Positions 1 through 64,000 of a stretch of DNA of 64,000 nt are shown here, piece by piece. The position numbers were made by a program, and so were the translations under genes. This DNA is from Amoebophrya sp. A120 (Eukaryota; Protista; Dinoflagellata), in the NCBI GenBank assembly GCA_905178155.1, contig CAJINV010000004.1, positions 5,330,258 through 5,394,257 on the forward strand, read 5' to 3'. Under the pieces are notes generated by a model that searched no databases, was not told the origin of the DNA, and worked only from the letters and a program-made list of their open reading frames with translations. Positions within the stretch are counted from its first letter, which is position 1. Each line of letters begins with the position of its first letter.

Positions 1-3000
1 TAACGTAGTGGAGCGCCCCGTCGCGAAACTCTGCGGCCCAAAACTGCCTGGAGAGGCCTCCGCGTTGCAGCTTCTATCCACTGCAAATATGTCATGTCTG
101 GGTCCTCTGGAAGATTGCAAGGTTTGTCATGCAGGTCTCGCATGGCCCATGAGGTCTTGAATGCAGGGCCTTGCATAACAAATTCTGCAGTGAGGTCTCT
201 ATCCTCCGTATCTTCCTGCATGAGAAACTCCCTCTCCACTTGCACTTGGTCGAAGCAAGGTCGGAAGCTTTTGCTAATCACGCTGACGAAACACAGATTT
301 TTGAATGATTCAGATTCAGCATGACAAGTTGCAGTGTTCCAGATCCAGACATATATACATTTGATAGGTTCAAACACACACTGATGTCCGAGGCGATTAT
401 ATTGGTCCCGGACCCCCATCGTATGCAAGAAAAAAGCTGTGATGTAGGTGTAACTCTGTAATGCAGAAAATGCAAGAGAGTTACGCCTGTCATGCCAGAC
501 AGCCACGCAGTCCTCTTCCCATGTGTGTTAGTTTTCCCTTACAAGCCACGCATGACAGGATTTTTGTTTCATGTAGAGCAACTCTGTGATGCTGTCAGCC
601 AAAGAAAGTTACACTAACACAGTTTTTTTTCTTGGGTACCTCGAGAGGAAAAATCGTACTCCGGTCTCAGCAACACCTGCGCCGCTGTGACCCAAGCGGC
701 GCCCGAGAATGTGGCAGACAGAGCTCGCACCGAGACAAGCGTGCCGACCATAGGCTCGGCTAGCAGGTTGCAGTCGCTCATGCGGTAGTAAACGAAGTCC
801 GGGTTGACGGAAGGCGTGCAGCCATCCTGAAAAAGCCAACACTCGCCGTTGCTTCCTATTGAATGTAAAAACGTCGTGGCTCCCACCCTGGACTCAAGTT
901 CTTGGAAACTTAGCAACACAAATGGTCCAAAAGCTTTGGAAGTAACGCATGGCGCATCACAAATTCTGTCAATCTTATACTTTTTATACTTATTAATACA
1001 GCATTACAAATTCCAAAACACGACGTAGAAATGTCGCTCATGCTCATGGGGATGCGCATTACAAACGTTCGCGTACCTGTACATGCAAATCTGCCTGACA
1101 AGAACTATGGGCGGGCGGGAACGTCTTTACTGAGGATAGTTCTCGTGAAAAACCCACCGCAATTTGGGGTGTTCGCGCACTGGTAGCGGCACTCGGCGAC
1201 GCTGTAAACCCGATCGTTGTAATAAATGCCCGACCCGAGCTGCTTGTCGTTCATATTCGCGCAGGCGCCCTGGAAGGTGGAGGGGCAGGAGGTCCCATCG
1301 ACGCGGGGCACGTACGCCTTACACTTTGCCTGGTTTTGCGCCATACTCCAGTGCTGCCATCCTGCCGCCGAGGATTGCGTACAGCCGTCCACAAAGTACA
1401 TAGCCTGCGCCTGCCCGTTGTTCTGGTTGCGAAACATCGCCACGCAGTTGTTGTCGTAGCCGCGGCCCCGACAAAACAGGTCGTAGTCGGTAATCTTGGT
1501 GTTGGCAACATTGGTCTGGTCCACCGTGGCAATGTCACTACCCGCGATCGCGAGGGAGTTAAATTCGTTGCACGCCCCGCCCCACACCGCGGGGCAAACG
1601 CGGCCCTTCAGCTGACACTGATTTAAGGAGTATTTTCTCCACCACGGCCCAATCCACCACGTGCAGCCCGAAGAGAGAAGATCGCACGTACTGCCTGCGC
1701 CTGTGCCGACAATGAAGTCCGCGCAACCATCCGTCATCGCGCACAGATACCGGCACTCCTCCTTCGAGTAAGGTCGGTCTGAGAAGAGACCGACCCTTTT
1801 GTCCTGCCATTGGCCGCAGCCACTTGTCATTCGGATTACGGGGTGTGGAGCGAAAGTGCGAAGACGAACCACACAGAAAAGACTCACTACCAGTCGGGAA
1901 CAATATCCAAAGGGATGCAGTTGGTCTCTCAAATAGGGATAGCCGGAAGGTTGAGGCTAGTCCCCAATTACTGCGCAGATTCTTAGCATTCACGGTATGC
2001 AATATAACTCAAGGCCTGTACGTATTCTTTCAGAGGGTGTCTTGGGTAAGTCTTCCACCCTGCTGGTTTTAAGGTCGTCCTGCTTCTTGTCCCGACCACC
2101 CCCAGAGCGGTGGCCGTGAAACAGCTTCGCACTAGTTCCGGGATCATTTAGGTCATTGGCTTCCTTGTGTTTCCTTCAGGATCTCTCTCAAGATTGTAAA
2201 GCTCATTTATTGGATCACTGGACAGGAGTGAAGCTACGCTGCGAATGGTTCGTCATTTATTTGCCATGGTCCCCCTCACTCCTGGCAATGTCCATACTAA
2301 CAGATAAAACGGAGTAGGTCGCTATCGGTTGCAGGTGCTTTGATATAAAAGAAACAAGCAGAATGAGTTTGCAGCGAGTAGCTGAAACCTGTAAAATTTT
2401 CGCCAAGTAAAGCTGTCTTAGTTTGCTTGCTCAAGGCCTTCAAAATATCTCCATCTCCGTCATCGAATCATCCTTCTCGACCTCCGTCCCCCTGTCGGGA
2501 CTTGTCCACTAGCATCCCCGTCGCTCTGTGTTCGTTTTCAATTATCCAGCACGACGATGTTGCTGAGTTTCAGGAATTCATAAAATTCGATTGCGGGGCA
2601 AACTTTAGTCAATCCATTCGGTCGATTGACTTTCGCACTGTGGTGGAGGGGTTTGATGCACTCGCGTAGAGTCAGGTCTTTGATTAATGCATGTCTGACG
2701 TCCCAATGTTTCAGTTGAGACTACGCACCACATGAACCTTGGCTGTAAGTAATCGCAGAACTGTTATCGCGTGCAAGGGTAATTGGAAGCAATAAGCTCT
2801 GGCTAATAAAATACTGACGCCACCAAGTTCGCAGCGAATCCAATACATAGTAGAAACGCGCAGCCATTTTGCTCGCTTCGCTCATGCCATATAATTCGGC
2901 TTCGCTGACGCTTGTAGATACTGAATGCTGAGGCACACTGCGCCAAGCAATTGCGCAACCGTTCAAGGTGATGACTACACCGAAGTTGGATTTTCGGTCC

Positions 3001-6000
3001 GAAAACGATGCCCAGTCCGAATCGCTCCAAGACGATAAGCCCAGCCTGTCACCGAAGGTCTCGCGGTTGTTCTTGTACTGCAATCCACGACGTGTCCGCA
3101 GGTATCTAAATAGACGCTTCAGGGCTGCAATGCTTTCAGCACTTGCTTTCACCCTGGCGCAGGCTTTTAGCGCTACTACAATATCTACACGCGTATGAGC
3201 TAAGTACTGCAGACTTCCGGCCATTTCTTGCTTAGGTTTCAAGAGTTTAGGGTCGTCCTCTGTTGCAGAATTCGCGGGAGATTCCATTGGCAACGTGACT
3301 GCTTTCCCAATATCCCCGCCGAATCTCTTCAGAATTTTCTGCGCGCAAACATCTTGGGAGAGCAAAATATCACCCGAGGGAGTACACCCCCACGCCTCAC
3401 AATGCCCAAAACATCATAGACGCGGTAGCGTCCCTCGTCACGTACTGTCTCAGGTTCTAGTTTCAAAACTGGCTTGAGTTTATCACGATACTTCGCGCCT
3501 TCCTCCTTCTTCCCGAAAAGCCAGAAGCTGTCAACAAATACCAAAAGCAAAACCAAGCCACGTTGCCAGAGAGTGGCCTCGATTGGATTGCGTTTCCAGC
3601 CTTGCTCTTCGAGTTTTGAATCCCTGTGGCTTTCCCACGCTTTACTACTTAGGCGCAGGCCGTTCATCGCATAGACTACAACAGCGTAGCGGTAGCTCAA
3701 CTCAGCCTGTAGTCGTGCGTCTAAATCGATAGCAACGCCATCAGTCGGGTAGGGAGCTTGTAAAAAGGCTGACGCAGCATCGCTGGGGAATGCGTACAAT
3801 CCTGGCGCCTGGCACTTAAGCGCTAACAACATGCGCAAAAGGCTAAGATCGGGACTAGAAGCATAAGAATCACACGAAGAAATCTCGTCCATAAATCCAA
3901 GACAAACAATTCTGAATTTGCATCCGCCACAGCGTTTGCGTGGCAGCAGCATCCTGCACGGAATTGGTCTGCTTCTTGACTTTTTAAGGGTTAGAAGTTC
4001 TTCTTCGGTTGCTTGTCTACATACATGCTTGCGGGCTGTGAGCTCCTTCTTGATAGCTGCACGCCATTCGTCGGTAGACGTGTCAAAGTCTTCTCGCTCT
4101 TTTGGTAGGGTTGCGACTTTAAAACAAGTCCCACCCTTTTCCCAGTCTCTAACTACTAAAGGCGCTAGCATAGCAATTAGGGCGCTCTCGTCTATGTGGT
4201 TAAGCTCTTCACTAGTTCTACACCTTTCGGCTATGTCAGCTGCTAGCGTTTGCAGCTGGCCCTCCTTTAGTTCTCTAGTTTCGGGCTGCGCCTCAACTAG
4301 TTCGCGGATTTGCTTCAGCGTCTTTAGGCGCTCTGCATTTCTCAAATGCCATGCTCCACGTACTGGAAGCGTTTCCTCGTTAGCTAGGACACTCCTAAGC
4401 TTCTCAGCTTCTTCGGCTTTTATTCTATCAGATACAGAATCCCTATCATCCTTAGTGAGCCGGAATCTCTTGGAAAGGCCTACGCCTTCCTCCCCGCCTG
4501 AAGCGGCTCGGGGCTCCTCACTGTCTGTCAACAGACTTCACTGGCTGCGACTGCTCCACTGAGTTACTTTTGCCACGCAGGCTGTCCGCGCATCTCTTGG
4601 AATGGGACTCCTCAGGTCGCAGTGCCTGGCTTTTCTCATCAGGACGCAACTCCTGGCTCCCTTTCACTTCGTGCCGCACAGGCTTCCTCTGCTCGCTGGC
4701 AGGATTGTGCCACACAGGCTCCCTCTGCTCACTAGCATGCTTCTGCACGCTGGCAGGCTTCTCCTTGTTACTTCCAGGCCGCACTGGCTGGGCTTCCTCA
4801 AGTTTCGGATCGAGTTCGAATTCGTCCTGATTTACTTTCGTTGGTCTTGTGCCCTTGCGCCTATCCGATGCATCGCTGACGACTTCTCTTTTCGCCTCTT
4901 CTTCAACAAACTCACCGACTGGCGGTAGCCTCTGCCCCACGGGCACCCTGTGCGTCTTGTATAAGATTTTCAACAGCATAGGAGGTAGCAGCATGTCACT
5001 AGCTGTCGCGTGCTTTCTAATATGACTAGCATGCCCGCGGCGATAGTGGCCGTCGTGATCTAGCTACTACAAAAGTTTGTTACTGAGTCCGGGCTGACTT
5101 GTCTATGGATTAGAGTCGCTGGACCCATCCACTCCTTCTTATCTTTATCAAACAACTCCACTAGCTCGCCTTGCTTAACTTCGTCGGACTCTTTGTAGCA
5201 GTTCCTTTGCGTTTCTCGCAGCTTCTTCATTTCGGCCACGAGCTGACTATCAGTTTTAACTTTTTCAATCCAGGCTCTAGCCTCGCAACGCATTTGGTAG
5301 GCTTCTTTTACTTCAGGGTCTTGCATAAGTGCAAGCTGCTGACCGCTTAAGTCCTCAGGGCCAGGGGGCTCCAACTTTTGGGGATTGGTAACCCCCTGAA
5401 CCTGGCACGGACATAGGCCATCTAGTGCGCTAGTTGGTGTCATATTGACAGCGTTAGTGGCTTGCTCGACTAATTTGGGGATAGGAGTGGTTCTCTGTCC
5501 GAATACATATCTGAGCCTGTGCAGAACAGACCTGCAGACTCTATGTCTACGCTCGCAGATACCATTTACCCAAGAGGCTTTGGGGGTTCCGAAGAGTTGC
5601 TAGCCATATAACTGACAAAACTGACGAACTTCAGAACTATCGAACTCCTTGCCTTGGTCGCGTAGGATATTCTTGCCGATAATCCCACACGGCTTGAGGC
5701 TTTCTAGGAGTTTTTTAGTGTCCTGCATTTTCGGGGCGCGCGTCAGTGTATGCGTTTTACTTGCGCGGCTGTGCAGGTTGATAGCATGCAAAACGGCATG
5801 GCTCTTGCCTACGGGCCAAAATGTGTCCAGCGCTACCCAGTCCGTCGGAGATCGAATTGGAATCGATTCCGCCGACCTTATCATGGGGGACGGCCATGGT
5901 CTTAAGGCGTTGCAAGTTATGTTTGCAGAAATGCACAACCAAGCCAGGAGCCTGTGGACTGTTGCCCATGGTTCTAATAATTTCCAATCCCAGACGTTCT

Positions 6001-9000
6001 GAAAGGTAGGTAGAAACAAGTTAGCAGCTACTTCGCATATTTTGCTGTATGGCAGGCAAGCGTCCATACTGTGGCGCGTGCTCAGTATCTCGCTTGCAGA
6101 ATTTCTTCGCGGGCATAGTGCGTTCTGGGTGTGGAGAAGCTTTTCGCTTCTTCTTTTTGGGCTTCTTTTTCGACTTTGCTGGGACAGGCTTCCGGCTGTC
6201 TTCTGCTGCGCTATCACTTTCACTCGTTAACTCTCCCACTTCTGTCTCAGGTGCTGCGAGAGTCTCAGGTGCTGCGAGAACCGAATTGCTCTGAGTCACG
6301 TGGCTAAACTGCACCTGTGTACTGTTTTCAACAGGTTCAGAACCTTTCGCGGTCTGGCGTGAGTCGAGTCCGCAAATTTGTCCACTTTTTAAGCAAATCG
6401 CGGCGAGACTCTGGATTTCTTCACTGCTGATTTCGAACGTTCTGGCCTGTGTAGTTAGGGGGCCAGCTGACACGGTTACTGGCTCATCGAAAAAGGCTGC
6501 CACTGTTTTCAGCTTGCTCTTGACCTCGTCGCTGATGACAGGGCAGAGCATTACAAGTTGCTTGCTCCGATTCATTCGAATTTCATTGATGATCTCCGAA
6601 GTGGAGAGGTTTGCTCCGTCTATTTCGTACCAAGCTAGTCTAGCATCACTACCAAAACCAACAAAGCTACTGAAATGATCAAAATTAGCGCACCAGAGTG
6701 ACTCCATAAGCTCCTGCGTGTTCGTGACAGAGCACTTCTCCACCGGATTCGCCACCAAGGAAGTGCATCGGAATCTTGACCGTAGTGAATCCTCCCAGGA
6801 TATGCGTGGGGAACTTGCTGAAGAAATTCATGCTGTCGATGGATACCGGAAAGCCGTTCACTTTTCCGCAAAAGATCCAGTGATAGGAGGGTCTTCGAAC
6901 CCAGGGGCTTCACGTCGACCACGTTCTTGAACATGCAACCCGTCGGGCCCCACATGTCTCCGACGGTACGACTTTCGCATACAAAACCGCTCGCAGTCGA
7001 GAAAGTCAGCTTCGTGTCTGCCGGGCGCAAGGAGTGCAACAAACTTAAGTCGCCACGCATGTGCCGGCTTGCACACGAGTCCACCAACAGGATGCAGCCC
7101 ACCACATTCGCACCGTGGGCAGTCTGTGTTGCGAAGCACTGCAAGCGCTCGGACTTTTTAGTGATTTCAATGCACGGGGCTGCCATGTAGTGCCCATAGC
7201 CATTTTGTTGCTGCGGCGGCTGCCACACCTGCTGGGCTGGGAGGCTGTTCTGCTGTTGCTGCTGCTGCAGTGGGTACGCCTGCTGCTGCGGCGGCTGGTA
7301 GACTTGCTGCTGTTGCTGCGGCTGTCCACCTTGGTTATTGTGGTTTCCCTGGTTCTGGTGGCTGTTGCCGTTGTTCGACTTCGTGGCCGCGGCGTACGAG
7401 CTGCCATTCTTGTAAATTCCGCTGGCTTCGTCGCGCTTTTTGTCACGGCATTCGGCAATGAAGTGTCCGGGGCGCTTGCAATAGTGGCAAGCACGGTCGC
7501 CCTTCTTGCCTTTGCCCTTTCCACTCTTCTGGCCGTGCTTTCCGCCACCCTTGCCTTTCCTGCCGACGAAGAGAGCTCCTTCAGCGTTTTCACGCTTGGC
7601 CGGGGGCTTCCACTGCGCCTGTGCCTTCGCGATACTGGTCGCAAGCTCGGAGAGGGTCTTGGGGCGATCATTGATAATGATCTTGCGCACCATTTCCGTA
7701 CAGTTGCGACGGGCAACACGGATGGATCACCTCGCGCGTGGCGATAGCTCCAGCTGGCAAAGCAGAATGCTTTTGCTGGAATTCGCGGAACCACTCGGAC
7801 GGCCTCTGCTTCTTCCCGTCCGTAATGCATTTCTCCAAACCTTCCGTCAGCAGGTCCTCGTCGCCATATTCCTCACGGAAAACGTCGCAGATCCGGTCGA
7901 GCTTTTCCGCTGCGCTCCGGATGTCTTTCAGCTCGGGCCGCTTGGTGATGGCCCGGTAGGTCCGCAACATGTCGACACAGGATGTCTTACCCTCGACATT
8001 CGCAGTGAAGTCTTTCGCGTCATGCTTCTCGCCACAGACAAACTCCCAACCATTCCCACATGGGCATCGTGGGACTCTCGGCGAAATTGGGGACCTTGGT
8101 CAAGGCGTTCTTGTTATCCTTCTTGCGCTTTTTCTTCTTCTTCTTCTTCTCGCCATCGTCTTCCTTTTCACTGCTAGAACCGGAATCGGAAGACGAATAA
8201 ACTTTCAGAAGTTGAAGAGAACCGCTTGCGCTTCTTGTCTTTCTTCTTCTGATTGCGCACTGGGCTGCGATTCTATCTTCTGCTCCTGGACTTTGGCAAG
8301 CTGCTCCTCCTTCATTCTCCTTTTTCGCTTGGGAGAGCTGTTCCGTCAGCTCCCACTTCAATTTGTTCGCGGCGTTGACTTGCTCCGGCAGTTGCTCCTT
8401 CTCGCGCTCCTTCTGGACGCGTTCCACCTCGGCTTTTTCACGCTTTTCGCGCTCCGGGTCCGCCTTTTCCGCCATCGTACCGAGCTGCTGCTGAATTTCG
8501 GTGGCGGCGTTTTCGCGTTTTGCTTCCGCCTGCTCTGCCGCTTCGTCGAGTTGCTTCCGCAGCTCAGCAAGGTCGCTGGCGCGCTTTTCTTCCGCCTGCT
8601 GCGCCTGCAGTTTCGCGGCTTCCGCCTCATCCTGAAGCTGTTTGCAGTTGTTCTCGCGATTGGTTTTCTCGCTGTCGCGATGCAAATAATTCTGCTCGAG
8701 GTTGCTCTTCTGCTGCGCCCAAATTCTGCAACTCCTTTTTGGTTTTCGAGAATTCCTCACGCTCGGCAACGCCGAAGGTGCTCCCGCCAGTACTCGGGTT
8801 CCGGGGGTTCTTGATTTTGTCGCCAGTAGGAGTCTGCGGCGCGGTGGTTTCCGGCTGCTGGATAGCAGCTTGCTGCCCTTCGGCTCCGGTATTCTTGTTT
8901 CCGCCGTTCATCCCGTTCCTGTTCTTCTTTTGCTTTTTCCGCTTATTACTGCCGCTGGTAGTGCTCGTTTTTTACTGCGGTGTGGTCGCTTAGTTAGTTT

Positions 9001-12000
9001 ACTGCAATGCAATTTAGGATGCATTTTGGGCTCATAACTCTGCTAAGCGAAAGCGCGAAGACGAACCACACAGAGCAGACCCAATACCAGTTGGGAACAA
9101 TACCCAAAGGGTGGGACGCAGTTGGTTTTTCAAATAGGGATAGCCGTAAGGTTGAGGCTAATCCCCAATCACTGTACAGATTCATAGCATTCACGGCATG
9201 CAATATAACTCCTATAAGCGGGGGCGGTTAAAACTTTGCGACGGGGAGGAAAATCGTCCACGCCGAAACTTTTTTCACACTTTTCAAACTTTCCAAAAAT
9301 TTCGCGACTTGCGAAATCGCTCACCGCCCACCGCTCAACTCCCATCGCCCAACTCGCAAAGTCCGTCTCCCATCGCCCAATTCGCAAATCCCATCGCCAA
9401 ACTCGCCACCAACCCCATCGCTTAGCACCCAACCCCCGCCGCCCACTTACCAGCTCCCAACCTTCATCGCCCAACCGCCATCGCTCAACTCTCATCGCCC
9501 AACTATTTTGCAACGCAAAATATTTTGCGCCTCGCAATATTTTGCGAATCAAAATACTCTGCAACGCAAAATATTTTGCAACTCCAAATATTTCGCGACT
9601 CGAATTACTTTGCAACGCAAAATATTTTGGAAGTCGGAATATTTTGCAACTCCGAATATTTTCCAACCCTCGGGAAATATTCTGACCAGAAAATATTTCG
9701 CAACAACCCCCGAAAAAACCGCCTCCCCCGTTTTTGCAGCTTTGAAAGCGGGGGGCATGGGGAGGGCAGAAGACACGGGCTCCCAACTTCCGTCGCCCGA
9801 TTGCCAACCTTCATCGCCCAGCCCCCAACTTTCATCGCCCAACCCCCATCGCTTCGCTCGCATCTATTTTGCAACGCAAAACGTTTTGCCAATTAAAATA
9901 CTTTACAAAGCGAAATACTCTGCGACGCAAAATATTTCGCAACTCAAAATATTTCGCAACTCGAAACATTTTGCAACGCAAAATATTTCGCAAGCCAAAA
10001 AATTTTGCAAGTCGAAACATTTTGCAAGTCGGAATATTTTGCAAGCCAAAAAATTTCGCAAGTCGAAGTATTTTGCAAGTCGAAATATTTTGCAGCCCTC
10101 GCAAATTATTATGACCAGGAAATATCTCGCAACAACCTTCCAACGAAGCCGCTTCTTCCGTTTTTGCAGCTTTGAAAGCGGGGGGCACGGGGGGGGCGGG
10201 AAACACGGGGAAAACGTACGGGAAGCACGGGGAAGGCTGGAAGCACAGGAAAAGCGGGATGCCCAGGAAAGGCGGGGAGCACAGGAAAAGCGGGAAGCAC
10301 GGGGAAAACGGAAAGCACGGGGAAGACTGGAAGCACGGGGAAAGCGGGAAGCACGGGGAAAGCGGGAAGCACGGGGAAAGCGGGAAGCACGGGAAAACGG
10401 GAAGCGCGGGGAAGGCGGGAAGCATCAGCCCACGGGGAAAGCCGCCCGCCCGCGCCACAGCACCAGACGAGCAGCTGCCCACCACCCATCCCCGGCGCCC
10501 TCCCTCTGTTCACGAGGAGAACGGCAGAGGGCGCCGCCGTCCGCCGCCTCTTGGAGGCAGGCAAGCACGGGGAAAGCGGGAGCACGGGGAAAGCGGGGAA
10601 CACGGGGGAAGCGGGAAGCACGGGGAAAACGGGAAGCACGGGGAAAGCGGGAAGCACGGGGAAGGCAGGGGGCACGGGGAAGGCGGGAAACACGGGGGAG
10701 GCGGCCGGGAAGCGCGGGGAAGCCGGGGGGCGCGGGGATGGTTGGAAAGCGAAAGCACCGGCCCAGGGGGAAAGCCGCGCCCAAGCACCAGGCGAGCAGC
10801 TGCCCACCACCCTCTCCCGGCGCCGTCCCACTGTTCACGACGAGACGGGCAGACCGAGGGCGCCGCCGCCCGCCGCCCCTTGGAGCGAGGCTGGCTGGCT
10901 GCGCGCGAGAAGAGGCGGGGGCGGAAGAGATTGCGCGCGAGCTAACGCGTGGGGCGCCGCTGTTGTCCGGGGGTGCGGGGAGAGGGTGGCGGGCCCCTGC
11001 GCCTGGAGAGTAGGCTAGAAATGCCCCGCCCCGGCGCCCGCCCTCTATCCACGCGCGTGGCAGGGGCCACAGCGAGCCAGCCAGCCTTTGTTCTGCAAGG
11101 CTGCGCGCGGGAGAAGAAGGGGCGGCGGCGCCAGGGCGTGCAGGAGCGGGGCGCACCGGCAGGCTTCACGGACGCGCCCACACAACAGACGCGCGGACGG
11201 GGCGCCACGCGCCAGCGCCGTGCATTGCGCGGGCTGTTTTCCTGCTTCCTTCCCTCGTCCTCTGGCGCCCGCCCGCTGCCACGCTTTGCGTAGCGTTGTT
11301 GGGCCTAAGGCTTGCCGCCTCAGAAACGCGCGCCCAATGCGGGCGGGGTCCTCGCGCTCGCACAACGACGGGAACCACGGGCGCCATGGCGCTCCGCCTT
11401 CGTTCTTTCAGCACGAAGCGGCGCAGGGGCTTGGCCCCACCCTGCATCAAAAATCTTTTCCCTTGCCCACCCTCTGACGTTTTTCTTTCCCCCCTGTCAA
11501 CTCGTTCACCCCCCCACTGCGCGACATAAGCTGCGGCCTTGTAACTCAAGGCCTGTACGTATTCAGGGGGTGTCTTGGGTAAGTCTTCCACTCTGCTGGT
11601 TTGCAGGTCGTCTTGCTTCTTGTCCCGACCACCCCCAGAGCGGTGGTCGTGAAACAGCTTCACACTAGTTCCGGGATCATTTAGGTCATTGGTTTCCTTG
11701 TGTTTCCTTCCGGATCTCTCTCAAGATTGTAAAGCTCATTTATTGGATCACTGGACAGGAGTGAGTCTACGCTGCGTGTGGTTCATCATTTATTTGTCGT
11801 ACGGGGCAATTTGCGTCGCTGTCTAGCAAAGGGGTGTCTTGTTGGTCGATGCACTGCGCCTCGTTACGCGCCAGTGTGTAGTACGGGAAGTCGTAATTGC
11901 CGGCCTGCCTCTTCCTGGTCGTCGCCATTGTTGGGTCGATCTGGCACCCAGCCCGGTAAAAAATGCAATCCAGTGTGATACTCGGAAGTCGAAAAATCAC

Positions 12001-12486
12001 GAACGCGACGCACCCGGAAATGGCCCGACACTTCGTGTCACAGGACCGCACCGTCTCGCTGGCGGTGTTGGTCCGCGAAATCTCATACGTGGCACTGCTT
12101 TCGTCGCACCCGCCACCCCGCTCCGGTAAGCACAACGGGTTGAAAAAGGGCTCCAAGGAAAAAGCGGCCTGAACCAGAGGGAGGTGAAAGTAGGAGGAGC
12201 TGCTCTCGTCGACTAAAAACAAAAAGCAGCAGAAAAACAAGAACAACAAACACGGAGCGAGAAGAACGTAGAAAAAGTGAGACCACGCATGTAGTTTTTT
12301 AGTATTTCGCTTTGATGTTTTCGCAGTCCCAGCGGCACTTCCACTTCCCGTCCTCGTCGTTCTCGTGGCCCAGCGCTTAAGCAACAAGATCCTGCGGAAC
12401 GCACTGCGGAACATGCGGAAGCCGCACCGCTTGCTCTCCCTCGCGCCGCGCGGCGCATCCAGAAACAAATGCTGCTCGAACAGCAT
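1..12486 (-). CDS. Gene 1 (3'-partial): Cys-rich PAN/apple-like repeat protein, interrupted by the Copia element and three introners
   Basis: Exons ~11802-12486, 1139-1843, 639-856, 367-421 and 1-74 join in frame (DANCPV|IRMTSGC; CGGFFTR|SNGECW). YSxxECRYxC repeats; hydrophobic stretch FFYVLLAPCLLFLFFCCFLFLV near the N-terminus. Start codon uncertain. Confidence 0.7.
75..366. mobile_element. Introner A1
   Basis: Family A TIR TATCAAATGCAAAAATGTCTGGGTCTGGAA (degenerate copy); DR GCTTC/GGTTC. Confidence 0.85.
422..638. mobile_element. Introner F1
   Basis: Family F TIR TATGCAAGAAAAAAA.CTGTG; DR CATCG/CCTCG. Confidence 0.8.
857..1138. mobile_element. Introner B1
   Basis: Family B TIR TATCCTGAGTAAAAACGTCCCCAC (degenerate copy); DR CTTCC/GTTCT. 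Confidence 0.8.
1844..2268 (-). repeat. Copia 3' LTR
   Basis: Aligns to 9041-9211 plus 11542-11801; adjacent to the polypurine tract. Confidence 0.9.
2269..2283 (-). promoter_or_regulatory. Polypurine tract
   Basis: AGGAGTGAGGGGGAC on the minus strand, immediately before the 3' LTR. Confidence 0.75.
2600..3365 (-). pseudogene. Copia RT C-terminus/RNase H, disrupted
   Basis: WSDSDWAS..DRKS and IAWRSVPQHSVSTSVSEAELYG motifs; premature stop at 2721. Confidence 0.9.
3329..4531 (-). pseudogene. Copia reverse transcriptase, frameshifted
   Basis: DAASAFLQA, YAMNGLRLSSKAW, LLVFVDS (YVDD-like). Confidence 0.9.
5060..6100 (-). pseudogene. Copia integrase, disrupted
   Basis: DWVALDTF...LRDQGKEF catalytic motifs; stop at 5600. 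Confidence 0.8.
6635..8911 (-). pseudogene. Copia gag-protease, frameshifted
   Basis: CCHC knuckle CHYCKRPGHFIAEC, protease LLVDSCASRHM, Q-rich linker, charged N-terminal fragments. Confidence 0.85.
9027..9040 (-). promoter_or_regulatory. Primer-binding site (copia half-tRNA-Met type)
   Basis: GAGTTATGAGCCCA right after the 5' LTR; resembles the copia PBS GGTTATGGGCCC. Confidence 0.65.
9041..11801 (-). repeat. Copia 5' LTR, split by a 2.33-kb insertion
   Basis: Halves 9041-9211 and 11542-11801 match the 3' LTR. Confidence 0.9.
9212..11541. mobile_element. Non-coding satellite-rich insertion in the LTR
   Basis: Flanked by a TAACTC duplication (9206-9211, 11542-11547); contains CATCGCCCAA, 17-bp GCAACGCAAAATATTTT and 18-bp GCACGGGGAAAGCGGGAA arrays. 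Confidence 0.8.
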
Positions 12487-12504
12487 TTTCGAGCAGGGCG
12501 CCCG

Positions 12505-12825
12505 TATCAAAAGGAAAAATCCCCCCTCCCCATATCAAAACGACGTCTCTGACGCAGGAGCTGCGTACGCAAATCTGATCTGTCTTGCTGGAGAGAAATG
12601 CAGGCCCATACTAAGCCTAAGGGGAGAGGTTTTGGCCCAGGCGTCTAGCATGGGGAACGTCCGTGCTGTAGGCCCATCAGCATCACAAACCGCCTGCACA
12701 ATGCTGCGGAGCTTGTGGAGTTGCCTCCTTGCAAGACAGACGCGATTTGTGGTCTCAAATCAGCAACACAAATTTTCGGAAACATAACTTTTCGATATGG
12801 GGAGGGGGGATTTTTCCTCTCAATA
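12505..12825. mobile_element. Introner C1 (upstream of gene 1 CDS)
   Basis: Family C TIR TATCAAAAGGAAAAATCCCCCCTCCCCATATC; DR not conserved. Confidence 0.8.
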
Positions 12826-13610
12826 CGAGCCGGATCACGATCAGCGATCAGCCGCGGGATGTTAGACCTCTCAGCTGATCATGCTGACCACGTAGCGCTA
12901 GCTGCGTATAGTCCATCATCCGTACATTTATATATCAATCTTCATCTTCTCCGCCGCCACTTCCTCATCGACACGCCCTCTCCTCGGGGCGGCTTTTCAC
13001 CGCCAGCAGTTCCTCATACGCGAGCAGCTTTGAACCGGCACCGCACGAAAATTACGAGGACGACACGATGGAAGAAGAATGCGAGGCAGTTGGGAACGAA
13101 CCGGAACACGGCGCACGAAGTCGTGACATGAACAACAAAATTATTTCAGCTGTAACTTACTTAAGTATTTATTAAGATGAAGATCGGTGAACAAGGAAGA
13201 AAACTAGTAGTACTAGCTGCGCTCGTCTACACTAAATGTTCTTGATCGAGAGCAGGGCTCGAGTCTTGCGCCTACCTTTGCACGACCAGATGTCAGAGCA
13301 CTGATGGTGATGGTGTTGACCGCAGGCACCAGCGCGCCACGTCACAGAGTTGAGAAAGGTATTAAAGGTCGTGGCGCTGGTTGTACTTCCGTTTCGGCCT
13401 CGTGGCATCTGGATCTTTTTGAAGATGAGCTTTGACGTGCTTTATTTGTTTTCAATTTTCATCCAACGCTCGTTGTAAACACCAAACCTGAAGAAGCTGC
13501 TCCTTTGTACTATGTTGGTGCAAAGCGTAAACGAAAACGATACCGATCTTCCGGGCGGGGCGGGAAATAAAATAACGCCTAAACTAGCTGGTGGAGCAAA
13601 CCACGATCTG

Positions 13611-14908
13611 CGTTCGATTACTGTTTGGATTTACTGGTGCGGCACATGGTGCACATAATCCATTGGATTACAAACAGCGGCTCCAAAAAGAAAAAAAACT
13701 AAAACAAGAAGTATGTCACTTGTGCTTTTCGAGTTGTCAATGAATTAGTTTTGCCATCAAATACAGCTATACTGCTTCAACCACATATAAGTGCTTTAGC
13801 AAAGAGCCAGAAAAAAAGACTACTTTCAACCTGAAACGCCTGGGCTTTTACTTGCGCCCGTTCTTAAGTAAAGATCCAGAAAAATGGACTTTCCGCCCCT
13901 GTTTTGATTCATGATCATGCTTTCGGGATTATTACTACAAAACCCGCTAAAACGAAGTTCAGCGGGTTCCCTGGGTTGACTGCGGCGCGCGGCTATTCTA
14001 CTGTTTTACCACGTAAGCATTAGTAGTAGCTTAGGCGCCTTGTCTTGTTTTTTCTTCTTTCTGTTAGGAAACTAGTGTGGCGGACGAGCGACAGCCTCTG
14101 TAACACGATCGCCGCTTGCTACATTCACCCGCCCCCGTTCGAGGACGGGTCGAGCCTCGCAGTGTCGTGCTCTTTAACTTCTTAACTATGCGCGGTGGCT
14201 TCACGCTACTACCTACTTTACCGCCTCAACAAGCGCCTCGACAAGTTCTCTACTCTGTCTCCGTTCCCATCTCCACCACCTTCCACTTGGCGCACCCTCA
14301 TTGCCCTAGACCCACCTGTTTCGATGTGCCCTGGCCGACGCAGCTGGTCACCGGTTCCGCTCCTCCCGCGCTAACACCCCAGGACTGCTCCTGCAGCCAG
14401 AGGTGTCATGTACTGCAGATAGACCTAAAGCGAGGGGGGAAGGGTGGTGGGATTTTTCTGGGTGCGGGTTTTTCGGAGAAGTTGCCCGGCTGAGCGTAGT
14501 CCCCTCGTCCGTAGCAGTTTGTCGGCTTTGTTCGTTTTCGTGTTGGCGGTCTCTCTCCTAGAGCCTCCCGACCCAGCTCGCTATTTTGTTCAGGTCCCTC
14601 GCCTGGACCTTGCTCGGCTTTTTCTCCGGTTGCCACTCTGCCACGTCTTTGTAGTCCGCCTCGTCAAAAACCGCCTGTCCTCCTCTGATCGCGTTCGCTA
14701 GCCCCGTGGGCAGAATTCCTCCGCGTGTCTGCGAGGTCTTCTCGTAGAAGTTCAGGATGTTCTTCACGTTTTTTCGCTCACGGACAAAACTTATGCATGG
14801 ATCCATGGCTTTTATGCATGGCGCGCCTAAGTGTTCTTTTCGCAATTGCACTAATTGTTCGTTCGATTACTATTTGGATTTACTGGTGCGGCACATGGTG
14901 CACATAAT
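13611..14908. repeat. 49-bp direct repeat pair
   Basis: 13611-13659 and 14860-14908 differ at one base. Confidence 0.85.
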
Positions 14909-15915
14909 GTGTGTATTTGATCGGATCTGATCGAAAACGAAATCGAAGTATGTGCAGCTGGTGCCCAAAGTAACTACCAACACGCAGACTTCGACTTCTC
15001 GGAGCAACACACAGGAGAGATACAGCTCTCGGATGAAAGCCCCCGTTTTGTTTTCGCCGGTCCGCACTGCCGGGGCTTTAAAACGTTCTTTTATCAATCC
15101 ATTTTGAAAAAAACACGCACTGCCGTCTAAAAATGAGTTTATTGTAGTTACTATATGCATTTGCGTATAGGAATTTGCTTCTTGGAAATAATCTGTAGTA
15201 TCGACAACATTCCATCGGAGTGGAAGGATGTTGATGTGCCAATTTCCGCATGCCCATGCAGGCTCGAAGTAGGCGGCATATCCAACAACATTCATTGTTC
15301 TCTGAGTAGTTGAAGTAGTATAATGTAGCACTTCCGGCTGCAGCGGCAAGACGAAGAGCCTCGTCGGACCGGAGTTGTGAGCATGAGCATCCAGAAGAAA
15401 TAGTCGTACTTAGCAGGGGCGCAGGCGATGCCACCCTTCTTTGAAAAAAAAAAACACAACTCGCATATGATCTGCATCGAAATCAAAAGACAACTAAAAT
15501 CCATGCCTTCGATTTCTCCATGTAGTTGGTTAGCCACCCGCCCAGCAGCGGCAACCGCAACGGTGTGCATAATGAAGTTAAAGTAAGTACTTAGAAACTA
15601 AAGCAAGACCACATCAAATAGAAAAAACGAAAAGCGACCGTAGTCAGTGACAAGAAAGTCCCCGACAGCGTCGTTGTGCAAAAAAAAGTCGCATAAAACG
15701 AAAAACTAATCCCTTTCATACAGACACAAAAAAAATTCGTACAGCTGCTACCAACAGACAGGCTAATACTTAGTATTTCTAGTTCATACACAAGTGGGGA
15801 CATATTGGTGGAAATGGTGGTCTCTTCGTGTTCGGTAAGTATTCATACAACTACAATTATCCCCCTGCTGCGTAATCTGAGCAACCATATTCATAAGTAG
15901 CAATGCAGGAGCGAC

Positions 15916-18900
15916 CTAGGGGCGGCCGAAAACCTTAATCTCGTTCAGAGCGAGGTAGCGGGTATGGATGTGTCAGAGTTGAAATCGACAGAGTTGAAAA
16001 AACTTTTAATTAATGCATAAAATCGATACCAGTTGGAAGCCTAATTTCTTAGCGGCGCAGGACAAATTTGAGTAGAGCCGAAATCCAGTTTGTTATGCTG
16101 TTTGGGTAAGGAAGACGCCTTTTGTCATGCTACTTTAGCAGCTCCATTTCTACCCCGAAACAGGCTTACAATCTGCCTCCCTTGCCTACTCTGCAAGACA
16201 GGTCTTTTCTGCATTGCATTTTATGCATGACAAACTATTTCAACTTTGACGATTTCAATCCTGACAGTTGCATAGCGGGTCCGGTTTTCGTACACGGGCG
16301 GGAGTTCGACCCACTATCAACTGCAAAAATGTCTGGGTCTGGAAACTTGTAATGCTAAAAGTGAATGGTAGACGCACTGCAATACGCAGCTATGCATGAC
16401 AAATTTTTTGGCTGCCATGTCTTACGTATTCCGCATGGCACACTGCGTTTTTGCATGACAGGGAAGAGGGCCTTTTCGTGCCTATGCAACACAGATTCTC
16501 GAGTCATGCCAGACAAGCATGACAAACTTGCATTCTTCCAGACCCAGACACTTTTGCATTTGATACCCACAGGTACCGGGCGATCCGCGTGTTACAATCG
16601 AAGTCGAAGCGGCGCGTGTTTGCGGTGCCGTCCCCCTCGTAGGCAATGAGGGAGGACTCGTTGCTGTTCAAAGACAGCGGCACACTGCACTCGTAGTTGT
16701 CGAACTTCGAGCGGCGAAACGGCGCCGCGCGGTACCGCCCCTGGCACCCATGGGTCCGGTATCAAAAGGAAACATCCCCCCTCCCCATATCAAAGCGGAA
16801 ATCTGTGATGCAGATTTGTGGGAGCTTTGTCATGCTAGAAGGGAAAAGATGCGGGCTGTAGTGCTGGGTGCCGTGGGAATAAACCTTTGCGTCTTCAACA
16901 TAACAAAAAACAACTAAAAGTGGGAAACAGCATGGCAAATTGCCTGCAACCGAGGCCACAACTGCGGCTCTTGGCCTTCTAGCAATACAAGTCGACTTGT
17001 GTACTCAAATACAGCATGACAAATTTCGTTTTCGATATGGGGAGGACGGATTTTTGCTTTTGATATCCGGTCCGGGATGGGGACGCGACTCGCGTACAAG
17101 CACTCGGCGTCCGACACGCCCACGACGAGGTTGGCTATCACGTGTAAAAATGTCTGGGTCTGGAAGATTCTGAGACTCGTCATGTAAGTTTTGCATGAGC
17201 CATGATGTCTGTGATGCATGCCCTAGCATGACAAATGTCTTGAGGGCTTCCTGATGCCTATTCCGCATGACAAATGCCCTCTTCCCGTAGCAAAAAATAC
17301 ACTCTCGCCCTTGCTGCTCATGCAATACAGATTTTTTTGGAATCCAAATGCAGCATCACAAGTTGCGTTCTTCCAGACCCAGACATAATTGCACTCGATA
17401 TTGGCGTTCGCCACCCAATTTTCCTGGCACTCCTCGCCCAGCTCGGTATCGGTGGGCACCGTATCAACTGCAAATATGTCTGGGTCTGGGAGATTGCGAG
17501 ATTTGTCATGCTAGTCTGGCTTGACTCTGGGATCTGTATTGCGTGGCAACCAAGAGCAGCTCTAGCCTGTCATGCAAACACGCAGTTTGTCATTCATAAT
17601 ACGCAACACAGTAGCATGAAAAAACTTGTCATGCATGTCGGCGACGGCGCATGATTGTCCTTATTATTCAGTGACCTGCATCACAACTTTCCAGACCCAG
17701 ACATTTTTGCATTTGATACACCGCTGCGGAGAACGACTCGTTTCGCGCCACGAACAGAATCCTGGAGCAATCCCGCGACTTTGCGAACACCTGCACCCGG
17801 GTGATGGGTATCAAATGCAAAAATGTCTGGGTCTGGAAACTTGTAATGCTAAAAATGCATGATAGATGCACTGCAATACGCAGCTATGCAAGACAATTTT
17901 TTCGGCTGCCATGTCTTGCGTATTCCGCATGGCAAGCTGCGTCTTTGCATGACAGGTGAGAGGGCTTTTTCGTGCCTATGCAACACAGATTCTCGAGTCA
18001 TGCCAGACAAGCATGACAAACTTGCACGCTTCCAGACCCAGACACTTTTGCATTTGATAATGGGCAGGCTCCGTCCGAAGTCCAGCTCCAGAAAGGGCGC
18101 CACCTCGGGCCTCGTTTGGCAGTAACTGTCGCTGGCCAACGTGTTGTTGTCCACGCACCGCACCGCAGACACCTCGTCGCGGTAGGTAGTCGAAAGCCGC
18201 ACCTGTGTCGGAGCGATCTCTTGCTCCGGGAAAGTTTCCAGTATGACAGTGCACAACTCCCCCTCCCCCTCATTTGTCATGCAAAACCCCAAATCCACGC
18301 GCAGCTTCCCTGTGGCACTGTTTGCATGACAGATTCCGGAATCTTCCCAAACAGTACTAAAATAGGCGCATGAATTTGTCATGCATAGGCTCCTTGTGTG
18401 CTGGTGTTTTTTATTGCCGTTCATGCTATACGAATGAGGGGGAGGGGGAGTTGTGCACTGTCGTATCCAGACTCGGCCACCCACTCGCGCTCGAGGGGGG
18501 CACCGGACCCTTGCCCACCATCGCTGGATTCTCGAGCCAGACGGACAGCGACCCGGTCGCGAAACTTATGGCGTCTATGAGAGTGCACAAGAACTACTTC
18601 CCCTCTCCCTCATTTTGTCGTGCAAAAATAAAACGCAGTTCCAGCCACTGCCACACATCGCTCCCTTGCATGACAGACTTGGAAAATAAAATCCAAACAG
18701 TACTACAATCCGCACGCCTGATGTTTTTTGTCATGCAGAAGCTACATTTCTGCCTTCAGATGATGGGGAGCGGGAGCTGTGCACTCTGATAGCGTCCACC
18801 TCTCCGACAAACTTCACACCGATGACGCTCTTCACCGTTAGCTGCTGGTTGAGCCGATCCCGGAGCGTCTGCTGCTGTGCGGGACCGATTCCCACGTCGG

Positions 18901-21900
18901 CCGCCCACGCCTGTTCGAACACGTCCTGCGTGGTGTTTGTTATCCCACAGAAAAAGCAGGCAGGGTGCGTATGCGTTTGTAATGCAAAATAAATAACTCG
19001 CATTGCATACTTATCCCTATCCCAAACAGCACGATATGGGCGAGCCCGTTCCGAGAGCTTCAGCTTTCTGTGAACTTCTCATGCTATGCGTTTAAAAATA
19101 TGCTCTGTCTGTCTTTTTCTGTGGGATATTCTTGGCCCGTAGCCCAAAGGCAGCAAAAACCTGCAGCACCATCTCGTTTGTGTAGGTTAAATCCTCCGTT
19201 ATTTCCGCCACCTCGACAATTAGAGCTTTCAGAAATTAGTTCCCAGAGCAGTTCCTAAAACCTTCGGCTTTCAAAAATTTTGAAGCAGGTGCGTAGGATC
19301 TGCGTTTCGACCGGTAGTCCCGGTCTCACTACAAGTCCTACACACGCGACTTACAGAAATTGGTTCCCAGGACTTCCGTGTTTTTTCTACATCGCCTCAT
19401 TTCGACACGCGGATCGAACTTTCACGAGCAAAGCGGCAAAGTTCGGCACTTTGCGCGTGAAAGTTCTCTGGCAGCTCACATCCGCGAAGTTCTCGGATGT
19501 GAGCTGACATCCGAGGAATTCTTGTATGTGGGATCCTGGGAACTAATTTCTGTAAGTAGGGTGCGTAAGATCTGCATTTCGATCGGTAATCCCGACCTGA
19601 GTGCAAATCCTACGCACGCGACTTACAGAAATTAGTTCCCAGGATTTCTTCTAGAGTCTCAAGGTGCCTCTGAGGCACCTTGAGATTCTAGAAGAAATCC
19701 TTTGAGATTCTAAAAGAAATCCATTGGATTTCTTTTAGAGTCTCTTTGTGTTCTCAGGAAGTTGCAAGCTTGAAAAGGTCTCGCGGAAACCCCTTTCCGA
19801 GACCCTTTGGTGGACCCCTTTGGTGGACCCTTTGTTAGGTCGTGACTAAGGTACTTTGCGCGACCCTTTTGAAGACCCCTTTGCAAGACCCCTTTCCGAA
19901 CACTTTTTCCGGAAGTTTTCTTGTAGAAACTGAGTTCCTAGAAGAAAACGCAGATTCTTCTTCTAGAAGAAGCTGCGTCTTCTTCTAGAAGAAGACGCGA
20001 AGTTTTGTCTTCTTCTAGAAGGCTGGTCTTCCTGTAGAAGACACAGCTTTTTTTTCTTCTAGAAAACGCAGCTTCTAGAAGAAGCTGCTTCTTCTTCTAG
20101 AAGAAGCTGCGTTTTCTTCCTAGAAGAAAAAGCAGATCGCTCTGCACATGTGTTCAGGAGCACACTTCTAGAACCTAAGCTTTCACTCTGGAGCACACTT
20201 CTAGAACCTTCAGGAGCACACTTCTAGAACCTTCAGATCGCTCTGCACATGTGTTCAGGAGCACACCATTTTTTTCAAACCTAAGCTTTCGGGAACACCG
20301 GTAGGAACTAATTTCGTAGGTTAAATCCTCCTTATTTTCCGCCACCTCGACAAGGGTGGTCGGCTCGGGCTCCTTTTGCGGCGGTACTAGTTCATTTTCC
20401 CCGAGGACCTCGTCCCGCGCTTGTCTCGGAAGTTTTTCATTTTTCCGTTCTTTCGCTTCAATGATCTCCACGTGGTCCTTCTGTCGGCTTATTTCTTGTT
20501 CCGGCTCTGCTCTACTTCTCCGTGTTGTATCTGCAGCGAGAGCGACTGTTGAAGAAGTGCTCGTACGAGCGACATGATCTTCTTCCCTATGGGTGGAGGT
20601 GTCGTGGTCCTCTTTCGGCTGACTGTGCTGAAACTCTTGGTCCTCAACCTGCTCTCCTCGTCCCGCGCGATTAGTTGTAACTGCGTGCTCCTGTTCCTGT
20701 TGTCGCTCTTGTTCTTCCTCCTGCTGCAGCTTGAGAGAAGTAGTGCCGCTCGCTGCGCCGGACGCGGAGGTGCTGGTCCTAGTACTTCTTTTACTTGTTC
20801 TTCTTGTGCTCGTTTTCATCACGACGTCTTGCTGCAAAAGGAGCGCTGTCCCGCTGACGCCGTTGGGGGCGACCGCAGTCTATTGAGAGGAAAAATCCCC
20901 CCTCCCCATGCATATTGAAAAGGCACGTTTCCGAAAATTTGCGTTGCTGATTTGTGACCACAAATCAGGTTTGTCTTGCAAGAAGACAAGTGCAGAGGCA
21001 TCCGCCCAATTGTGAAGCAATTTGGCATGCTGTTGGTCCTAGAGGGTAGCCGTTTGCAATGCTGAACAACTAGACCTGAGCGCTCCCACCCAGGCTGCGG
21101 ATCTGGCAGGGGTGCCGTACTGCAAGACAAGTCGGATTTGTGTAAGTACACAAATCAGCATCAGAAATCTCCATTTTGATATGGGGGATTTTTCATTTTG
21201 ATACGGTCGACAAGATCGTTAGGGTGGCGTCTTCAATCTGGAACAGCTCAATGCCCTGCACCCCGAGATCGTCCTTCACGAAGGTCGCGAGCCCCTGCTG
21301 CAGGGCGGCCAAGAGGCCCGCGTCGGTCTCCAGGTCCGCCAGTCCAAGCGTGGCCGTGTTGTCGACGGTATCAAATGCAAAGATCTCTGGGTCTGGAAAC
21401 TTGTGATGCTGAATTGTGGATGACTGAAACACTTCGCAATGCAGCTGAGCATGACAAGTTTCCCGCACACTTTCTCATGCGCATTCCGCATGAGAAACTG
21501 GTGCGCTCTTGTATGCCAAAAGAGGGCACTATCTTTTTGCTAGTCATGATGCAACACAGATTCTACAGGAGTGCAGGGCTAGCATTACAAGTTCCATGCT
21601 TCCAGACCCAGACATATTTGCAATGCATAGACGGTGAGGTAGTGCAACATCTCGCGGACCGCCAGCGGCAGGGTCGAAGTGGTGGTAGTCGTGGTGGTAG
21701 TGGTGGTGGTGGTGGTGGTCGTGGTGCTGATTGGGACCGGCGCTAGCGCCTTCGCCTGGTACAAGAAAATCCCACAGAAGCTCTATTACACTGAAAAGTG
21801 CCAGCAACCCGCAAGTTGGACTTGGAACTGTTTCTGATGCATCTCTTGCATGACAAGCGCCGCTCTTTCTGGGCTCTTTTGTAATACCAATAATAGCCGC

Positions 21901-24900
21901 CTCAGCGGGGGTAGTGAGGTCATGACGGTTTTTTTGTCTTCACTCCAAAAAACGACACGGCCTCCCTTCCCACCATGCCGCCGTGAGTAATGTTATGCAC
22001 GACGGCACGGCGGTCGCTAAAAATCTCGAGCCAGCGGCGGCCTCCATTTGGTTTCGACATGAAAAACCTTCCCCGCATGCTATGGCCCCGCCAGGGTCGG
22101 CCCCTTGGGAGCCCCAAATCGGGCCCATAGCGTGCGGATTGGCTTTTTGCTTTTGGCGGACTTTGTTTTTTTTTTGTTTTTTTTGTTTTTTTTTTGTTTT
22201 TTTTGTTTTTTTTTTTTTTGTTTTTTTTGGGCGCATCATTCATCGCAACTCTAATCACATAGTCAATCTTCTTTTTTTGTTTNNNNNNNNNNNNNNNNNN
22301 NNNNNNNNNNNNNNNNNNNNNNNNNNNNNNNNNNNNNNNNNNNNNNNNGGCCCATAGCACGCGGATTGGCTTTTTGCTTTTGGCGGACTTTGGTTTTTTG
22401 TTTTTTTTTGGAAAAATGCCGCATCTTCTGGCCTTAAGTCCGCCTCTGAAATAGCGGATTTTGGTGGCGTCTTTTGCGGGGCCCGACTGTGGGCCAAAAT
22501 GGGGCCCATACCATGCGGATTTGCTGTTTTTTTCGGATTGTTGCTTTTCGGGCGCCCCTTTCTGGGCGCCCCAAACCGCCAGAAGCTAAGGCGGTGGGCG
22601 CCTCAGAAGGGCGCCCCTTTTGCCGGCTCCCCTGCGTCGTTTTATCAAGCGGGAATCGATAGTTTTCGACCGGGCTTGTTTGACGGCAAAGCCCCGGCAG
22701 CTTGATAATTGAAAATTTTTTATGTCAATAAACACTTTCGCCCGCTTGAAAACTGCCGGCCGTTTTGCGCACTGCATGGCAAAAAAAACAGCCAGGGTAG
22801 AACGTTCGTGACCTCACTACATACAAATTTTCACCATTAAAAATCTGTGATTTTTATACATGAAACAGGGAGAGTGTTCCCATTTTTGGGAAGCTTTGCA
22901 ATACAAATGCTTCCACGTTCTGGGGTCGTCGTGGGGGCACTTTTCAATATGATAAGCTCAGCCCCGTCGCGCTGGAGCCGGTCGCCGCCTGGATGCGCAT
23001 CGACTTAAACGTGCGGTTGCCCACCTGATCGGGAAAGGGGACCCAGGTGCCGCCATATTGACTGTTGACGTCCGCTATCAACTGCAAATATCTCTGGGTC
23101 TGGAAACTTGTGATGCAAGTCAGGGAGCAATGCGCGCACTGTAATGCACTGCCAAGCATGAACAGTTTTTCCGTGGTTCTGAGTTACGTATTCCGCATGA
23201 GAAACTTTGTCTTTGCATGACAGGCAAGTGGAGCTCTTTGCGGCCACGCAATACAGAGCTCAGAGTCATGTCAGACAAGCATGACAAACCTTGCATCCTT
23301 CCAGACATCCAGGGGTATTTGCAATGCCTATCCGCCGGCAGGGTAAAGGCGAAGTCCGTCTCGCCGTCAAAAAATACTTCCGCGCCAGAGAGTATCGCGA
23401 GAAAAAACTAAATCGGTCTCAACTTGTAATGCGCAACTTCCTTGAGACAGTTTTTTGTCATGCTGGAGATGGAAGAATAAAGCAGTCTTTCCTATGTGTT
23501 TTCTCTCGCTGTCTGAACGCATCACAAGTTTTTTCTTTCTTCCGACTTCGCAAATTTCTTTTGCTGGATCTGCACCATCAAAGGTTTGAGACTCTGAGAC
23601 ATCAACAGTTTTTCGTACGATAAAGAGGCTGTTTGCGGGCGGCGTGCTCCCGACGGTGGGGTCGCGCGCAAAAATCTCGAACCCGGCCACTGCCTGCTCG
23701 AACAGCGGCCAGTTTTCCTCCGTCGCGGCCGTGAAGTCCACCTGCCAAAAAGGGAGGACGCCGGTGGCCGCGCCAACGTCGCTGTGACAGCAGAGTCGCG
23801 CGGTGTCGGCCACTGCAGTCGCGTAGTCGGTCTCGATGCCGGCGGGGGTGCGGTCGGGGAATATCACACAGAAAAAAGCTGGCAGGGCACATTTGTAATG
23901 CAAAAATAAATACACAAAAAAACCTGTATTGCATATCGAACGCCGCATGCTATGGGGCCACCCATGACCAGTTTTTGTGTGTATTTATTTTTGCATTACA
24001 AATATGCCCTGCCAGCTTTTTTCTGTGTGATAGGGAAAATCCGGTTCCAAACGTTGCCCGCCCCGCACACATATCAAATGCAAAACTGTCTGGGTCTGGA
24101 CACTTGTGATGCTGTGTGGCGTATCATGGGGACGCCACAAGTGCTGGCTCAGCATGACAAGTTTCTGTAGCTTCTAGGTGTTGCCTACTCTGCATGACAG
24201 ACCGCGTTTCTGCACGACAGAAAAGTGGGGCCCTTGGGTAACGTGCATGACAGATTTGAGAGTCATGCCAGACAAGCATGACAAACATGCACTCTTCCAG
24301 ACCCAGACATTTCTGCATTTGATAGTACACCCTCCGCGCCGCCCGCGCAGTCCCCAGTAGCCAAGTCGGCCGGCCCCTGGGACGCCGTGAACTGCGCACT
24401 GTCCAGGGGCACCAGCGCGCCCAGGTATGAGAATGCACAAGAACTCGTGGTCGCCCTCATTTGAAGGTGGGCATGAAGAACAGCAACACAAGCAACAGCA
24501 GAAAAGGGGCTCCTTCGTCCGCATGCTAGCCAAAATCTGCACGCGGATTCTAGTACTGTTTGAGATTCCAAAATTTTGTATCATGCAAGTTTGGTGCTTA
24601 CGAGCAAGAAGGTGTGAGCTCCACTTCCAGGCTGCAGCGTTTGGTGCTTTGCATTACAACTGAGGGCGAGGAGGTGAACTTCGAGTTGTGCACTCTCATA
24701 CCACAGCGGGAAAACGCGGAAGGTCGGCTCCGCCGCAGTAGCAGAGCCGCAGGTGGTTGTTGTCTGGGCTGATCGCGTCGCACCGGGAACGAAACCCCTT
24801 TTGGTACGCTCCCAGCGGAAACAAGAGGCAAGACCAGTCCCCGCCGGTGCCGCCGACCTCCGCCGCAAACAGCGGAGCGAAGGAGAAGTGGTCGGCCGCG

Positions 24901-27900
24901 TCCTGCGTTCGTGTGTCGCACTATTGAAAGGAAAAGCCCCCCCTTTCCATATTGAAACAGTGTGCTTCCGAAGATTTGCGCTGCTGCTTTGACGTCACAG
25001 ATCGCATTTGTCTCGCAAGAAGACAAGGGCAAAAGCTTCCGCCCCATTATGGACGCGATTCGTCATGCTGCTGGGCCTAAAGGGGAGCCGTTTGCAATGC
25101 TGAACAACTAGACCCATGCGCCCTTACCTAGCCTGGGGATCTGGCCGCATTGCCTTCCTGCAGTACAAAGCTGATTTGTGTACACAAATCCAGCATCAGA
25201 AGTTCCGTTTTGATATGGGGAGGGGGGATTTTTCCTTTCGATACGCACCCGGGCGTGGCCACCTGCACCGTGTCCATCTTCGCCAAGTAGCCCGGCGTTG
25301 CGCTCGTCACCGTGGTCCGCTCACTGTTGCAGGGCAGCGGGTGCGCGAGGCCGAGGCATTTCTCGTCGCAACTCTGGCCGGCCTGGTCAGTCTTATAAAA
25401 CCCCGACAGATATCAAGTGTAAAAATGTCTGGGTCTGGAAGAGTGCCGACTTTTGTCATGCTGTTTTTGCATGACACAGAAGGTCTGTCATGGAAGCCCT
25501 AGCATGACAGATTTCGAGAATCTTCCGCAAACGCAATGCCCAATCCGCATGACAAATCCCCTAGTATGGTGACAGGAGAAGATGGGCACCTTTTGCTGCC
25601 TGTGCACGAGAGATTTTTGTGTGTTGTGCAATGCGCATCACAAGTTGCATCCTTCCAGACCCAGACATTTTTGCATTTGATAACAGATCCGGCGTGGTGG
25701 TGGTCGTCGTCGTCGTGGTCGGCTCCGCCCCGGCGTAAAAGAAAATCCCGGACAGCACCAGTGGGTTGGTCCCGTCGGTGTTCTGGATTTTCATGGAGGT
25801 GAACCGCCGGCGGACGGGCACGTAGACCCCGTTAAACAGGATCGGGTCCGGGGGGAGCTCGAGTCCGGACGGGGTAGCCTCGTCGTCGAAGAAGAGCTCG
25901 CTGGTCCCGATGCTAGCGGTGGCAGCCTCCGCGTGGGGCCAAAACTCAAAGCCCTCCACGTAGCCCGTGCGGAAGTTCGCGAACTCGGGCGCCGTGGTAT
26001 CCTGATTAAAAACGTCCCCACACCAGAGTCAAGATGGGAAGTTTTTTTTTTGCTAGACAAATCAACTGGCTTTCGTTGTTTGGCATGACAAGTTTGTCCT
26101 CGTAGTGTCATCCTGTTTAGCTACCTATGAAGCATCACAGATCTAGCATAGCATCCTGATCCTAGCATCACAAATTCCAAAACACGAATAGAAAACGCTT
26201 GTGCTTCTCACGGAACTCCGCATGGGAAACTTTCTTGGCATGCAGAATTGCATGACAACTATGGGGTGGGGATGTTTTTACACGGGATGCGTGGCCCAGC
26301 TCGGCGTCGCGGGCGGATTCCATTCCACCCGCCACCAGGAGGGGGGCCCCGCCTGCCCGCCGAAAATCAGGGACCGCAGCGCCGCCACGCCTTGGTTCAC
26401 CGGGTCCCGAAACCCGAACGGGCGGTTACGGAAATTGTTCGGGTCCGCAAAGTCCGCGAATTCGCCCAGCTGGGTGGCCTGGAACCGCGCGGGGTTGATG
26501 GGAAGCAGGAGCTGCCCCGTCAGGTTGCGCTCGTACGCCCCGCCGCAGAAGCAGAGCCGCTTGTGGTTCTGCGCGTCCGGGGGCCGGGCGGCGCACAGCG
26601 ACCGGTAGCCCACCGCGTAGGTGTCGCTGTTGAACTGCACGCACCGCAGGTCCGGGAGGAGCGCAGTGTCGTTCTCGAAGTAGGGCGCCGCGCCGTCGGC
26701 CCGGTCGGCGCTGACGTACTCGCCGCACGAAGCCCCGGCGTATTACAATCAAAAATGCCCCCGCCCCGGAATTTGCAGAAGTTTGTCATGCAAAGTTTCC
26801 AAATGAAAGCTTTTTGTGTTGCGCGAAAGGATTGCGAGCCTTTCTGATGCAGAATCTAGGTGCCGTACGCAAGGTGTCTTGTGCATAACAGATCCGGCTG
26901 CTGATGGGCACCTTCGCAACACAAATTTGAGCGATTCAGCATGGAAAACTCGTGATGCTGAGATATGCAAGACGGGGAATGTTTCCATTGGAAAGGTTTG
27001 CAATACAAATGCTGCCAGGCTGGGGGTGGGGGCATTTTTCGTTGTAATACGGTGCTCGCGAAATTTGCGTTGTCCGTGATGTTTCCCGTCGTTTCTATCA
27101 ACTGCAAAAATGTCTGGGTCTGGAAGAATGCGCGATTTGTCATGCTGCTTTTCCATGACCCATGAGGTCTGGAATGAAGGACCTAGCATGACAGATTCTG
27201 CGAGACCTTTCTAATGCCTATCCTGCATGAGAAACTACCTCCAGACTTGGTCAAAACTGGACGGCTTTTGGCAATCATGCAACACAGATTTTTGCATGCT
27301 ATAGATTTAGCATGACAAGTTGCAATCTTCCAGACCCAGACATTTTTACATGTGATAGTTTCTTCGCTGTTGCAAGGCTGCGACGTCTCCGCGCACGTCT
27401 CGTCGCAGCTCTGGCCCGGCAGTCCCAGCCGGTAGCTGGGGGTGTCCTTGTCCGGTTTGGGGGGTTCTTCCTCATTCGGCTCGGCGCCCGCGTAAAACTG
27501 GATGCCGCAAAACCGCATCATCTCGCCGTTGCGGTTGTTTTGTATCTTCATCGACTGGAAGCGACGGTGCACGCGGACCCAGACCGGCGCGAAGTGGCCC
27601 GCCGGGTCGTCGGGGGGGAGCTGGCCCGCGGGCAGGTGGTCGTCGTCGAAAAAGAGATCGTATGCATTGCAAACATCCCTGGAAATGTCTGGAGCATGAT
27701 TGCAACTTGTGATGCCGCTTTTGCATTCTACAAAAATCTGTATTGCTTGAGCATCAAGCAGAGACGTCGAGTTTCTGCCACGCGGAGGTGGGGGCAACAT
27801 TTCTCATGCGGTATATGCATTAGGAACCCTCAACAAACTCTGTGATGCGAGGGCATGCATCATAGGCATCACAGTTCATGCAAAACGTGCATGACAGGTC

Positions 27901-30900
27901 TTCTTGCAATCTTCCAGAGAACCCAGACTACATATTAGCAATTGATAGGTCGGCTTCCTGCAGGGAAGAGGATCCCACGGTGGCGTCGCACCAGATCTCG
28001 AAGCCCTCCACATACTCGGACAGAAAGGGATTGTCCATCCACGGGTGCGGGGGCACCGGCGTCCACGCCGGGGGGTTCGCCGACACAGCGAACTCCACGC
28101 GCCACCACGCGCCGCCGCCCGCCCCCAGCACCACGCACAGCTGCGCGCCGAGGGCGTCGTTGTGGCCCACGGGGAGCCGCTGGTCAAGGGCGCGGTTCTG
28201 GAAGTTGTTGCCGGTGCCCGTGTCGTCAAACGTCGTTCCAACGAACCGGCTATCAAATGTAAAAGTGTCTGGGTCTGGAAGAATGCAAAACTTGTAATGC
28301 TGAACTCGCATACTCCCAAACTCTGTAATGCGTGTTGCGGAATAGCGGCGCTTCTGTATCATGCAAAAACGCAGTTTCTCATGCGTGTTACACGCCACAG
28401 GACCGTTCAAGAATCTGTCATGCTAGGCTGCTTACTCTAGTCATTTTTTCATTCGTGTATTAGCATGACAAGTTTCCAGACCCAGACATTTTTACAGTTG
28501 ATACCGGCTGCCCGGGATGGGGTTCAGCGTTTTCCCGTCGAACACGCGCGTGTGCGTATCCTGAGTAAAAACGTACCCACACCAGAGCTATAATGCAGAT
28601 TTGCAAAGACAGGAAGACTTGTAATGCGCATCCCCATGAGAGCCATTTCCAATCGTGTTTTGGAGTCTGTGATGCTGTGAACAGGATGAGCAGATGAATC
28701 TGTGATGCGGCTGCACTTGCTAACCAGCACTACACTGCAGAGTGCAATTTGTCATGCGTGACTCCCAAAACTCCTAGGTTTGTGTTGCAAAATCCCCATC
28801 CTGACTCTTGTGTGGGGACGTTTTTACTCAGGATAGTGCGGGCCCCCGCAGTAGCACACGCGGCGGTGCGCGTGCAGGTGAGAACGAGCACTGCAGCTCG
28901 AGTGCACGCCGGCCGCAGTGGCGGTGCTGTTGTAGGAGTAGCAGTGGTAGGGCCGTCGACCGGACGAGCCTGCTTTCAAAATCTTGTTCAACAGCTTCGC
29001 CTGTTGTTCTTCTCGCGACGTCTCAATTTCTCTACTTTTTATCCCTGCCCCCTGACGAGAAGTAGCTGTAGTACCACTAGCACCCTCGCGTAGAAGTTCA
29101 CTGCCTGCCGCGGATGTAGTCCGGCCCGCTTCCGCGAGCGTCACCACCGGGTTATTCACGTCGTACGGCAACAGAAAGGGCGCGAAGTTCTCTTGCAAGT
29201 GCGCCTCCTGTGTGTCGATGCAGTCCACCCCCAGGTGATCGACCATGGCCGCAAAATCCGCCGCCTGACTGGTTTCCTCGCTGTTACACGGCAAGTTTTG
29301 CGCGCCGCAGGCTTCGTCGCAGCTCTGCAGCGGCTCGGCCAGAAACACGCGGTAACTGAACTCGGTGATGCGGAGCGGCGTCGGGTCCTTTGCCGCGTAG
29401 AAGTGGATGCCGCAAAAATCTATCTCGTCCGCGCCGTTTGTCGCCTGAATCGTCATACTGCCCTATCCTGAGAAAATACGTCCCCACACCGGATTGGTCA
29501 TACAAATGTGCAATGAGAGAAACATTTGTCATGCGCAGCACCATGAGAGGAATTTCCAATCGTGTTTCGTAATTTGTAATGCTGTAAACAGGATGTGAAA
29601 ATGACTTTCTTATGCGGCTTCTCTTGCCAATCACCACTACACTGCAGGGGGAAACTTGTCATGCACGGCTCCCAAAATTTGGAGATTTGTGTTGCTAGAT
29701 TCCCAACTTGACTCTGGTGTGGGGACGTTTTTACTCAGGATATGCCCCAGCTCCTTCTTGCCGCAAGCGGAACCCAGGTTGGCGACGTGGCCGCTCCACC
29801 CGCGCCGCCCCCCGGGAAGGCGGCCAGCAAATTTTTCTCGGTGAAGGCCGGCGCGTCGTCGAAAACGACGTCTGCCGTCTGCACGCCGTTCACATTCGTA
29901 CTCTCGCCGTCGGGAAAGATTTCGAACCCCGCCACGTGCCGCGCAAACAGCGTCCAATTGCCGTGGGTGCTGCCCTTCCAGGCCGCCCGCCAGTAGGCGT
30001 TTTCCACCGGCGGGCCCGCACTGCCCCCCGTGGTCTTCGAACACATGAGCGAGCCGGCGTCGAGCGCCGCTTTCGTATACGCGTCGTTTTTGATTTCCGT
30101 CGGGGCTCGGTTCGAAAAGGCCCGGTTCCACGCGTTGCTCGCCGGGCACACGCTGACGCCCGCGTCTTGGCAGTCTTCCGACCCGGCGTCTTCCGGTCCC
30201 TGGGTCGCGACAAACTGGCGCGCGGGGATTGGGAGCCGCAGCGCGTCGCCGACCCACCGCATGTGCTCGCCGCCGCAGTAGCAGACCCGGCGGGGCCCCA
30301 CCGAGATCTCCGACTTCGCACTGCAGATGGGCGACAGCCCCGCGGACTCCAGCGATTGAGGGAACCGAACGCACTTCCACGTCTGGTCCGCGCTGTTCTG
30401 CTCGGCATACGGCGCCAGTACGAAGTCCATGTCCGTGGTTGGGGCCGTCCCCACCACGGCGTCCTCCACGGAGCTGCAGGCGGAGGCATCGTGCAGCACC
30501 TGCTGAAAGGTCGCCTCCGCGGTGCTGGCGGTTTTCTCGCTGTTGCACGGAAGTCCGACGTCGTCGCACTTTTCGTCGCAGCTCTGGATCGACTCCGCCA
30601 GAAAGAAATTCGGTTTCCGCAGAAACGACGCCCGCCCGTCCGGGGGGACTACGTCGGAAATCCGAAGATTCAGTTTGCTCAGCCACGTGCCCCGCTCCCG
30701 CACCCCGAACACGACCGTGTTGATGCCGATTTGCGAGGCGGCGAAGGTATCGTCACCGTCGGACGAATTCTCCAGTTCGCTCGTCGACCAGCTATTTGTT
30801 GTCAAAATCGGCCTCCACGTATTCACATCCTCCACGTCCCCGTTCGGACCCACAATCTTGACGCAGAAACTATCGTCCGACGCGGTATCCCCGTCGCTGT

Positions 30901-33900
30901 TTTCGGTCGCGACACTCGCCGCCCGGGCGGTTCCGGTCAATTGCAGGTCCAGGGCCTCCTCCCGCACCAGCACGCGAAACCTGGCCTCGTTGCCCGTTAT
31001 GAAATGCAAAAGTGTCTGGGTCTGGAATGTGATGCTAACTTTGGACTCATCTAAAAAAATCTGTATTGCATGACCAGCAAGAGGAGTCAAATTTGGCTAC
31101 GCGGAGAGGGCATTTGTGATGCAGGATGCGCATCGATACGCGCTCAAAAAATCTGTGATGCTATGGCACACATCAGAGACATCATGGATCATGGAAAACG
31201 TGCATGACAAACCTCTTCCAGACCCAGACATTTCTGCATTTGATACCCGTGTTCATGGCGCAATCTTTGTCTTCAAAGTCGGCCAGAGGGTCGCCGTTGG
31301 CATCCAGGTTCCCCGTGCCCGTGTCCGGCACGTGTACGTACGGCGTGGTACCACCCTCCACGCCGATCTCCATGGTGCCAAACAGCTCGGCCTCGACCGC
31401 ACCGATCTCATCAACGGCCGGGGTCGTGGTGGTGCTCGTAGTGTATCGAATGTCAAAATGTCTGGGTCTGGAAGATTCCGGGATTTGTGATGCATATTTT
31501 GTATGATCCATGACTCATGTAATGCACGATCTAGCATCACAGATTTTTAGAGGGCTTCCTGATGCCTATTTCGCATGACAAATGCCCTCTCCGCGTAACA
31601 CAAACTGGACCCCTGTTGCTGGTCACGCAATACAGATTTTTTTGGGATCCAAAGACAGCATGACAGGTTGCAATTTTCCAGACCCAGACACTTTTACAAT
31701 CCATATAGTGCTGGGCCGCACCACGAAGTGCGCGTTCCCGCTGGTGATCCGGAGCTTGCTCAGCCAGGAACCCTTTTCGCGCACCCGCAGTATCGTGAGA
31801 AAAAAGTGTTACAGTTACACACTCTGATGGAAGACAAGCAAGACAGACAACCTCTGTCATGCAGGAAATGCTTGCCAGCCTGATTTCATTGGTGTTTTCC
31901 CTTATAGTCTGCGCATCACAGGTTTTCTTAGCGATGTCGAGCAACTTTGTGATGCAGAAACTCCAACAAATGTGTAACTGTAACACTTTTTTCCTGTGAT
32001 ACGCAGCTTCATCTGGTTAATCCCGTGCATGAACCCCTCGAAGGACGTATCGCTGTTCCCGCTGGAATATCAAATGCGAATATGTCTGGGTCCGGAAGAG
32101 TACAAGACTAGACTTCTCATGCAGGTTCGACATGACACATCACGTCTGGAATGCAGGATCTAGCACGACAGAATCTACTGTGAGATCTGTACCATGCCTA
32201 TCCTGCATGAGAGACTCACTCCCAACTTGGTCAAAAATGGACCGCTTTTAGTAACCATGCAACACAAGTTTTTGCATGATCCAGATTTAGCACGACAAGC
32301 TGCATTCTTCATCTTCCAGACCCAGACCTATTTGCAGCGCATATGGAATCCTTGTACTTGAGGCAGCTCTCGTGCCACGCGTCGGTCCGTTGCTTCGCCA
32401 TTTGCCATATGTATTGCAAAAATGTCTGGGTCTGGAAGGTTGGAACTTGTGATGCTAACTTTGGATTGAATTGAATTGAAGTAGCGACGCCCCCTGACGT
32501 GCCTCGGTAGCCGATCGCTCTACCAACCGGAGGTGCTAATTACATGCTTACTCCTTCCTTCGTCGAGCACCTTATTCGCCATACAAACTGGCTGGTGAGC
32601 AATTACCCGGACTGCCGGCCCAATTTGTGCCGGTTTTGGTGTTTTAGGGAGATACCCGCGACGCCCCCGCGGAGTTGGCGAAACCCTGATAGCGAGACGC
32701 AACCCTTGGCGGACCTGACCGACCTGAGACCATCCCCACCTTTGGATGTGTTGTCTCCCGCTTGTGCTGCGCGTTCTGCTTCGAGCCGGCCAGACCCTGT
32801 GCCCCGCGGGATCTCGGTTCGCACAATGTTGGTTAGTACGCATGGGATCCTGATCGCGGACGGCAAGTGTGTAGTTGGGGGGGCTACTTCTTTTCTTGAG
32901 GGGTCGAGGTAGTGGCATACTCGGCGCACTGCGTATTCGTAAACAAAAACAGGGGTGAGCTGTTGCAGTCCCGAGGTCCTGCTGCGCTCTGCTGCTCCCA
33001 ATGATCATTGCCATTTGGGGTCAGGCTACCTGTTTTGTAACCATCCACGCAGGTCGGCTCCTATTGGGTTCTTTTTCAAAAATAATTGCTTTGCCCAGCT
33101 TTCCGCTGCAGTGCCTACCTCTTGGGTCCTTAGTCCTACACGTTCTGGTCCAGGGTTGAGCAAGGCCCTGATGAAGGAAGTGATTCGGCGAAAAAACAGA
33201 TGGGACAAGCATCGCGCGCGCCCGAACGCTGATCATTTTGCCGCTGTTGTCTTCCTGACTGTGGGGCTTGGTCCTGAAATGCAAAACCGCATCACAACCC
33301 TTCAAACAGCACAATATTGCGCCATCTCCTAAATCTAGGAGGAAAACCGGCATGACACTGATGCCGTTTCGTTCTCATGGCATCGCAGAGCCGGCCCTTC
33401 TGCCGTGGCTCTTCGTTCTTTTTAATCATGATCGGTTCGCTTGCAGGCGTCTTTCGTCCCATTTGCTTTTAGACTTCCCGCACCCCCCCACCCTCAGGAA
33501 ACCCCCTGTCGGGGAGCAAAGACAAAAATGCGGAGTTGGACGAACATAGGGCCATGTATATGCAGGGGGGGCTGCTACTTCTTTAAGGGGGGGGGATTGC
33601 TGCTGCTACGAACGGGGAGGGCGGGCTTTGGTGTTCCTACTGCCGCGAAGTTTGCTAGTGCTCTTGCCGCCCCTGCCACCGTTTGCTGCGTGGCGCCAGT
33701 TTCAGCTCCTGCTCGGATTGCTACTACTGCCGCCCGGATAGGCACTAATACTAGTGCCACTACTACTGCTGCTGCTTCCCGCACCTGCTGCACCATGTTG
33801 ATTTTTGTCACTATGCGGATTGCTACTACTAACGCCCACGCTGCACCGAATCGCCCTGCGCTTCTTCGCCGCTTGTTTCTTTTCTGCCTCCGCCACACGC

Positions 33901-36496
33901 TAGTCCCTTGCTTTCATTTCATGCTGACCGACCGGCCCACTTTAGGGGCGCCTGCGCGAAGGAACTAAGCTAGAAGGATCCGCCGGATCCCGAAACAAAA
34001 AAACGCACCAAGATGGTGCGGCAACATAAGGATCCAGAGACCGCAAAAAGGAACGGGGGGGGCCCTTGGCTAGCGCTACCGGCGGTGCTAAGAAACCTAA
34101 AAAAAATTTTGGATTCTAAAAATGAATGTCAAAAATGCTAACTTTGGATTCTAAAAAAATCTGTATTGCATGACCAGCAAGAGAAGTCTAGTTTGTGCTA
34201 CGCGGGGAGGACATTTGTCATGCGGAGTAGGCATCGATCAGGAAGCCCTTAAAAGTCTGTGATGCTCGGTCGTGCATTGCAGACATCCTGGCTCATGGAA
34301 AATATGCATGACAAACCCGGCAACATTCCAGACTCAGACATTTTTGCATTTGATATGCCAGGTGAAATAGTCGAAGCCGGGTTTGACCTTAATCCGGTCC
34401 CCGTTCGGATCCAGAAACCGCACGCACCAGCTGTTATCCTTGTTCCAAGGCTCCTCCGTGGCCCGGCCCTCGCCCTTCATTTTCACCACGGTATTGTCGT
34501 TGTCTACCTTAATATCCACCACCACCGCGTGTTCTCCATCGTCCGAGCTGCAGTCTTTGTCCAAAATGTCAACCGACCCCCCGTTCGGATACACAACCGC
34601 CTCCTTGCCCTCAAAAACATCGCTCTGGACCTGCCCGGACCGCACGCCCTGCTCGGCCAGATTAATCTCCGTCTCGAGCCGCGTTGTGGTACTCGTGCTG
34701 GTCGTGGGCGGCATTTTTCTAGAAGCAGTCATATGCAGCTTCCTCTTCTGCTGCCGTTTTTTCTCTTTCATCTTCCCTCCTGTCTTTGTTCGTACTTGTT
34801 GTTTCTGTTGTTTCATCTCACGACTTAGCTCTCCACCGACGTGCTGCCGCTCCGTCTCAACCGCCGCAACACCAAGATCCTGCTGTGCTGCTGTCGCCGT
34901 CGTCGTCGCGGCTTCGTCCCCTCGTCTAATATCTTCTTGTTTTTGCCGCTTCTCCTTTTTGCGAAAAGTTGTGCTTTCGAGCGCTGATGAATGATCCTTC
35001 TGTGGTGGTCCGCGCACGGCGGATGAAGAGACCACGGACGAAGAACTTCTTCTACGAGTTGATGTACTAGGCTCTTCACTTCCACTGCTAAAGCTCGCCG
35101 TGGAGGAAGCCTCGTGGTCTCTGTGCTGCTCAAGAATACCGTTGTCAGTCGTCCGCGAAGATTTGCGCTTACTGTTAGTCTCAGTACGCCCGCGTGGAGA
35201 AGCAGAAGACCCCGGTATAATTTCGACATTTTTCTTGGACGACAACTTGGACGTCGAAGATTCTCTATTGCTATTCTTCAGTTCATCCACCGGCGACTCT
35301 TGCCATCGAAAGCGCTCCACCAGGTCGCCATTTGGCTTTTCCGAAGATCCCACGCAAAAAGAACTGCCCAGCGCCTGTTGTACAGTCTGCGACGCCAGCG
35401 CCACCGCGGCCTCGTCGAGGGTCTGCTTGCTGCCCCTTTGATGTCGGGCACAGGGATCCACCCTCGTTTGGCACTCGCCGGTACTCTTTTTCAGCAGAAA
35501 GCTGCCGCAGTTACTGGTGGTCGCACACAGGTAGCGACACTCCTGTCTCGTGTACTTTCGGTCTGTGTAGCGGGCAAGAAGGCGGCTCGCGTCGTCGTGC
35601 TGTCGAGATGTTGACTCTGCTGCAGCTGCAGCTTCCGAAAACTTGTCCTCGGGGCGGCCCTCTGGTTGCTCTACTTCTTCCAACTCGCACTGCTCTTCAC
35701 TGTCGTCCCAATCTTCTTCCATATAATTTCCGCTGGTGCTGGTTTTTAGTTTAGATGCTGACGTCCTCGACTGAGCAGCGAGATCCTCCGCTTTCGATCT
35801 TTTGGCTTTCCCATCATCAATCGTTTTCCTGCTCTTGTAGTTCTTCTCTAGAAGTTCTACTTTGCATTCGGACGCTGTCGGTATGTCCGGAACATCATGC
35901 CCCGGCACACACAAGATGTCGTTGCGTGCGATGGAGTACGTTATCACCGCTTTGGCTGCGAAAGAGGAAGCTGATGGTGGTGAACTTCTAGTGCTTGGTG
36001 CTTTATTCAGTGCTGATTTCGTCACGTCAGAAGTTGTGTCCACTGCTGTAAAGTCTACATTTTGGCGCTCGTCCCCAGCAGTTGGCCTTGTCCCACGAGA
36101 ACTCGGACCACTAGAGGCATGAGTACTACTTCTAACATCACTCCTCCCGCCCGCAGCAGGCGGTCTGCACCCGGTGCGGTAATAGCCGCAAATCCCGTCG
36201 GCGTCGATGGCGAAAAACGCACACTCTTTCAACCCGCGGCAAACTGCGTCGCATTGCTTCACCGTACTTCCCGTGCTCACCGGCTGCGGCAACAGCACCT
36301 CGCCGGCGTTTTCGCACGTGCCGGCCCACTCTGCAGGACACAGAATGGTGGCGGCCGCTTGCAACTGCTGCTGTTGGAACACGGGAGTTTTTACAGCCTG
36401 CGGTCGTGCCCCATGCTTGCTGCGCGGCTCCACCGCCCCGTTGCGCGCGGCGAAGAGCCGGCTCAGCGTCGCCACCCGGTGGTCGAGGTACACCAT
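15916..36496 (-). CDS. Gene 2: ~2860-aa Cys-rich multidomain protein (PAN-like, CBM-like, repeated Cys module plus galactose-binding-like domain, Thr linkers, C-terminal F-type-lectin/F5-8C-like domain); 32 introns
   Basis: ATG of MVYLDHR at 36496, TAG after LNEIKVFGRP at 15916. Removing 31 introners (+5 bp each) and the 1134-bp insert leaves 8583 nt (2861 codons). Checked junctions match gene 3; not every exon was checked for stops. Confidence 0.8.
15963..16274. mobile_element. Introner G1
   Basis: Homologous to 44128-44439; DR GCGGG. Confidence 0.85.
16315..16565. mobile_element. Introner A2
   Basis: A TIR; DR CCCAC. Confidence 0.9.
16760..17065. mobile_element. Introner C2
   Basis: C TIR; DR TCCGG. 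Confidence 0.9.
17136..17400. mobile_element. Introner A3
   Basis: A TIR; DR TTGGC. Confidence 0.9.
17462..17718. mobile_element. Introner A4
   Basis: A TIR; DR CACCG. Confidence 0.9.
17809..18059. mobile_element. Introner A5
   Basis: A TIR; DR ATGGG; removal restores LPITRVQVF. Confidence 0.9.
18242..18465. mobile_element. Introner E1
   Basis: Family E TIR TATGACAGTGCACAACTCCCCCTCCCCCTCAT; DR TCCAG. Confidence 0.9.
18576..18791. mobile_element. Introner E2
   Basis: E TIR; DR GCGTC. Confidence 0.9.
18941..19128. mobile_element. Introner H1
   Basis: Family H TIR TATCCCACAGAAAAAG; DR TTTGT/TTCTT. Confidence 0.85.
19220..20315. mobile_element. Palindrome-rich insertion in a gene 2 exon, flanked by a 38-bp duplication
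   Basis: DR 19182-19219 / 20316-20353; IR GAAATTAGTTCC (19232-19243, 20304-20315); long internal palindromes. Confidence 0.8.
20881..21203. mobile_element. Introner C3
   Basis: C TIR; DR CAGTC/CGGTC. Confidence 0.9.
21369..21629. mobile_element. Introner A6
   Basis: A TIR; DR GACGG. Confidence 0.9.
21784..22954. mobile_element. Introner D1 with nested insertion
   Basis: Family D TIR TATTACA.TGAAAAATGCCCCC (degenerate copy); DR AGCTC. Confidence 0.85.
21888..22820. mobile_element. Asymmetric-IR element nested in introner D1
   Basis: ATAC duplication, IR 21911-21925 / 22806-22820, hairpin 21897-21908; contains an N gap at 22283-22348. Confidence 0.7.
23076..23330. mobile_element. Introner A7
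   Basis: A TIR; DR TCCGC. Confidence 0.9.
23393..23622. mobile_element. Introner F2
   Basis: F-like TIR; DR GAGAG/AAGAG. Confidence 0.8.
23862..24032. mobile_element. Introner H2
   Basis: Long H TIR; DR GGGAA. Confidence 0.9.
24072..24324. mobile_element. Introner A8
   Basis: A TIR; DR ACACA/GTACA. Confidence 0.9.
24426..24700. mobile_element. Introner E3
   Basis: E TIR; DR CCAGG/CCACA. Confidence 0.85.
24922..25243. mobile_element. Introner C4
   Basis: C TIR; DR CGCAC. Confidence 0.9.
25411..25682. mobile_element. Introner A9
   Basis: A TIR; DR ACAGA. Confidence 0.9.
25998..26289. mobile_element. Introner B2
   Basis: B TIR; DR CGTGG. Confidence 0.9.
26741..27049. mobile_element. Introner D2
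   Basis: D TIR; DR CGGCG/CGGTG. Confidence 0.9.
27096..27357. mobile_element. Introner A10
   Basis: A TIR; DR GTTTC. Confidence 0.9.
27661..27947. mobile_element. Introner A11
   Basis: A TIR; DR GATCG/GGTCG. Confidence 0.85.
28251..28503. mobile_element. Introner A12
   Basis: A TIR; DR CCGGC. Confidence 0.9.
28557..28835. mobile_element. Introner B3
   Basis: B TIR; DR GTGCG. Confidence 0.9.
29464..29742. mobile_element. Introner B4
   Basis: B TIR; DR TGCCC. Confidence 0.9.
30998..31245. mobile_element. Introner A13
   Basis: A TIR; DR CCCGT. Confidence 0.9.
31444..31705. mobile_element. Introner A14
   Basis: A TIR; DR TAGTG. Confidence 0.9.
31791..32001. mobile_element. Introner F3
   Basis: F TIR; DR CGCAG. 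Confidence 0.9.
32068..32343. mobile_element. Introner A15
   Basis: A TIR; DR TGGAA. Confidence 0.9.
32408..34355. mobile_element. Introner A16 with nested non-LTR insertion
   Basis: A TIR; DR TGCCA. Confidence 0.9.
32468..34134 (-). mobile_element. Non-LTR (TPRT-type) insertion nested in introner A16
   Basis: 16-bp TSD ATGCTAACTTTGGATT (32452-32467, 34135-34150); (TTCAA)n tail; no RT motif recognised. Confidence 0.75.
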
Positions 36497-37942
36497 GTCG
36501 ATCCGAAGCCACGGGAGGAAGACGGTAAAAGTGGTAGTTGTACAAGGGCGCCTCTACTACAACTCCGAGTTTGGACGCATTTCTCTCCGCGCCCGGGAGT
36601 GGCATCGCTACGTCAGGAGAAGAGGGCTTTCTTGTTCCATTTCGTTTTCTACTCGAGGGAACATGTAAAGCTACGGTGGCGGGTCGCGGTGCCGGAGATC
36701 ATTTCCTTACCAGCGCGGCACCGACGAGTAGGGGCACTTCAAACTTTATTGCGATTTTTACAAAAATGTCAAGCGATTTTTACAATCGCAACTGGCCAAG
36801 GACTACCGAGCGGCTACGCTTGCGGTCTTGTTTTTAGCTCTCTAGAGCTTGTTGCCTTGTGTTCCATTCATTCTTTCTCTACGATTCATGTCCAGAGCGG
36901 AGACAGAGAAAAAGCTTTTGAAGAAGTAGATTCCTTGGCCTCCTTTCTACAATTCACAAACCATACTCTCCTACGCCCCCGTCCCTGCTTCTACCCGCTC
37001 AAACTCGCTACAACTCTGTCACTCCAGATATATCGTCTTCACCTAACGCCACACAAGGCTGCAGCATACGGTCTCTTGTTGGGTCGTGGAGCTCTAGAAA
37101 CGTGAAGATGCAATAAAGCGAAGGGATCATGCAAAGCGAGGGTGAGCCAACTTCTACCCGACTCGTCCTCGCAAGCATGCTTACACCACTGCTTCAAAGT
37201 CCCGTCCAAGAAGAGTTTCACGGTCGTGGTCGTGCAGGCCCCTAACACATCAAACAGCCTCTGCATTTTTACATTGTGTTTACCGATCGGAAAAGCGTTG
37301 CTCCGTTCCGTCTTTTTCTTTTGAAAAAAAGTACAAGGGCAGTCAGCCGCTGTCGAGGAAATCGAATCTGTAAAGTCGCAAAATCCAACTTTCGCTGCGC
37401 TCTTTCCTCCCACACTTCTTGCAGGAAGCTGCTATTGGACAACTTTATCTGTGCAAATTTACTACAAATTCGTCTACACGCCAAAATGTGGAAACATACG
37501 AAACCCAACTGTTGACTCCTACGTAGTAAGTTGAACTACCAAAGCCATTATAAACCTACAGTAGAAATCAGAAAATATGTTACAAACGTGCCATAGGAAC
37601 GACGACCTCAGCCACGTTTGCTGTGAAGCTGAAATGAACATGAAACCAAATACGAAACGAAACCTCCGAAAATGGAAGCGTATTGAATTGTTCTTGGAAA
37701 TAAACTGTTCTGGGATGCAGCGTTGCACTAGCTGCTACCTCGGAGCGTCATCGCCGCTTTCACAGAAAGCAGGCGAATGAAAAAATACCAATGCGTTTCT
37801 ACTCCCTTCACAGAAGCTGCTCGTTGAAACATTTTAAGTGATACCGCCATCTTTATTATCACCACCCCGAGTTTTTACTTCGAGTACTGGATGATTGAAA
37901 ATGACGCGCGAGAAGAACGCTACACTTCTACCCGCGTTCTCC

Positions 37943-40900
37943 CTACGGCCGGCCAAAAACGCGAACCTCGTTCAACGCCAGCCAGCGGGCCCGGTCCTCG
38001 TAAACGGGGGGGAGCTCCACCCACAAGTAGCGCGCGATCCGCTCTCAACTGCAAAAATGTCTGGGCCTGGAAGACTGCCAGACTTGTCATGCAGGTTTTT
38101 CATGACCCATGAGGTCTGGCATGTAGGGCATAGCATGACAGACTCTGTGAGAGTTCTATCATGCCTATCCTGCATGAGAAACTGCCTCTCGATTCGGTCA
38201 AAAGTGGACAGCTTTTGGTAATCGTGCAACACAGATCCTATACATGATTCAGATTTAGCATGACAAGTTGCTTTGTTCCAGACCCAGACATTTTGCATGT
38301 GATATCCGCGTTTTGCAGTCGAAATCGAATCGGCGCGTGTTCATGGTCCCGTCTATCAAGTGTAAAAATGTCTGGGTCGGGAAGAATGCAAGTTTGTGTT
38401 TGTCATGCTTGTCTGGCATGACTCTTAAATCTGTCATGCACATTACCAAAGAGCCCCACTTTTGTGTCATGCAGAAACGTAGTTTGTCATGCAGAATAGG
38501 CAACACCTAGAAGCTCAGAAACTTGTCATGCTGAGCCAGCAATTGTGGCCTCCTCATGATACGCCACACAGCATCACAAGTTTCACGACCCAGACATTTT
38601 TACATTTGATACCGTCGCCCTCGTAGCCAAACAGCCAGGGATCGTTGCTGTTCAACGAGAGGGGCACGCTGCACTCGTAATTGTCCATTTTCGACCGGCG
38701 AAACGGCGCCTGCTTGTACCGCCGTTGGCACCCGTGTCCGCGGCCCGGCACCTCGTGCTCGGTGGCGTACTGGCACTCCGAGTTGGACACCCCGACCACG
38801 AGATTCGCGTTGGCCACCCAGTCTTCCTGGCAGTCGGTCTCCAACTCGGTGGCGTTCGGAATCGGTTCGGAGAAAGACTCGTTGCGCGCTACAAACAGCA
38901 TATGCATTTTTGCAAACATCGATCTGGGCGGAGTTTGGAAAACCTTGTAATGCTGGGCTACCAGGACAGCACCGGAATCTGTGATGCGTCTTGCGCAAGA
39001 GCGATGCTTGTTTGTCTTTGTATGTGCAAAATTCTAATAAACGGGATTTGTTATCATGCGCAGTAGCCAACAAAGAGCTGTTTCGCAAACTTCTGGCGTG
39101 TGCTTGTTATCGATCCGCACCTACACGACAGCATAACAACTTATTTCCAGATCCACCACAGACAATAAAAAAATATTTGCAATGCATACAACACCCGGGC
39201 GCAAAGTTTAGACTTCGCGAACACCTGAACGCGCGTGATGGGGAGCCGCCGCCCGAAATCCAGCTCGAGAAAGGGCGCCACCTCCGGGTTGGTCTGGCAG
39301 AAGCTGTCGGGAGCAAGCGTGTTGTTATCCACACACTGCACAGCCACGGTCTCGTCGCTAAACGTGGTCGACAGCCGGACCGCGGTCGGCAAGATTTCGA
39401 CCTCGGGGAACGTGTCCAGACTGGGCCACCCCGCGTAGGAGGAGGCGGGCATCGGGCCGTTCGCCATGAGCGGGTTTCCCATCCAGATGGAAAGCGACCC
39501 CGTAGCGATGATCATCGCTTCAGTGAAACCCAACAGCCTCACTCCGTTTATCCCCGCGTTCTTGGTCGCGTTGTTCACGTTGTCCCTGAGCGTTTCCTCC
39601 TGCGCAATAGTGAGGCCTTGATCTGCCGACCACTCCTGGTCAAAGGCGTGAATCGTGTCATTGCGACCCCGCAGCCCAAACTCCGTGTACAACTGTAAGA
39701 CTAGCACCCCTCGTCGCCGTCGCTTTGCTATTTCGGCGGTTTCAAGATCGTGTAGTTGAGATGTTCTTGATGTTCTCGTTGAAAGCGACGACGTAACAGT
39801 TGTTTTTCTTGTTCCACCTTTGACACTACTCTTTCTCGTGTCTCGTTGTGCAAGAGCCACTGCAGCAGTGCTTCCTGTGCTTTCTGCTTCATTTGCTGTA
39901 CTCCCCGTGTTGCGACCTCTACTCGACCTGCTTTTCACAGAGCTTTTATCTCTCGTCGGTGGGAGACGATGGAGATCTTCTGCAGCCGTTCGCTTGCTTG
40001 ATCTCTTTATTTCCACTGCTGTCGCTAATGCCGGTGGTGCTTCATCTTCGCTATCCTCGCTCCTTTGTACGACTGCGACGACCTCCTCTGCCTTGGTTCT
40101 TTCATGTTCTGGCACAACCGAACTGAAAGCTCCACTTTCGGTAGTTGCTTTTTCCCTTTCTTCCGTGCTAGTTCTTGGACGAGCTGCGCGGGGAGGTGGT
40201 GGTGGTGGTGGACCAGAATTCTCTAAACCTATCCGGCTCTTTCTAATGTCTCCCTCACGTCGACCAACATCAGTTTGCAGCAGCGTGACGCCGCCGCTGT
40301 TGAAGGGGTCGTAGCCCTTAGGCCTCGGCGGCGCCTCGGCTGTGGACAGAATGGTGATACTGGGGTCCTCAATCTGCGAAACAGCCAGACCCTGAATTCC
40401 GAGCTCGTTTTCGAGGAAGAACAAAATTCCCTCGGCTACGGAGGACAGCATCGTGGGGTCCGCTACCAAAATATCCTTATCCACCCCGTTCACGTCGTTG
40501 TCCAAAGTCAAATACTATGCATTACGAATATCCCCGAATGTCTGGAAATTTGTGATGCTGAATGGCCATAATTGAACACGACCCTCGCTAGTGGAGCCAA
40601 GCATGACACATATTTTGATGTTGGACGCTTTCCTTTAGTACTGCATGAGGCGCATTACAACCTGCGTTTTTGTTTTTGCACGAAGCAAAAGGTCGCGCTT
40701 TTGTTGGTCATGCTGCAACACAGTTTTTACAGGAATGCAAGCCAAGCAATACAAGTTTCACTTTTCCAAACCCGGATCATGACATTTGCAATGCATAAAT
40801 ACTGCTCGAATTCCCGCGTGGCGAGCATCAGCGTCGTGGTGGTCGTGGTGGTGGTGGTCGTCGTCGTCGAGGTGGTGGTCGTGGTCGTGATCTCCACCGA

Positions 40901-43900
40901 ACTCCCGGTGGTCCCCTGATAAAAGAAGATGCCGCAGAACGATAACCCCGTCGCCACGGATCCGGCCGCCGCCTGAATCCGCATCGATTTGAAGGTCCGG
41001 TTGGTGGGAAACGGCACCCAGGTGCCTGTGTCCTTGCTGTTGACGTCGTCCGGGAGCTTGAAGGTAAAATTGCTGTCGTCGTCAAACCACACCTCGTACC
41101 AAATGCAAATACGCCTGGGTCTGGATGAGTGCGGGAGTTTGTCATGCATCTTTCGGACCACACGGATGCCCTGGATTGCACGGAAAGCATTCCAAGTTTT
41201 GATCAGGTCCCTTGATGCCTGTCCTGCATGAGAAACTCGCTAGTCTTCTGGCAAAAAGTGAACATAGTTTTGGCGCTCACGCAACACAAATTTTTGCGTG
41301 ATCCAGGGTCTGCATGACAAGTTGGACTCTCGTCCCAGACCCAGACAAATTTGCATTTAATACCTCGGCGCCCTGCAACGCGCCCGTGGACGGGACGTTG
41401 CCGATCGACGTGTTTCGGGCGAAAATCTCGAAGCCGGCGACCAGCTGCTCGAAATAGGGCCAATTCTCCTCCTGCGCCGCCTTGAAGTCCGCCTGCCAAA
41501 ACGGAAGCTGCTGCTGCTGCCCGCCGGAACTGGCGCCGACGTCGCTGTGACAGCAGACCCGGTCTTCCACCGGAAGCTGGTCGTACGACTCCTCGATGCC
41601 CCGCCCTTCGCGGTTGTCGAAGGTCCGTTTCAACACGTTGTCCGCCCCGCACACGGGGCCCGCGCAGTCCCCGTCCTCCTTGCTTTCCGGGCCCTGTTTC
41701 GCGGTGAACTGCGACCCGTCCAGAGGGGCTAGTGTGCCGAAGTATTACGATGAAAAACGCCCCCCCCCCCCGAACTTGGGAGCATTTGTATTGCAAACCT
41801 TTAAAAATGAAACGTTTGCCGTCTTGCATCTATCAGCATCACAGGTTTCCAATCGTGAATAGCAAAAATTTGTATTGCAAAAGACCCCAGGAAGAGTGGC
41901 GCTTGTCATGCAAGCGATGCGATACACGCCGAGAATCTGCATCAGAAAGATTCCTACTCCTTTCATGCATGGCAAAAAGTTTTCATTTGGAAACTTCGCA
42001 TCACAAATTTTTGCAACTTTGGGGGTGGGGGCATTTTTCACTGTAATACGAAGTTCGGGAAGCTCTGCACCTCGTCGCCCCCACAGAAACAGAGCCGCTG
42101 GCGCAGGTCGTTGGGGCTGACGGCGTCTATCAACTGCAAAAGTGTCTGGGTCTGGAAACTTGTAATGCTGCGTTGGGAATAGTGAATGCTCTGCGATGCA
42201 CAGGCAAGCATGAGAAATATCTGCGCTTCTTTGTGTTGCGTTTTTCGCATGACAAACTGCGTTTTTGCATGACAGGCAAAAAGGTCTCTTCTTGAACACG
42301 CATCACAAACTTTTTGCTCATGCCAGACAAGCATGACAAATCTCGCAATCTTCCAGACCCAGGCATTTTTGCATTTGATAGCGTCGCAGCGGGACCGAAA
42401 ACCCTTGGCGAATTCCGCGAGTGGGAACTTATAACAGTGCACAACCCCCCCGCCCCCTCATTTGTATCGCATGAACGGCAACACAAGCATAAGCAAGAAT
42501 GCCGGTTTTGCATGACAAATTTGCACTCGAGTAGAGTGCTATCTGGCTCTGGGCTACCAGAACTTGTCATGCATAATAGTGACAGGAGGGAAAGTGTGGA
42601 GTTGGTGTTTTGCATGAGAAATGAGAATGAGGGGGAGTTGTGCACTGTCATAGAACTGGACGCACTTCCACGACCCGTCGTCCGCATCCGCCTCGTAGAA
42701 GGGTGCGAAATATGCATTGCAAATATGTCTGGGTCTGGAACAACGTTGGAACTTGTCATGCTAAATCTGAATCATGTAAAAATCTGTGTTGCTTTGTTAC
42801 CAAAAGCTGTGTACTTGTGACCTAACCGAGACACAGTTTCTCATGCATTATAGGCATCATAGAACTATCACAGAATCTGTCATGCTATGTCCTACATGCC
42901 AGACCTCATGGGTCATGGAAAACCTGCATGACAAGTCTGGCACTCTTCCAGGCCCAGACATATGTGCAGTTGATACGAAAGAGAAGTAGTCCGTCGCGTC
43001 TTCCGTCACGGCGTCGCACGAGGTGGTTAAGGTAGCGGGCTTGGCTATCCTGTGTAAAAACGTCCCCAGTATAGTCAAGTTGGGAATCTACCAACACAAA
43101 TCTCCAAGTTATTGGAGCTGTGCATGACAAGCTTCCCCCTGCAGTGTAGTGCTGGTTGGCAAGGGAAGCCGCACGAGAAAGCCATTTTGTCCTCCTGTTT
43201 ACAGCATTACAAATTTTTCCAAAATACGGTTGGAAATCAATGCCTCTCACGGAGCTGCGCATTACAAATGTATACTGTCATTGCACGTCTGCATGACAAC
43301 TCTGCTGGGGTGGAGACGTTTTTACTCAGGATATTGGCATTGTTCAGCTTGGCGAGACTGCCCGACGTGGCGCTGGTCACCGTGGTCCGGAGGCTGCTGT
43401 ATCGAATGCAAATATGTCTGGGTCTGGAAAAGTGGGACTTGTGTTGCATGTCTAGCATTCCTGAAAAATCTGTGTTGCACAGCCAGCAAAGGCGTTGCTT
43501 TTTCGTCATGCAAAGACGCAGTTTGTCACGAGTGCTACGCATCAGACAGCGTCAACGAAACTTGTCATGCTTGGCTGCATTTGAAAGCACAAGCCTCATC
43601 CGTAATTTAGCATCACACGTTCTTTCCAGCCTCAGACATATTTGCATTGCATACACTGCACGGGAGCGCAAGTTCGGCACACCGGTCGTCGCAGCTCTGC
43701 AGTGCGGAGGCCAGGTAGAACCCGGACAAGTCCAGCAGCGTGGTGGTTGTCGTGGTGCTGGTGGTAGTCGGGTCCATGCTATCAAATGCAAAAATGTCTG
43801 GGTCTGGAAGGATGCAAGGTTTGCCATGCAGGTTTTCCATGACCCATGAGGCCTGGAATGCGGAACCTAGCATGACAGATTCTGTGAGGTCTCTATCATG

Positions 43901-46900
43901 CCTATCCCGCATGAGAAACTCCCCCGCAACTTGGTCGAAAGAGGACAACGTTTCGTACTCATGCAACACAGATTTTTGCATGATTCAGATTTAGCATCAC
44001 AAGTTGCAATCTTCCAGACCCAGACATATTTGCAATGCATACATGCCCGCGTAGAAAAAGATGCCGGTCAACACGAGCGGGTTTTCTGTTTTGTCGTTTT
44101 GGATTTTCATGGACCGGAACCTTCGTTTATTAAAGGGCCAGGATCGAAATTGACAAAGTTGGAGTAATTTGCCATGCATAAAATGGATAACCAGTTGGAA
44201 CCCGGTTGCTAGGTGGCGCATGACAAATTTCGGTAAAACGACCAAATTGCAGTTTGTCATGCTGTTTGGGCAAAGAGGGCTGCTTCTGTCGTGCTACTTT
44301 CGCAACTCTATCTCTAGTCCTAACGAGGCTTACAATCCGTCTCATTTGCCATCTCTGCAAGACAGGTATCTCATGCCTTGCACTCATATGCATTACAAAC
44401 TTTCTCAACCTTGTCAATTTCGGTTCTGACGCTTCCATATCGTTGCACTGGAACATACACTCCGTTGAACATCAGCGGATCTTGCGGCAGCACCAGCGAC
44501 GGGTCCCCCTCGTCATCGAAATACACACTGCTCCCGCCGATCTTGGAGGTGCTGTTCTCCCCGTGCGGCCACAGCTCGAAGCCCTCCACGTACCACGACT
44601 GAAACACTGCGAAGTCTGACCCGGAAGCCCACGCCGGCGTTACTGGCTTCTTCCACTCCACGCGCCAGTAAGATCCCGCCCCGGCTTCTCCCCCAAAGAC
44701 CAAGTTCCGCAGCGCAACCGCCCCGTCGTTTACCGGGTCGCGAAACGTAAACGGGCGGTTCTGGAAGTTGCTGGCGTTCGAAAAACTGGAGTAGTTTCCG
44801 AGTTGCGTGGCCGTGAGGAGACTATTGTCGATCGGCAACAGGAGCTTGCTTGTCAGGTTCCGCATGAACTTTCCCCCGCAGAAGCACAGGCGTTTGTGTT
44901 TGTTACTTGCGCTTTTCGCGGAGCAAACCGACTGGTAGCCGACGGCAAAGGTGTCGTTGCTGAACTGGTAGCAGCGGAGCAATTCCGTGACGCCGTCGGC
45001 CTCCACATCCATCTCCAAGTACGGCGCAAAGGCGGCTTCGCGTTTTGCGGTCTCGTTCGCGTCGCAGGTAACGTTCGCGGCCTCGATATTACAATGAAAA
45101 ACGCCCCCACCCCTGAACTTGGGAGCATTTGTATTGCAAACCTTTCCAAACGAAACACTTGCCCTCTTGGATCTATCAGCATCACAGATTTCCAATCGTG
45201 AATAGCAAAAATCTGTATTGCAAAAGCTCCCAGCAAGAGCGGCGCTTGTCATGCAAGCAATGCGATATACGCTTAGGCTCTGCATCCATCAGAGAGATTC
45301 ATACTCCTTTCATGCATAACAAAAAGATTTCATTTGGAAACTTCGCATCACAAATTATTGCAAGTTTGGGGGTGGGGGCATTTTTCATTGTAATACTCGA
45401 AGTTAAAGGTTTCGTTCGGTTGCGACGAGGATGTGGTGTCATCGAAAATTCGGCTCGTCTCCGCACTGTTGCAGGGCAACTCGTCCACCGCGCACGCCTC
45501 GTCGCAGCTTTCCAGCTCCTGCGCAAGTCGGTACCCGGATAGTTCTTCCTCCACAGGTGGAGGAGACGTCGTCGACGTTGTGGTTGGGTCCGCGCCGGCG
45601 TAAAAATGGATGCCGCAAAACCGCATCAGGTCCGGGGAGTTGTTGTTTTGGATCTTCAGGGAGCGAAACCTCCGCTGGACAGTGACGAAAATCGGGTCAA
45701 AATTGTTTCCAGCAAGAGCATCGTCCGCCGGGAGCTGCATCGAGGGCTCTAACTCATCATCGAAAAACAGGTCCGCCTCGTACAGCGACGAAAATCCCGC
45801 GGTTGCGTCGCACCAAATCTCGAAGCCGTGCACATATTCAGACAGCAAGGGATTAATCGTTTCATCTGCTCCACCAACGAACGCCGTCGCCCACGCCGGT
45901 GGGCTAACAGACACGGCAAACTCGACGCGAAACCACGCGCCCCCGCCCTGCCCCAACACGACACAGGCCTCTTCGCCCGCCGCGGTATCCGCGCTGTAAA
46001 GGGCCCGGTCCGCGAAGGTGCGGTTGAGAAAATTGTTCTCCGTCCCCGAATTGTCAAAAGTAGCATCGTATCAAATGTAAAAATGTCTGGGTCTGGAAGA
46101 ATGCGCGATTTGTCATGCATATTTCTCATGACCCATGATGCCTGTAATGCATGACCTAGCATCGCAGACTTTTAGAGTGTTTCCTGATGCACCTTCCGCA
46201 TGAAAAATGTCCTTTCCGTGTAGCACAAATTGTACCCCTCTTGCTGGTCATGCAATGCAAATTTTTTTAGAATCCAAAAACAGCATGACAAGTTGCAATC
46301 TTCCAGACCCAGACATTTTTGCAGTTGATACACCGGTGAAGCGAGACAAGCTGATCGGGTTGAGCTGCCTTCCCTCGAACATGCGCATCGCACTGCCGCC
46401 GCAGTAGCACACGCGCCGGTGGGCTGGGACGGTGCTCTTCGCGCTGCAGCTACTGTAAATCCCGGCCTGTCTTGCGGTCGCGTTGAAGGCGGAACACCGG
46501 TGGCCCCCGGCGGCCTTGCTCGCTGCTTCTGCGAGAGAGCTTCTTCTTATTGCACTCGTAGTTGATGTTATTTTCTGTCTTATTTTTCCCGCGTCCGCAC
46601 CTGATTTTTCTTCATGATGTTGTTGTTGATGTAGTTGCATAGTGCCTTCTTCTTCTTGTTTTTCTTCTCTCCCCCGCTCCACCAGAGTCACGGCCGGCGC
46701 GGTGTAGACCTGCACGTAGGGCGCAAAATTTTCCGTGCGGCCCGCTTCGTCGGTCTCCGTGCATGTGACCCCCAGATTATTTCCCACGTTGGTCGACAGG
46801 TCCGCTTCTGCGAACCCGGTCACCTCCTCGCTGTTGCACGGCAAATTGTACTCCGCACAGGTGTCGTCGCAACTCTGCAAACTGGCAGCGAGGTACAGGT

Positions 46901-49900
46901 GGTTCGAATACGGGGTGAGGCGGAGCGGCGTCGTGTCCGGACCAGCGTAGAAGTGGATCCCGCAAAAGGAAAAAAACGACGTAGGGGTCGTATCGCCGTC
47001 GCGCATCGCAAGCTTCATGCTCTTCCACTCTGTGCGGTTCGCGGGAAGCTCGACGTACGTGCCCGTCGAGGAAATGGAGGACCCCGCAATCGTGAAGGCA
47101 GCGGTGGGCTCATCGTCGAAGAACACTTCCAGGGTTGCTGGCAGGGCGTCGTACGCGTCGTCGTTGGCGAAGAGCTCGAAGCCGGCAACCGGCCGGGCGA
47201 ACGAGGTCCAGTTGCCGTTCGTGCTGCCCGTCCACTCGACGCGCCAGAAGGGAACGTCGGTGCTGGAGGCGGAGGTTTTGTAGCCGGTGTGGAAGCAGAC
47301 CAGGCTCCCCGCGTCTAAGTTCGCCTTGTCGTAGCTGTTTCCAATTTCCTCCGCCCCGCGGTTTGTGAACTCACGGTTGAAGACGTTGCTAGCCGGGCAC
47401 AGGTCCGCCCCGCTCAGCGACCCGTTCTCCAGACAGGCCACCTTCAAATCGTCCCGGTTGGTCCAGGTGCGCGCACTAAACTGCTCGGGGTCGACGGGAC
47501 TCCGCACCGCGTCTCCGATGAAGCGCATGTTGGCGCTGCCGCAGTAGCACACCCGCTGCAGGTCGGCCTGCGCGGGCGCCTTCGCGCCGCACACGGACCG
47601 CAGTCCCGCGGTCTGCAGCGCGGGCGAAAATTTGTAACACGCCCAGCTCTGGTCCGCGGGGTCTTGCGTCGCGTAGGGCGCGAGAACCTGGTTGCCTATG
47701 AACTGCAAAAGTATCGCACTCGTATAGATGCATTACAAATTTCCTCAGCATGAGAAATAGAATTTGTAATGCGGATTTCCCTTAACAAAAGGATTTGTAA
47801 TGCATGCTTGCAATATGAGTACGGAACTTTTGCACAGGATATTGCCGGCTCCGACCCCGGTCGTGATCACCGTCGCCTCCGCGACGGACGCGCACGTAGC
47901 CCCATGCATTGCAAAAGTATCGCACTCGTACTAATTGCAGTTATGCACGACAAATTTTCTTTCCAAGGTAAAACAGCATGACAAATTCAATTTTTCATGC
48001 TGAGAAAATTTGTATTTGTAATGCGATTTATACTAGTACGATGCTTTTGCAATGCATAAGCCCCCCCGGGCAGCAACAGTTCGAAGTTCGCCTGCTCCGC
48101 CGAGGTGGCCTGGTCGGCGTTGCAGGGCAACCCGAGGTTCGCGCACTTCTCGTCGCAGCTCTGCATGGCGTCCGCGAGAAAATACCCCGGTTTCCGGAGA
48201 AAATTCGCGGGGTTCGTCACCGTCGACAGCCGTAGCTTGCTCAGCCACGTGCCCCGCTCCCGTGCCCCGACGGTGACGACGTTGATGCCCGTCGGGCAGT
48301 CGATGGGCTGGTCAAAAACCTGGCTCTCGATCCACTGGTCGCTCCGCACCGAAGAGCTGGGGGCCAGCATCAGCTTCCGCGTCCCGAGGACGGTCCCGTC
48401 CCGGTCCGTCACCTTAAAGCAGAAACTGTCGTCGCTGCCGACGTCGCTATTGTTGTCGTCGGCGCGCATCGCGGCGAACAGCTTGACCTCCTCGGTGGCC
48501 CCGCTAGCCACCCGCACCACCATGCGGAACTGCGCCTGGTGCCCGGAACCGAAGCTGCAGTCGGCGTCCACGTTATCGTTTGCCTGGCTCGGGTCGTTGG
48601 GCACGGCGAGGTAGTCGGTCACGGTCCCGGCCTCCGTCAACGACGCCAGCGCCATTTCGCCGGATAGGTCGGCCTCGGGCGCGGTGATTTCCACAAGGGT
48701 CGTATCATATGGAAAAACGTCCCCACGCCATAATCAAATTGGGAACTTAGCGATACAAACAAACCCAGAGGTTTTGGGAGCCACGCATGACAAATTCCAG
48801 TCCGTATTGTAGTGCAGTTTAGCAAGTGCAGCCGCATCACAAATCCATCTGCTTATCCCGTTTACACCATTACAAATTCCAAAACGCGATTGGAAAGGCC
48901 TCTCACGGAGATGCGCATTACAAGTCTTCCTATAATCGAAAATCTGCATGACAACTATGGGGTGGGGACGTTTTTACTCAGGATAGGTCGCAGAGGTCGT
49001 GGTACTCGTGCTCGTCGTCGCCGGGCGCACCACGAAGTGCGCGTTGCCGCTCGCGATCGACAGCTTGCTGAGCTATTACAGTGAAAAATGCCCGCCATCC
49101 CTGACATTGCAAAAATTTGCGATGCGAAGTTTCCCAGTGAAAACTTTTTGTCATGCATGAAAGGAGTATGAATCTTTCTGATGCAGAGTCTAGGCGTGTA
49201 TCGCATCGCTTGCATGACAAGCGCCGCTCCTGCTGGGGTCTTTTGCAATACAAATTTTTGCTATTCACGATAAGAAACCTGTGATGCTGATAGATGCAAG
49301 AGGGCGAATGTTTCATTTGGGAAGGTTTGCAATACAAATGCTCCCAAGTTCGGGGGTGGGGGCATTTTTCATTGTAATACGAGCCAGGTGCCCTTCTCGC
49401 GGGCGCGCAGCGTCATCTGGTTCACCCCCGCTGTCAAATCGAACTCGCTGCTGGTCTGCGTGACGGTGCCCCCGGCTTCGACGGTCTGCAGGGTCATCGG
49501 CACCGTGGCCCAATCCGTAGAGCTGAAGGCCGGGTTCCCGTAGCCTTGCAGCTCCCACCACCGGAAACCAGACTGCGCGCCGGTCGGATCGGTGAACCCG
49601 ACACAGTAGCTGTCGTCTTTCCCGGTGTCCTCTTCCGCCCGAGCCTCTGCGTCGATGCTCACCTTCGCGTCGTTCTCCAGCTGGATCTCGAATACGGCCA
49701 GGTCGCCTATGACGTTCTCAAGTGTTACATTCTCAACTGTTGTGTGATTTGTCATGCAAAATCACAATCAGAATCGATGCGATCAAGCTGCTTAGCATGA
49801 CAAATTTGCAAAGGGCTAAACAGCACCGAAATCATCTGTGCGGCATTTGTATGTAATGCTAGAGGCGCAACCTCCCCCCTTTGACTGTTGCTATTCTTGC

Positions 49901-52576
49901 ATTACAAATTCGTGTAGCAGTTGAGAATGTAACAGTTGAGAATCCCATATCGCCGACATTGGTGTCGGTACACTCGGAGTCCAGGGGCTCTTGCAGGCTG
50001 CTGATGTCGTTGGGGTACGCAATGTATCAAATGTAAAAATGTCTGGGTCTGGAATAATGCAACTTGTCATGCTAAATCTGAAGCATGCAAAAATCTGTGT
50101 TGCATGATTACCAAAAGTCGTCCAGTTTTGACCAAGTCGGGAGGCGGTTTCTCATGCGGGATGGGCATGAGAAAGATCGCACAGAATCTGTCATGCTAGG
50201 TCCTGCATTCCAGACCTCATGGGTCATGGAAAAGCTGCATGACAAATCGCGCATTCCTACAGACCCAGACACTTTTACATTTGATACAATGGCCATTTTC
50301 CCCGCAAAGGTCTGCGCTACCATGTGGCTCCCGGACAAAACCGCTACGTCAGCAGCGTCGACGGCTGTTTCTAAGCGAGTCGTCGTCGCGGTGGTGGTAG
50401 TGGCTTCGGTGGTGCCGTAAAGCAGGGTCGCGGCGGACAGGTCAACAGCATTTCGATCTTCTTGCTGATTATAACTTTTTTCGTTATCGTTGTGGTGCAC
50501 AACGAGCGCTACCTCACTTGTTGGCGTTCTTTCCACCTTCTTGTTCCTCATTTTTTTCCGTCGCCGCCGCGCTCGCTGGCTTCTCGACCGCTCGAGCGGC
50601 GACTGCAGGCGAAACATCTCCACCAGATCCCCGTCGGCATTTCTAGACTTGACGCAAAACGACGTGCCCGCCGCCTGCAGCGCGAGCGCGTCTTCGGTAC
50701 TAGAGGTTGTTGCTGCGGTATGTTCATGTCCCGCGCCGACTTGATGTCCCGCTGTTGTCCCGCGCGGACCTCCCGCGCAAGGATCGACCCTCGTCTGGCA
50801 CTCGCCCGTGCTGCCTTTCAAGAGAATCCTATGTAAAAACGTCCCCACCCCAGCGTCGCCATGCAGATTTGCCATGACAGGAACATTTGTAGTGCGCAAT
50901 CTAATGACAGGCATTTTCAATCGTGTTTGGGAACTTGTAATGCTGTAAACAGGATCAGCAGATCGATTTGTCATGCGGCTTTCCTTGCGAACTTGCACTA
51001 CCCTGCGGACTGCAACTTGTTATGCGTGACTCCCAAAACTCCTAGGTTTGTGTTGCAGAGTCCCCATCTTGACTCTGGGGTGGGAACGTTTTTGCTGAGG
51101 ATAAGGAGAAAGCTGCCGCAGTCCGCAGTGATAGCGCAGAGGTACCGACATTCCTGCCGAGTGTATTTCCGGTCTGTGTACCTCGCTAGCAAGAATAGAT
51201 TGCCGTTTTCTACTATCTCTGGCTTCATTTGGTTTTCAGTACCATCTTCGTTGTTCAGGCAGCCATTCGCATATAATTCTGTACTTCCTGTGTAGAACTT
51301 TTCCTGTGTAGTACGACCCACAACGCCCTGCTCTGCCGTTGCCACCGCTACGATATGGTGTGAAGTAGTCGCGGACTTTTTCTTCTGAAAATCATCGCTC
51401 TGGTCGCTGTTCTGCGTCGCGCCGACCCGTCGGAGGTAGTGGTGCTCCTTCGGGCACTGCCTCCTCGAGGGAATTTCGGGCACGTCGTCGGCCGGCACGC
51501 ACAACGCATCGTTCCGCGCGATGGAGTACAGGGCGATCGCCTTTTCGGCATACCCAAGCGGCGATGCGGGTGCAGCTCCATCTCCAGCGTCTTCGCGGCG
51601 CTGTGGCTGACCTTGACTTGGTTTCCTTTTTCTCGTCCTGGGTCTCCGACAGCCGTCGGCATAGTACCGGCACACCTGATCCCCGTCAATCGCAAAAAAG
51701 GCGCAGCCCGGCGTCTCCCGGCACACAGCGTCGCACCGCTTCACGGAGCCCCCACCGGTAACTTTTTGGATTTCGACCTCCGCGGCGTTCTCGCACGTAC
51801 CCGCGTACTCCGCCGGACAGAGCAGGGAGGTGGCAGTGTTTTCGTGGAAGCTTGTAGTTTTCTGTGCGGGAGAAGTCGACCGGTAGCCGTTCTTCCCTAC
51901 ACGAGGCGGAGATGAACCTTCTTGGAGGACTGTTCCGCCCTGAAGGTGGTTTTGCAGCGCTGCAGAGGAGGTCTATGAGGGTGCACAACTCCTACTCCGA
52001 CTCCCCCCCTTCATATGTCATGCAAAATATGAAATCAAACCTTTGCTAGTCTTGGCACTTTTTGCATGACAAGTTCGGGAAGCTGCTCAAACAGGACTAC
52101 AATCTCGCGTGGTGAATTCGTCATGCAAAACCTGCACTCTTGCCGACGCGTGTATTGCTGTTTGTGCCATACAAATGAGCAGGGGGACGAGAGGGGGTTG
52201 TGAACTCTCATACAGTTGTCGATCTGCTGGTCGGCGAGGTTTTCAAAGCGCTGTGTCGCGCTATCAAATGCAAAAATGTCTGGGTCTGGAAGAATGCAAC
52301 TTGTGATGCTGCATTTGGATGTCTAAAAAATTTGTGTTGCATGAGCAGCAGAAGGAGTCTAATTTTTGCCAAGCGGAGAGGGCATTTGTCATGCGGAATA
52401 GGCATCAGGAATCCCTCAAAAAAACTGTGATGCTAGGGCATGCATCACAGACATCATGGCTCATGCAAACCGTGCATGACAAGTCTCAGAATCTTCCAGA
52501 CCCAGACATTTTTGCATTTGATACGCGCTGCGAACCAACGACTGAGGCTGGCTACGCGATGGTCGAGATACACCAT
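37943..52576 (-). CDS. Gene 3: ~2749-aa paralog of gene 2; 24 introner introns
   Basis: MVYLDHRVASLSR at 52576, ends LALNEVRVFGRP* at 37943. Removing 24 elements (+5 bp each) leaves 8250 nt (2750 codons). Colinear with gene 2. Confidence 0.8.
38043..38304. mobile_element. Introner A17
   Basis: A TIR (left end TCT); DR TCCGC. Confidence 0.9.
38354..38611. mobile_element. Introner A18
   Basis: A TIR; DR CCGTC. Confidence 0.9.
38901..39188. mobile_element. Introner A19
   Basis: Degenerate A TIR; DR CAGCA/CAACA. Confidence 0.85.
40516..40797. mobile_element. Introner A20
   Basis: Degenerate A TIR; DR AATAC. Confidence 0.85.
41097..41362. mobile_element. Introner A21
   Basis: A TIR; DR CCTCG. 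Confidence 0.9.
41743..42048. mobile_element. Introner D3
   Basis: D TIR; DR CGAAG. Confidence 0.9.
42128..42380. mobile_element. Introner A22
   Basis: A TIR; DR GCGTC. Confidence 0.9.
42430..42652. mobile_element. Introner E4
   Basis: E TIR; DR GAACT. Confidence 0.9.
42711..42975. mobile_element. Introner A23
   Basis: A TIR; DR CGAAA. Confidence 0.9.
43046..43333. mobile_element. Introner B5
   Basis: B TIR; DR TTGGC. Confidence 0.9.
43400..43653. mobile_element. Introner A24
   Basis: A TIR; DR TGCTG/CACTG. Confidence 0.9.
43780..44041. mobile_element. Introner A25
   Basis: A TIR; DR CATGC. Confidence 0.9.
44128..44439. mobile_element. Introner G2
   Basis: Homologous to G1; DR TCGTT. 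Confidence 0.85.
45087..45395. mobile_element. Introner D4
   Basis: D TIR; DR CTCGA. Confidence 0.9.
46069..46330. mobile_element. Introner A26
   Basis: A TIR; DR CATCG/CACCG. Confidence 0.9.
47697..47841. mobile_element. Introner J1
   Basis: Family J TIR TATG...TGCAAAAGTATCG.ACTCGTA; DR TTGCC. Confidence 0.85.
47903..48058. mobile_element. Introner J2
   Basis: J TIR (left end CAT); DR AGCCC. Confidence 0.85.
48703..48985. mobile_element. Introner B6
   Basis: B TIR; DR GGTCG. Confidence 0.9.
49074..49379. mobile_element. Introner D5
   Basis: D TIR; DR TGAGC/CGAGC. Confidence 0.9.
49708..49949. mobile_element. Introner K1
   Basis: TIR TATG...TTCTCAA.TGTTACATTCTCAACTG; DR TCGCC. Confidence 0.85.
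50025..50286. mobile_element. Introner A27
   Basis: A TIR; DR CAATG. Confidence 0.9.
50825..51103. mobile_element. Introner B7
   Basis: B TIR (left end AAT); DR AAGAG/AGGAG. Confidence 0.9.
51974..52212. mobile_element. Introner E5
   Basis: E TIR; DR decayed (AGGTC/CAGTT) but frame restored. Confidence 0.85.
52262..52523. mobile_element. Introner A28
   Basis: A TIR; DR CGCGC. Confidence 0.9.
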
Positions 52577-52610
52577 GCCGGCGGTCCTCCGCCGCCGCCG
52601 GCCGAAGCGG

Positions 52611-52760
52611 TATCCTCTGCAAAAGTATCGTACTCGTAGTAATTGCATTTATGCATTACAAATCTCTTCCTCAAAGTGAATCAGCATCACAAATTCAATT
52701 TGTAATGCTGGGGGAATTTGTAATGCAATTTATACTAGTACGATACTTTTGCATTGCATA
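52611..52760. mobile_element. Introner J3 (probable 5' UTR of gene 3)
   Basis: J TIR; DR AGCGG. Confidence 0.9.
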
Positions 52761-53758
52761 AGCGGAAGCTGCCACCAAAGGACCGATCGGGACCGAGTGG
52801 AGCAGCGACCGATCCCAAAATCGCACCGATCTAGGTCACCATTGTCCCAGGAAAGAACTTGTTCTACTTCGATATGATAATCTTAATCCGAAGATCATAA
52901 TTGGTCGATAGGTTCGGTGTAGTTTCGGTATTGGGTCGGTAAAAAAATTCATTTAGAACGTTATATTTCCATACACACAAAGATAGACCTTTCGCTCCAA
53001 GCAGAAGTTCCAGTTGCGAAGAAGGCTCGTAGTACTTGGATTCACGCAGAATTGCCTAGCTTGTTGTTCCAATTGAACAACATCGACTCAATCACAATCA
53101 CTCCGGGGACCACATTGAAAGTTCTTCTACCGAAAATTCGCATTATGGCAGGCGCCGATCCTCAAGAAGTAGTAGAAGCAATACAATGATCCAGCTACTT
53201 GTTACAACTTCGCTCAAGTTGTAGTCGGCTGGACACCTTTCTCTCGCGTAGTAACTTCCTTCGGCACGACAAGTGGTTCCTTCGGTAGTACAAGTGTGAT
53301 ATCATGGGACGACGATGGGGAACAATGGCAATTATGGGTCCGGTTTTCAACGGTGTAAGCAGTTCGTACCCAACCCACCATGACGCACGCCAGTCCTCGC
53401 GATTATGATGTCGTCCTTTAGTTGTACGTAGCTGTAAGTACCCATCAACATCTTCGATCATGATCAATATCATTGTACAATAGTACATTTCGTGGTTTCT
53501 TTGCTGGTCTTCTGGGTTTCTTCGAAACTACGGTCCAATCATCATACAAGGGATCAACATCTTACAGCCTTCTATGCCCATACGAAAGCTAGTATCTTCT
53601 TCCCACGACAGCAGCACCAATAGAGCTGCAATAGTGCGACTTTCAAATTGGACATTGCGTATCTATGTAAAAAATTCAGATGTGACGACTGCATCATGGT
53701 TGTTCCCTACGTTTTCTTTGAAAAACTCTTGTCAAAAAAAAACCTTCGAATAAGTCGA

Positions 53759-54012
53759 TATCAAATGCAAATATGTCTGGGTCTGGAAACTTGTGATGCT
53801 AAAATGTGGATGATGGAAGCAGTTCCGAATGCAACCTAGCATGAGAACTTGCCAGAACGCTGTCGCATAGGCAATCCGCATGCGAAACTGCGTGTTTGCA
53901 TGTACAAAAGAGGCTGCGGCTTTTGTTGGTTATGCAATACAGATTTCGTAAGTACGGAAAGCTGGCATTACAAGTTCCAACCTTCCAGACCCAGACATTT
54001 TTGCATTCGATA
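53759..54012. mobile_element. Introner A29 (UTR or intergenic)
   Basis: A TIR; DR GTCGA. Confidence 0.9.
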
Positions 54013-54253
54013 GTCGATGTGATCTTACCCAATCTGTCAGCCATGTTGCTATGCTTCAGATCATCGTGCTGATCATGTGCTCTAGTACTTCTACAACTCC
54101 AATACGATTGCCTTTTCTTCTTGTTCCTTAGATTTATATATTGACTTTGGTATCGACGCTCGTCCTAGCCGGACTCGGATTCAACTTCACTGCTGAAAAA
54201 AGCACAGCTAAGGTAGTGGTGGTGCCGTTTTCACACAGCAGGATAGTTATCTT

Positions 54254-57200
54254 CTATAGGAGCACATCCGGGTCGGCCCCCTGGTAGAAGTGAATTCCGC
54301 AAAACGACAAACTTGTCAGATCCTGAGTAAAAACGTACCCACACCAGAGTCAGGATGGGGATTTTGCAACACAAACCTAGGAGTTTTGTGAGTCACGCAT
54401 GACAAGTTGCGCTATGCAGTGTAGTGCAGGTTAGCAAGTACAGCCGCGTCACAGATTCATCTGCTCATCCTGTTCATAGCATCACAAATTCCAAAACACG
54501 ATTGGAAATGGCTCTCATGGGGATGCGCATTACAAGTCTGCCTGTCTTTGCAAATCTGCATTACAACTCTGGTGTGGGTACGTTTTTACTCAGGATATGT
54601 CACGCCAGGCGCCTCGATCTTGATCGACCGCATGCGCCGCTGCACCGGCACCCACGTCCCCGTGGGCTTGATCTCTATGCATTGCAAAAATGTCTGGGTC
54701 TTACTTGTCATGCTAAGTCTGGATAGTACAGAAATTTGTGTTGCATGATTACCAAAGAGCGTCCACGTTTGAACAAGTGTAGTGGCAGTTTGTCATGCGG
54801 GATAGATATGATAGAGACTTCGCAGAACCTGTCATGCTAGGTCCTGCATTGCAGACCTCTTGGGGCATACAAAATATGCATGACAAATTCGCACCCTTCC
54901 AGAGCAAGACATATTTGCATTTCATAATCTCCGCCGGGAGCTGAAACGTGACGTTCGGTTCGTCGTCAAAATAGACATTGGCGTTCGGCAGGTTCCTATC
55001 CAGGAATAAAAGTGTAGTAAAGTGAAAACTTGCCATGCAAAGCACAATAAATCAGTAGCTCGGTTGGATGATTATTACCATCACAAAGACATCAAATTCG
55101 TTTTGCGTTTAAAAAACAAAACCTGTCATGCGCAGGTAGTATCACTAAAAACACGTCGCACGAAACTAGCCCGTGATGCAGATCCAGCATGACAAGTGTG
55201 AATGTCTTGCGTCGTCCGCCGCACAAACCATACACAACTTACACAGTTTTTTTCTTGGATATTTTCCAAACGCTGTGTCGCCCTCGATGTCCGCGGAGAA
55301 AATTTCGAAGCCTTCAGCGTTATCCTTTGCAAAAGTATCGTAGTAAAAGTAATCGCAGTCACGCATGACAAAGTTCTTTTCTAATCTAAATCAGCATGAC
55401 AAACTCCATTTGTTTCTACTTGTCATGCTGAGCTGCCAACCTGTCTTGCAATCTTACTGCTAGTATGATACTTTTGCAAGGCATAAACGTACCGTCCGAA
55501 CATCTCGTAGATGTCGATTCCCACCGGCGTTTGCTCGTTTCTTTCCAAAAGCATACTACGGTCCTCATCATCTGCTGCTGTACTATCTCCTTTTTCTTCG
55601 TCTTCATCTTCTGTGACTGTGTTTCCCAAAAACGTGTCCGCCACTTTCCGCAAGAAGGTTGCTGCACTGCCGCTAGTACCAGAGCCGCTGCTGTTGCTTG
55701 TGTTGGAAGAAGTAGCTGCGAAGGCATTATTACCGCTAGTACTGCTGTTAGTGTTCGTGTTATTCCCCATCGGAAACTGGCTCTGCACTTGGTCTGAGAA
55801 CGCCGACAACTCGGCGCGCCAAAACGGCAGCAGAAGCGAGCTGTTGGAGTCGCCCGTGTGCATGCAAAATCGGTCCGTGGTGGGAATGTAGTCGTACTTG
55901 AAGATCTTGGATCCCTTTCGGTTATCAAAAGGGCGGTTAAAAACATTGCCCGCCCCGCACAAATACTTGAATCCGCCTATGCCGCTGCAGCCGGGCGCCC
56001 CGCTGCCGTCGAACTGCGTCGCGTTCCACGCGTTGTTTTTGGTTTCGATGAAATTCAACGGCAGGTCCGGGTCGGCGGAATTCTCGAACTTCCGCTGTTA
56101 TCAAATGCAAATATGTCTGGGTCTGGAAGAGTCCTGCTGTTTTTGCATGACACAGAAGGCCTGGCATGGAAGCTCTAGCGTCACAGGTTTCGAGAAGCTT
56201 CCGCAATGCCGAATCCGCATGACAAATCCCCCATTTTGGTGACAGAAAGTGGGCAGTTTTTGCTACCTATGCATAAGAGATCCTTCTGTGTTCTGGAATG
56301 CGCATCACAAGTTTGTATTATTCCAGACCCAGACATTTTTGCAGTGCATAGCTGTTTCCTTCCCCCGCAGAAGCACACCCGCCGCTGGGATTCCAAAGTC
56401 GGACGCGCGCTGCACTGGGACTTCAGCCCGTGGTCGTACATTTGCTTGTTATACCGCAAGCACTTCCAGCTGGTAGTCGCCGCCCCCTGGGTTTGTTCCT
56501 CGACGACAGGCGAGAAGAAACTGTCCTCCACCCCGACCTCCTCTGTGCTCTTGTCGCACGTCATATGAATGTGCACGACTCCCCCTCCCCCTCATTTGTC
56601 ATGCAAAATGCCCAATCCAGGCCGTGCCTCCTAGCACTGTTCGCATGATGACAAGTTCTGGCAGCCCAAATAGCACTACAATCTTGTGCAACTCTGTCAT
56701 GCAAAACCTGCATTCTGGCTGGCGCTTGTATTGCCGTTCATGCTACACAAATGAGGGGGAGGGGGAGTTGTGCTCTTGTCGCACGTCAAGCCCAGCGTGG
56801 CGAACTTCTCGGCCACCCGGGCCGTGTCCAAAGTCGTTTCGCTCGTTTCCTCGCTGTTGCTATCAAATGCAAGAAATATGTCTGGGTCTGGAAGGAAGCA
56901 AGGTTTGCCATGCACATTTTGCATGACTCCTGATGTCTGTGATGCATGCCCTAGCATCACAGATTTTGTGAGGGCTTCCTGAAGCCTATACCGCATCAGA
57001 ACTGTTTTTTTGCTGTTCATGCAATACAGATTCATTGTAGAATTCACATTCAGCATCACAGGCTGCATCCCTCCAGACCCAGACAACATATTTGCAATGC
57101 ATAGTTGCAGGGCAGCCCCAGCTCCGCGCACTTCTCGTCGCACGACTGCAGCGGGTCGGCCACGCAGTATCGCAAGAAAAAACTGTTTCACTGTAAATCT

Positions 57201-60200
57201 GTAATGCGGAAAATGCATCACTGAAGTGTTTGTCTTGCTATACATGCAAGACAAGTGACTTTTAGCGGTGTTCTCCCTTAGGAACCTCGCATGGCAAGTT
57301 TTCTTTGTAATGTGTAGCGAACTTGTAATGCAAAACTTGCAAAATCCTTACAGTGAAACAGTTTTTTCTGACGATACGTAGTACTGCCCCAAAACCGGCG
57401 GCGGCGCCTCGTACAGCCACAGGCCGCAGAAGCACATCTCCTTCTTCGCGTTCCCCGCCCCAAATTGCTGCAGTTGCACGGAGTCAATGTGCTGGTTGAC
57501 CGCGATCCAGGCGCCGCGCGCGGACACCAGCCCCGGAGTCTGCGTGCGACTGAGGAAAGAAGAAACAGCGGAGGAGGTGGTGCTGTTGACGTCCGTTTCG
57601 TAGTTTTCCTTGTAGTAACTGATCCGGGCGTTTTGCACCCCCGTGCGGCACTCGGCGGTCAGGTCCCCGTTCGCGAAGATTGAGAAGCCCGCGATGTACT
57701 TTTTCGTGTCCAAATCCACCCGCCAGTAGCTGTGACTCGCTTGCGCCGTCGCCGGGCCGGTCTTCGTGCAATACCCCACGTTCGCCAGCGTGACCCAACC
57801 GTAGCTGCTGAAGTCGTTCTCCGGCCGGAGGAGCACGTTGACCGCCCCGGTGGTCGGCGGCGGCGGGTCCACGCTCGCCTCCGGCCCGCTCTGCGCGACC
57901 GTCAGGAACTTCTCGTCGATTTTCGATCCGTGCCCCCCGGAAAGCCCGTCGGTGGAAGGCTTGCAGGAGCTCATGGCGTAATAGTCGAAGTCCGTCACGT
58001 TCCCGCTCGGCTCGCAGCCCTCCTGGAACAGCCAGCAGGCCGCCTTTTTGTGCTGCAAGAAAAACCCGCCGCAGGCTTCGGTCTCGGAGCACAAGTACCG
58101 GCACTCTTGCACGGAGTAAATCCTGTCGTTGTAAACCGCCCCAGTCGCGATCTGCTTGTCCGCGGCGTTGCCGCAGAAACCACGGCTCCACGTCCGCGGG
58201 CACGACGCCGGGCCCACGCGGGGCACGAAGCGCTTGCACTTCTGGTCCATCGTGTCCAAGTCGAAATATCCTGAGTAAAAACGTCCCCACCCCAGAGTCA
58301 AGATGGGGATTTTGCAACACAAACCTCGAAGTTTTGGCAGTCACGCATGACAAATTGCAGGCTGTATTATAGTTCAGTTTAACACGGGAACTCGCGTTAC
58401 AAATCCATCTGCTCATCCTGCTCACAGCATTACAAGTTCCAAAACACGATCGGAAATGCCTATTATGGGAATGCGCATTACAAGCGCTCTCGTGTTTGCA
58501 GATCTGCATGACAACTCTGGGGTGGGGACGTTTTTACACGGGATACGAAAAAGAGAAAACTCTTGGTCGACGGCGGGTCCTCCACGACGCAGTTGCTCTT
58601 CCCCTGGTAATACGTCAACTCCCCCGTTTCCGAGCTCCGCGCAAAGCCCTGGCACCGTCTTATGCAGGAAAATAAAGAACACTGTGTTTTTAGTGTAACT
58701 CCTTTATCAGAATCACAAATTTGTCACGCGGAGATAGTGCGTGAAACAAACGCCTATGCCAGTCTCTATCACGCACCATCTGCAACACAAAGTTCTTACA
58801 CTTTTATATACACAGTCTTCTTCTCACATACGCTTTTCCTCGTCCCCCGTCGCAAACCCGCGGCCGCGACAGTAGTTCTTCAGATCCGTCAACCTGACCG
58901 GGCGCTGGATTCGCGTGTCCAGGGGGTTCACCTGGCCCGTCTGCTTAAACAGGTCCTCTTCCGGGATGACTTGCGCCCCACTGGACGCGCAGTTCCCGAC
59001 GAACTTTGCGGGACAGACCTCGCCCCGGATCGTGCTGTGCAAGTAAAAAAACTGTGTTAGTGTAGATTTCTCTTGGTGTCAGCATGACAACCCTGTTTTG
59101 CATGGCACCAGAGAAATCCTGTCATGCACAGCTAGTGCAAGAAAAAACGTCCGAAGACAGGGTATCATGTCTGGTCACCAGCATGACAAGTGTATAGATC
59201 CTGTTTTGCATTTTCTGCATCAAAGAATCACACGACTTACACACTTTTTTTCCTGGATACGTGCACTGGTCGAGGTAGTAGCCCTCCATTTCCCCGGTGA
59301 GGTCCAAGTCCACCTCGCAGCCCGCGTATTTCAGCTCGCAAGCGCCGGTAGCTTTGGTGAGGAAGAAACTGTCGCAGTTGTCCGTCACGCTGCACAGAAA
59401 CCGACACTCTTCTAGGGATATCAAATGCACAAATGTCTGGGTCTGGATGAGTGTAGGAGTTTGTCATGCAACTTTTGGAAGACCCATTATGTCTGTGATG
59501 TATGCTCTAGCCTTACAGATTTTGCAAGGGCTTCCTCATGCCTATACCGTATGAGAAATTCCCCGTCCGCGTAGCAAAAACTGGACTCCTGCTGCTGCTT
59601 ATGCAATACAGATTTTTGTAGAATCCACAGGCAGCATCACAAGTTACAACCTTCCAGGCCCATACATATTTGCATTTGATAAGGGAGTAAGCCCGGTCGA
59701 AATACTTGGCGATCGTCATTTGCTCCTCGGTCTTGTTGACGGAAGCCGGCTATGCATTGCAGATATGGCTATGTCTGGAAATTAGGAACAAAAGTCGCAG
59801 GCAAAAAAAAACGCAGTTTTCCATCCGATTTGCGAATGAGAAAGTTTTCTGCAAACTTGTCACTGTCACATGCTTTCTTGCATAGGGAGGTGCTTTATTC
59901 CTTATGCACATTTTAGCATCACAAATTTATTCCAGACTCAAACATATTTGCATTTGATACCGGTACGCAGCCGCCGTCGATCGCCACCCGGCATTCCTTG
60001 ATCCGAGGAATGTTGAACGCGGACTTGCAGACGTTGAGACCCTATCGTATGTAAAAGTGTCTCGGTCTGGAAGAATGCAAGATTTGTCATGCGTATTTCT
60101 CATGACCCATGACGCCTGTAATGCATGAGCTAGCATCGCAGACTTTTAGAGGGCTTCCTGATGCACCTTCCGCATGAGAAATGCCCTGTCCGTGCAGCAC

Positions 60201-61607
60201 AAATTGCACCCCTCTTGCTGGTCATGCAACACAAATTTTTTTAGACTCCAAAAACTGCATGACAAATTGCATTCTTCCAGACCCAGACATTTTTGCATGT
60301 GATACATTCCTTTCCAAAGCGAATGTGGTCTTCAAGTCCTTGGGGACATTGGACAGGGGTTGCGTGCAGCCGGATCTGAAAAAACTGCAGGTGCGGTTAG
60401 AGCTGCCGTCGATGCTCTCAATGGTAAAGTGCGTACAGTTATCAACCGCAGAAATGTCTGGTGTTTTGTCTGGAAACAAGACCTTGGTACAGCACGGGGA
60501 AGAGAACGACTTGAACTTTCTGGAACAGCACGGGGAAGAGCAGAAATGTCTGGGTCTAGAAGAATGCAAGTTTGTCATGCTTTTCTCACATGGCTCTTAA
60601 ATTTGTCATGCACATTACCCAAGAGCCCCACTTTTCTGTCATGCAGAAACGCAGTTTGTCATGCAGAATAGGCAACAACTAGAAGCTCCGAAACTTGTCA
60701 TGCTGAGCCAGCACTTGTGGCCTCGCTCCTCATGATACGCCACCCAGCATCGCAAGTTTCCAGACATCCAGGGATATTCGCATTTGATAACAGTCCGGGG
60801 CGTAGTCCCCGGTTCGGCACTCTTCGTCGCAGGAGGGAATGGTGTTCGCGGAGCTGGCATCACAAGGAAAAATCCCCCCTCCCCATATTGCGCGTCACGT
60901 CTTCGAAAATTTGCGTTGCTGATTTGTGACCACAAATCGCGTCTGTCTTGCAAGAAGGCAACTCCACAGTCTCCGCCGCATTTTGCAGGCGTTTTGTCAT
61001 GCTGTTGGGCGTACAGTGCGGACGTTCTTCATGCTAAGCACCTATGCCACAGCCGCTCCGCTCAGGCTTGCTATGGGTCTGCAGTCCACCTCTCCAGCAA
61101 GACAAATCTGATTTGTGTGTGCAAATCCAGCATCAGAAACTTCGTTTCGATATGGGAGGGATGTTTTTTTCACTTTGATAACTGGGGGCTGTGGAATTCC
61201 CCAGCAGGAACTCGTCCCCGCAGAACCCCCCGCCCCACTCCGCGGGACAGACTATGCATTGCAAATATGTCTTGGTCTGGATGAGCGCGGACCTTGTCAT
61301 AATGTTTTTGCATGACCCAGAAGGAAGCTCCGGCACGCAAGCCGTCGCATCACAGGTTTTCGGGAGGTTTTCAAGCAGTTCGTATCTCGCGTGAGAAATC
61401 CCGGATTTTCCTGACGACGAGCACGCTACTTTTACTGTCCATGCATGACAGATTTTCGTCTGATCCGAAATGCGCAGCACGAGTTGCGTCCTTCCAGACC
61501 CAGACATATTTGCACTGGATACAGACCGGCACCCGCAGGTTCGCGATGCTCCCCGCCGTCGCGACAACGCGGCTCACCGTCGCAGCCCGGTAATCCAAGT
61601 GGACCAT
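54254..61607 (-). CDS. Gene 4: ~1011-aa shorter paralog (PAN-like repeats, Cys module, galactose-binding-like domain); 17 introner introns
   Basis: MVHLDYRAATVSR at 61607, ends FCGIHFYQGADPDVLL* at 54254. Removing 17 elements (+5 bp each) leaves 3036 nt (1012 codons). NDRIYSVQECRYLC and LLRPENDFSS match gene 1. Confidence 0.75.
54319..54597. mobile_element. Introner B8
   Basis: B TIR (left end GAT); DR TGTCA. Confidence 0.9.
54676..54926. mobile_element. Introner A30
   Basis: A TIR; DR ATCTC. Confidence 0.9.
54997..55261. mobile_element. Introner F4
   Basis: F TIR; DR GTTCC/TTTTC. Confidence 0.8.
55321..55485. mobile_element. Introner J4
   Basis: J TIR; DR AGCGT/AACGT. Confidence 0.85.
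56099..56350. mobile_element. Introner A31
   Basis: A TIR; DR GCTGT. Confidence 0.9.
56564..56783. mobile_element. Introner E6 (right end matches exon sequence)
   Basis: E TIR; DR CGTCA extended to 20 bp. Confidence 0.85.
56861..57103. mobile_element. Introner A32
   Basis: A TIR; DR GTTGC. Confidence 0.9.
57168..57376. mobile_element. Introner F5
   Basis: F TIR; DR CGCAG/CGTAG. Confidence 0.85.
58267..58545. mobile_element. Introner B9
   Basis: B TIR; DR CGAAA. Confidence 0.9.
58661..58830. mobile_element. Introner F6
   Basis: Degenerate F TIR; DR CGTCT/CGCTT. Confidence 0.75.
59036..59259. mobile_element. Introner F7
   Basis: F TIR (left end TGT); DR CGTGC. Confidence 0.85.
59419..59681. 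mobile_element. Introner A33
   Basis: A TIR; DR AGGGA. Confidence 0.9.
59751..59959. mobile_element. Introner A34
   Basis: Degenerate A TIR; DR CCGGC/CCGGT. Confidence 0.85.
60043..60304. mobile_element. Introner A35
   Basis: Close copy of A26; DR decayed (GACCC/CATTC). Confidence 0.85.
60440..60789. mobile_element. Introner A36
   Basis: A TIR with internal filler; DR ACAGT. Confidence 0.85.
60858..61180. mobile_element. Introner C5
   Basis: C TIR (left end CAT); DR GCTGG/ACTGG. Confidence 0.85.
61253..61521. mobile_element. Introner A37
   Basis: A TIR; DR CAGAC. Confidence 0.9.
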
Positions 61608-61630
61608 GGTCAGCGGAAGCGGAGGAGGAG

Positions 61631-61909
61631 TATCCTGAGTAAAAACGTACCCACACCAGAGTCAGGATGGGGATTTTGCAACACAAACCTAGGAGTTTTG
61701 TGAGCCACGCATGACAGATTGCACTCTGCAGTGTAGTGCAGGTTAGCAAGTGCAGCCGCGTCACAGATTCGTCTGCTCATCCTGTTCACAGCATCACAAA
61801 TTCCAAAACACAATTGGAAATGGCTCTCATGGGGATGCGCATTACAAGTCTTCCTGTCTTTGCAAATCTGCATTACAACTCTGGTGTGGGGACGTTTTTA
61901 CTCAGGATA
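61631..61909. mobile_element. Introner B10 (probable 5' UTR of gene 4)
   Basis: B TIR; DR AGGAG; near-identical to B8. Confidence 0.9.
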
Positions 61910-62520
61910 AGGAGCGCGGGAGGCTCATCCTGGAGAAAAAAGAAAACGAGTACTCGCTGTGCTCATCACCTGCTTAGAAAAATGGTCCATCTGGAGGACA
62001 ATTTGCATTTTTGGAATCGAATTGAAAGACAATTGAATGGTGTAGCATATTCAAAAATTTACGTCCCGGGAAGATGTGCTTCCACTTCAATCCCGCCAAT
62101 GAAGAGAGGATATAGGAGTTTGGAGTGACGCTGACTGGCCGCACAGTAACACAAAGTATCCGGTCTCTCATATCGCTCGAATTCGGCGAAGCTACTACTT
62201 ACACTGCAGCCGCGGAATTCTACTTTTTGCGCTCAACATCTTGAAAGACCTTGCTCTCGTTCGCTTCCAGTACGGAGGACAGATGACTGGGATTTAGATT
62301 TTTTACCCTATTAAAAATTTTGACGAAAACCAGACCGGTGCAGCGGCCACAAGAACCTCGGCTAGAGGTAGAGCCATGATATAATTACACGGACCTGGTA
62401 TAACAGGGATGATCGTGACACAATCAATCTAGGACAGCGTCTTTGAAAAACTGTGTGTCACACAGTGTGAAGTGACAAGGTTTTTTTCTCGGAAACCTCC
62501 AAAAACTTACACGCTTGTAT

Positions 62521-64000
62521 TTAAATTCTGACTTGCCTTGGCGCGCCGAGCGGGCCGCCTCCACTGCCGGCGTTGCCTTCCATGACGCCGTTGCGGATTT
62601 GGTCAGCGATGCTGGTCATCCCCGCGGGCCCGTGGGGCATGAAAATCGTCGTTGCGGTCCCCTGGGCCATCTTTTCGAGCGTGTCGAAAAACTTATCCAC
62701 TGCAATTATGTCTGGGCCAGGGAGATTGCCAGATTTGTCATGCTAGTCTGGCATGACTCTGGAATCTGTATTGCGTGGCAGCCCGCAGTTTGTTCTCATG
62801 CGAAATATAATGCCAACACAGAACCATGAACAAAGTTGTGATGCTTGGTGGCGCCTTACAGTGCGTTTATCATTCAGTGACTTGCACCACAACTTTCCAG
62901 ACCCAGATATATTTGCATTTGATAAAACTGGGTGAGCAGCAGGAGCTCGGTGACTTTCTCCGGACTCGCGTGGCCGTCCTGAAGCAGTGTCCTGAGTAAA
63001 AACGTCCCCGCCCCAGAGTCAAGAAGATGGAGATTTTGCAACACAAACCTAGAAGCTTTGTTAGTCACGCATGACAAGTTGCAGCGCGTAGTGTAGTGCA
63101 GGTTACCAAGGACAGCCGCATTACAAATCCAATTGTCTTGTTTTACAGCATTACAAATTCCAAAACACGATTGGAAATGCCTGTCATGGCGCTGCGCTTG
63201 TCATTGCAAATCTGCATGACAACTCTGGGGTGGGACCGTTTTTACACGGGATAAGCAGCAGAGATGCTTTCAGCCCCTCCACGATGGCGGCCCGCTGCTT
63301 GGCTATACCCTGCCCCTGCAAAAACTTGGACTCCGCCTCCGCTTCCGCGGCTTTCACCTGGGGGTGATACAACACGTCGGGGAGGCACAGCTAGTACCAG
63401 AATGAAGGACTAGGACGACGACATTGTTATTTATAACAAGGACCATGTTGCGTCACTTTTCCATCTTCTCTTTTTTAAACGAAGGCAAAACAGATGAAAA
63501 CCACGTACTTCTAATCAATACTTGTATGATCTTATCCGCCTCTGCCTTGTCCGCGGCCGCGAGCCTGAGCCGCTTATTCGCGTTGATTTGGTTCATGGCG
63601 TCCTTCACCTTTCCGTCTGGATTCACGTCGACCACGAGAGCGGAGTGGATCTGAAACCCGAACTCGGTCATTTTCGACTCCAAGTCCTGCTGCACCTGCA
63701 CGGCCAGTTCGTCCTTCGCGGCAAAAACTTCATCCAACGTCATTTTCGGGACGCAGGACCGGATGTATGGATTGCAAATATGTCTGGGTCTGGAAACTTG
63801 TAATGCTAAAAGTGAATGATAGGCGCGCCACAATACGCAGCTATGCATGACAAATTTTGTGGCTGCCATGTCTTACGTACTCCGCATGATAAACTGCCTT
63901 TTCGCATGACAGATAGGAGGGCTCTTTCTTGCCTATGCAACACAGATTCTCGAGTCATGCCAGACTAGCATGACAAACTTGCATTCTTCCAGACCCAGAC
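62521..64000 (-). CDS. Gene 5 (5'-partial): SPFH/band-7 domain protein, HIR-like
   Basis: Spliced peptide [21 protein letters not shown]...[26 protein letters not shown]|[29 protein letters not shown]...[14 protein letters not shown]; TAA at 62521. Confidence 0.9.
62694..62924. mobile_element. Introner A38
   Basis: A TIR; DR AAACT; removal restores TQFFDTL. Confidence 0.9.
62988..63253. mobile_element. Introner B11
   Basis: B TIR (left end TGT); DR AGCAG. Confidence 0.9.
63358..63521 (-). other. Canonical GT-AG intron in gene 5
   Basis: CAA|GTATTG...CCCCCAG|GTG restores KIIQVKAAE. Confidence 0.9.
63766..64000. mobile_element. Introner A39 (runs off window)
   Basis: A TIR; close copy of A2/A5. 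Confidence 0.9.

What the first reader, a model, noticed from the sequence alone, without database searches (positions are those of the whole stretch)
1839..11806. A decayed 10-kb Copia retrotransposon in a coding exon may be spliced out like an introner
Seen: the element splits DANCPV|IRMTSGC with a 5-bp TSD, the same geometry as the introners. It is old: 9 mismatches in the first 60 aligned LTR bases, several frameshifts or stops in gag-pol, and a nested insert. Yet the ~700-nt exons on both sides, and the three downstream exons, remain open and in frame. On the transcribed strand it begins TAC rather than the usual TG, giving GTACGA under the inferred register. It ends ACA, an end also seen on B11 in the conserved SPFH gene. 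Inference: the machinery may neutralise any insertion with a 5-bp TSD.
Basis: partly seen in the sequence, partly recalled or inferred. Interest (0 to 1): 0.8.

Follow-up and report, generated by a model that had tools for sequence, protein, structure and literature searches.

The report
Whole retrotransposon spliced from coding exon
In a marine parasite's genome a broken 10,000-base jumping gene sits inside a protein-coding exon, and assembled transcripts join the exon halves cleanly across it although it lacks the normal intron end signal, likely through the same unexplained splicing that removes this organism's thousands of small transposon-derived introns.

Summary
Confirmed. A decayed Copia element (minus strand, 1844-11801, LTRs 91% identical, nested 2.3-kb insert) interrupts a coding exon of an Amoebophrya A120 gene. 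Contigs of four spliced-RNA runs (one sample) leave the window at 1843. In the two where the letters are shown they continue at 11807, so 9963 nt are skipped in frame. A DNA run shows the filled site at single-copy depth. The public gene model already reads DANCPVIRMTSGC. No register gives an AG acceptor. The element carries more introner-like cues: a TA start like 40 window introners, and outer LTR ends that pair (-43 kcal/mol, 0 of 2000 shuffles). The nested insert has the same geometry. Corrections: the flanking repeat is 7 bp, and the protein has two extra residues at the junction compared with its closest paralogs. Copia-derived introns and A120's non-canonical introners are both published. 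I found no report of a whole LTR element removed without AG in this system. Two look-ups in this scan's earlier notes found no matching note.

The parts
11807..12486 (-). Host gene 1, upstream coding exon (MLFEQ...DAN, then CPV in the repeat); predicted membrane anchor and Cys-rich region
   Evidence: exact match to P0001 aa 1-229; first 30 nt joined to 1843 in X3 and X4 contigs
11800..11806 (-). 5' copy of the 7-bp direct repeat (CCCCGTA on the transcribed strand; 5-bp TSD CCCCG = 11802-11806)
1844..11806 (-). Skipped segment, 9963 nt, a multiple of 3; eight equivalent registers, none ending in AG; the register 1840-11802 reads GT...CC
11544..11801 (-). 5' LTR, first part, begins TAC
11754..11787 (-). 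5' arm of the predicted end-to-end stem (intron nt 15-48)
9213..11543 (-). Nested 2331-nt insert with introner geometry (TAC...ATA, TSD TGAGT/GGAGT, paired ends -42.5 kcal/mol) holding 17- and 18-nt minisatellites
9041..9207 (-). 5' LTR, second part, ends CA
9028..9040 (-). Primer-binding-site-like motif (resemblance to the copia initiator-tRNA-fragment site is recalled, not tested)
   Evidence: sequence
2544..8907 (-). Decayed gag-pol: coiled-coil gag-like part, zf-CCHC, protease, integrase, RT, RNase H-like region
2269..2282 (-). Polypurine tract
   Evidence: sequence
1844..2268 (-). 3' LTR, 425 nt, ends ACA
1863..1895 (-). 3' arm of the predicted end-to-end stem
1837..1843 (-). 3' copy of the 7-bp direct repeat
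1141..1836 (-). Host gene 1, downstream coding exon (IRMTSGC...), PAN-like
853..1139 (-). Small introner in the same gene, skipped in all four RNA runs (internal control)
638..853 (-). Gene 1 exon
365..415 (-). Gene 1 exon
2..67 (-). Gene 1 exon, continues beyond the window (model has 1112 aa)

Best explanation
A dead, full-length Copia retrotransposon lies in a coding exon and is skipped in frame in the assembled transcripts, likely by the same non-canonical splicing that removes this genome's short introners, and likely because its ends mimic theirs. Shown: the element, the 9963-nt skip, the open host frame, and the lack of AG in any register. Inferred: RNA polymerase reads through the 10 kb. 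The start of the 5' LTR pairs with the end of the 3' LTR (about 28 pairs, set in 14 and 19 nt from the ends), closing the element like an introner hairpin. The machinery cuts inside the duplicated target, probably after base 4, giving G|TAC at the 5' end and a CC 3' end, and one copy of the repeat stays in the mRNA. The nested TA-ended insert may be removed with it or on its own. Because removal works, the host gene stayed open while gag-pol decayed.
For: Junction: in 4 of 4 runs a contig matches the exon with 0 differences up to 1843 and then leaves the stretch. In X3 and X4 the 30 loose letters equal 11807-11836, unique in the window. For X1 and X2 the letters were not listed, but their contigs run on for 691 and 395 nt. 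The same runs skip introner 853-1139, which contig 14 of X7 crosses unbroken, so they are spliced. DNA run X5 crosses 1843 in one contig (1593-2110, 0 differences, depth 39 against 39-45 for the other long pieces listed). X4 holds 160 nt from inside this element copy with 0 differences. Public model P0001, built from transcript alignments, has the join. Age: LTRs differ by about 9%. Under that decay 1716 coding nt stayed free of stops and frameshifts in 0.4% of 5000 simulations (6.6% for stops alone). Geometry: in a search blind to end letters, 35 of 41 hits with a perfect 5-bp repeat began TA (counted by hand). Of the 40 TA-starting elements, 37 end ATA and only 1 offers a G[TCA]-AG pair. Stem: -43.0 kcal/mol against a shuffle mean of -23.3 +/- 3.8, 0 of 2000 shuffles reaching it. 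The three best partners of the intron's first 60 nt among 1244 windows are the 3' LTR end. It lies within the introners' range (-37 to -92, median -56).
Against: The four RNA runs are one sample, are assembled contigs, and are only guessed to be RNA by the tool; the DNA run is another sample. The public model may rest on similar data, so it is not independent. The stem is predicted only, is weaker than most introner stems and does not reach the ends. For the 3' end, 8 of 1244 windows pair better than its true partner. The outer-outer pair is the best of four pairings at 60, 80 and 100 nt but not at 40 nt. The whole LTR does not fold better than shuffles (z 0.12). The TA start is not certain (7-bp alternative). 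P0001 has 8 residues between the cysteines flanking the junction, whereas the 3 closest homologous units have 6 and the other 8 aligned units have 7, so removal is not shown to restore the pre-insertion sequence.
Confidence: 0.6

Rival explanations
1. Splicing is real, but the machinery needs only the short direct repeat, so any insertion with a target duplication is removed.
For: An element of a different class and 30-40 times the usual length is skipped. Donor and acceptor letters vary freely among window introners and in A120 families (PMC12130899 supplement).
Against: A 5-7 nt repeat alone cannot single out a partner 10 kb away (inference). This element and its nested insert both carry TA starts and paired ends. 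Unusual TA-started ends in the one survivor fit a filter.
Confidence: 0.15
2. A relaxed spliceosome uses the GT donor made by host G plus element T, and a non-AG acceptor defined by the downstream exon; the stem is incidental.
For: GTACGA occurs in the likely register. G is the commonest last TSD base (17 of 40). Most spliceosome proteins are present in A120 (PMC7789003 section 10).
Against: 23 of 40 introners have a non-G base there. U1 was not detected in A120. The nearest AG lies more than 40 nt upstream of the junction.
Confidence: 0.13
3. The transcript comes from an empty-site allele, strain or identical copy, or the element is excised from DNA in the sampled stage.
For: RNA and DNA come from different samples, and the gene has paralogs. 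185 loose ends were not shown.
Against: X5 crosses the junction in one contig at single-copy depth. The expressed paralog branches off visibly at 1631. X4 carries this copy's interior sequence. The insertion is old.
Confidence: 0.05
4. The join is a reverse-transcriptase template switch across a stem at a direct repeat, or an assembly artefact.
For: Direct repeat plus stem is the known setting for such artefacts (PMC8240250 and PMC2923612, search listing only). Only contigs were available.
Against: No listed RNA-run piece reads from the exon into the LTR (19 pieces not shown). The join recurs at the same base in four libraries and is in frame, and the gene stayed open.
Confidence: 0.05
5. The two halves are transcribed separately and joined in trans.
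For: Contigs cannot distinguish cis from trans; read-through of two LTRs is assumed, not seen.
Against: A trace of interior sequence is present in X4. The geometry equals that of the short cis introns.
Confidence: 0.03

Closest known systems
Amoebophrya A120 introner elements / non-canonical introns (Farhat et al. 2021, PMC7789003; sections 5, 10, 11, 16, 25, 32 read)
   Same: Same genome by the database label of P0001. Direct repeat at the exon-intron borders, TA start, paired ends, non-GT-AG borders, unknown mechanism.
   Different: Those are about 240-nt non-autonomous TIR-like elements with terminal repeats, and that analysis kept only introns of 40-1000 bp. This is a 9963-nt LTR retrotransposon with a set-in stem and no known sister copies as introns. 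Long A120 introns (up to 35 kb) are tabulated there but not described.
LTR/Copia introners (Gozashti et al. 2025, PMC12130899; passages, section 12 and supplement rows read)
   Same: Full-length Copia and solo LTRs form introns in switchgrass. The text says A120 introners include LTR retrotransposons, and A120 family 3 lists Copia RT, RNase H and integrase domains.
   Different: The switchgrass Copia family whose splice-site columns I saw has mostly standard donor and acceptor dinucleotides, and the pipeline needs 4 or more copies. None of the 58 A120 families in the table has LTR as its final class, and this gene's identifier is absent from the 14 supplement files.
Non-TGCA Copia elements such as tomato TARE1 (TA...CA) (LTR_retriever preprint 10.1101/137141, passages read)
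   Same: TA...CA termini with a 5-bp TSD are a known Copia variant and are enriched near genes.
   Different: No splicing role appears in the passages read. Here the terminus could not be confirmed with sister copies.
Euglenid nonconventional introns (PMC12501133, abstract and outline read)
   Same: Non-GT-AG introns whose ends base-pair a few nucleotides inside the borders; machinery unknown.
   Different: They need a CAG/CTG motif at set spacing, which was not tested here; unrelated lineage.

Membership tests
Ty1/Copia LTR retrotransposon | Domain order gag-PR-IN-RT-RH | tested here: met
   (RNase H by position and similarity to the P0003 C-terminus; no Pfam hit)
Ty1/Copia LTR retrotransposon | Two direct LTRs with PBS and PPT inside them | tested here: met
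   the tRNA match of the PBS is recalled, not tested
Ty1/Copia LTR retrotransposon | 5-bp TSD with TG...CA or a known variant such as TA...CA | tested here: inconclusive
   exact repeat is 7 bp; 5 bp + TA...CA or 7 bp + CG...CA both fit; no sister copy found
Intron (removed from mature transcript) | Exon-exon junction in RNA, filled site in DNA | tested here: met
   (contigs; one RNA sample)
Canonical or GC/GA-AG spliceosomal intron | AG acceptor | tested here: not met
   0 of 8 registers end in AG
A120 introner element (Farhat 2021) | 3-5 nt direct repeat overlapping the borders | tested here: met
   7-nt repeat containing the 5-nt TSD
A120 introner element (Farhat 2021) | 8-20 nt terminal inverted repeat starting TAT | tested here: not met
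   starts TAC, ends ACA; pairing begins 14 and 19 nt inside
Introner (Gozashti definition) | Four or more similar copies forming introns in unrelated genes | not testable with these tools
   no whole genome held
A120 non-canonical splicing pathway | Dependence on end pairing and cut register | not testable with these tools
   needs reporter or genome-wide junction data

The most novel reading that the evidence does not exclude
Amoebophrya A120 has a length-independent insertion eraser: a U1-free or non-spliceosomal pathway that reads the integration scar plus paired TA-type ends, so even a 10-kb LTR retrotransposon with a nested element becomes a silent intron. The element's outer LTR ends are now kept as splice signals while its inner ends drift or are pushed away from pairing. 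LTR mismatches cluster at the ends: 16 of 100 against 22 of 321, p 0.009, window chosen after looking.
Probability: 0.3. Interest if true: 0.85.

Novelty: new variant of a known kind. Interest (0 to 1): 0.63.

Why it matters
How A120 removes tens of thousands of non-GT-AG introns is an open question. This locus shows the process handles a 10-kb element of another transposon class with no AG and no true terminal repeat. That narrows the rule to a short list of testable cues (target repeat, TA start, set-in stem, cut after base 4) and gives a natural inner-versus-outer LTR control. If general, exonic insertions of any size could be nearly neutral in this lineage, which would explain its intron explosion.

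Tried and rejected
No whole genome is held, so no survey of other LTR insertions, no sister LTR ends and no dN/dS were possible. The run search listed no holder on record as RNA. Raw RNA runs X9 and X10 gave only 36 and 19 short partial matches at repeats and nothing on the exons; the organism was not shown to be in them, so they are uninformative. The near-absence of cover over the element's interior in X1-X4 is not used as evidence. Both read layings covered one side only (1-9300 and 1100-9000), so the join is read from loose-end letters, not from the joints table, and removal of the nested insert is untested. Two metagenome scans (P0003, alignment A1) found no relatives. No A25 ortholog turned up among the 2 hits or the 5 of 59 hits looked up. 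A canonical AG close to the junction was sought and not found. The LTR as one long hairpin was rejected. The pair count of 29 of 31 Watson-Crick pairs for outer ends against 22 for inner ends leans towards the outer pair it was derived from, so it is not counted as evidence. The loose TA-start scan gave mostly chance hits; only 62988-63253 was used. Supplement file 3 of PMC12130899 was the wrong table. Earlier scan notes held nothing relevant. Literature: searches found no description of this case. Subscription papers (for example Roy et al. 2023, seen only as a reference and a preprint listing) and the supplement of PMC7789003 were not read.
Full report
Observation. The window is introner-rich, and the downstream exon matches at 100% a protein labelled Amoebophrya sp. 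A120 (P0001). Between 1844 and 11801 lies a minus-strand LTR retrotransposon with Copia domain order. The 3' LTR is 425 nt (1844-2268). The 5' LTR is split by a 2331-nt insert. The LTRs differ at 38 of 421 ungapped columns, mostly transitions, with two 4-nt indels. Against the A120 relative P0003, pol shows five frame changes and at least two stops. The host exons 12486-11800, 1836-1141, 853-638, 415-365 and 67-2 are stop-free and match P0001 exactly. One correction: the exact flanking repeat is 7 bp, not 5. The 5-bp reading gives TA...CA ends, a known Copia variant (10.1101/137141, passages). It is favoured by the A at position 2 of both LTRs and by the polypurine tract ending just before. 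The 7-bp reading gives CG...CA. No sister copy was found to decide.

Is it removed? Eight runs hold the exon in whole or part. Laying X1-X4 on 1100-9000 gave, in each run, a contig matching the exon with no differences up to 1843 and then leaving the stretch. In X3 and X4 the 30 loose letters are window 11807-11836. In X1 and X2 the letters were not listed, but the contigs run on for 691 and 395 nt. All four also jump from 1140 to 852, skipping a small introner that a contig of X7 crosses unbroken, so they behave as spliced RNA although the tool only guesses their kind. They are one sample. X5 behaves as DNA at about 40x and crosses 1843 in one contig at depth 39, which argues against an empty-site copy in that sample. 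X4 carries 160 nt from inside this element with no differences. The public model P0001 reads DANCPVIRMTSGC. It was built from transcript alignments (PMC7789003 section 25), so it may not be independent. Under neutral decay at the LTR rate, the 1716 coding nt in the window stayed intact in 0.4% of 5000 simulations. The indel rate in that test rests on two events.

Geometry. The skip is 9963 nt and none of its eight registers ends in AG. A search of the minus strand for paired-end segments flanked by 5-nt repeats, blind to end letters, gave 78 hits. 40 start TA (39 TAT, 1 TAC), and 35 of the 41 hits with a perfect repeat are among them (many other hits are pairings inside or between repeats). 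Of the 40, 37 end ATA, 17 have G as the last TSD base, and 1 allows G[TCA]-AG. Mismatched TSDs in gene 1 bracket the cut at base 4: at or before it for 853-1139 (RNA), at or after it for 416-637 (model only). For the Copia this gives G|TAC...ACA-CCCC. Introner 416-637 also starts TAC, and introner 62988-63253 in a Band_7 gene ends ACA. The nested insert has the same layout, TAC...ATA with a 4-of-5 TSD.

The start of the 5' LTR is an inverted repeat of the end of the 3' LTR (22 of 28). The two 60-nt ends pair at -43.0 kcal/mol; none of 2000 shuffles reached this, and the best three partners of the intron's start among 1244 windows are that end. Limits: the stem is predicted and set in from the ends, and it is at the weak end of the introner range. 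Eight windows pair better with the 3' end. The outer pair beats the three other LTR-end pairings at 60, 80 and 100 nt but not at 40 nt. LTR mismatches cluster at the ends (16 of 100 against 22 of 321, p 0.009; 0.008 to 0.024 over three window sizes chosen after looking), a weak hint of selection on the ends.

Mechanism. Most likely the element is treated as a giant introner: read-through, end pairing, and a cut within the duplicated target without AG (0.6). Removal itself I put near 0.87. Repeat-only recognition (0.15) and a relaxed spliceosome using GT (0.13) remain open. An empty-site source, a reverse-transcription artefact and trans-joining are unlikely. One case that carries all the cues cannot show which are needed.

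Unexplained. P0001 has 8 residues between the cysteines around the junction. The three closest homologous units have 6 and eight others have 7. A two-codon gain therefore lies within about 12 nt of the insertion. It may be an unrelated micro-duplication or a footprint, so exact restoration of the ancestral sequence is not shown.

Against the literature. Farhat et al. (PMC7789003; abstract, passages and sections 5, 10, 11, 16, 25, 32 read) describe A120's non-canonical introns, direct and inverted repeats and the missing U1, but analysed only introns of 40-1000 bp. Gozashti et al. (PMC12130899; passages, section 12, supplement rows) report full-length Copia introners in switchgrass and state that A120 introners include LTR retrotransposons. 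Yet none of the 58 A120 rows has that final class, one family lists Copia domains, and this gene is not named in the supplements. Reviews PMC11282704 and PMC11453091 (passages) add no such case. Eight literature searches found no description of a whole LTR element removed without AG in this system, but the library lacks most subscription papers and I did not read the supplement of PMC7789003. The join is already implicit in the public annotation.

Verdict. Real, and supported by RNA contigs. It is a new variant of a known kind: it works like an A120 introner, is not a member by the terminal-repeat criterion, and is a Copia by structure. Interest 0.63.

Noticed in passing
window 9213-11543: Nested 2.3-kb element with TAC...ATA ends, 5-bp TSD, paired ends and internal 17- and 18-nt minisatellites; no long coding frame recognised; could be a large introner-type element forming an intron within an intron.
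   Followed up: partly
window 1825-1843: Two extra codons at the junction relative to the closest paralogous units (8 versus 6 residues between cysteines).
   Followed up: partly
window 2282-3566: A DNA contig of X5 joins 2282 to 3566 at depth 143 (28 letters on the short side): possibly a deleted derivative of this Copia elsewhere in the genome.
   Followed up: no
window 67-365 and 415-639: A DNA contig of X5 lacks both introners: a paralog with empty sites, useful for dating introner gains.
   Followed up: partly
window 35450-36343, 51103-51822, 57387-59427: Further members of the same Cys-rich PAN-like family lie in the window; one is database protein P0006 or close to it by gene number.
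   Followed up: partly
window 12505-12825: Introner-like element just upstream of the start codon whose two flanks share no 5-bp repeat; a natural test of whether the TSD is needed.
   Followed up: no
window 19942-20118 and 38035-38332: Paired-end segments with perfect 5-bp repeats that do not start TA (AAG...CTT; CGA...TCG); candidates for testing the TA rule.
   Followed up: no
window 62988-63253: Introner ending ACA with perfect TSD in a Band_7/SPFH gene; removal keeps the frame.
   Followed up: yes
window 22283-22348: A run of 66 N (assembly gap) outside the finding.
   Followed up: no

Follow-up and report, generated by a model that had tools for sequence, protein, structure and literature searches.

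How does Amoebophrya remove tens of thousands of introns that lack GT-AG borders, with no detectable U1? The question is posed in PMC7789003, and the elements analyzed here are already published in that paper as A120-type introners, an identity that the preliminary description of this DNA did not recognize. According to that paper, U2, U4, U5, U6 and nearly all spliceosomal proteins are present in A120, U1 is undetected, and U11, U12, U4atac and U6atac were not found. The introners it describes measure ~240-260 nt and form many families, their inverted repeats begin with TAT followed by seven looser bases and then AAA, and their direct repeats of 3-5 nt (5 bp in the Fig. S19 legend) overlap the exon/intron borders. 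Their ends are non-GT-AG, the top splice pairs are all N-T, and T stands at +2 in each of the nine most frequent non-canonical pairs. The elements at the present locus agree in length, in their many families, in their non-GT-AG ends with N-T pairs and in the inverted repeat, and their direct repeats are of 5 bp. In the parts examined, that paper finds no clear signature of splicing and describes the sites as variable and the borders as unknown, whereas here one register fits all the junctions that were read.

The non-conventional introns of Euglena (PMC12501133; PMC11282704), like those described here, lack GT-AG, have slidable direct repeats and paired ends, and carry a stem-to-junction spacer that is longer at the 3' than at the 5' end. 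The non-canonical introns of Fritillaria borealis are also MITE-derived and bounded by terminal inverted repeats (TIRs) and target-site duplications, and are reported to be handled by an adapted U2 spliceosome (PMC13326754; PMC11282704). Their preferred end pairs are AG-AC and AG-AT, with duplicated U2AF paralogs, whereas the ends here are N-T and random. Hemistasiid diplonemid introns, in the part of PMC12621601 at hand, share the paired intron ends, the lack of GT-AG and the presence of a spliceosome, but their ends are G/C-rich, and that part does not describe transposon termini of the TAT/ATA kind found here.

Results

The window, i.e., the whole stretch of 64,000 nucleotides that was analyzed, holds about 80 TAT...ATA elements, 80 of which were curated, 55 of them inside 24067-60309. 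Sites 12505, 15612 and 62043 were not taken up as elements in the curation and stand outside all counts, and the doubtful element 63428-63520 was dropped from the count of base changes (n = 390). The outside sample consists of copies picked by exact TIR pattern in one other assembly; of 403, the 92 with a weak strand call or fewer than three repeat matches were dropped, leaving 311 at 139 loci. The RPB1 exon of one of these loci (L055) had a best match of 73%; most of its top named matches were to dinoflagellates and Perkinsus (43-48%), one fungal-labelled match reached 38%, and named Amoebophrya records were absent among the matches; the host is likely an Amoebophrya-type marine parasite, a placement that comes from the match of the element motif. 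In the window and outside, the TIR begins with TAT, followed by seven looser bases and then at least AAA. The repeat is 5 bp long, with a perfect 5-mer in 281 of 370 outside copies that were found without using the repeat; 2-mers account for 43, and lengths of 3-4 and 6-9 for at most six each. Most copies fold with paired ends in minimum-energy folds. Clustering placed 316 of 391 copies in families, 16 of which have at least four members, and 15 of those 16 hold both orientations in genes (family 0, 45/66). Their TIRs and 5-bp duplications, as in MITE or TIR DNA transposons, mark the elements as miniature inverted-repeat transposons with a target duplication of 5 bp, and they are absent from transcript contigs.

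All element-bearing ORFs in the window lie on the minus strand. Host gene A (15919..32539) consists of frames 32539-20178 (1922 codons, 21 elements) and 19235-15919 (334 codons, nine elements), which are open once the elements are removed, and spliced contigs cover it. Host gene B (37946..52830) becomes a single 2782-codon frame once 25 elements are removed and is matched by a spliced contig, and host gene C (54257..61924) becomes a single 1022-codon frame once 18 elements are removed, with 15 joints listed, each at a depth of one contig per run.

The junction evidence comes from spliced contigs of the RNA-like runs X1-X3, which are presumed to be RNA and derive from one sample; these contigs cover minus-strand genes and hide minor registers. 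Direct repeats are mismatched in 24 of the 80 curated elements, in line with the ~24 among ~81 copies counted in the preliminary description, which proposed that the cut falls after base 4 of the repeat and that transcript junctions at such repeats be read. Eleven of the 24 could be read, no variable register was needed, and the only cut allowed by all 11 is after base 4 of the transcript repeat, as proposed, because the intersection of the cuts allowed at each junction leaves base 4 alone. The form N+TAT...ATA+NNNN (N-UAU...AUA-NNNN in RNA), in which the cut splits the 5-bp repeat 4+1, thus fits all 11 junctions as one register. Agreement by chance has P = 0.0046 if registers are taken as independent and uniform. 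Base 4 is fixed by only two junctions (elements 55321 and 27661) and base 5 by three (54997, 60043 and 23393).

In gene A, where junctions were read from the ends of aligned pieces, intron 23389..23623 (minus strand, as are all those below; element 23393-23622) takes base 5 from the downstream copy in its inferred register; pieces begin at 23624 in X1, X2 and X3, and the 58-nt exon length is consistent. Bases 1-2 come from the upstream copy in 24422..24701 (element 24426-24700), where a piece begins at 24701 with no other letters, as does base 2 in 26737..27050 (element 26741-27049; pieces end at 26735 in X1 and X2) and base 4 in 27657..27948 (element 27661-27947; 27654 joined to 27947 in X1 and X3). 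Intron 25994..26290 (element 25998-26289) has C rather than T at +2; an X1 contig enters this element by 43 nt, and an X3 contig ends at the junction with 46 letters remaining. Intron 24068..24325 (element 24072-24324) is removed, a 130-nt unlisted stretch corresponding to two exons plus one repeat copy, with the register left ambiguous by the RNA.

In genes B and C, the upstream copy supplies base 3 in 46065..46331 (element 46069-46330; 46063 joined to 46331 in X1) and in 57164..57377 (element 57168-57376; joint 57161>57376, both=3), and base 1 in 59747..59960 (element 59751-59959; joint 59745>59960, both=4). It also supplies bases 2-3 in the degenerate intron 58657..58831 (element 58661-58830; joint 58655>58831, both=2), whose terminal stem is missing from the minimum-energy fold. 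The cut may follow base 2, 3 or 4 in 54993..55262 (element 54997-55261; joint 54992>55263, both=2, X1 and X2), base 4 or 5 in 55317..55486 (element 55321-55485; joint 55315>55486, both=1) and base 3 or 4 in 60039..60305 (element 60043-60304; joint 60038>60306, both=1). The outer 5' arm of 56560..56784 matches exon sequence as a 20-bp direct repeat (joint 56543>56769, both=20), and its +3 base is G. For 43396..43654 (element 43400-43653) the register is a prediction from the DNA, the ORF being open there. In the contig alignment of these genes 15 of 39 joints are listed, and elements 43400, 49074, 50825, 51974 and 60858 are not among the joints listed. The elements labelled A8 and A24 in the preliminary description are 24072 and 43400 (mapped by peptides), A1 is probably 75, and the RNA resolved the register at none of the three.

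Contigs of the DNA-like run X5 cross exon-element borders at sites where X1-X3 skip the elements; this run gave repeat-artefact joints among the 15 of 235 listed. The raw-read runs X8 and X9 contributed 13 and 2 reads only, all on element sequence or partly aligned. DNA from outside loci also limits the register: in plus-strand genes, stop codons rule out cutting after base 5 at L028 and before base 2 at L051, and at L052 a Rab P-loop keeps its GKS only if the upstream copy supplies base 3. In RPB1, the mismatched element (L055:4517-4756) sits within a canonical intron and is uninformative for the register, and a codon-likelihood test at mismatched repeats was without power.

What do the intron ends look like at this register? 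The +1 position has no G preference. The preliminary description had counted 33 G and about 16 of each other base at +1, which was reproduced (G33/A15/C16/T16 of 80), but it judged enrichment against the A, C and T counts, not against G-rich exons. Against 30% G in flanking exons the window count gives p = 0.025; outside, 99 of 311 copies have G (31.8% vs 29.7%, p = 0.23; codon-phase expectation 96.4), so that the excess over exon base composition on which that claim had been staked is absent from the outside sample. A gain of G in older, mismatched copies was also considered and rejected (window, 13/23 vs 19/56; outside sample, 21/77 vs 78/234). The other claims about the ends held: AG is at chance, ending four of the 80 introns in the window, where 6.2 are expected, and 24 of the 311 outside copies, where 24.2 are expected; TA at +2/+3 is nearly invariant, with the two exceptions expected (25998 and 56564); and TCT, CAT, AAT, GAT and TGT all occur at the opposite end. 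GT..AG occurs at the register in 1/80 window and 7/311 outside copies and is possible at some other register in only 4/80 and 18/311. With +1 G and AG both at exon background, a canonical U2-type GT-AG intron was rejected, although U at +2, a canonical U2-type trait, is present in 387 of 390 copies. Covariation between +1 and -1 (raw p = 0.0003) was accounted for by exon dinucleotide bias (p = 0.07; phase-aware 0.25-0.29). The first exon base follows no purine rule, being a purine in 189 of 311. The U12-type donor consensus is RTATCCTT, and U12-type introns resemble these in an N-TATC start (260/390 copies) and relaxed terminal dinucleotides, but only 65/390 begin TATCC and +1 is not purine-limited; that reading was rejected.

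Changed bases among the 390 copies number three at +2 T, two at +3 A and three at -7 A, compared with 16 at +4 T, which faces -7, 13 at -5 A, which faces +2, and seven at -6 T. The arm-by-position interaction is significant (p = 0.00015; p = 0.0009 without copies that matched the search pattern). Since +2, +3 and -7 rarely change and stem partners change more, base identity matters, and not hairpin pairing alone. At +4, T>C accounts for 11 of the 16 changes and breaks the stem pair with -7 A, and all three at -7 are to G. The signal at -7 emerged post hoc and is weaker in a stricter subset (12 vs 3, p = 0.035; 0.11 against a 57:43 strand baseline) and within families (9/285 vs 3/287, p = 0.088). 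No U enrichment was found two bases upstream of -7 A in the copies, and no fixed -7 A was seen in canonical introns (10 of 26; RPB1, 2 of 4), the 26 being predictions kept from 150 GT-AG introns, at least three of them mis-called elements. Host canonical donors resemble element starts: GTAT begins 3 of 4 homology-defined RPB1 introns, and 16 of the 26 predicted introns have A at +3.

Discussion

The cut in splicing of these transposon-born introns is likely placed by distance and not by end letters. Compared with the description in PMC7789003, the present register shows no constraint on +1 or on the final four bases and a constraint on +2, +3 and -7; the logos of its Fig. 3 and Figs. S19-S25 may already hint at this. 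The common non-canonical sites of strain A25 begin with TT. The relaxed donor with conserved +2/+3 that the preliminary description proposed is supported by the RNA contigs and by 311 further copies. We tentatively favor, with somewhat less than even confidence, removal by the major spliceosome in a relaxed form, in which N-UA serves as the donor and distance sets the 3' cut, probably six bases beyond a branch A at position -7. A fuller form of this model, in which the Amoebophrya major spliceosome has lost the two terminal guanines as well as the AG, requires no more than U-A at +2/+3 and A at -7 and measures the 3' site from the branch A, is rather doubtful. In the P complex of yeast, the pairs are G(-1) with G(+1), U(+2) with U6 A51, and A(-2) with the branch A (10.1101/212811). 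Here U6 would hold +2 U, as it does in ordinary introns, the guanines at +1 and -1 would have been relaxed together, and -7 A would be the candidate branch nucleotide. The terminal stem might join the two intron ends in place of a U1/U2AF bridge and then fray, and both U-A at +2/+3 and A at -7 would be provided by the outer three bases of one symmetric transposon end. Observations that bear on a branch at -7 from the other side are that a stable stem would conceal both donor and branch site, and that six bases to the junction is short, the yeast structure showing seven ordered nucleotides (10.1101/212811); very short branch-to-junction distances are reported for Yarrowia.

An N-UA spliceosomal donor could also be combined with a branch point elsewhere and a 3' cut measured four nucleotides from the base of the TIR stem, the model of the preliminary description. 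Measured from the stem, too, the spacing is constant, the ends are paired in the folds of most copies, and deviations at several inner positions are fewer in the 3' arm (5.3%) than in the 5' arm (7.0%). We nevertheless consider it unlikely: the frame is kept where outer pairs are broken (T>C at +4 in 11 copies, A>C/T at -5 in six), 58661 is removed even though it lacks a terminal stem in its fold, and pairing alone predicts that A>G, which leaves a wobble pair, is tolerated over T>C, the reverse of what is observed at +4/-7. As -7 A is kept while its partner +4 T drifts, a ruler from a branch A is at least as good as a pairing ruler. A structure-guided cleavage and ligation outside the spliceosome, as in Euglena but with spacers of 1 and 4 nt, would account for the lack of G at +1, of AG and of +1/-1 covariation beyond exon dinucleotide bias, and would suit the undetected U1 of A120 (PMC7789003). 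The Euglena rule N3-CDG...CH'G-N5-6|R likewise sets spacers from a motif, its authors suggest non-spliceosomal factors (PMC12501133), and euglenid introns, once excised, are circular and form no lariats (PMC11282704). Here, however, the motif is UAU/AUA, the spacers of 1 and 4 and the unbiased first exon base depart from the Euglena signature, the 5' bases under constraint, +2 U and +3 A, are exactly those of the host's own GTA donors, and the constrained 3' base is A, so that this route seems quite unlikely. That the register varies by intron or molecule, agreement being due to chance, to assembly that keeps the dominant form or to intron-less DNA contigs, is highly improbable. It would agree with the Fig. 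3 legend of PMC7789003, which calls splice sites variable relative to the hairpin, and with evidence consisting of contigs of presumed RNA from one sample at 11 of 24 mismatched elements. Against it are the low probability of a shared register by chance, the single contig per run at each listed joint, and the border-crossing X5 contigs at the very sites that X1-X3 skip; slidable repeats account for apparent variability in mapping.

Under the fuller form of the relaxed-spliceosome model, every transposon insertion, in any sequence and either orientation, would be a perfect intron. The mRNA retains repeat bases 1-4 of one copy together with base 5 of the second, so the coding sequence is restored whichever way an element inserts; this would account for the tolerance of thousands of copies. 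The fixed N+TAT...ATA+NNNN register, based on 11 junctions from one sample, turns borders that had been called variable or unknown into one annotatable rule and names three bases, +2 U, +3 A and -7 A, as testable. If removal is spliceosomal, these introns would be a natural case of 3' splice-site choice without junction sequence; if it is not, they would represent a second stem-and-spacer splicing code alongside that of Euglena.

Results

Where within its flanking direct repeats (DRs) is an introner of Amoebophrya sp. A120 cut? A de novo inverted-repeat scan combined with a profile search of the window located 80 curated elements that start TAT, end ATA and carry a 5-bp DR on both sides; most are 145-350 bp long, with a single element of 1171 bp, and the detector called none in three Markov-resampled windows. 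Deleting each element together with one DR copy opens minus-strand frames of 1922, 2782 and 1022 codons. The elements themselves are already known: in the text of PMC7789003 available to us, A120 introners have an inverted repeat that starts TAT, followed by seven looser bases and then AAA, and DRs of 3-5 nt, an anatomy that the window elements share.

Tandem paralogs encoding large cysteine-rich repeat proteins occupy 1-2000, 15919-32539, 37946-52830 and 54257-61924, and match only PAN_4 and F5/F8-like domains, weakly and below Pfam cut-offs. Several long element-free ORFs at 2724-7726 (minus strand) gave no Pfam matches; some of their words may resemble retroelement integrase. At 9500-10100 and 19226-20320, short inverted and tandem repeats form dense arrays that are not related to the TAT elements; the latter array separates two open frames of the gene at 15919-32539. 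Elements 62694 and 62988 (named by window start) lie just downstream of an SPFH/Band 7 exon (63459-63872, minus strand, E 2.6e-12), on the same strand.

Contigs from three runs taken as RNA-like, all from one sample (X1-X3), precisely omit the elements, and contigs from a DNA-like run (X5) cross the exon-element borders. At a mismatched DR the contig reveals which copy is kept, and 11 of the 24 elements with such DRs could be read (6 joint-table and 5 contig-piece readings). The upstream DR copy can have contributed the following numbers of bases: {2,3,4} at element 54997, {4,5} at 55321 and 27661, {3,4,5} at 57168, 58661 and 46069, {1-5} at 59751, {3,4} at 60043, {0-4} at 23393, and {2-5} at 24426 and 26741. 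The value common to all 11 sets is 4 (chance of a common value 0.0046, if each junction had an independent, uniform register), which makes the intron N+TAT...ATA+NNNN. This splice register, new and supported by RNA, is based on one sample and on minus-strand genes, from contigs that omit minor forms, with base 4 fixed by only two junctions. The preliminary description had reached this register from paralogs, and every readable junction agrees with it. DNA-only checks concur, through stop codons at two plus-strand outside loci (L028 and L051) and the Rab P-loop lysine at a third (L052); a general codon-likelihood test of the register was without power. In 15 of 16 families, elements are found both in the sense of the gene and against it, and family 0 has informative junctions from both orientations, so the register follows the transcript.

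The longest element (21784-22954, 1171 bp) has a perfect 5-bp repeat and spans an assembly gap; the loose end of an X1 contig falls on the exon beyond its far side, and therefore long copies are spliced too. At 56544-56788, neighbouring exon sequence is repeated in the outermost 15 nt of the 5' arm, giving a 20-bp direct repeat that may stem from conversion or slippage; removal is precise here too, and under the common register this intron begins with GT. Elements at an outside RPB1 locus (L055), one of them 977 bp, split invariant RPB1 sequence (1978-2239), and another (4517-4756) sits within a canonical GT-AG intron. The nearest named relatives of the RPB1 exon are mostly dinoflagellates and Perkinsus, and its matches included no sequence named as Amoebophrya.

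A TIR pattern scan yielded 139 outside loci, all in one other assembly, containing 403 unique elements up to 96% identical to those of the window; 311 passed filters. Their strand was called by a codon model trained solely on these loci, which was correct for 64/65 confident window calls and concordant for 143/144 neighbours; Pfam matches in the predicted frame were found for 13 of 100 exons tested (6 plus, 7 minus). AG ends 4/80 window and 24/311 outside introns, both at chance, which bears out the earlier claim that these introns lack AG; GT..AG at the inferred register occurs in 1/80 and 7/311. The G enrichment claimed for +1 fared differently: the window counts stood (G 33, A 15, C 16, T 16; p=0.025 relative to the 30% G of flanking exons), but were not replicated outside (99/311 G versus 29.7% in exons, p=0.23; phase-aware expectation 96.4). 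With a pooled p of 0.053, any excess is at most small and not established, and we have dropped it. An association between +1 and -1 disappeared once set against exon dinucleotide frequencies.

Because the ends of a new insertion are symmetric, differences between the 5' and 3' arms should reflect splicing. Among 390 copies, altered bases number 3 at +2 T, 2 at +3 A, 16 at +4 T, 13 at -5 A, 7 at -6 T and 3 at -7 A. Mismatches between DR copies amount to 6.6% of sites, suggesting a drift of ~3-4% per free copy, which the changes at +4 and -5 match; those at +2, +3 and -7 are far lower (P ≤0.003 for 3% drift). The arm-by-position interaction (p=0.00015) reflects retention of position 1 in the 5' arm and of position 3 in the 3' arm, and persists after removing copies that matched the search pattern (p ~0.001) and with a detector profile blind to TAT (p=0.0002). 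Strand mutation bias was rejected as the cause, as it could not give opposite signs at two Ts of one arm. The -7 test alone, which is post hoc, weakened to p=0.035-0.11 in a strict subset and to 0.088 within families; no U enrichment was found at -9, and no fixed -7 A was seen in host canonical introns. At 25998-26289, the sole window copy with C at +2, an X1 contig extends unbroken 43 nt into the element, suggesting retention, and an X3 contig ends at the junction; this single case fits a donor reading of +2. The 3' arm is closer than the 5' arm to the family consensus at -12, -23 and -26 (p 0.004-0.02, uncorrected, 26 positions; window and outside loci), a difference that strand mutation bias or subfamily structure may explain.

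Discussion

In its available text, PMC7789003 reports no clear splicing signature and describes splice-site positions as varying with respect to the hairpin, and the border as unknown; each of its nine top A120 site pairs has T second, which fits the inferred register. The accessible portions of PMC12130899, PMC12005148 and the review PMC11282704 give no register, and our full-text literature search found no published statement of one, which figures or supplements could contain.

How might such introns be removed? Host canonical donors start GTA, often GTAT, and therefore the TIR end provides what an ordinary donor has at +2 to +4. According to the part of the yeast P complex study available to us (10.1101/212811), the pairing partner of G(-1) is G(+1), that of A(-2) is the branch A, and that of U(+2) is U6 A51; thus, joint loss of G(+1) and AG, with U(+2) and the branch A kept, is coherent for a relaxed spliceosome. 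We tentatively favour a mechanism, somewhat short of an even chance, in which the stem would join both intron ends, N-UA would serve as donor, and the 3' cut would be placed six bases beyond a putative branch A at -7. An acceptor measured from the stem would yield the same register and seems unlikely to us. A non-spliceosomal route like that of Euglena, which we rate slightly lower still, would also yield it: the Euglena stem-and-spacer code is the closest mechanistic analogue, but its signature, as given in the available part of PMC12501133, is not found in the elements analysed here. The constraint at +2, +3 and -7 makes the mechanism testable.
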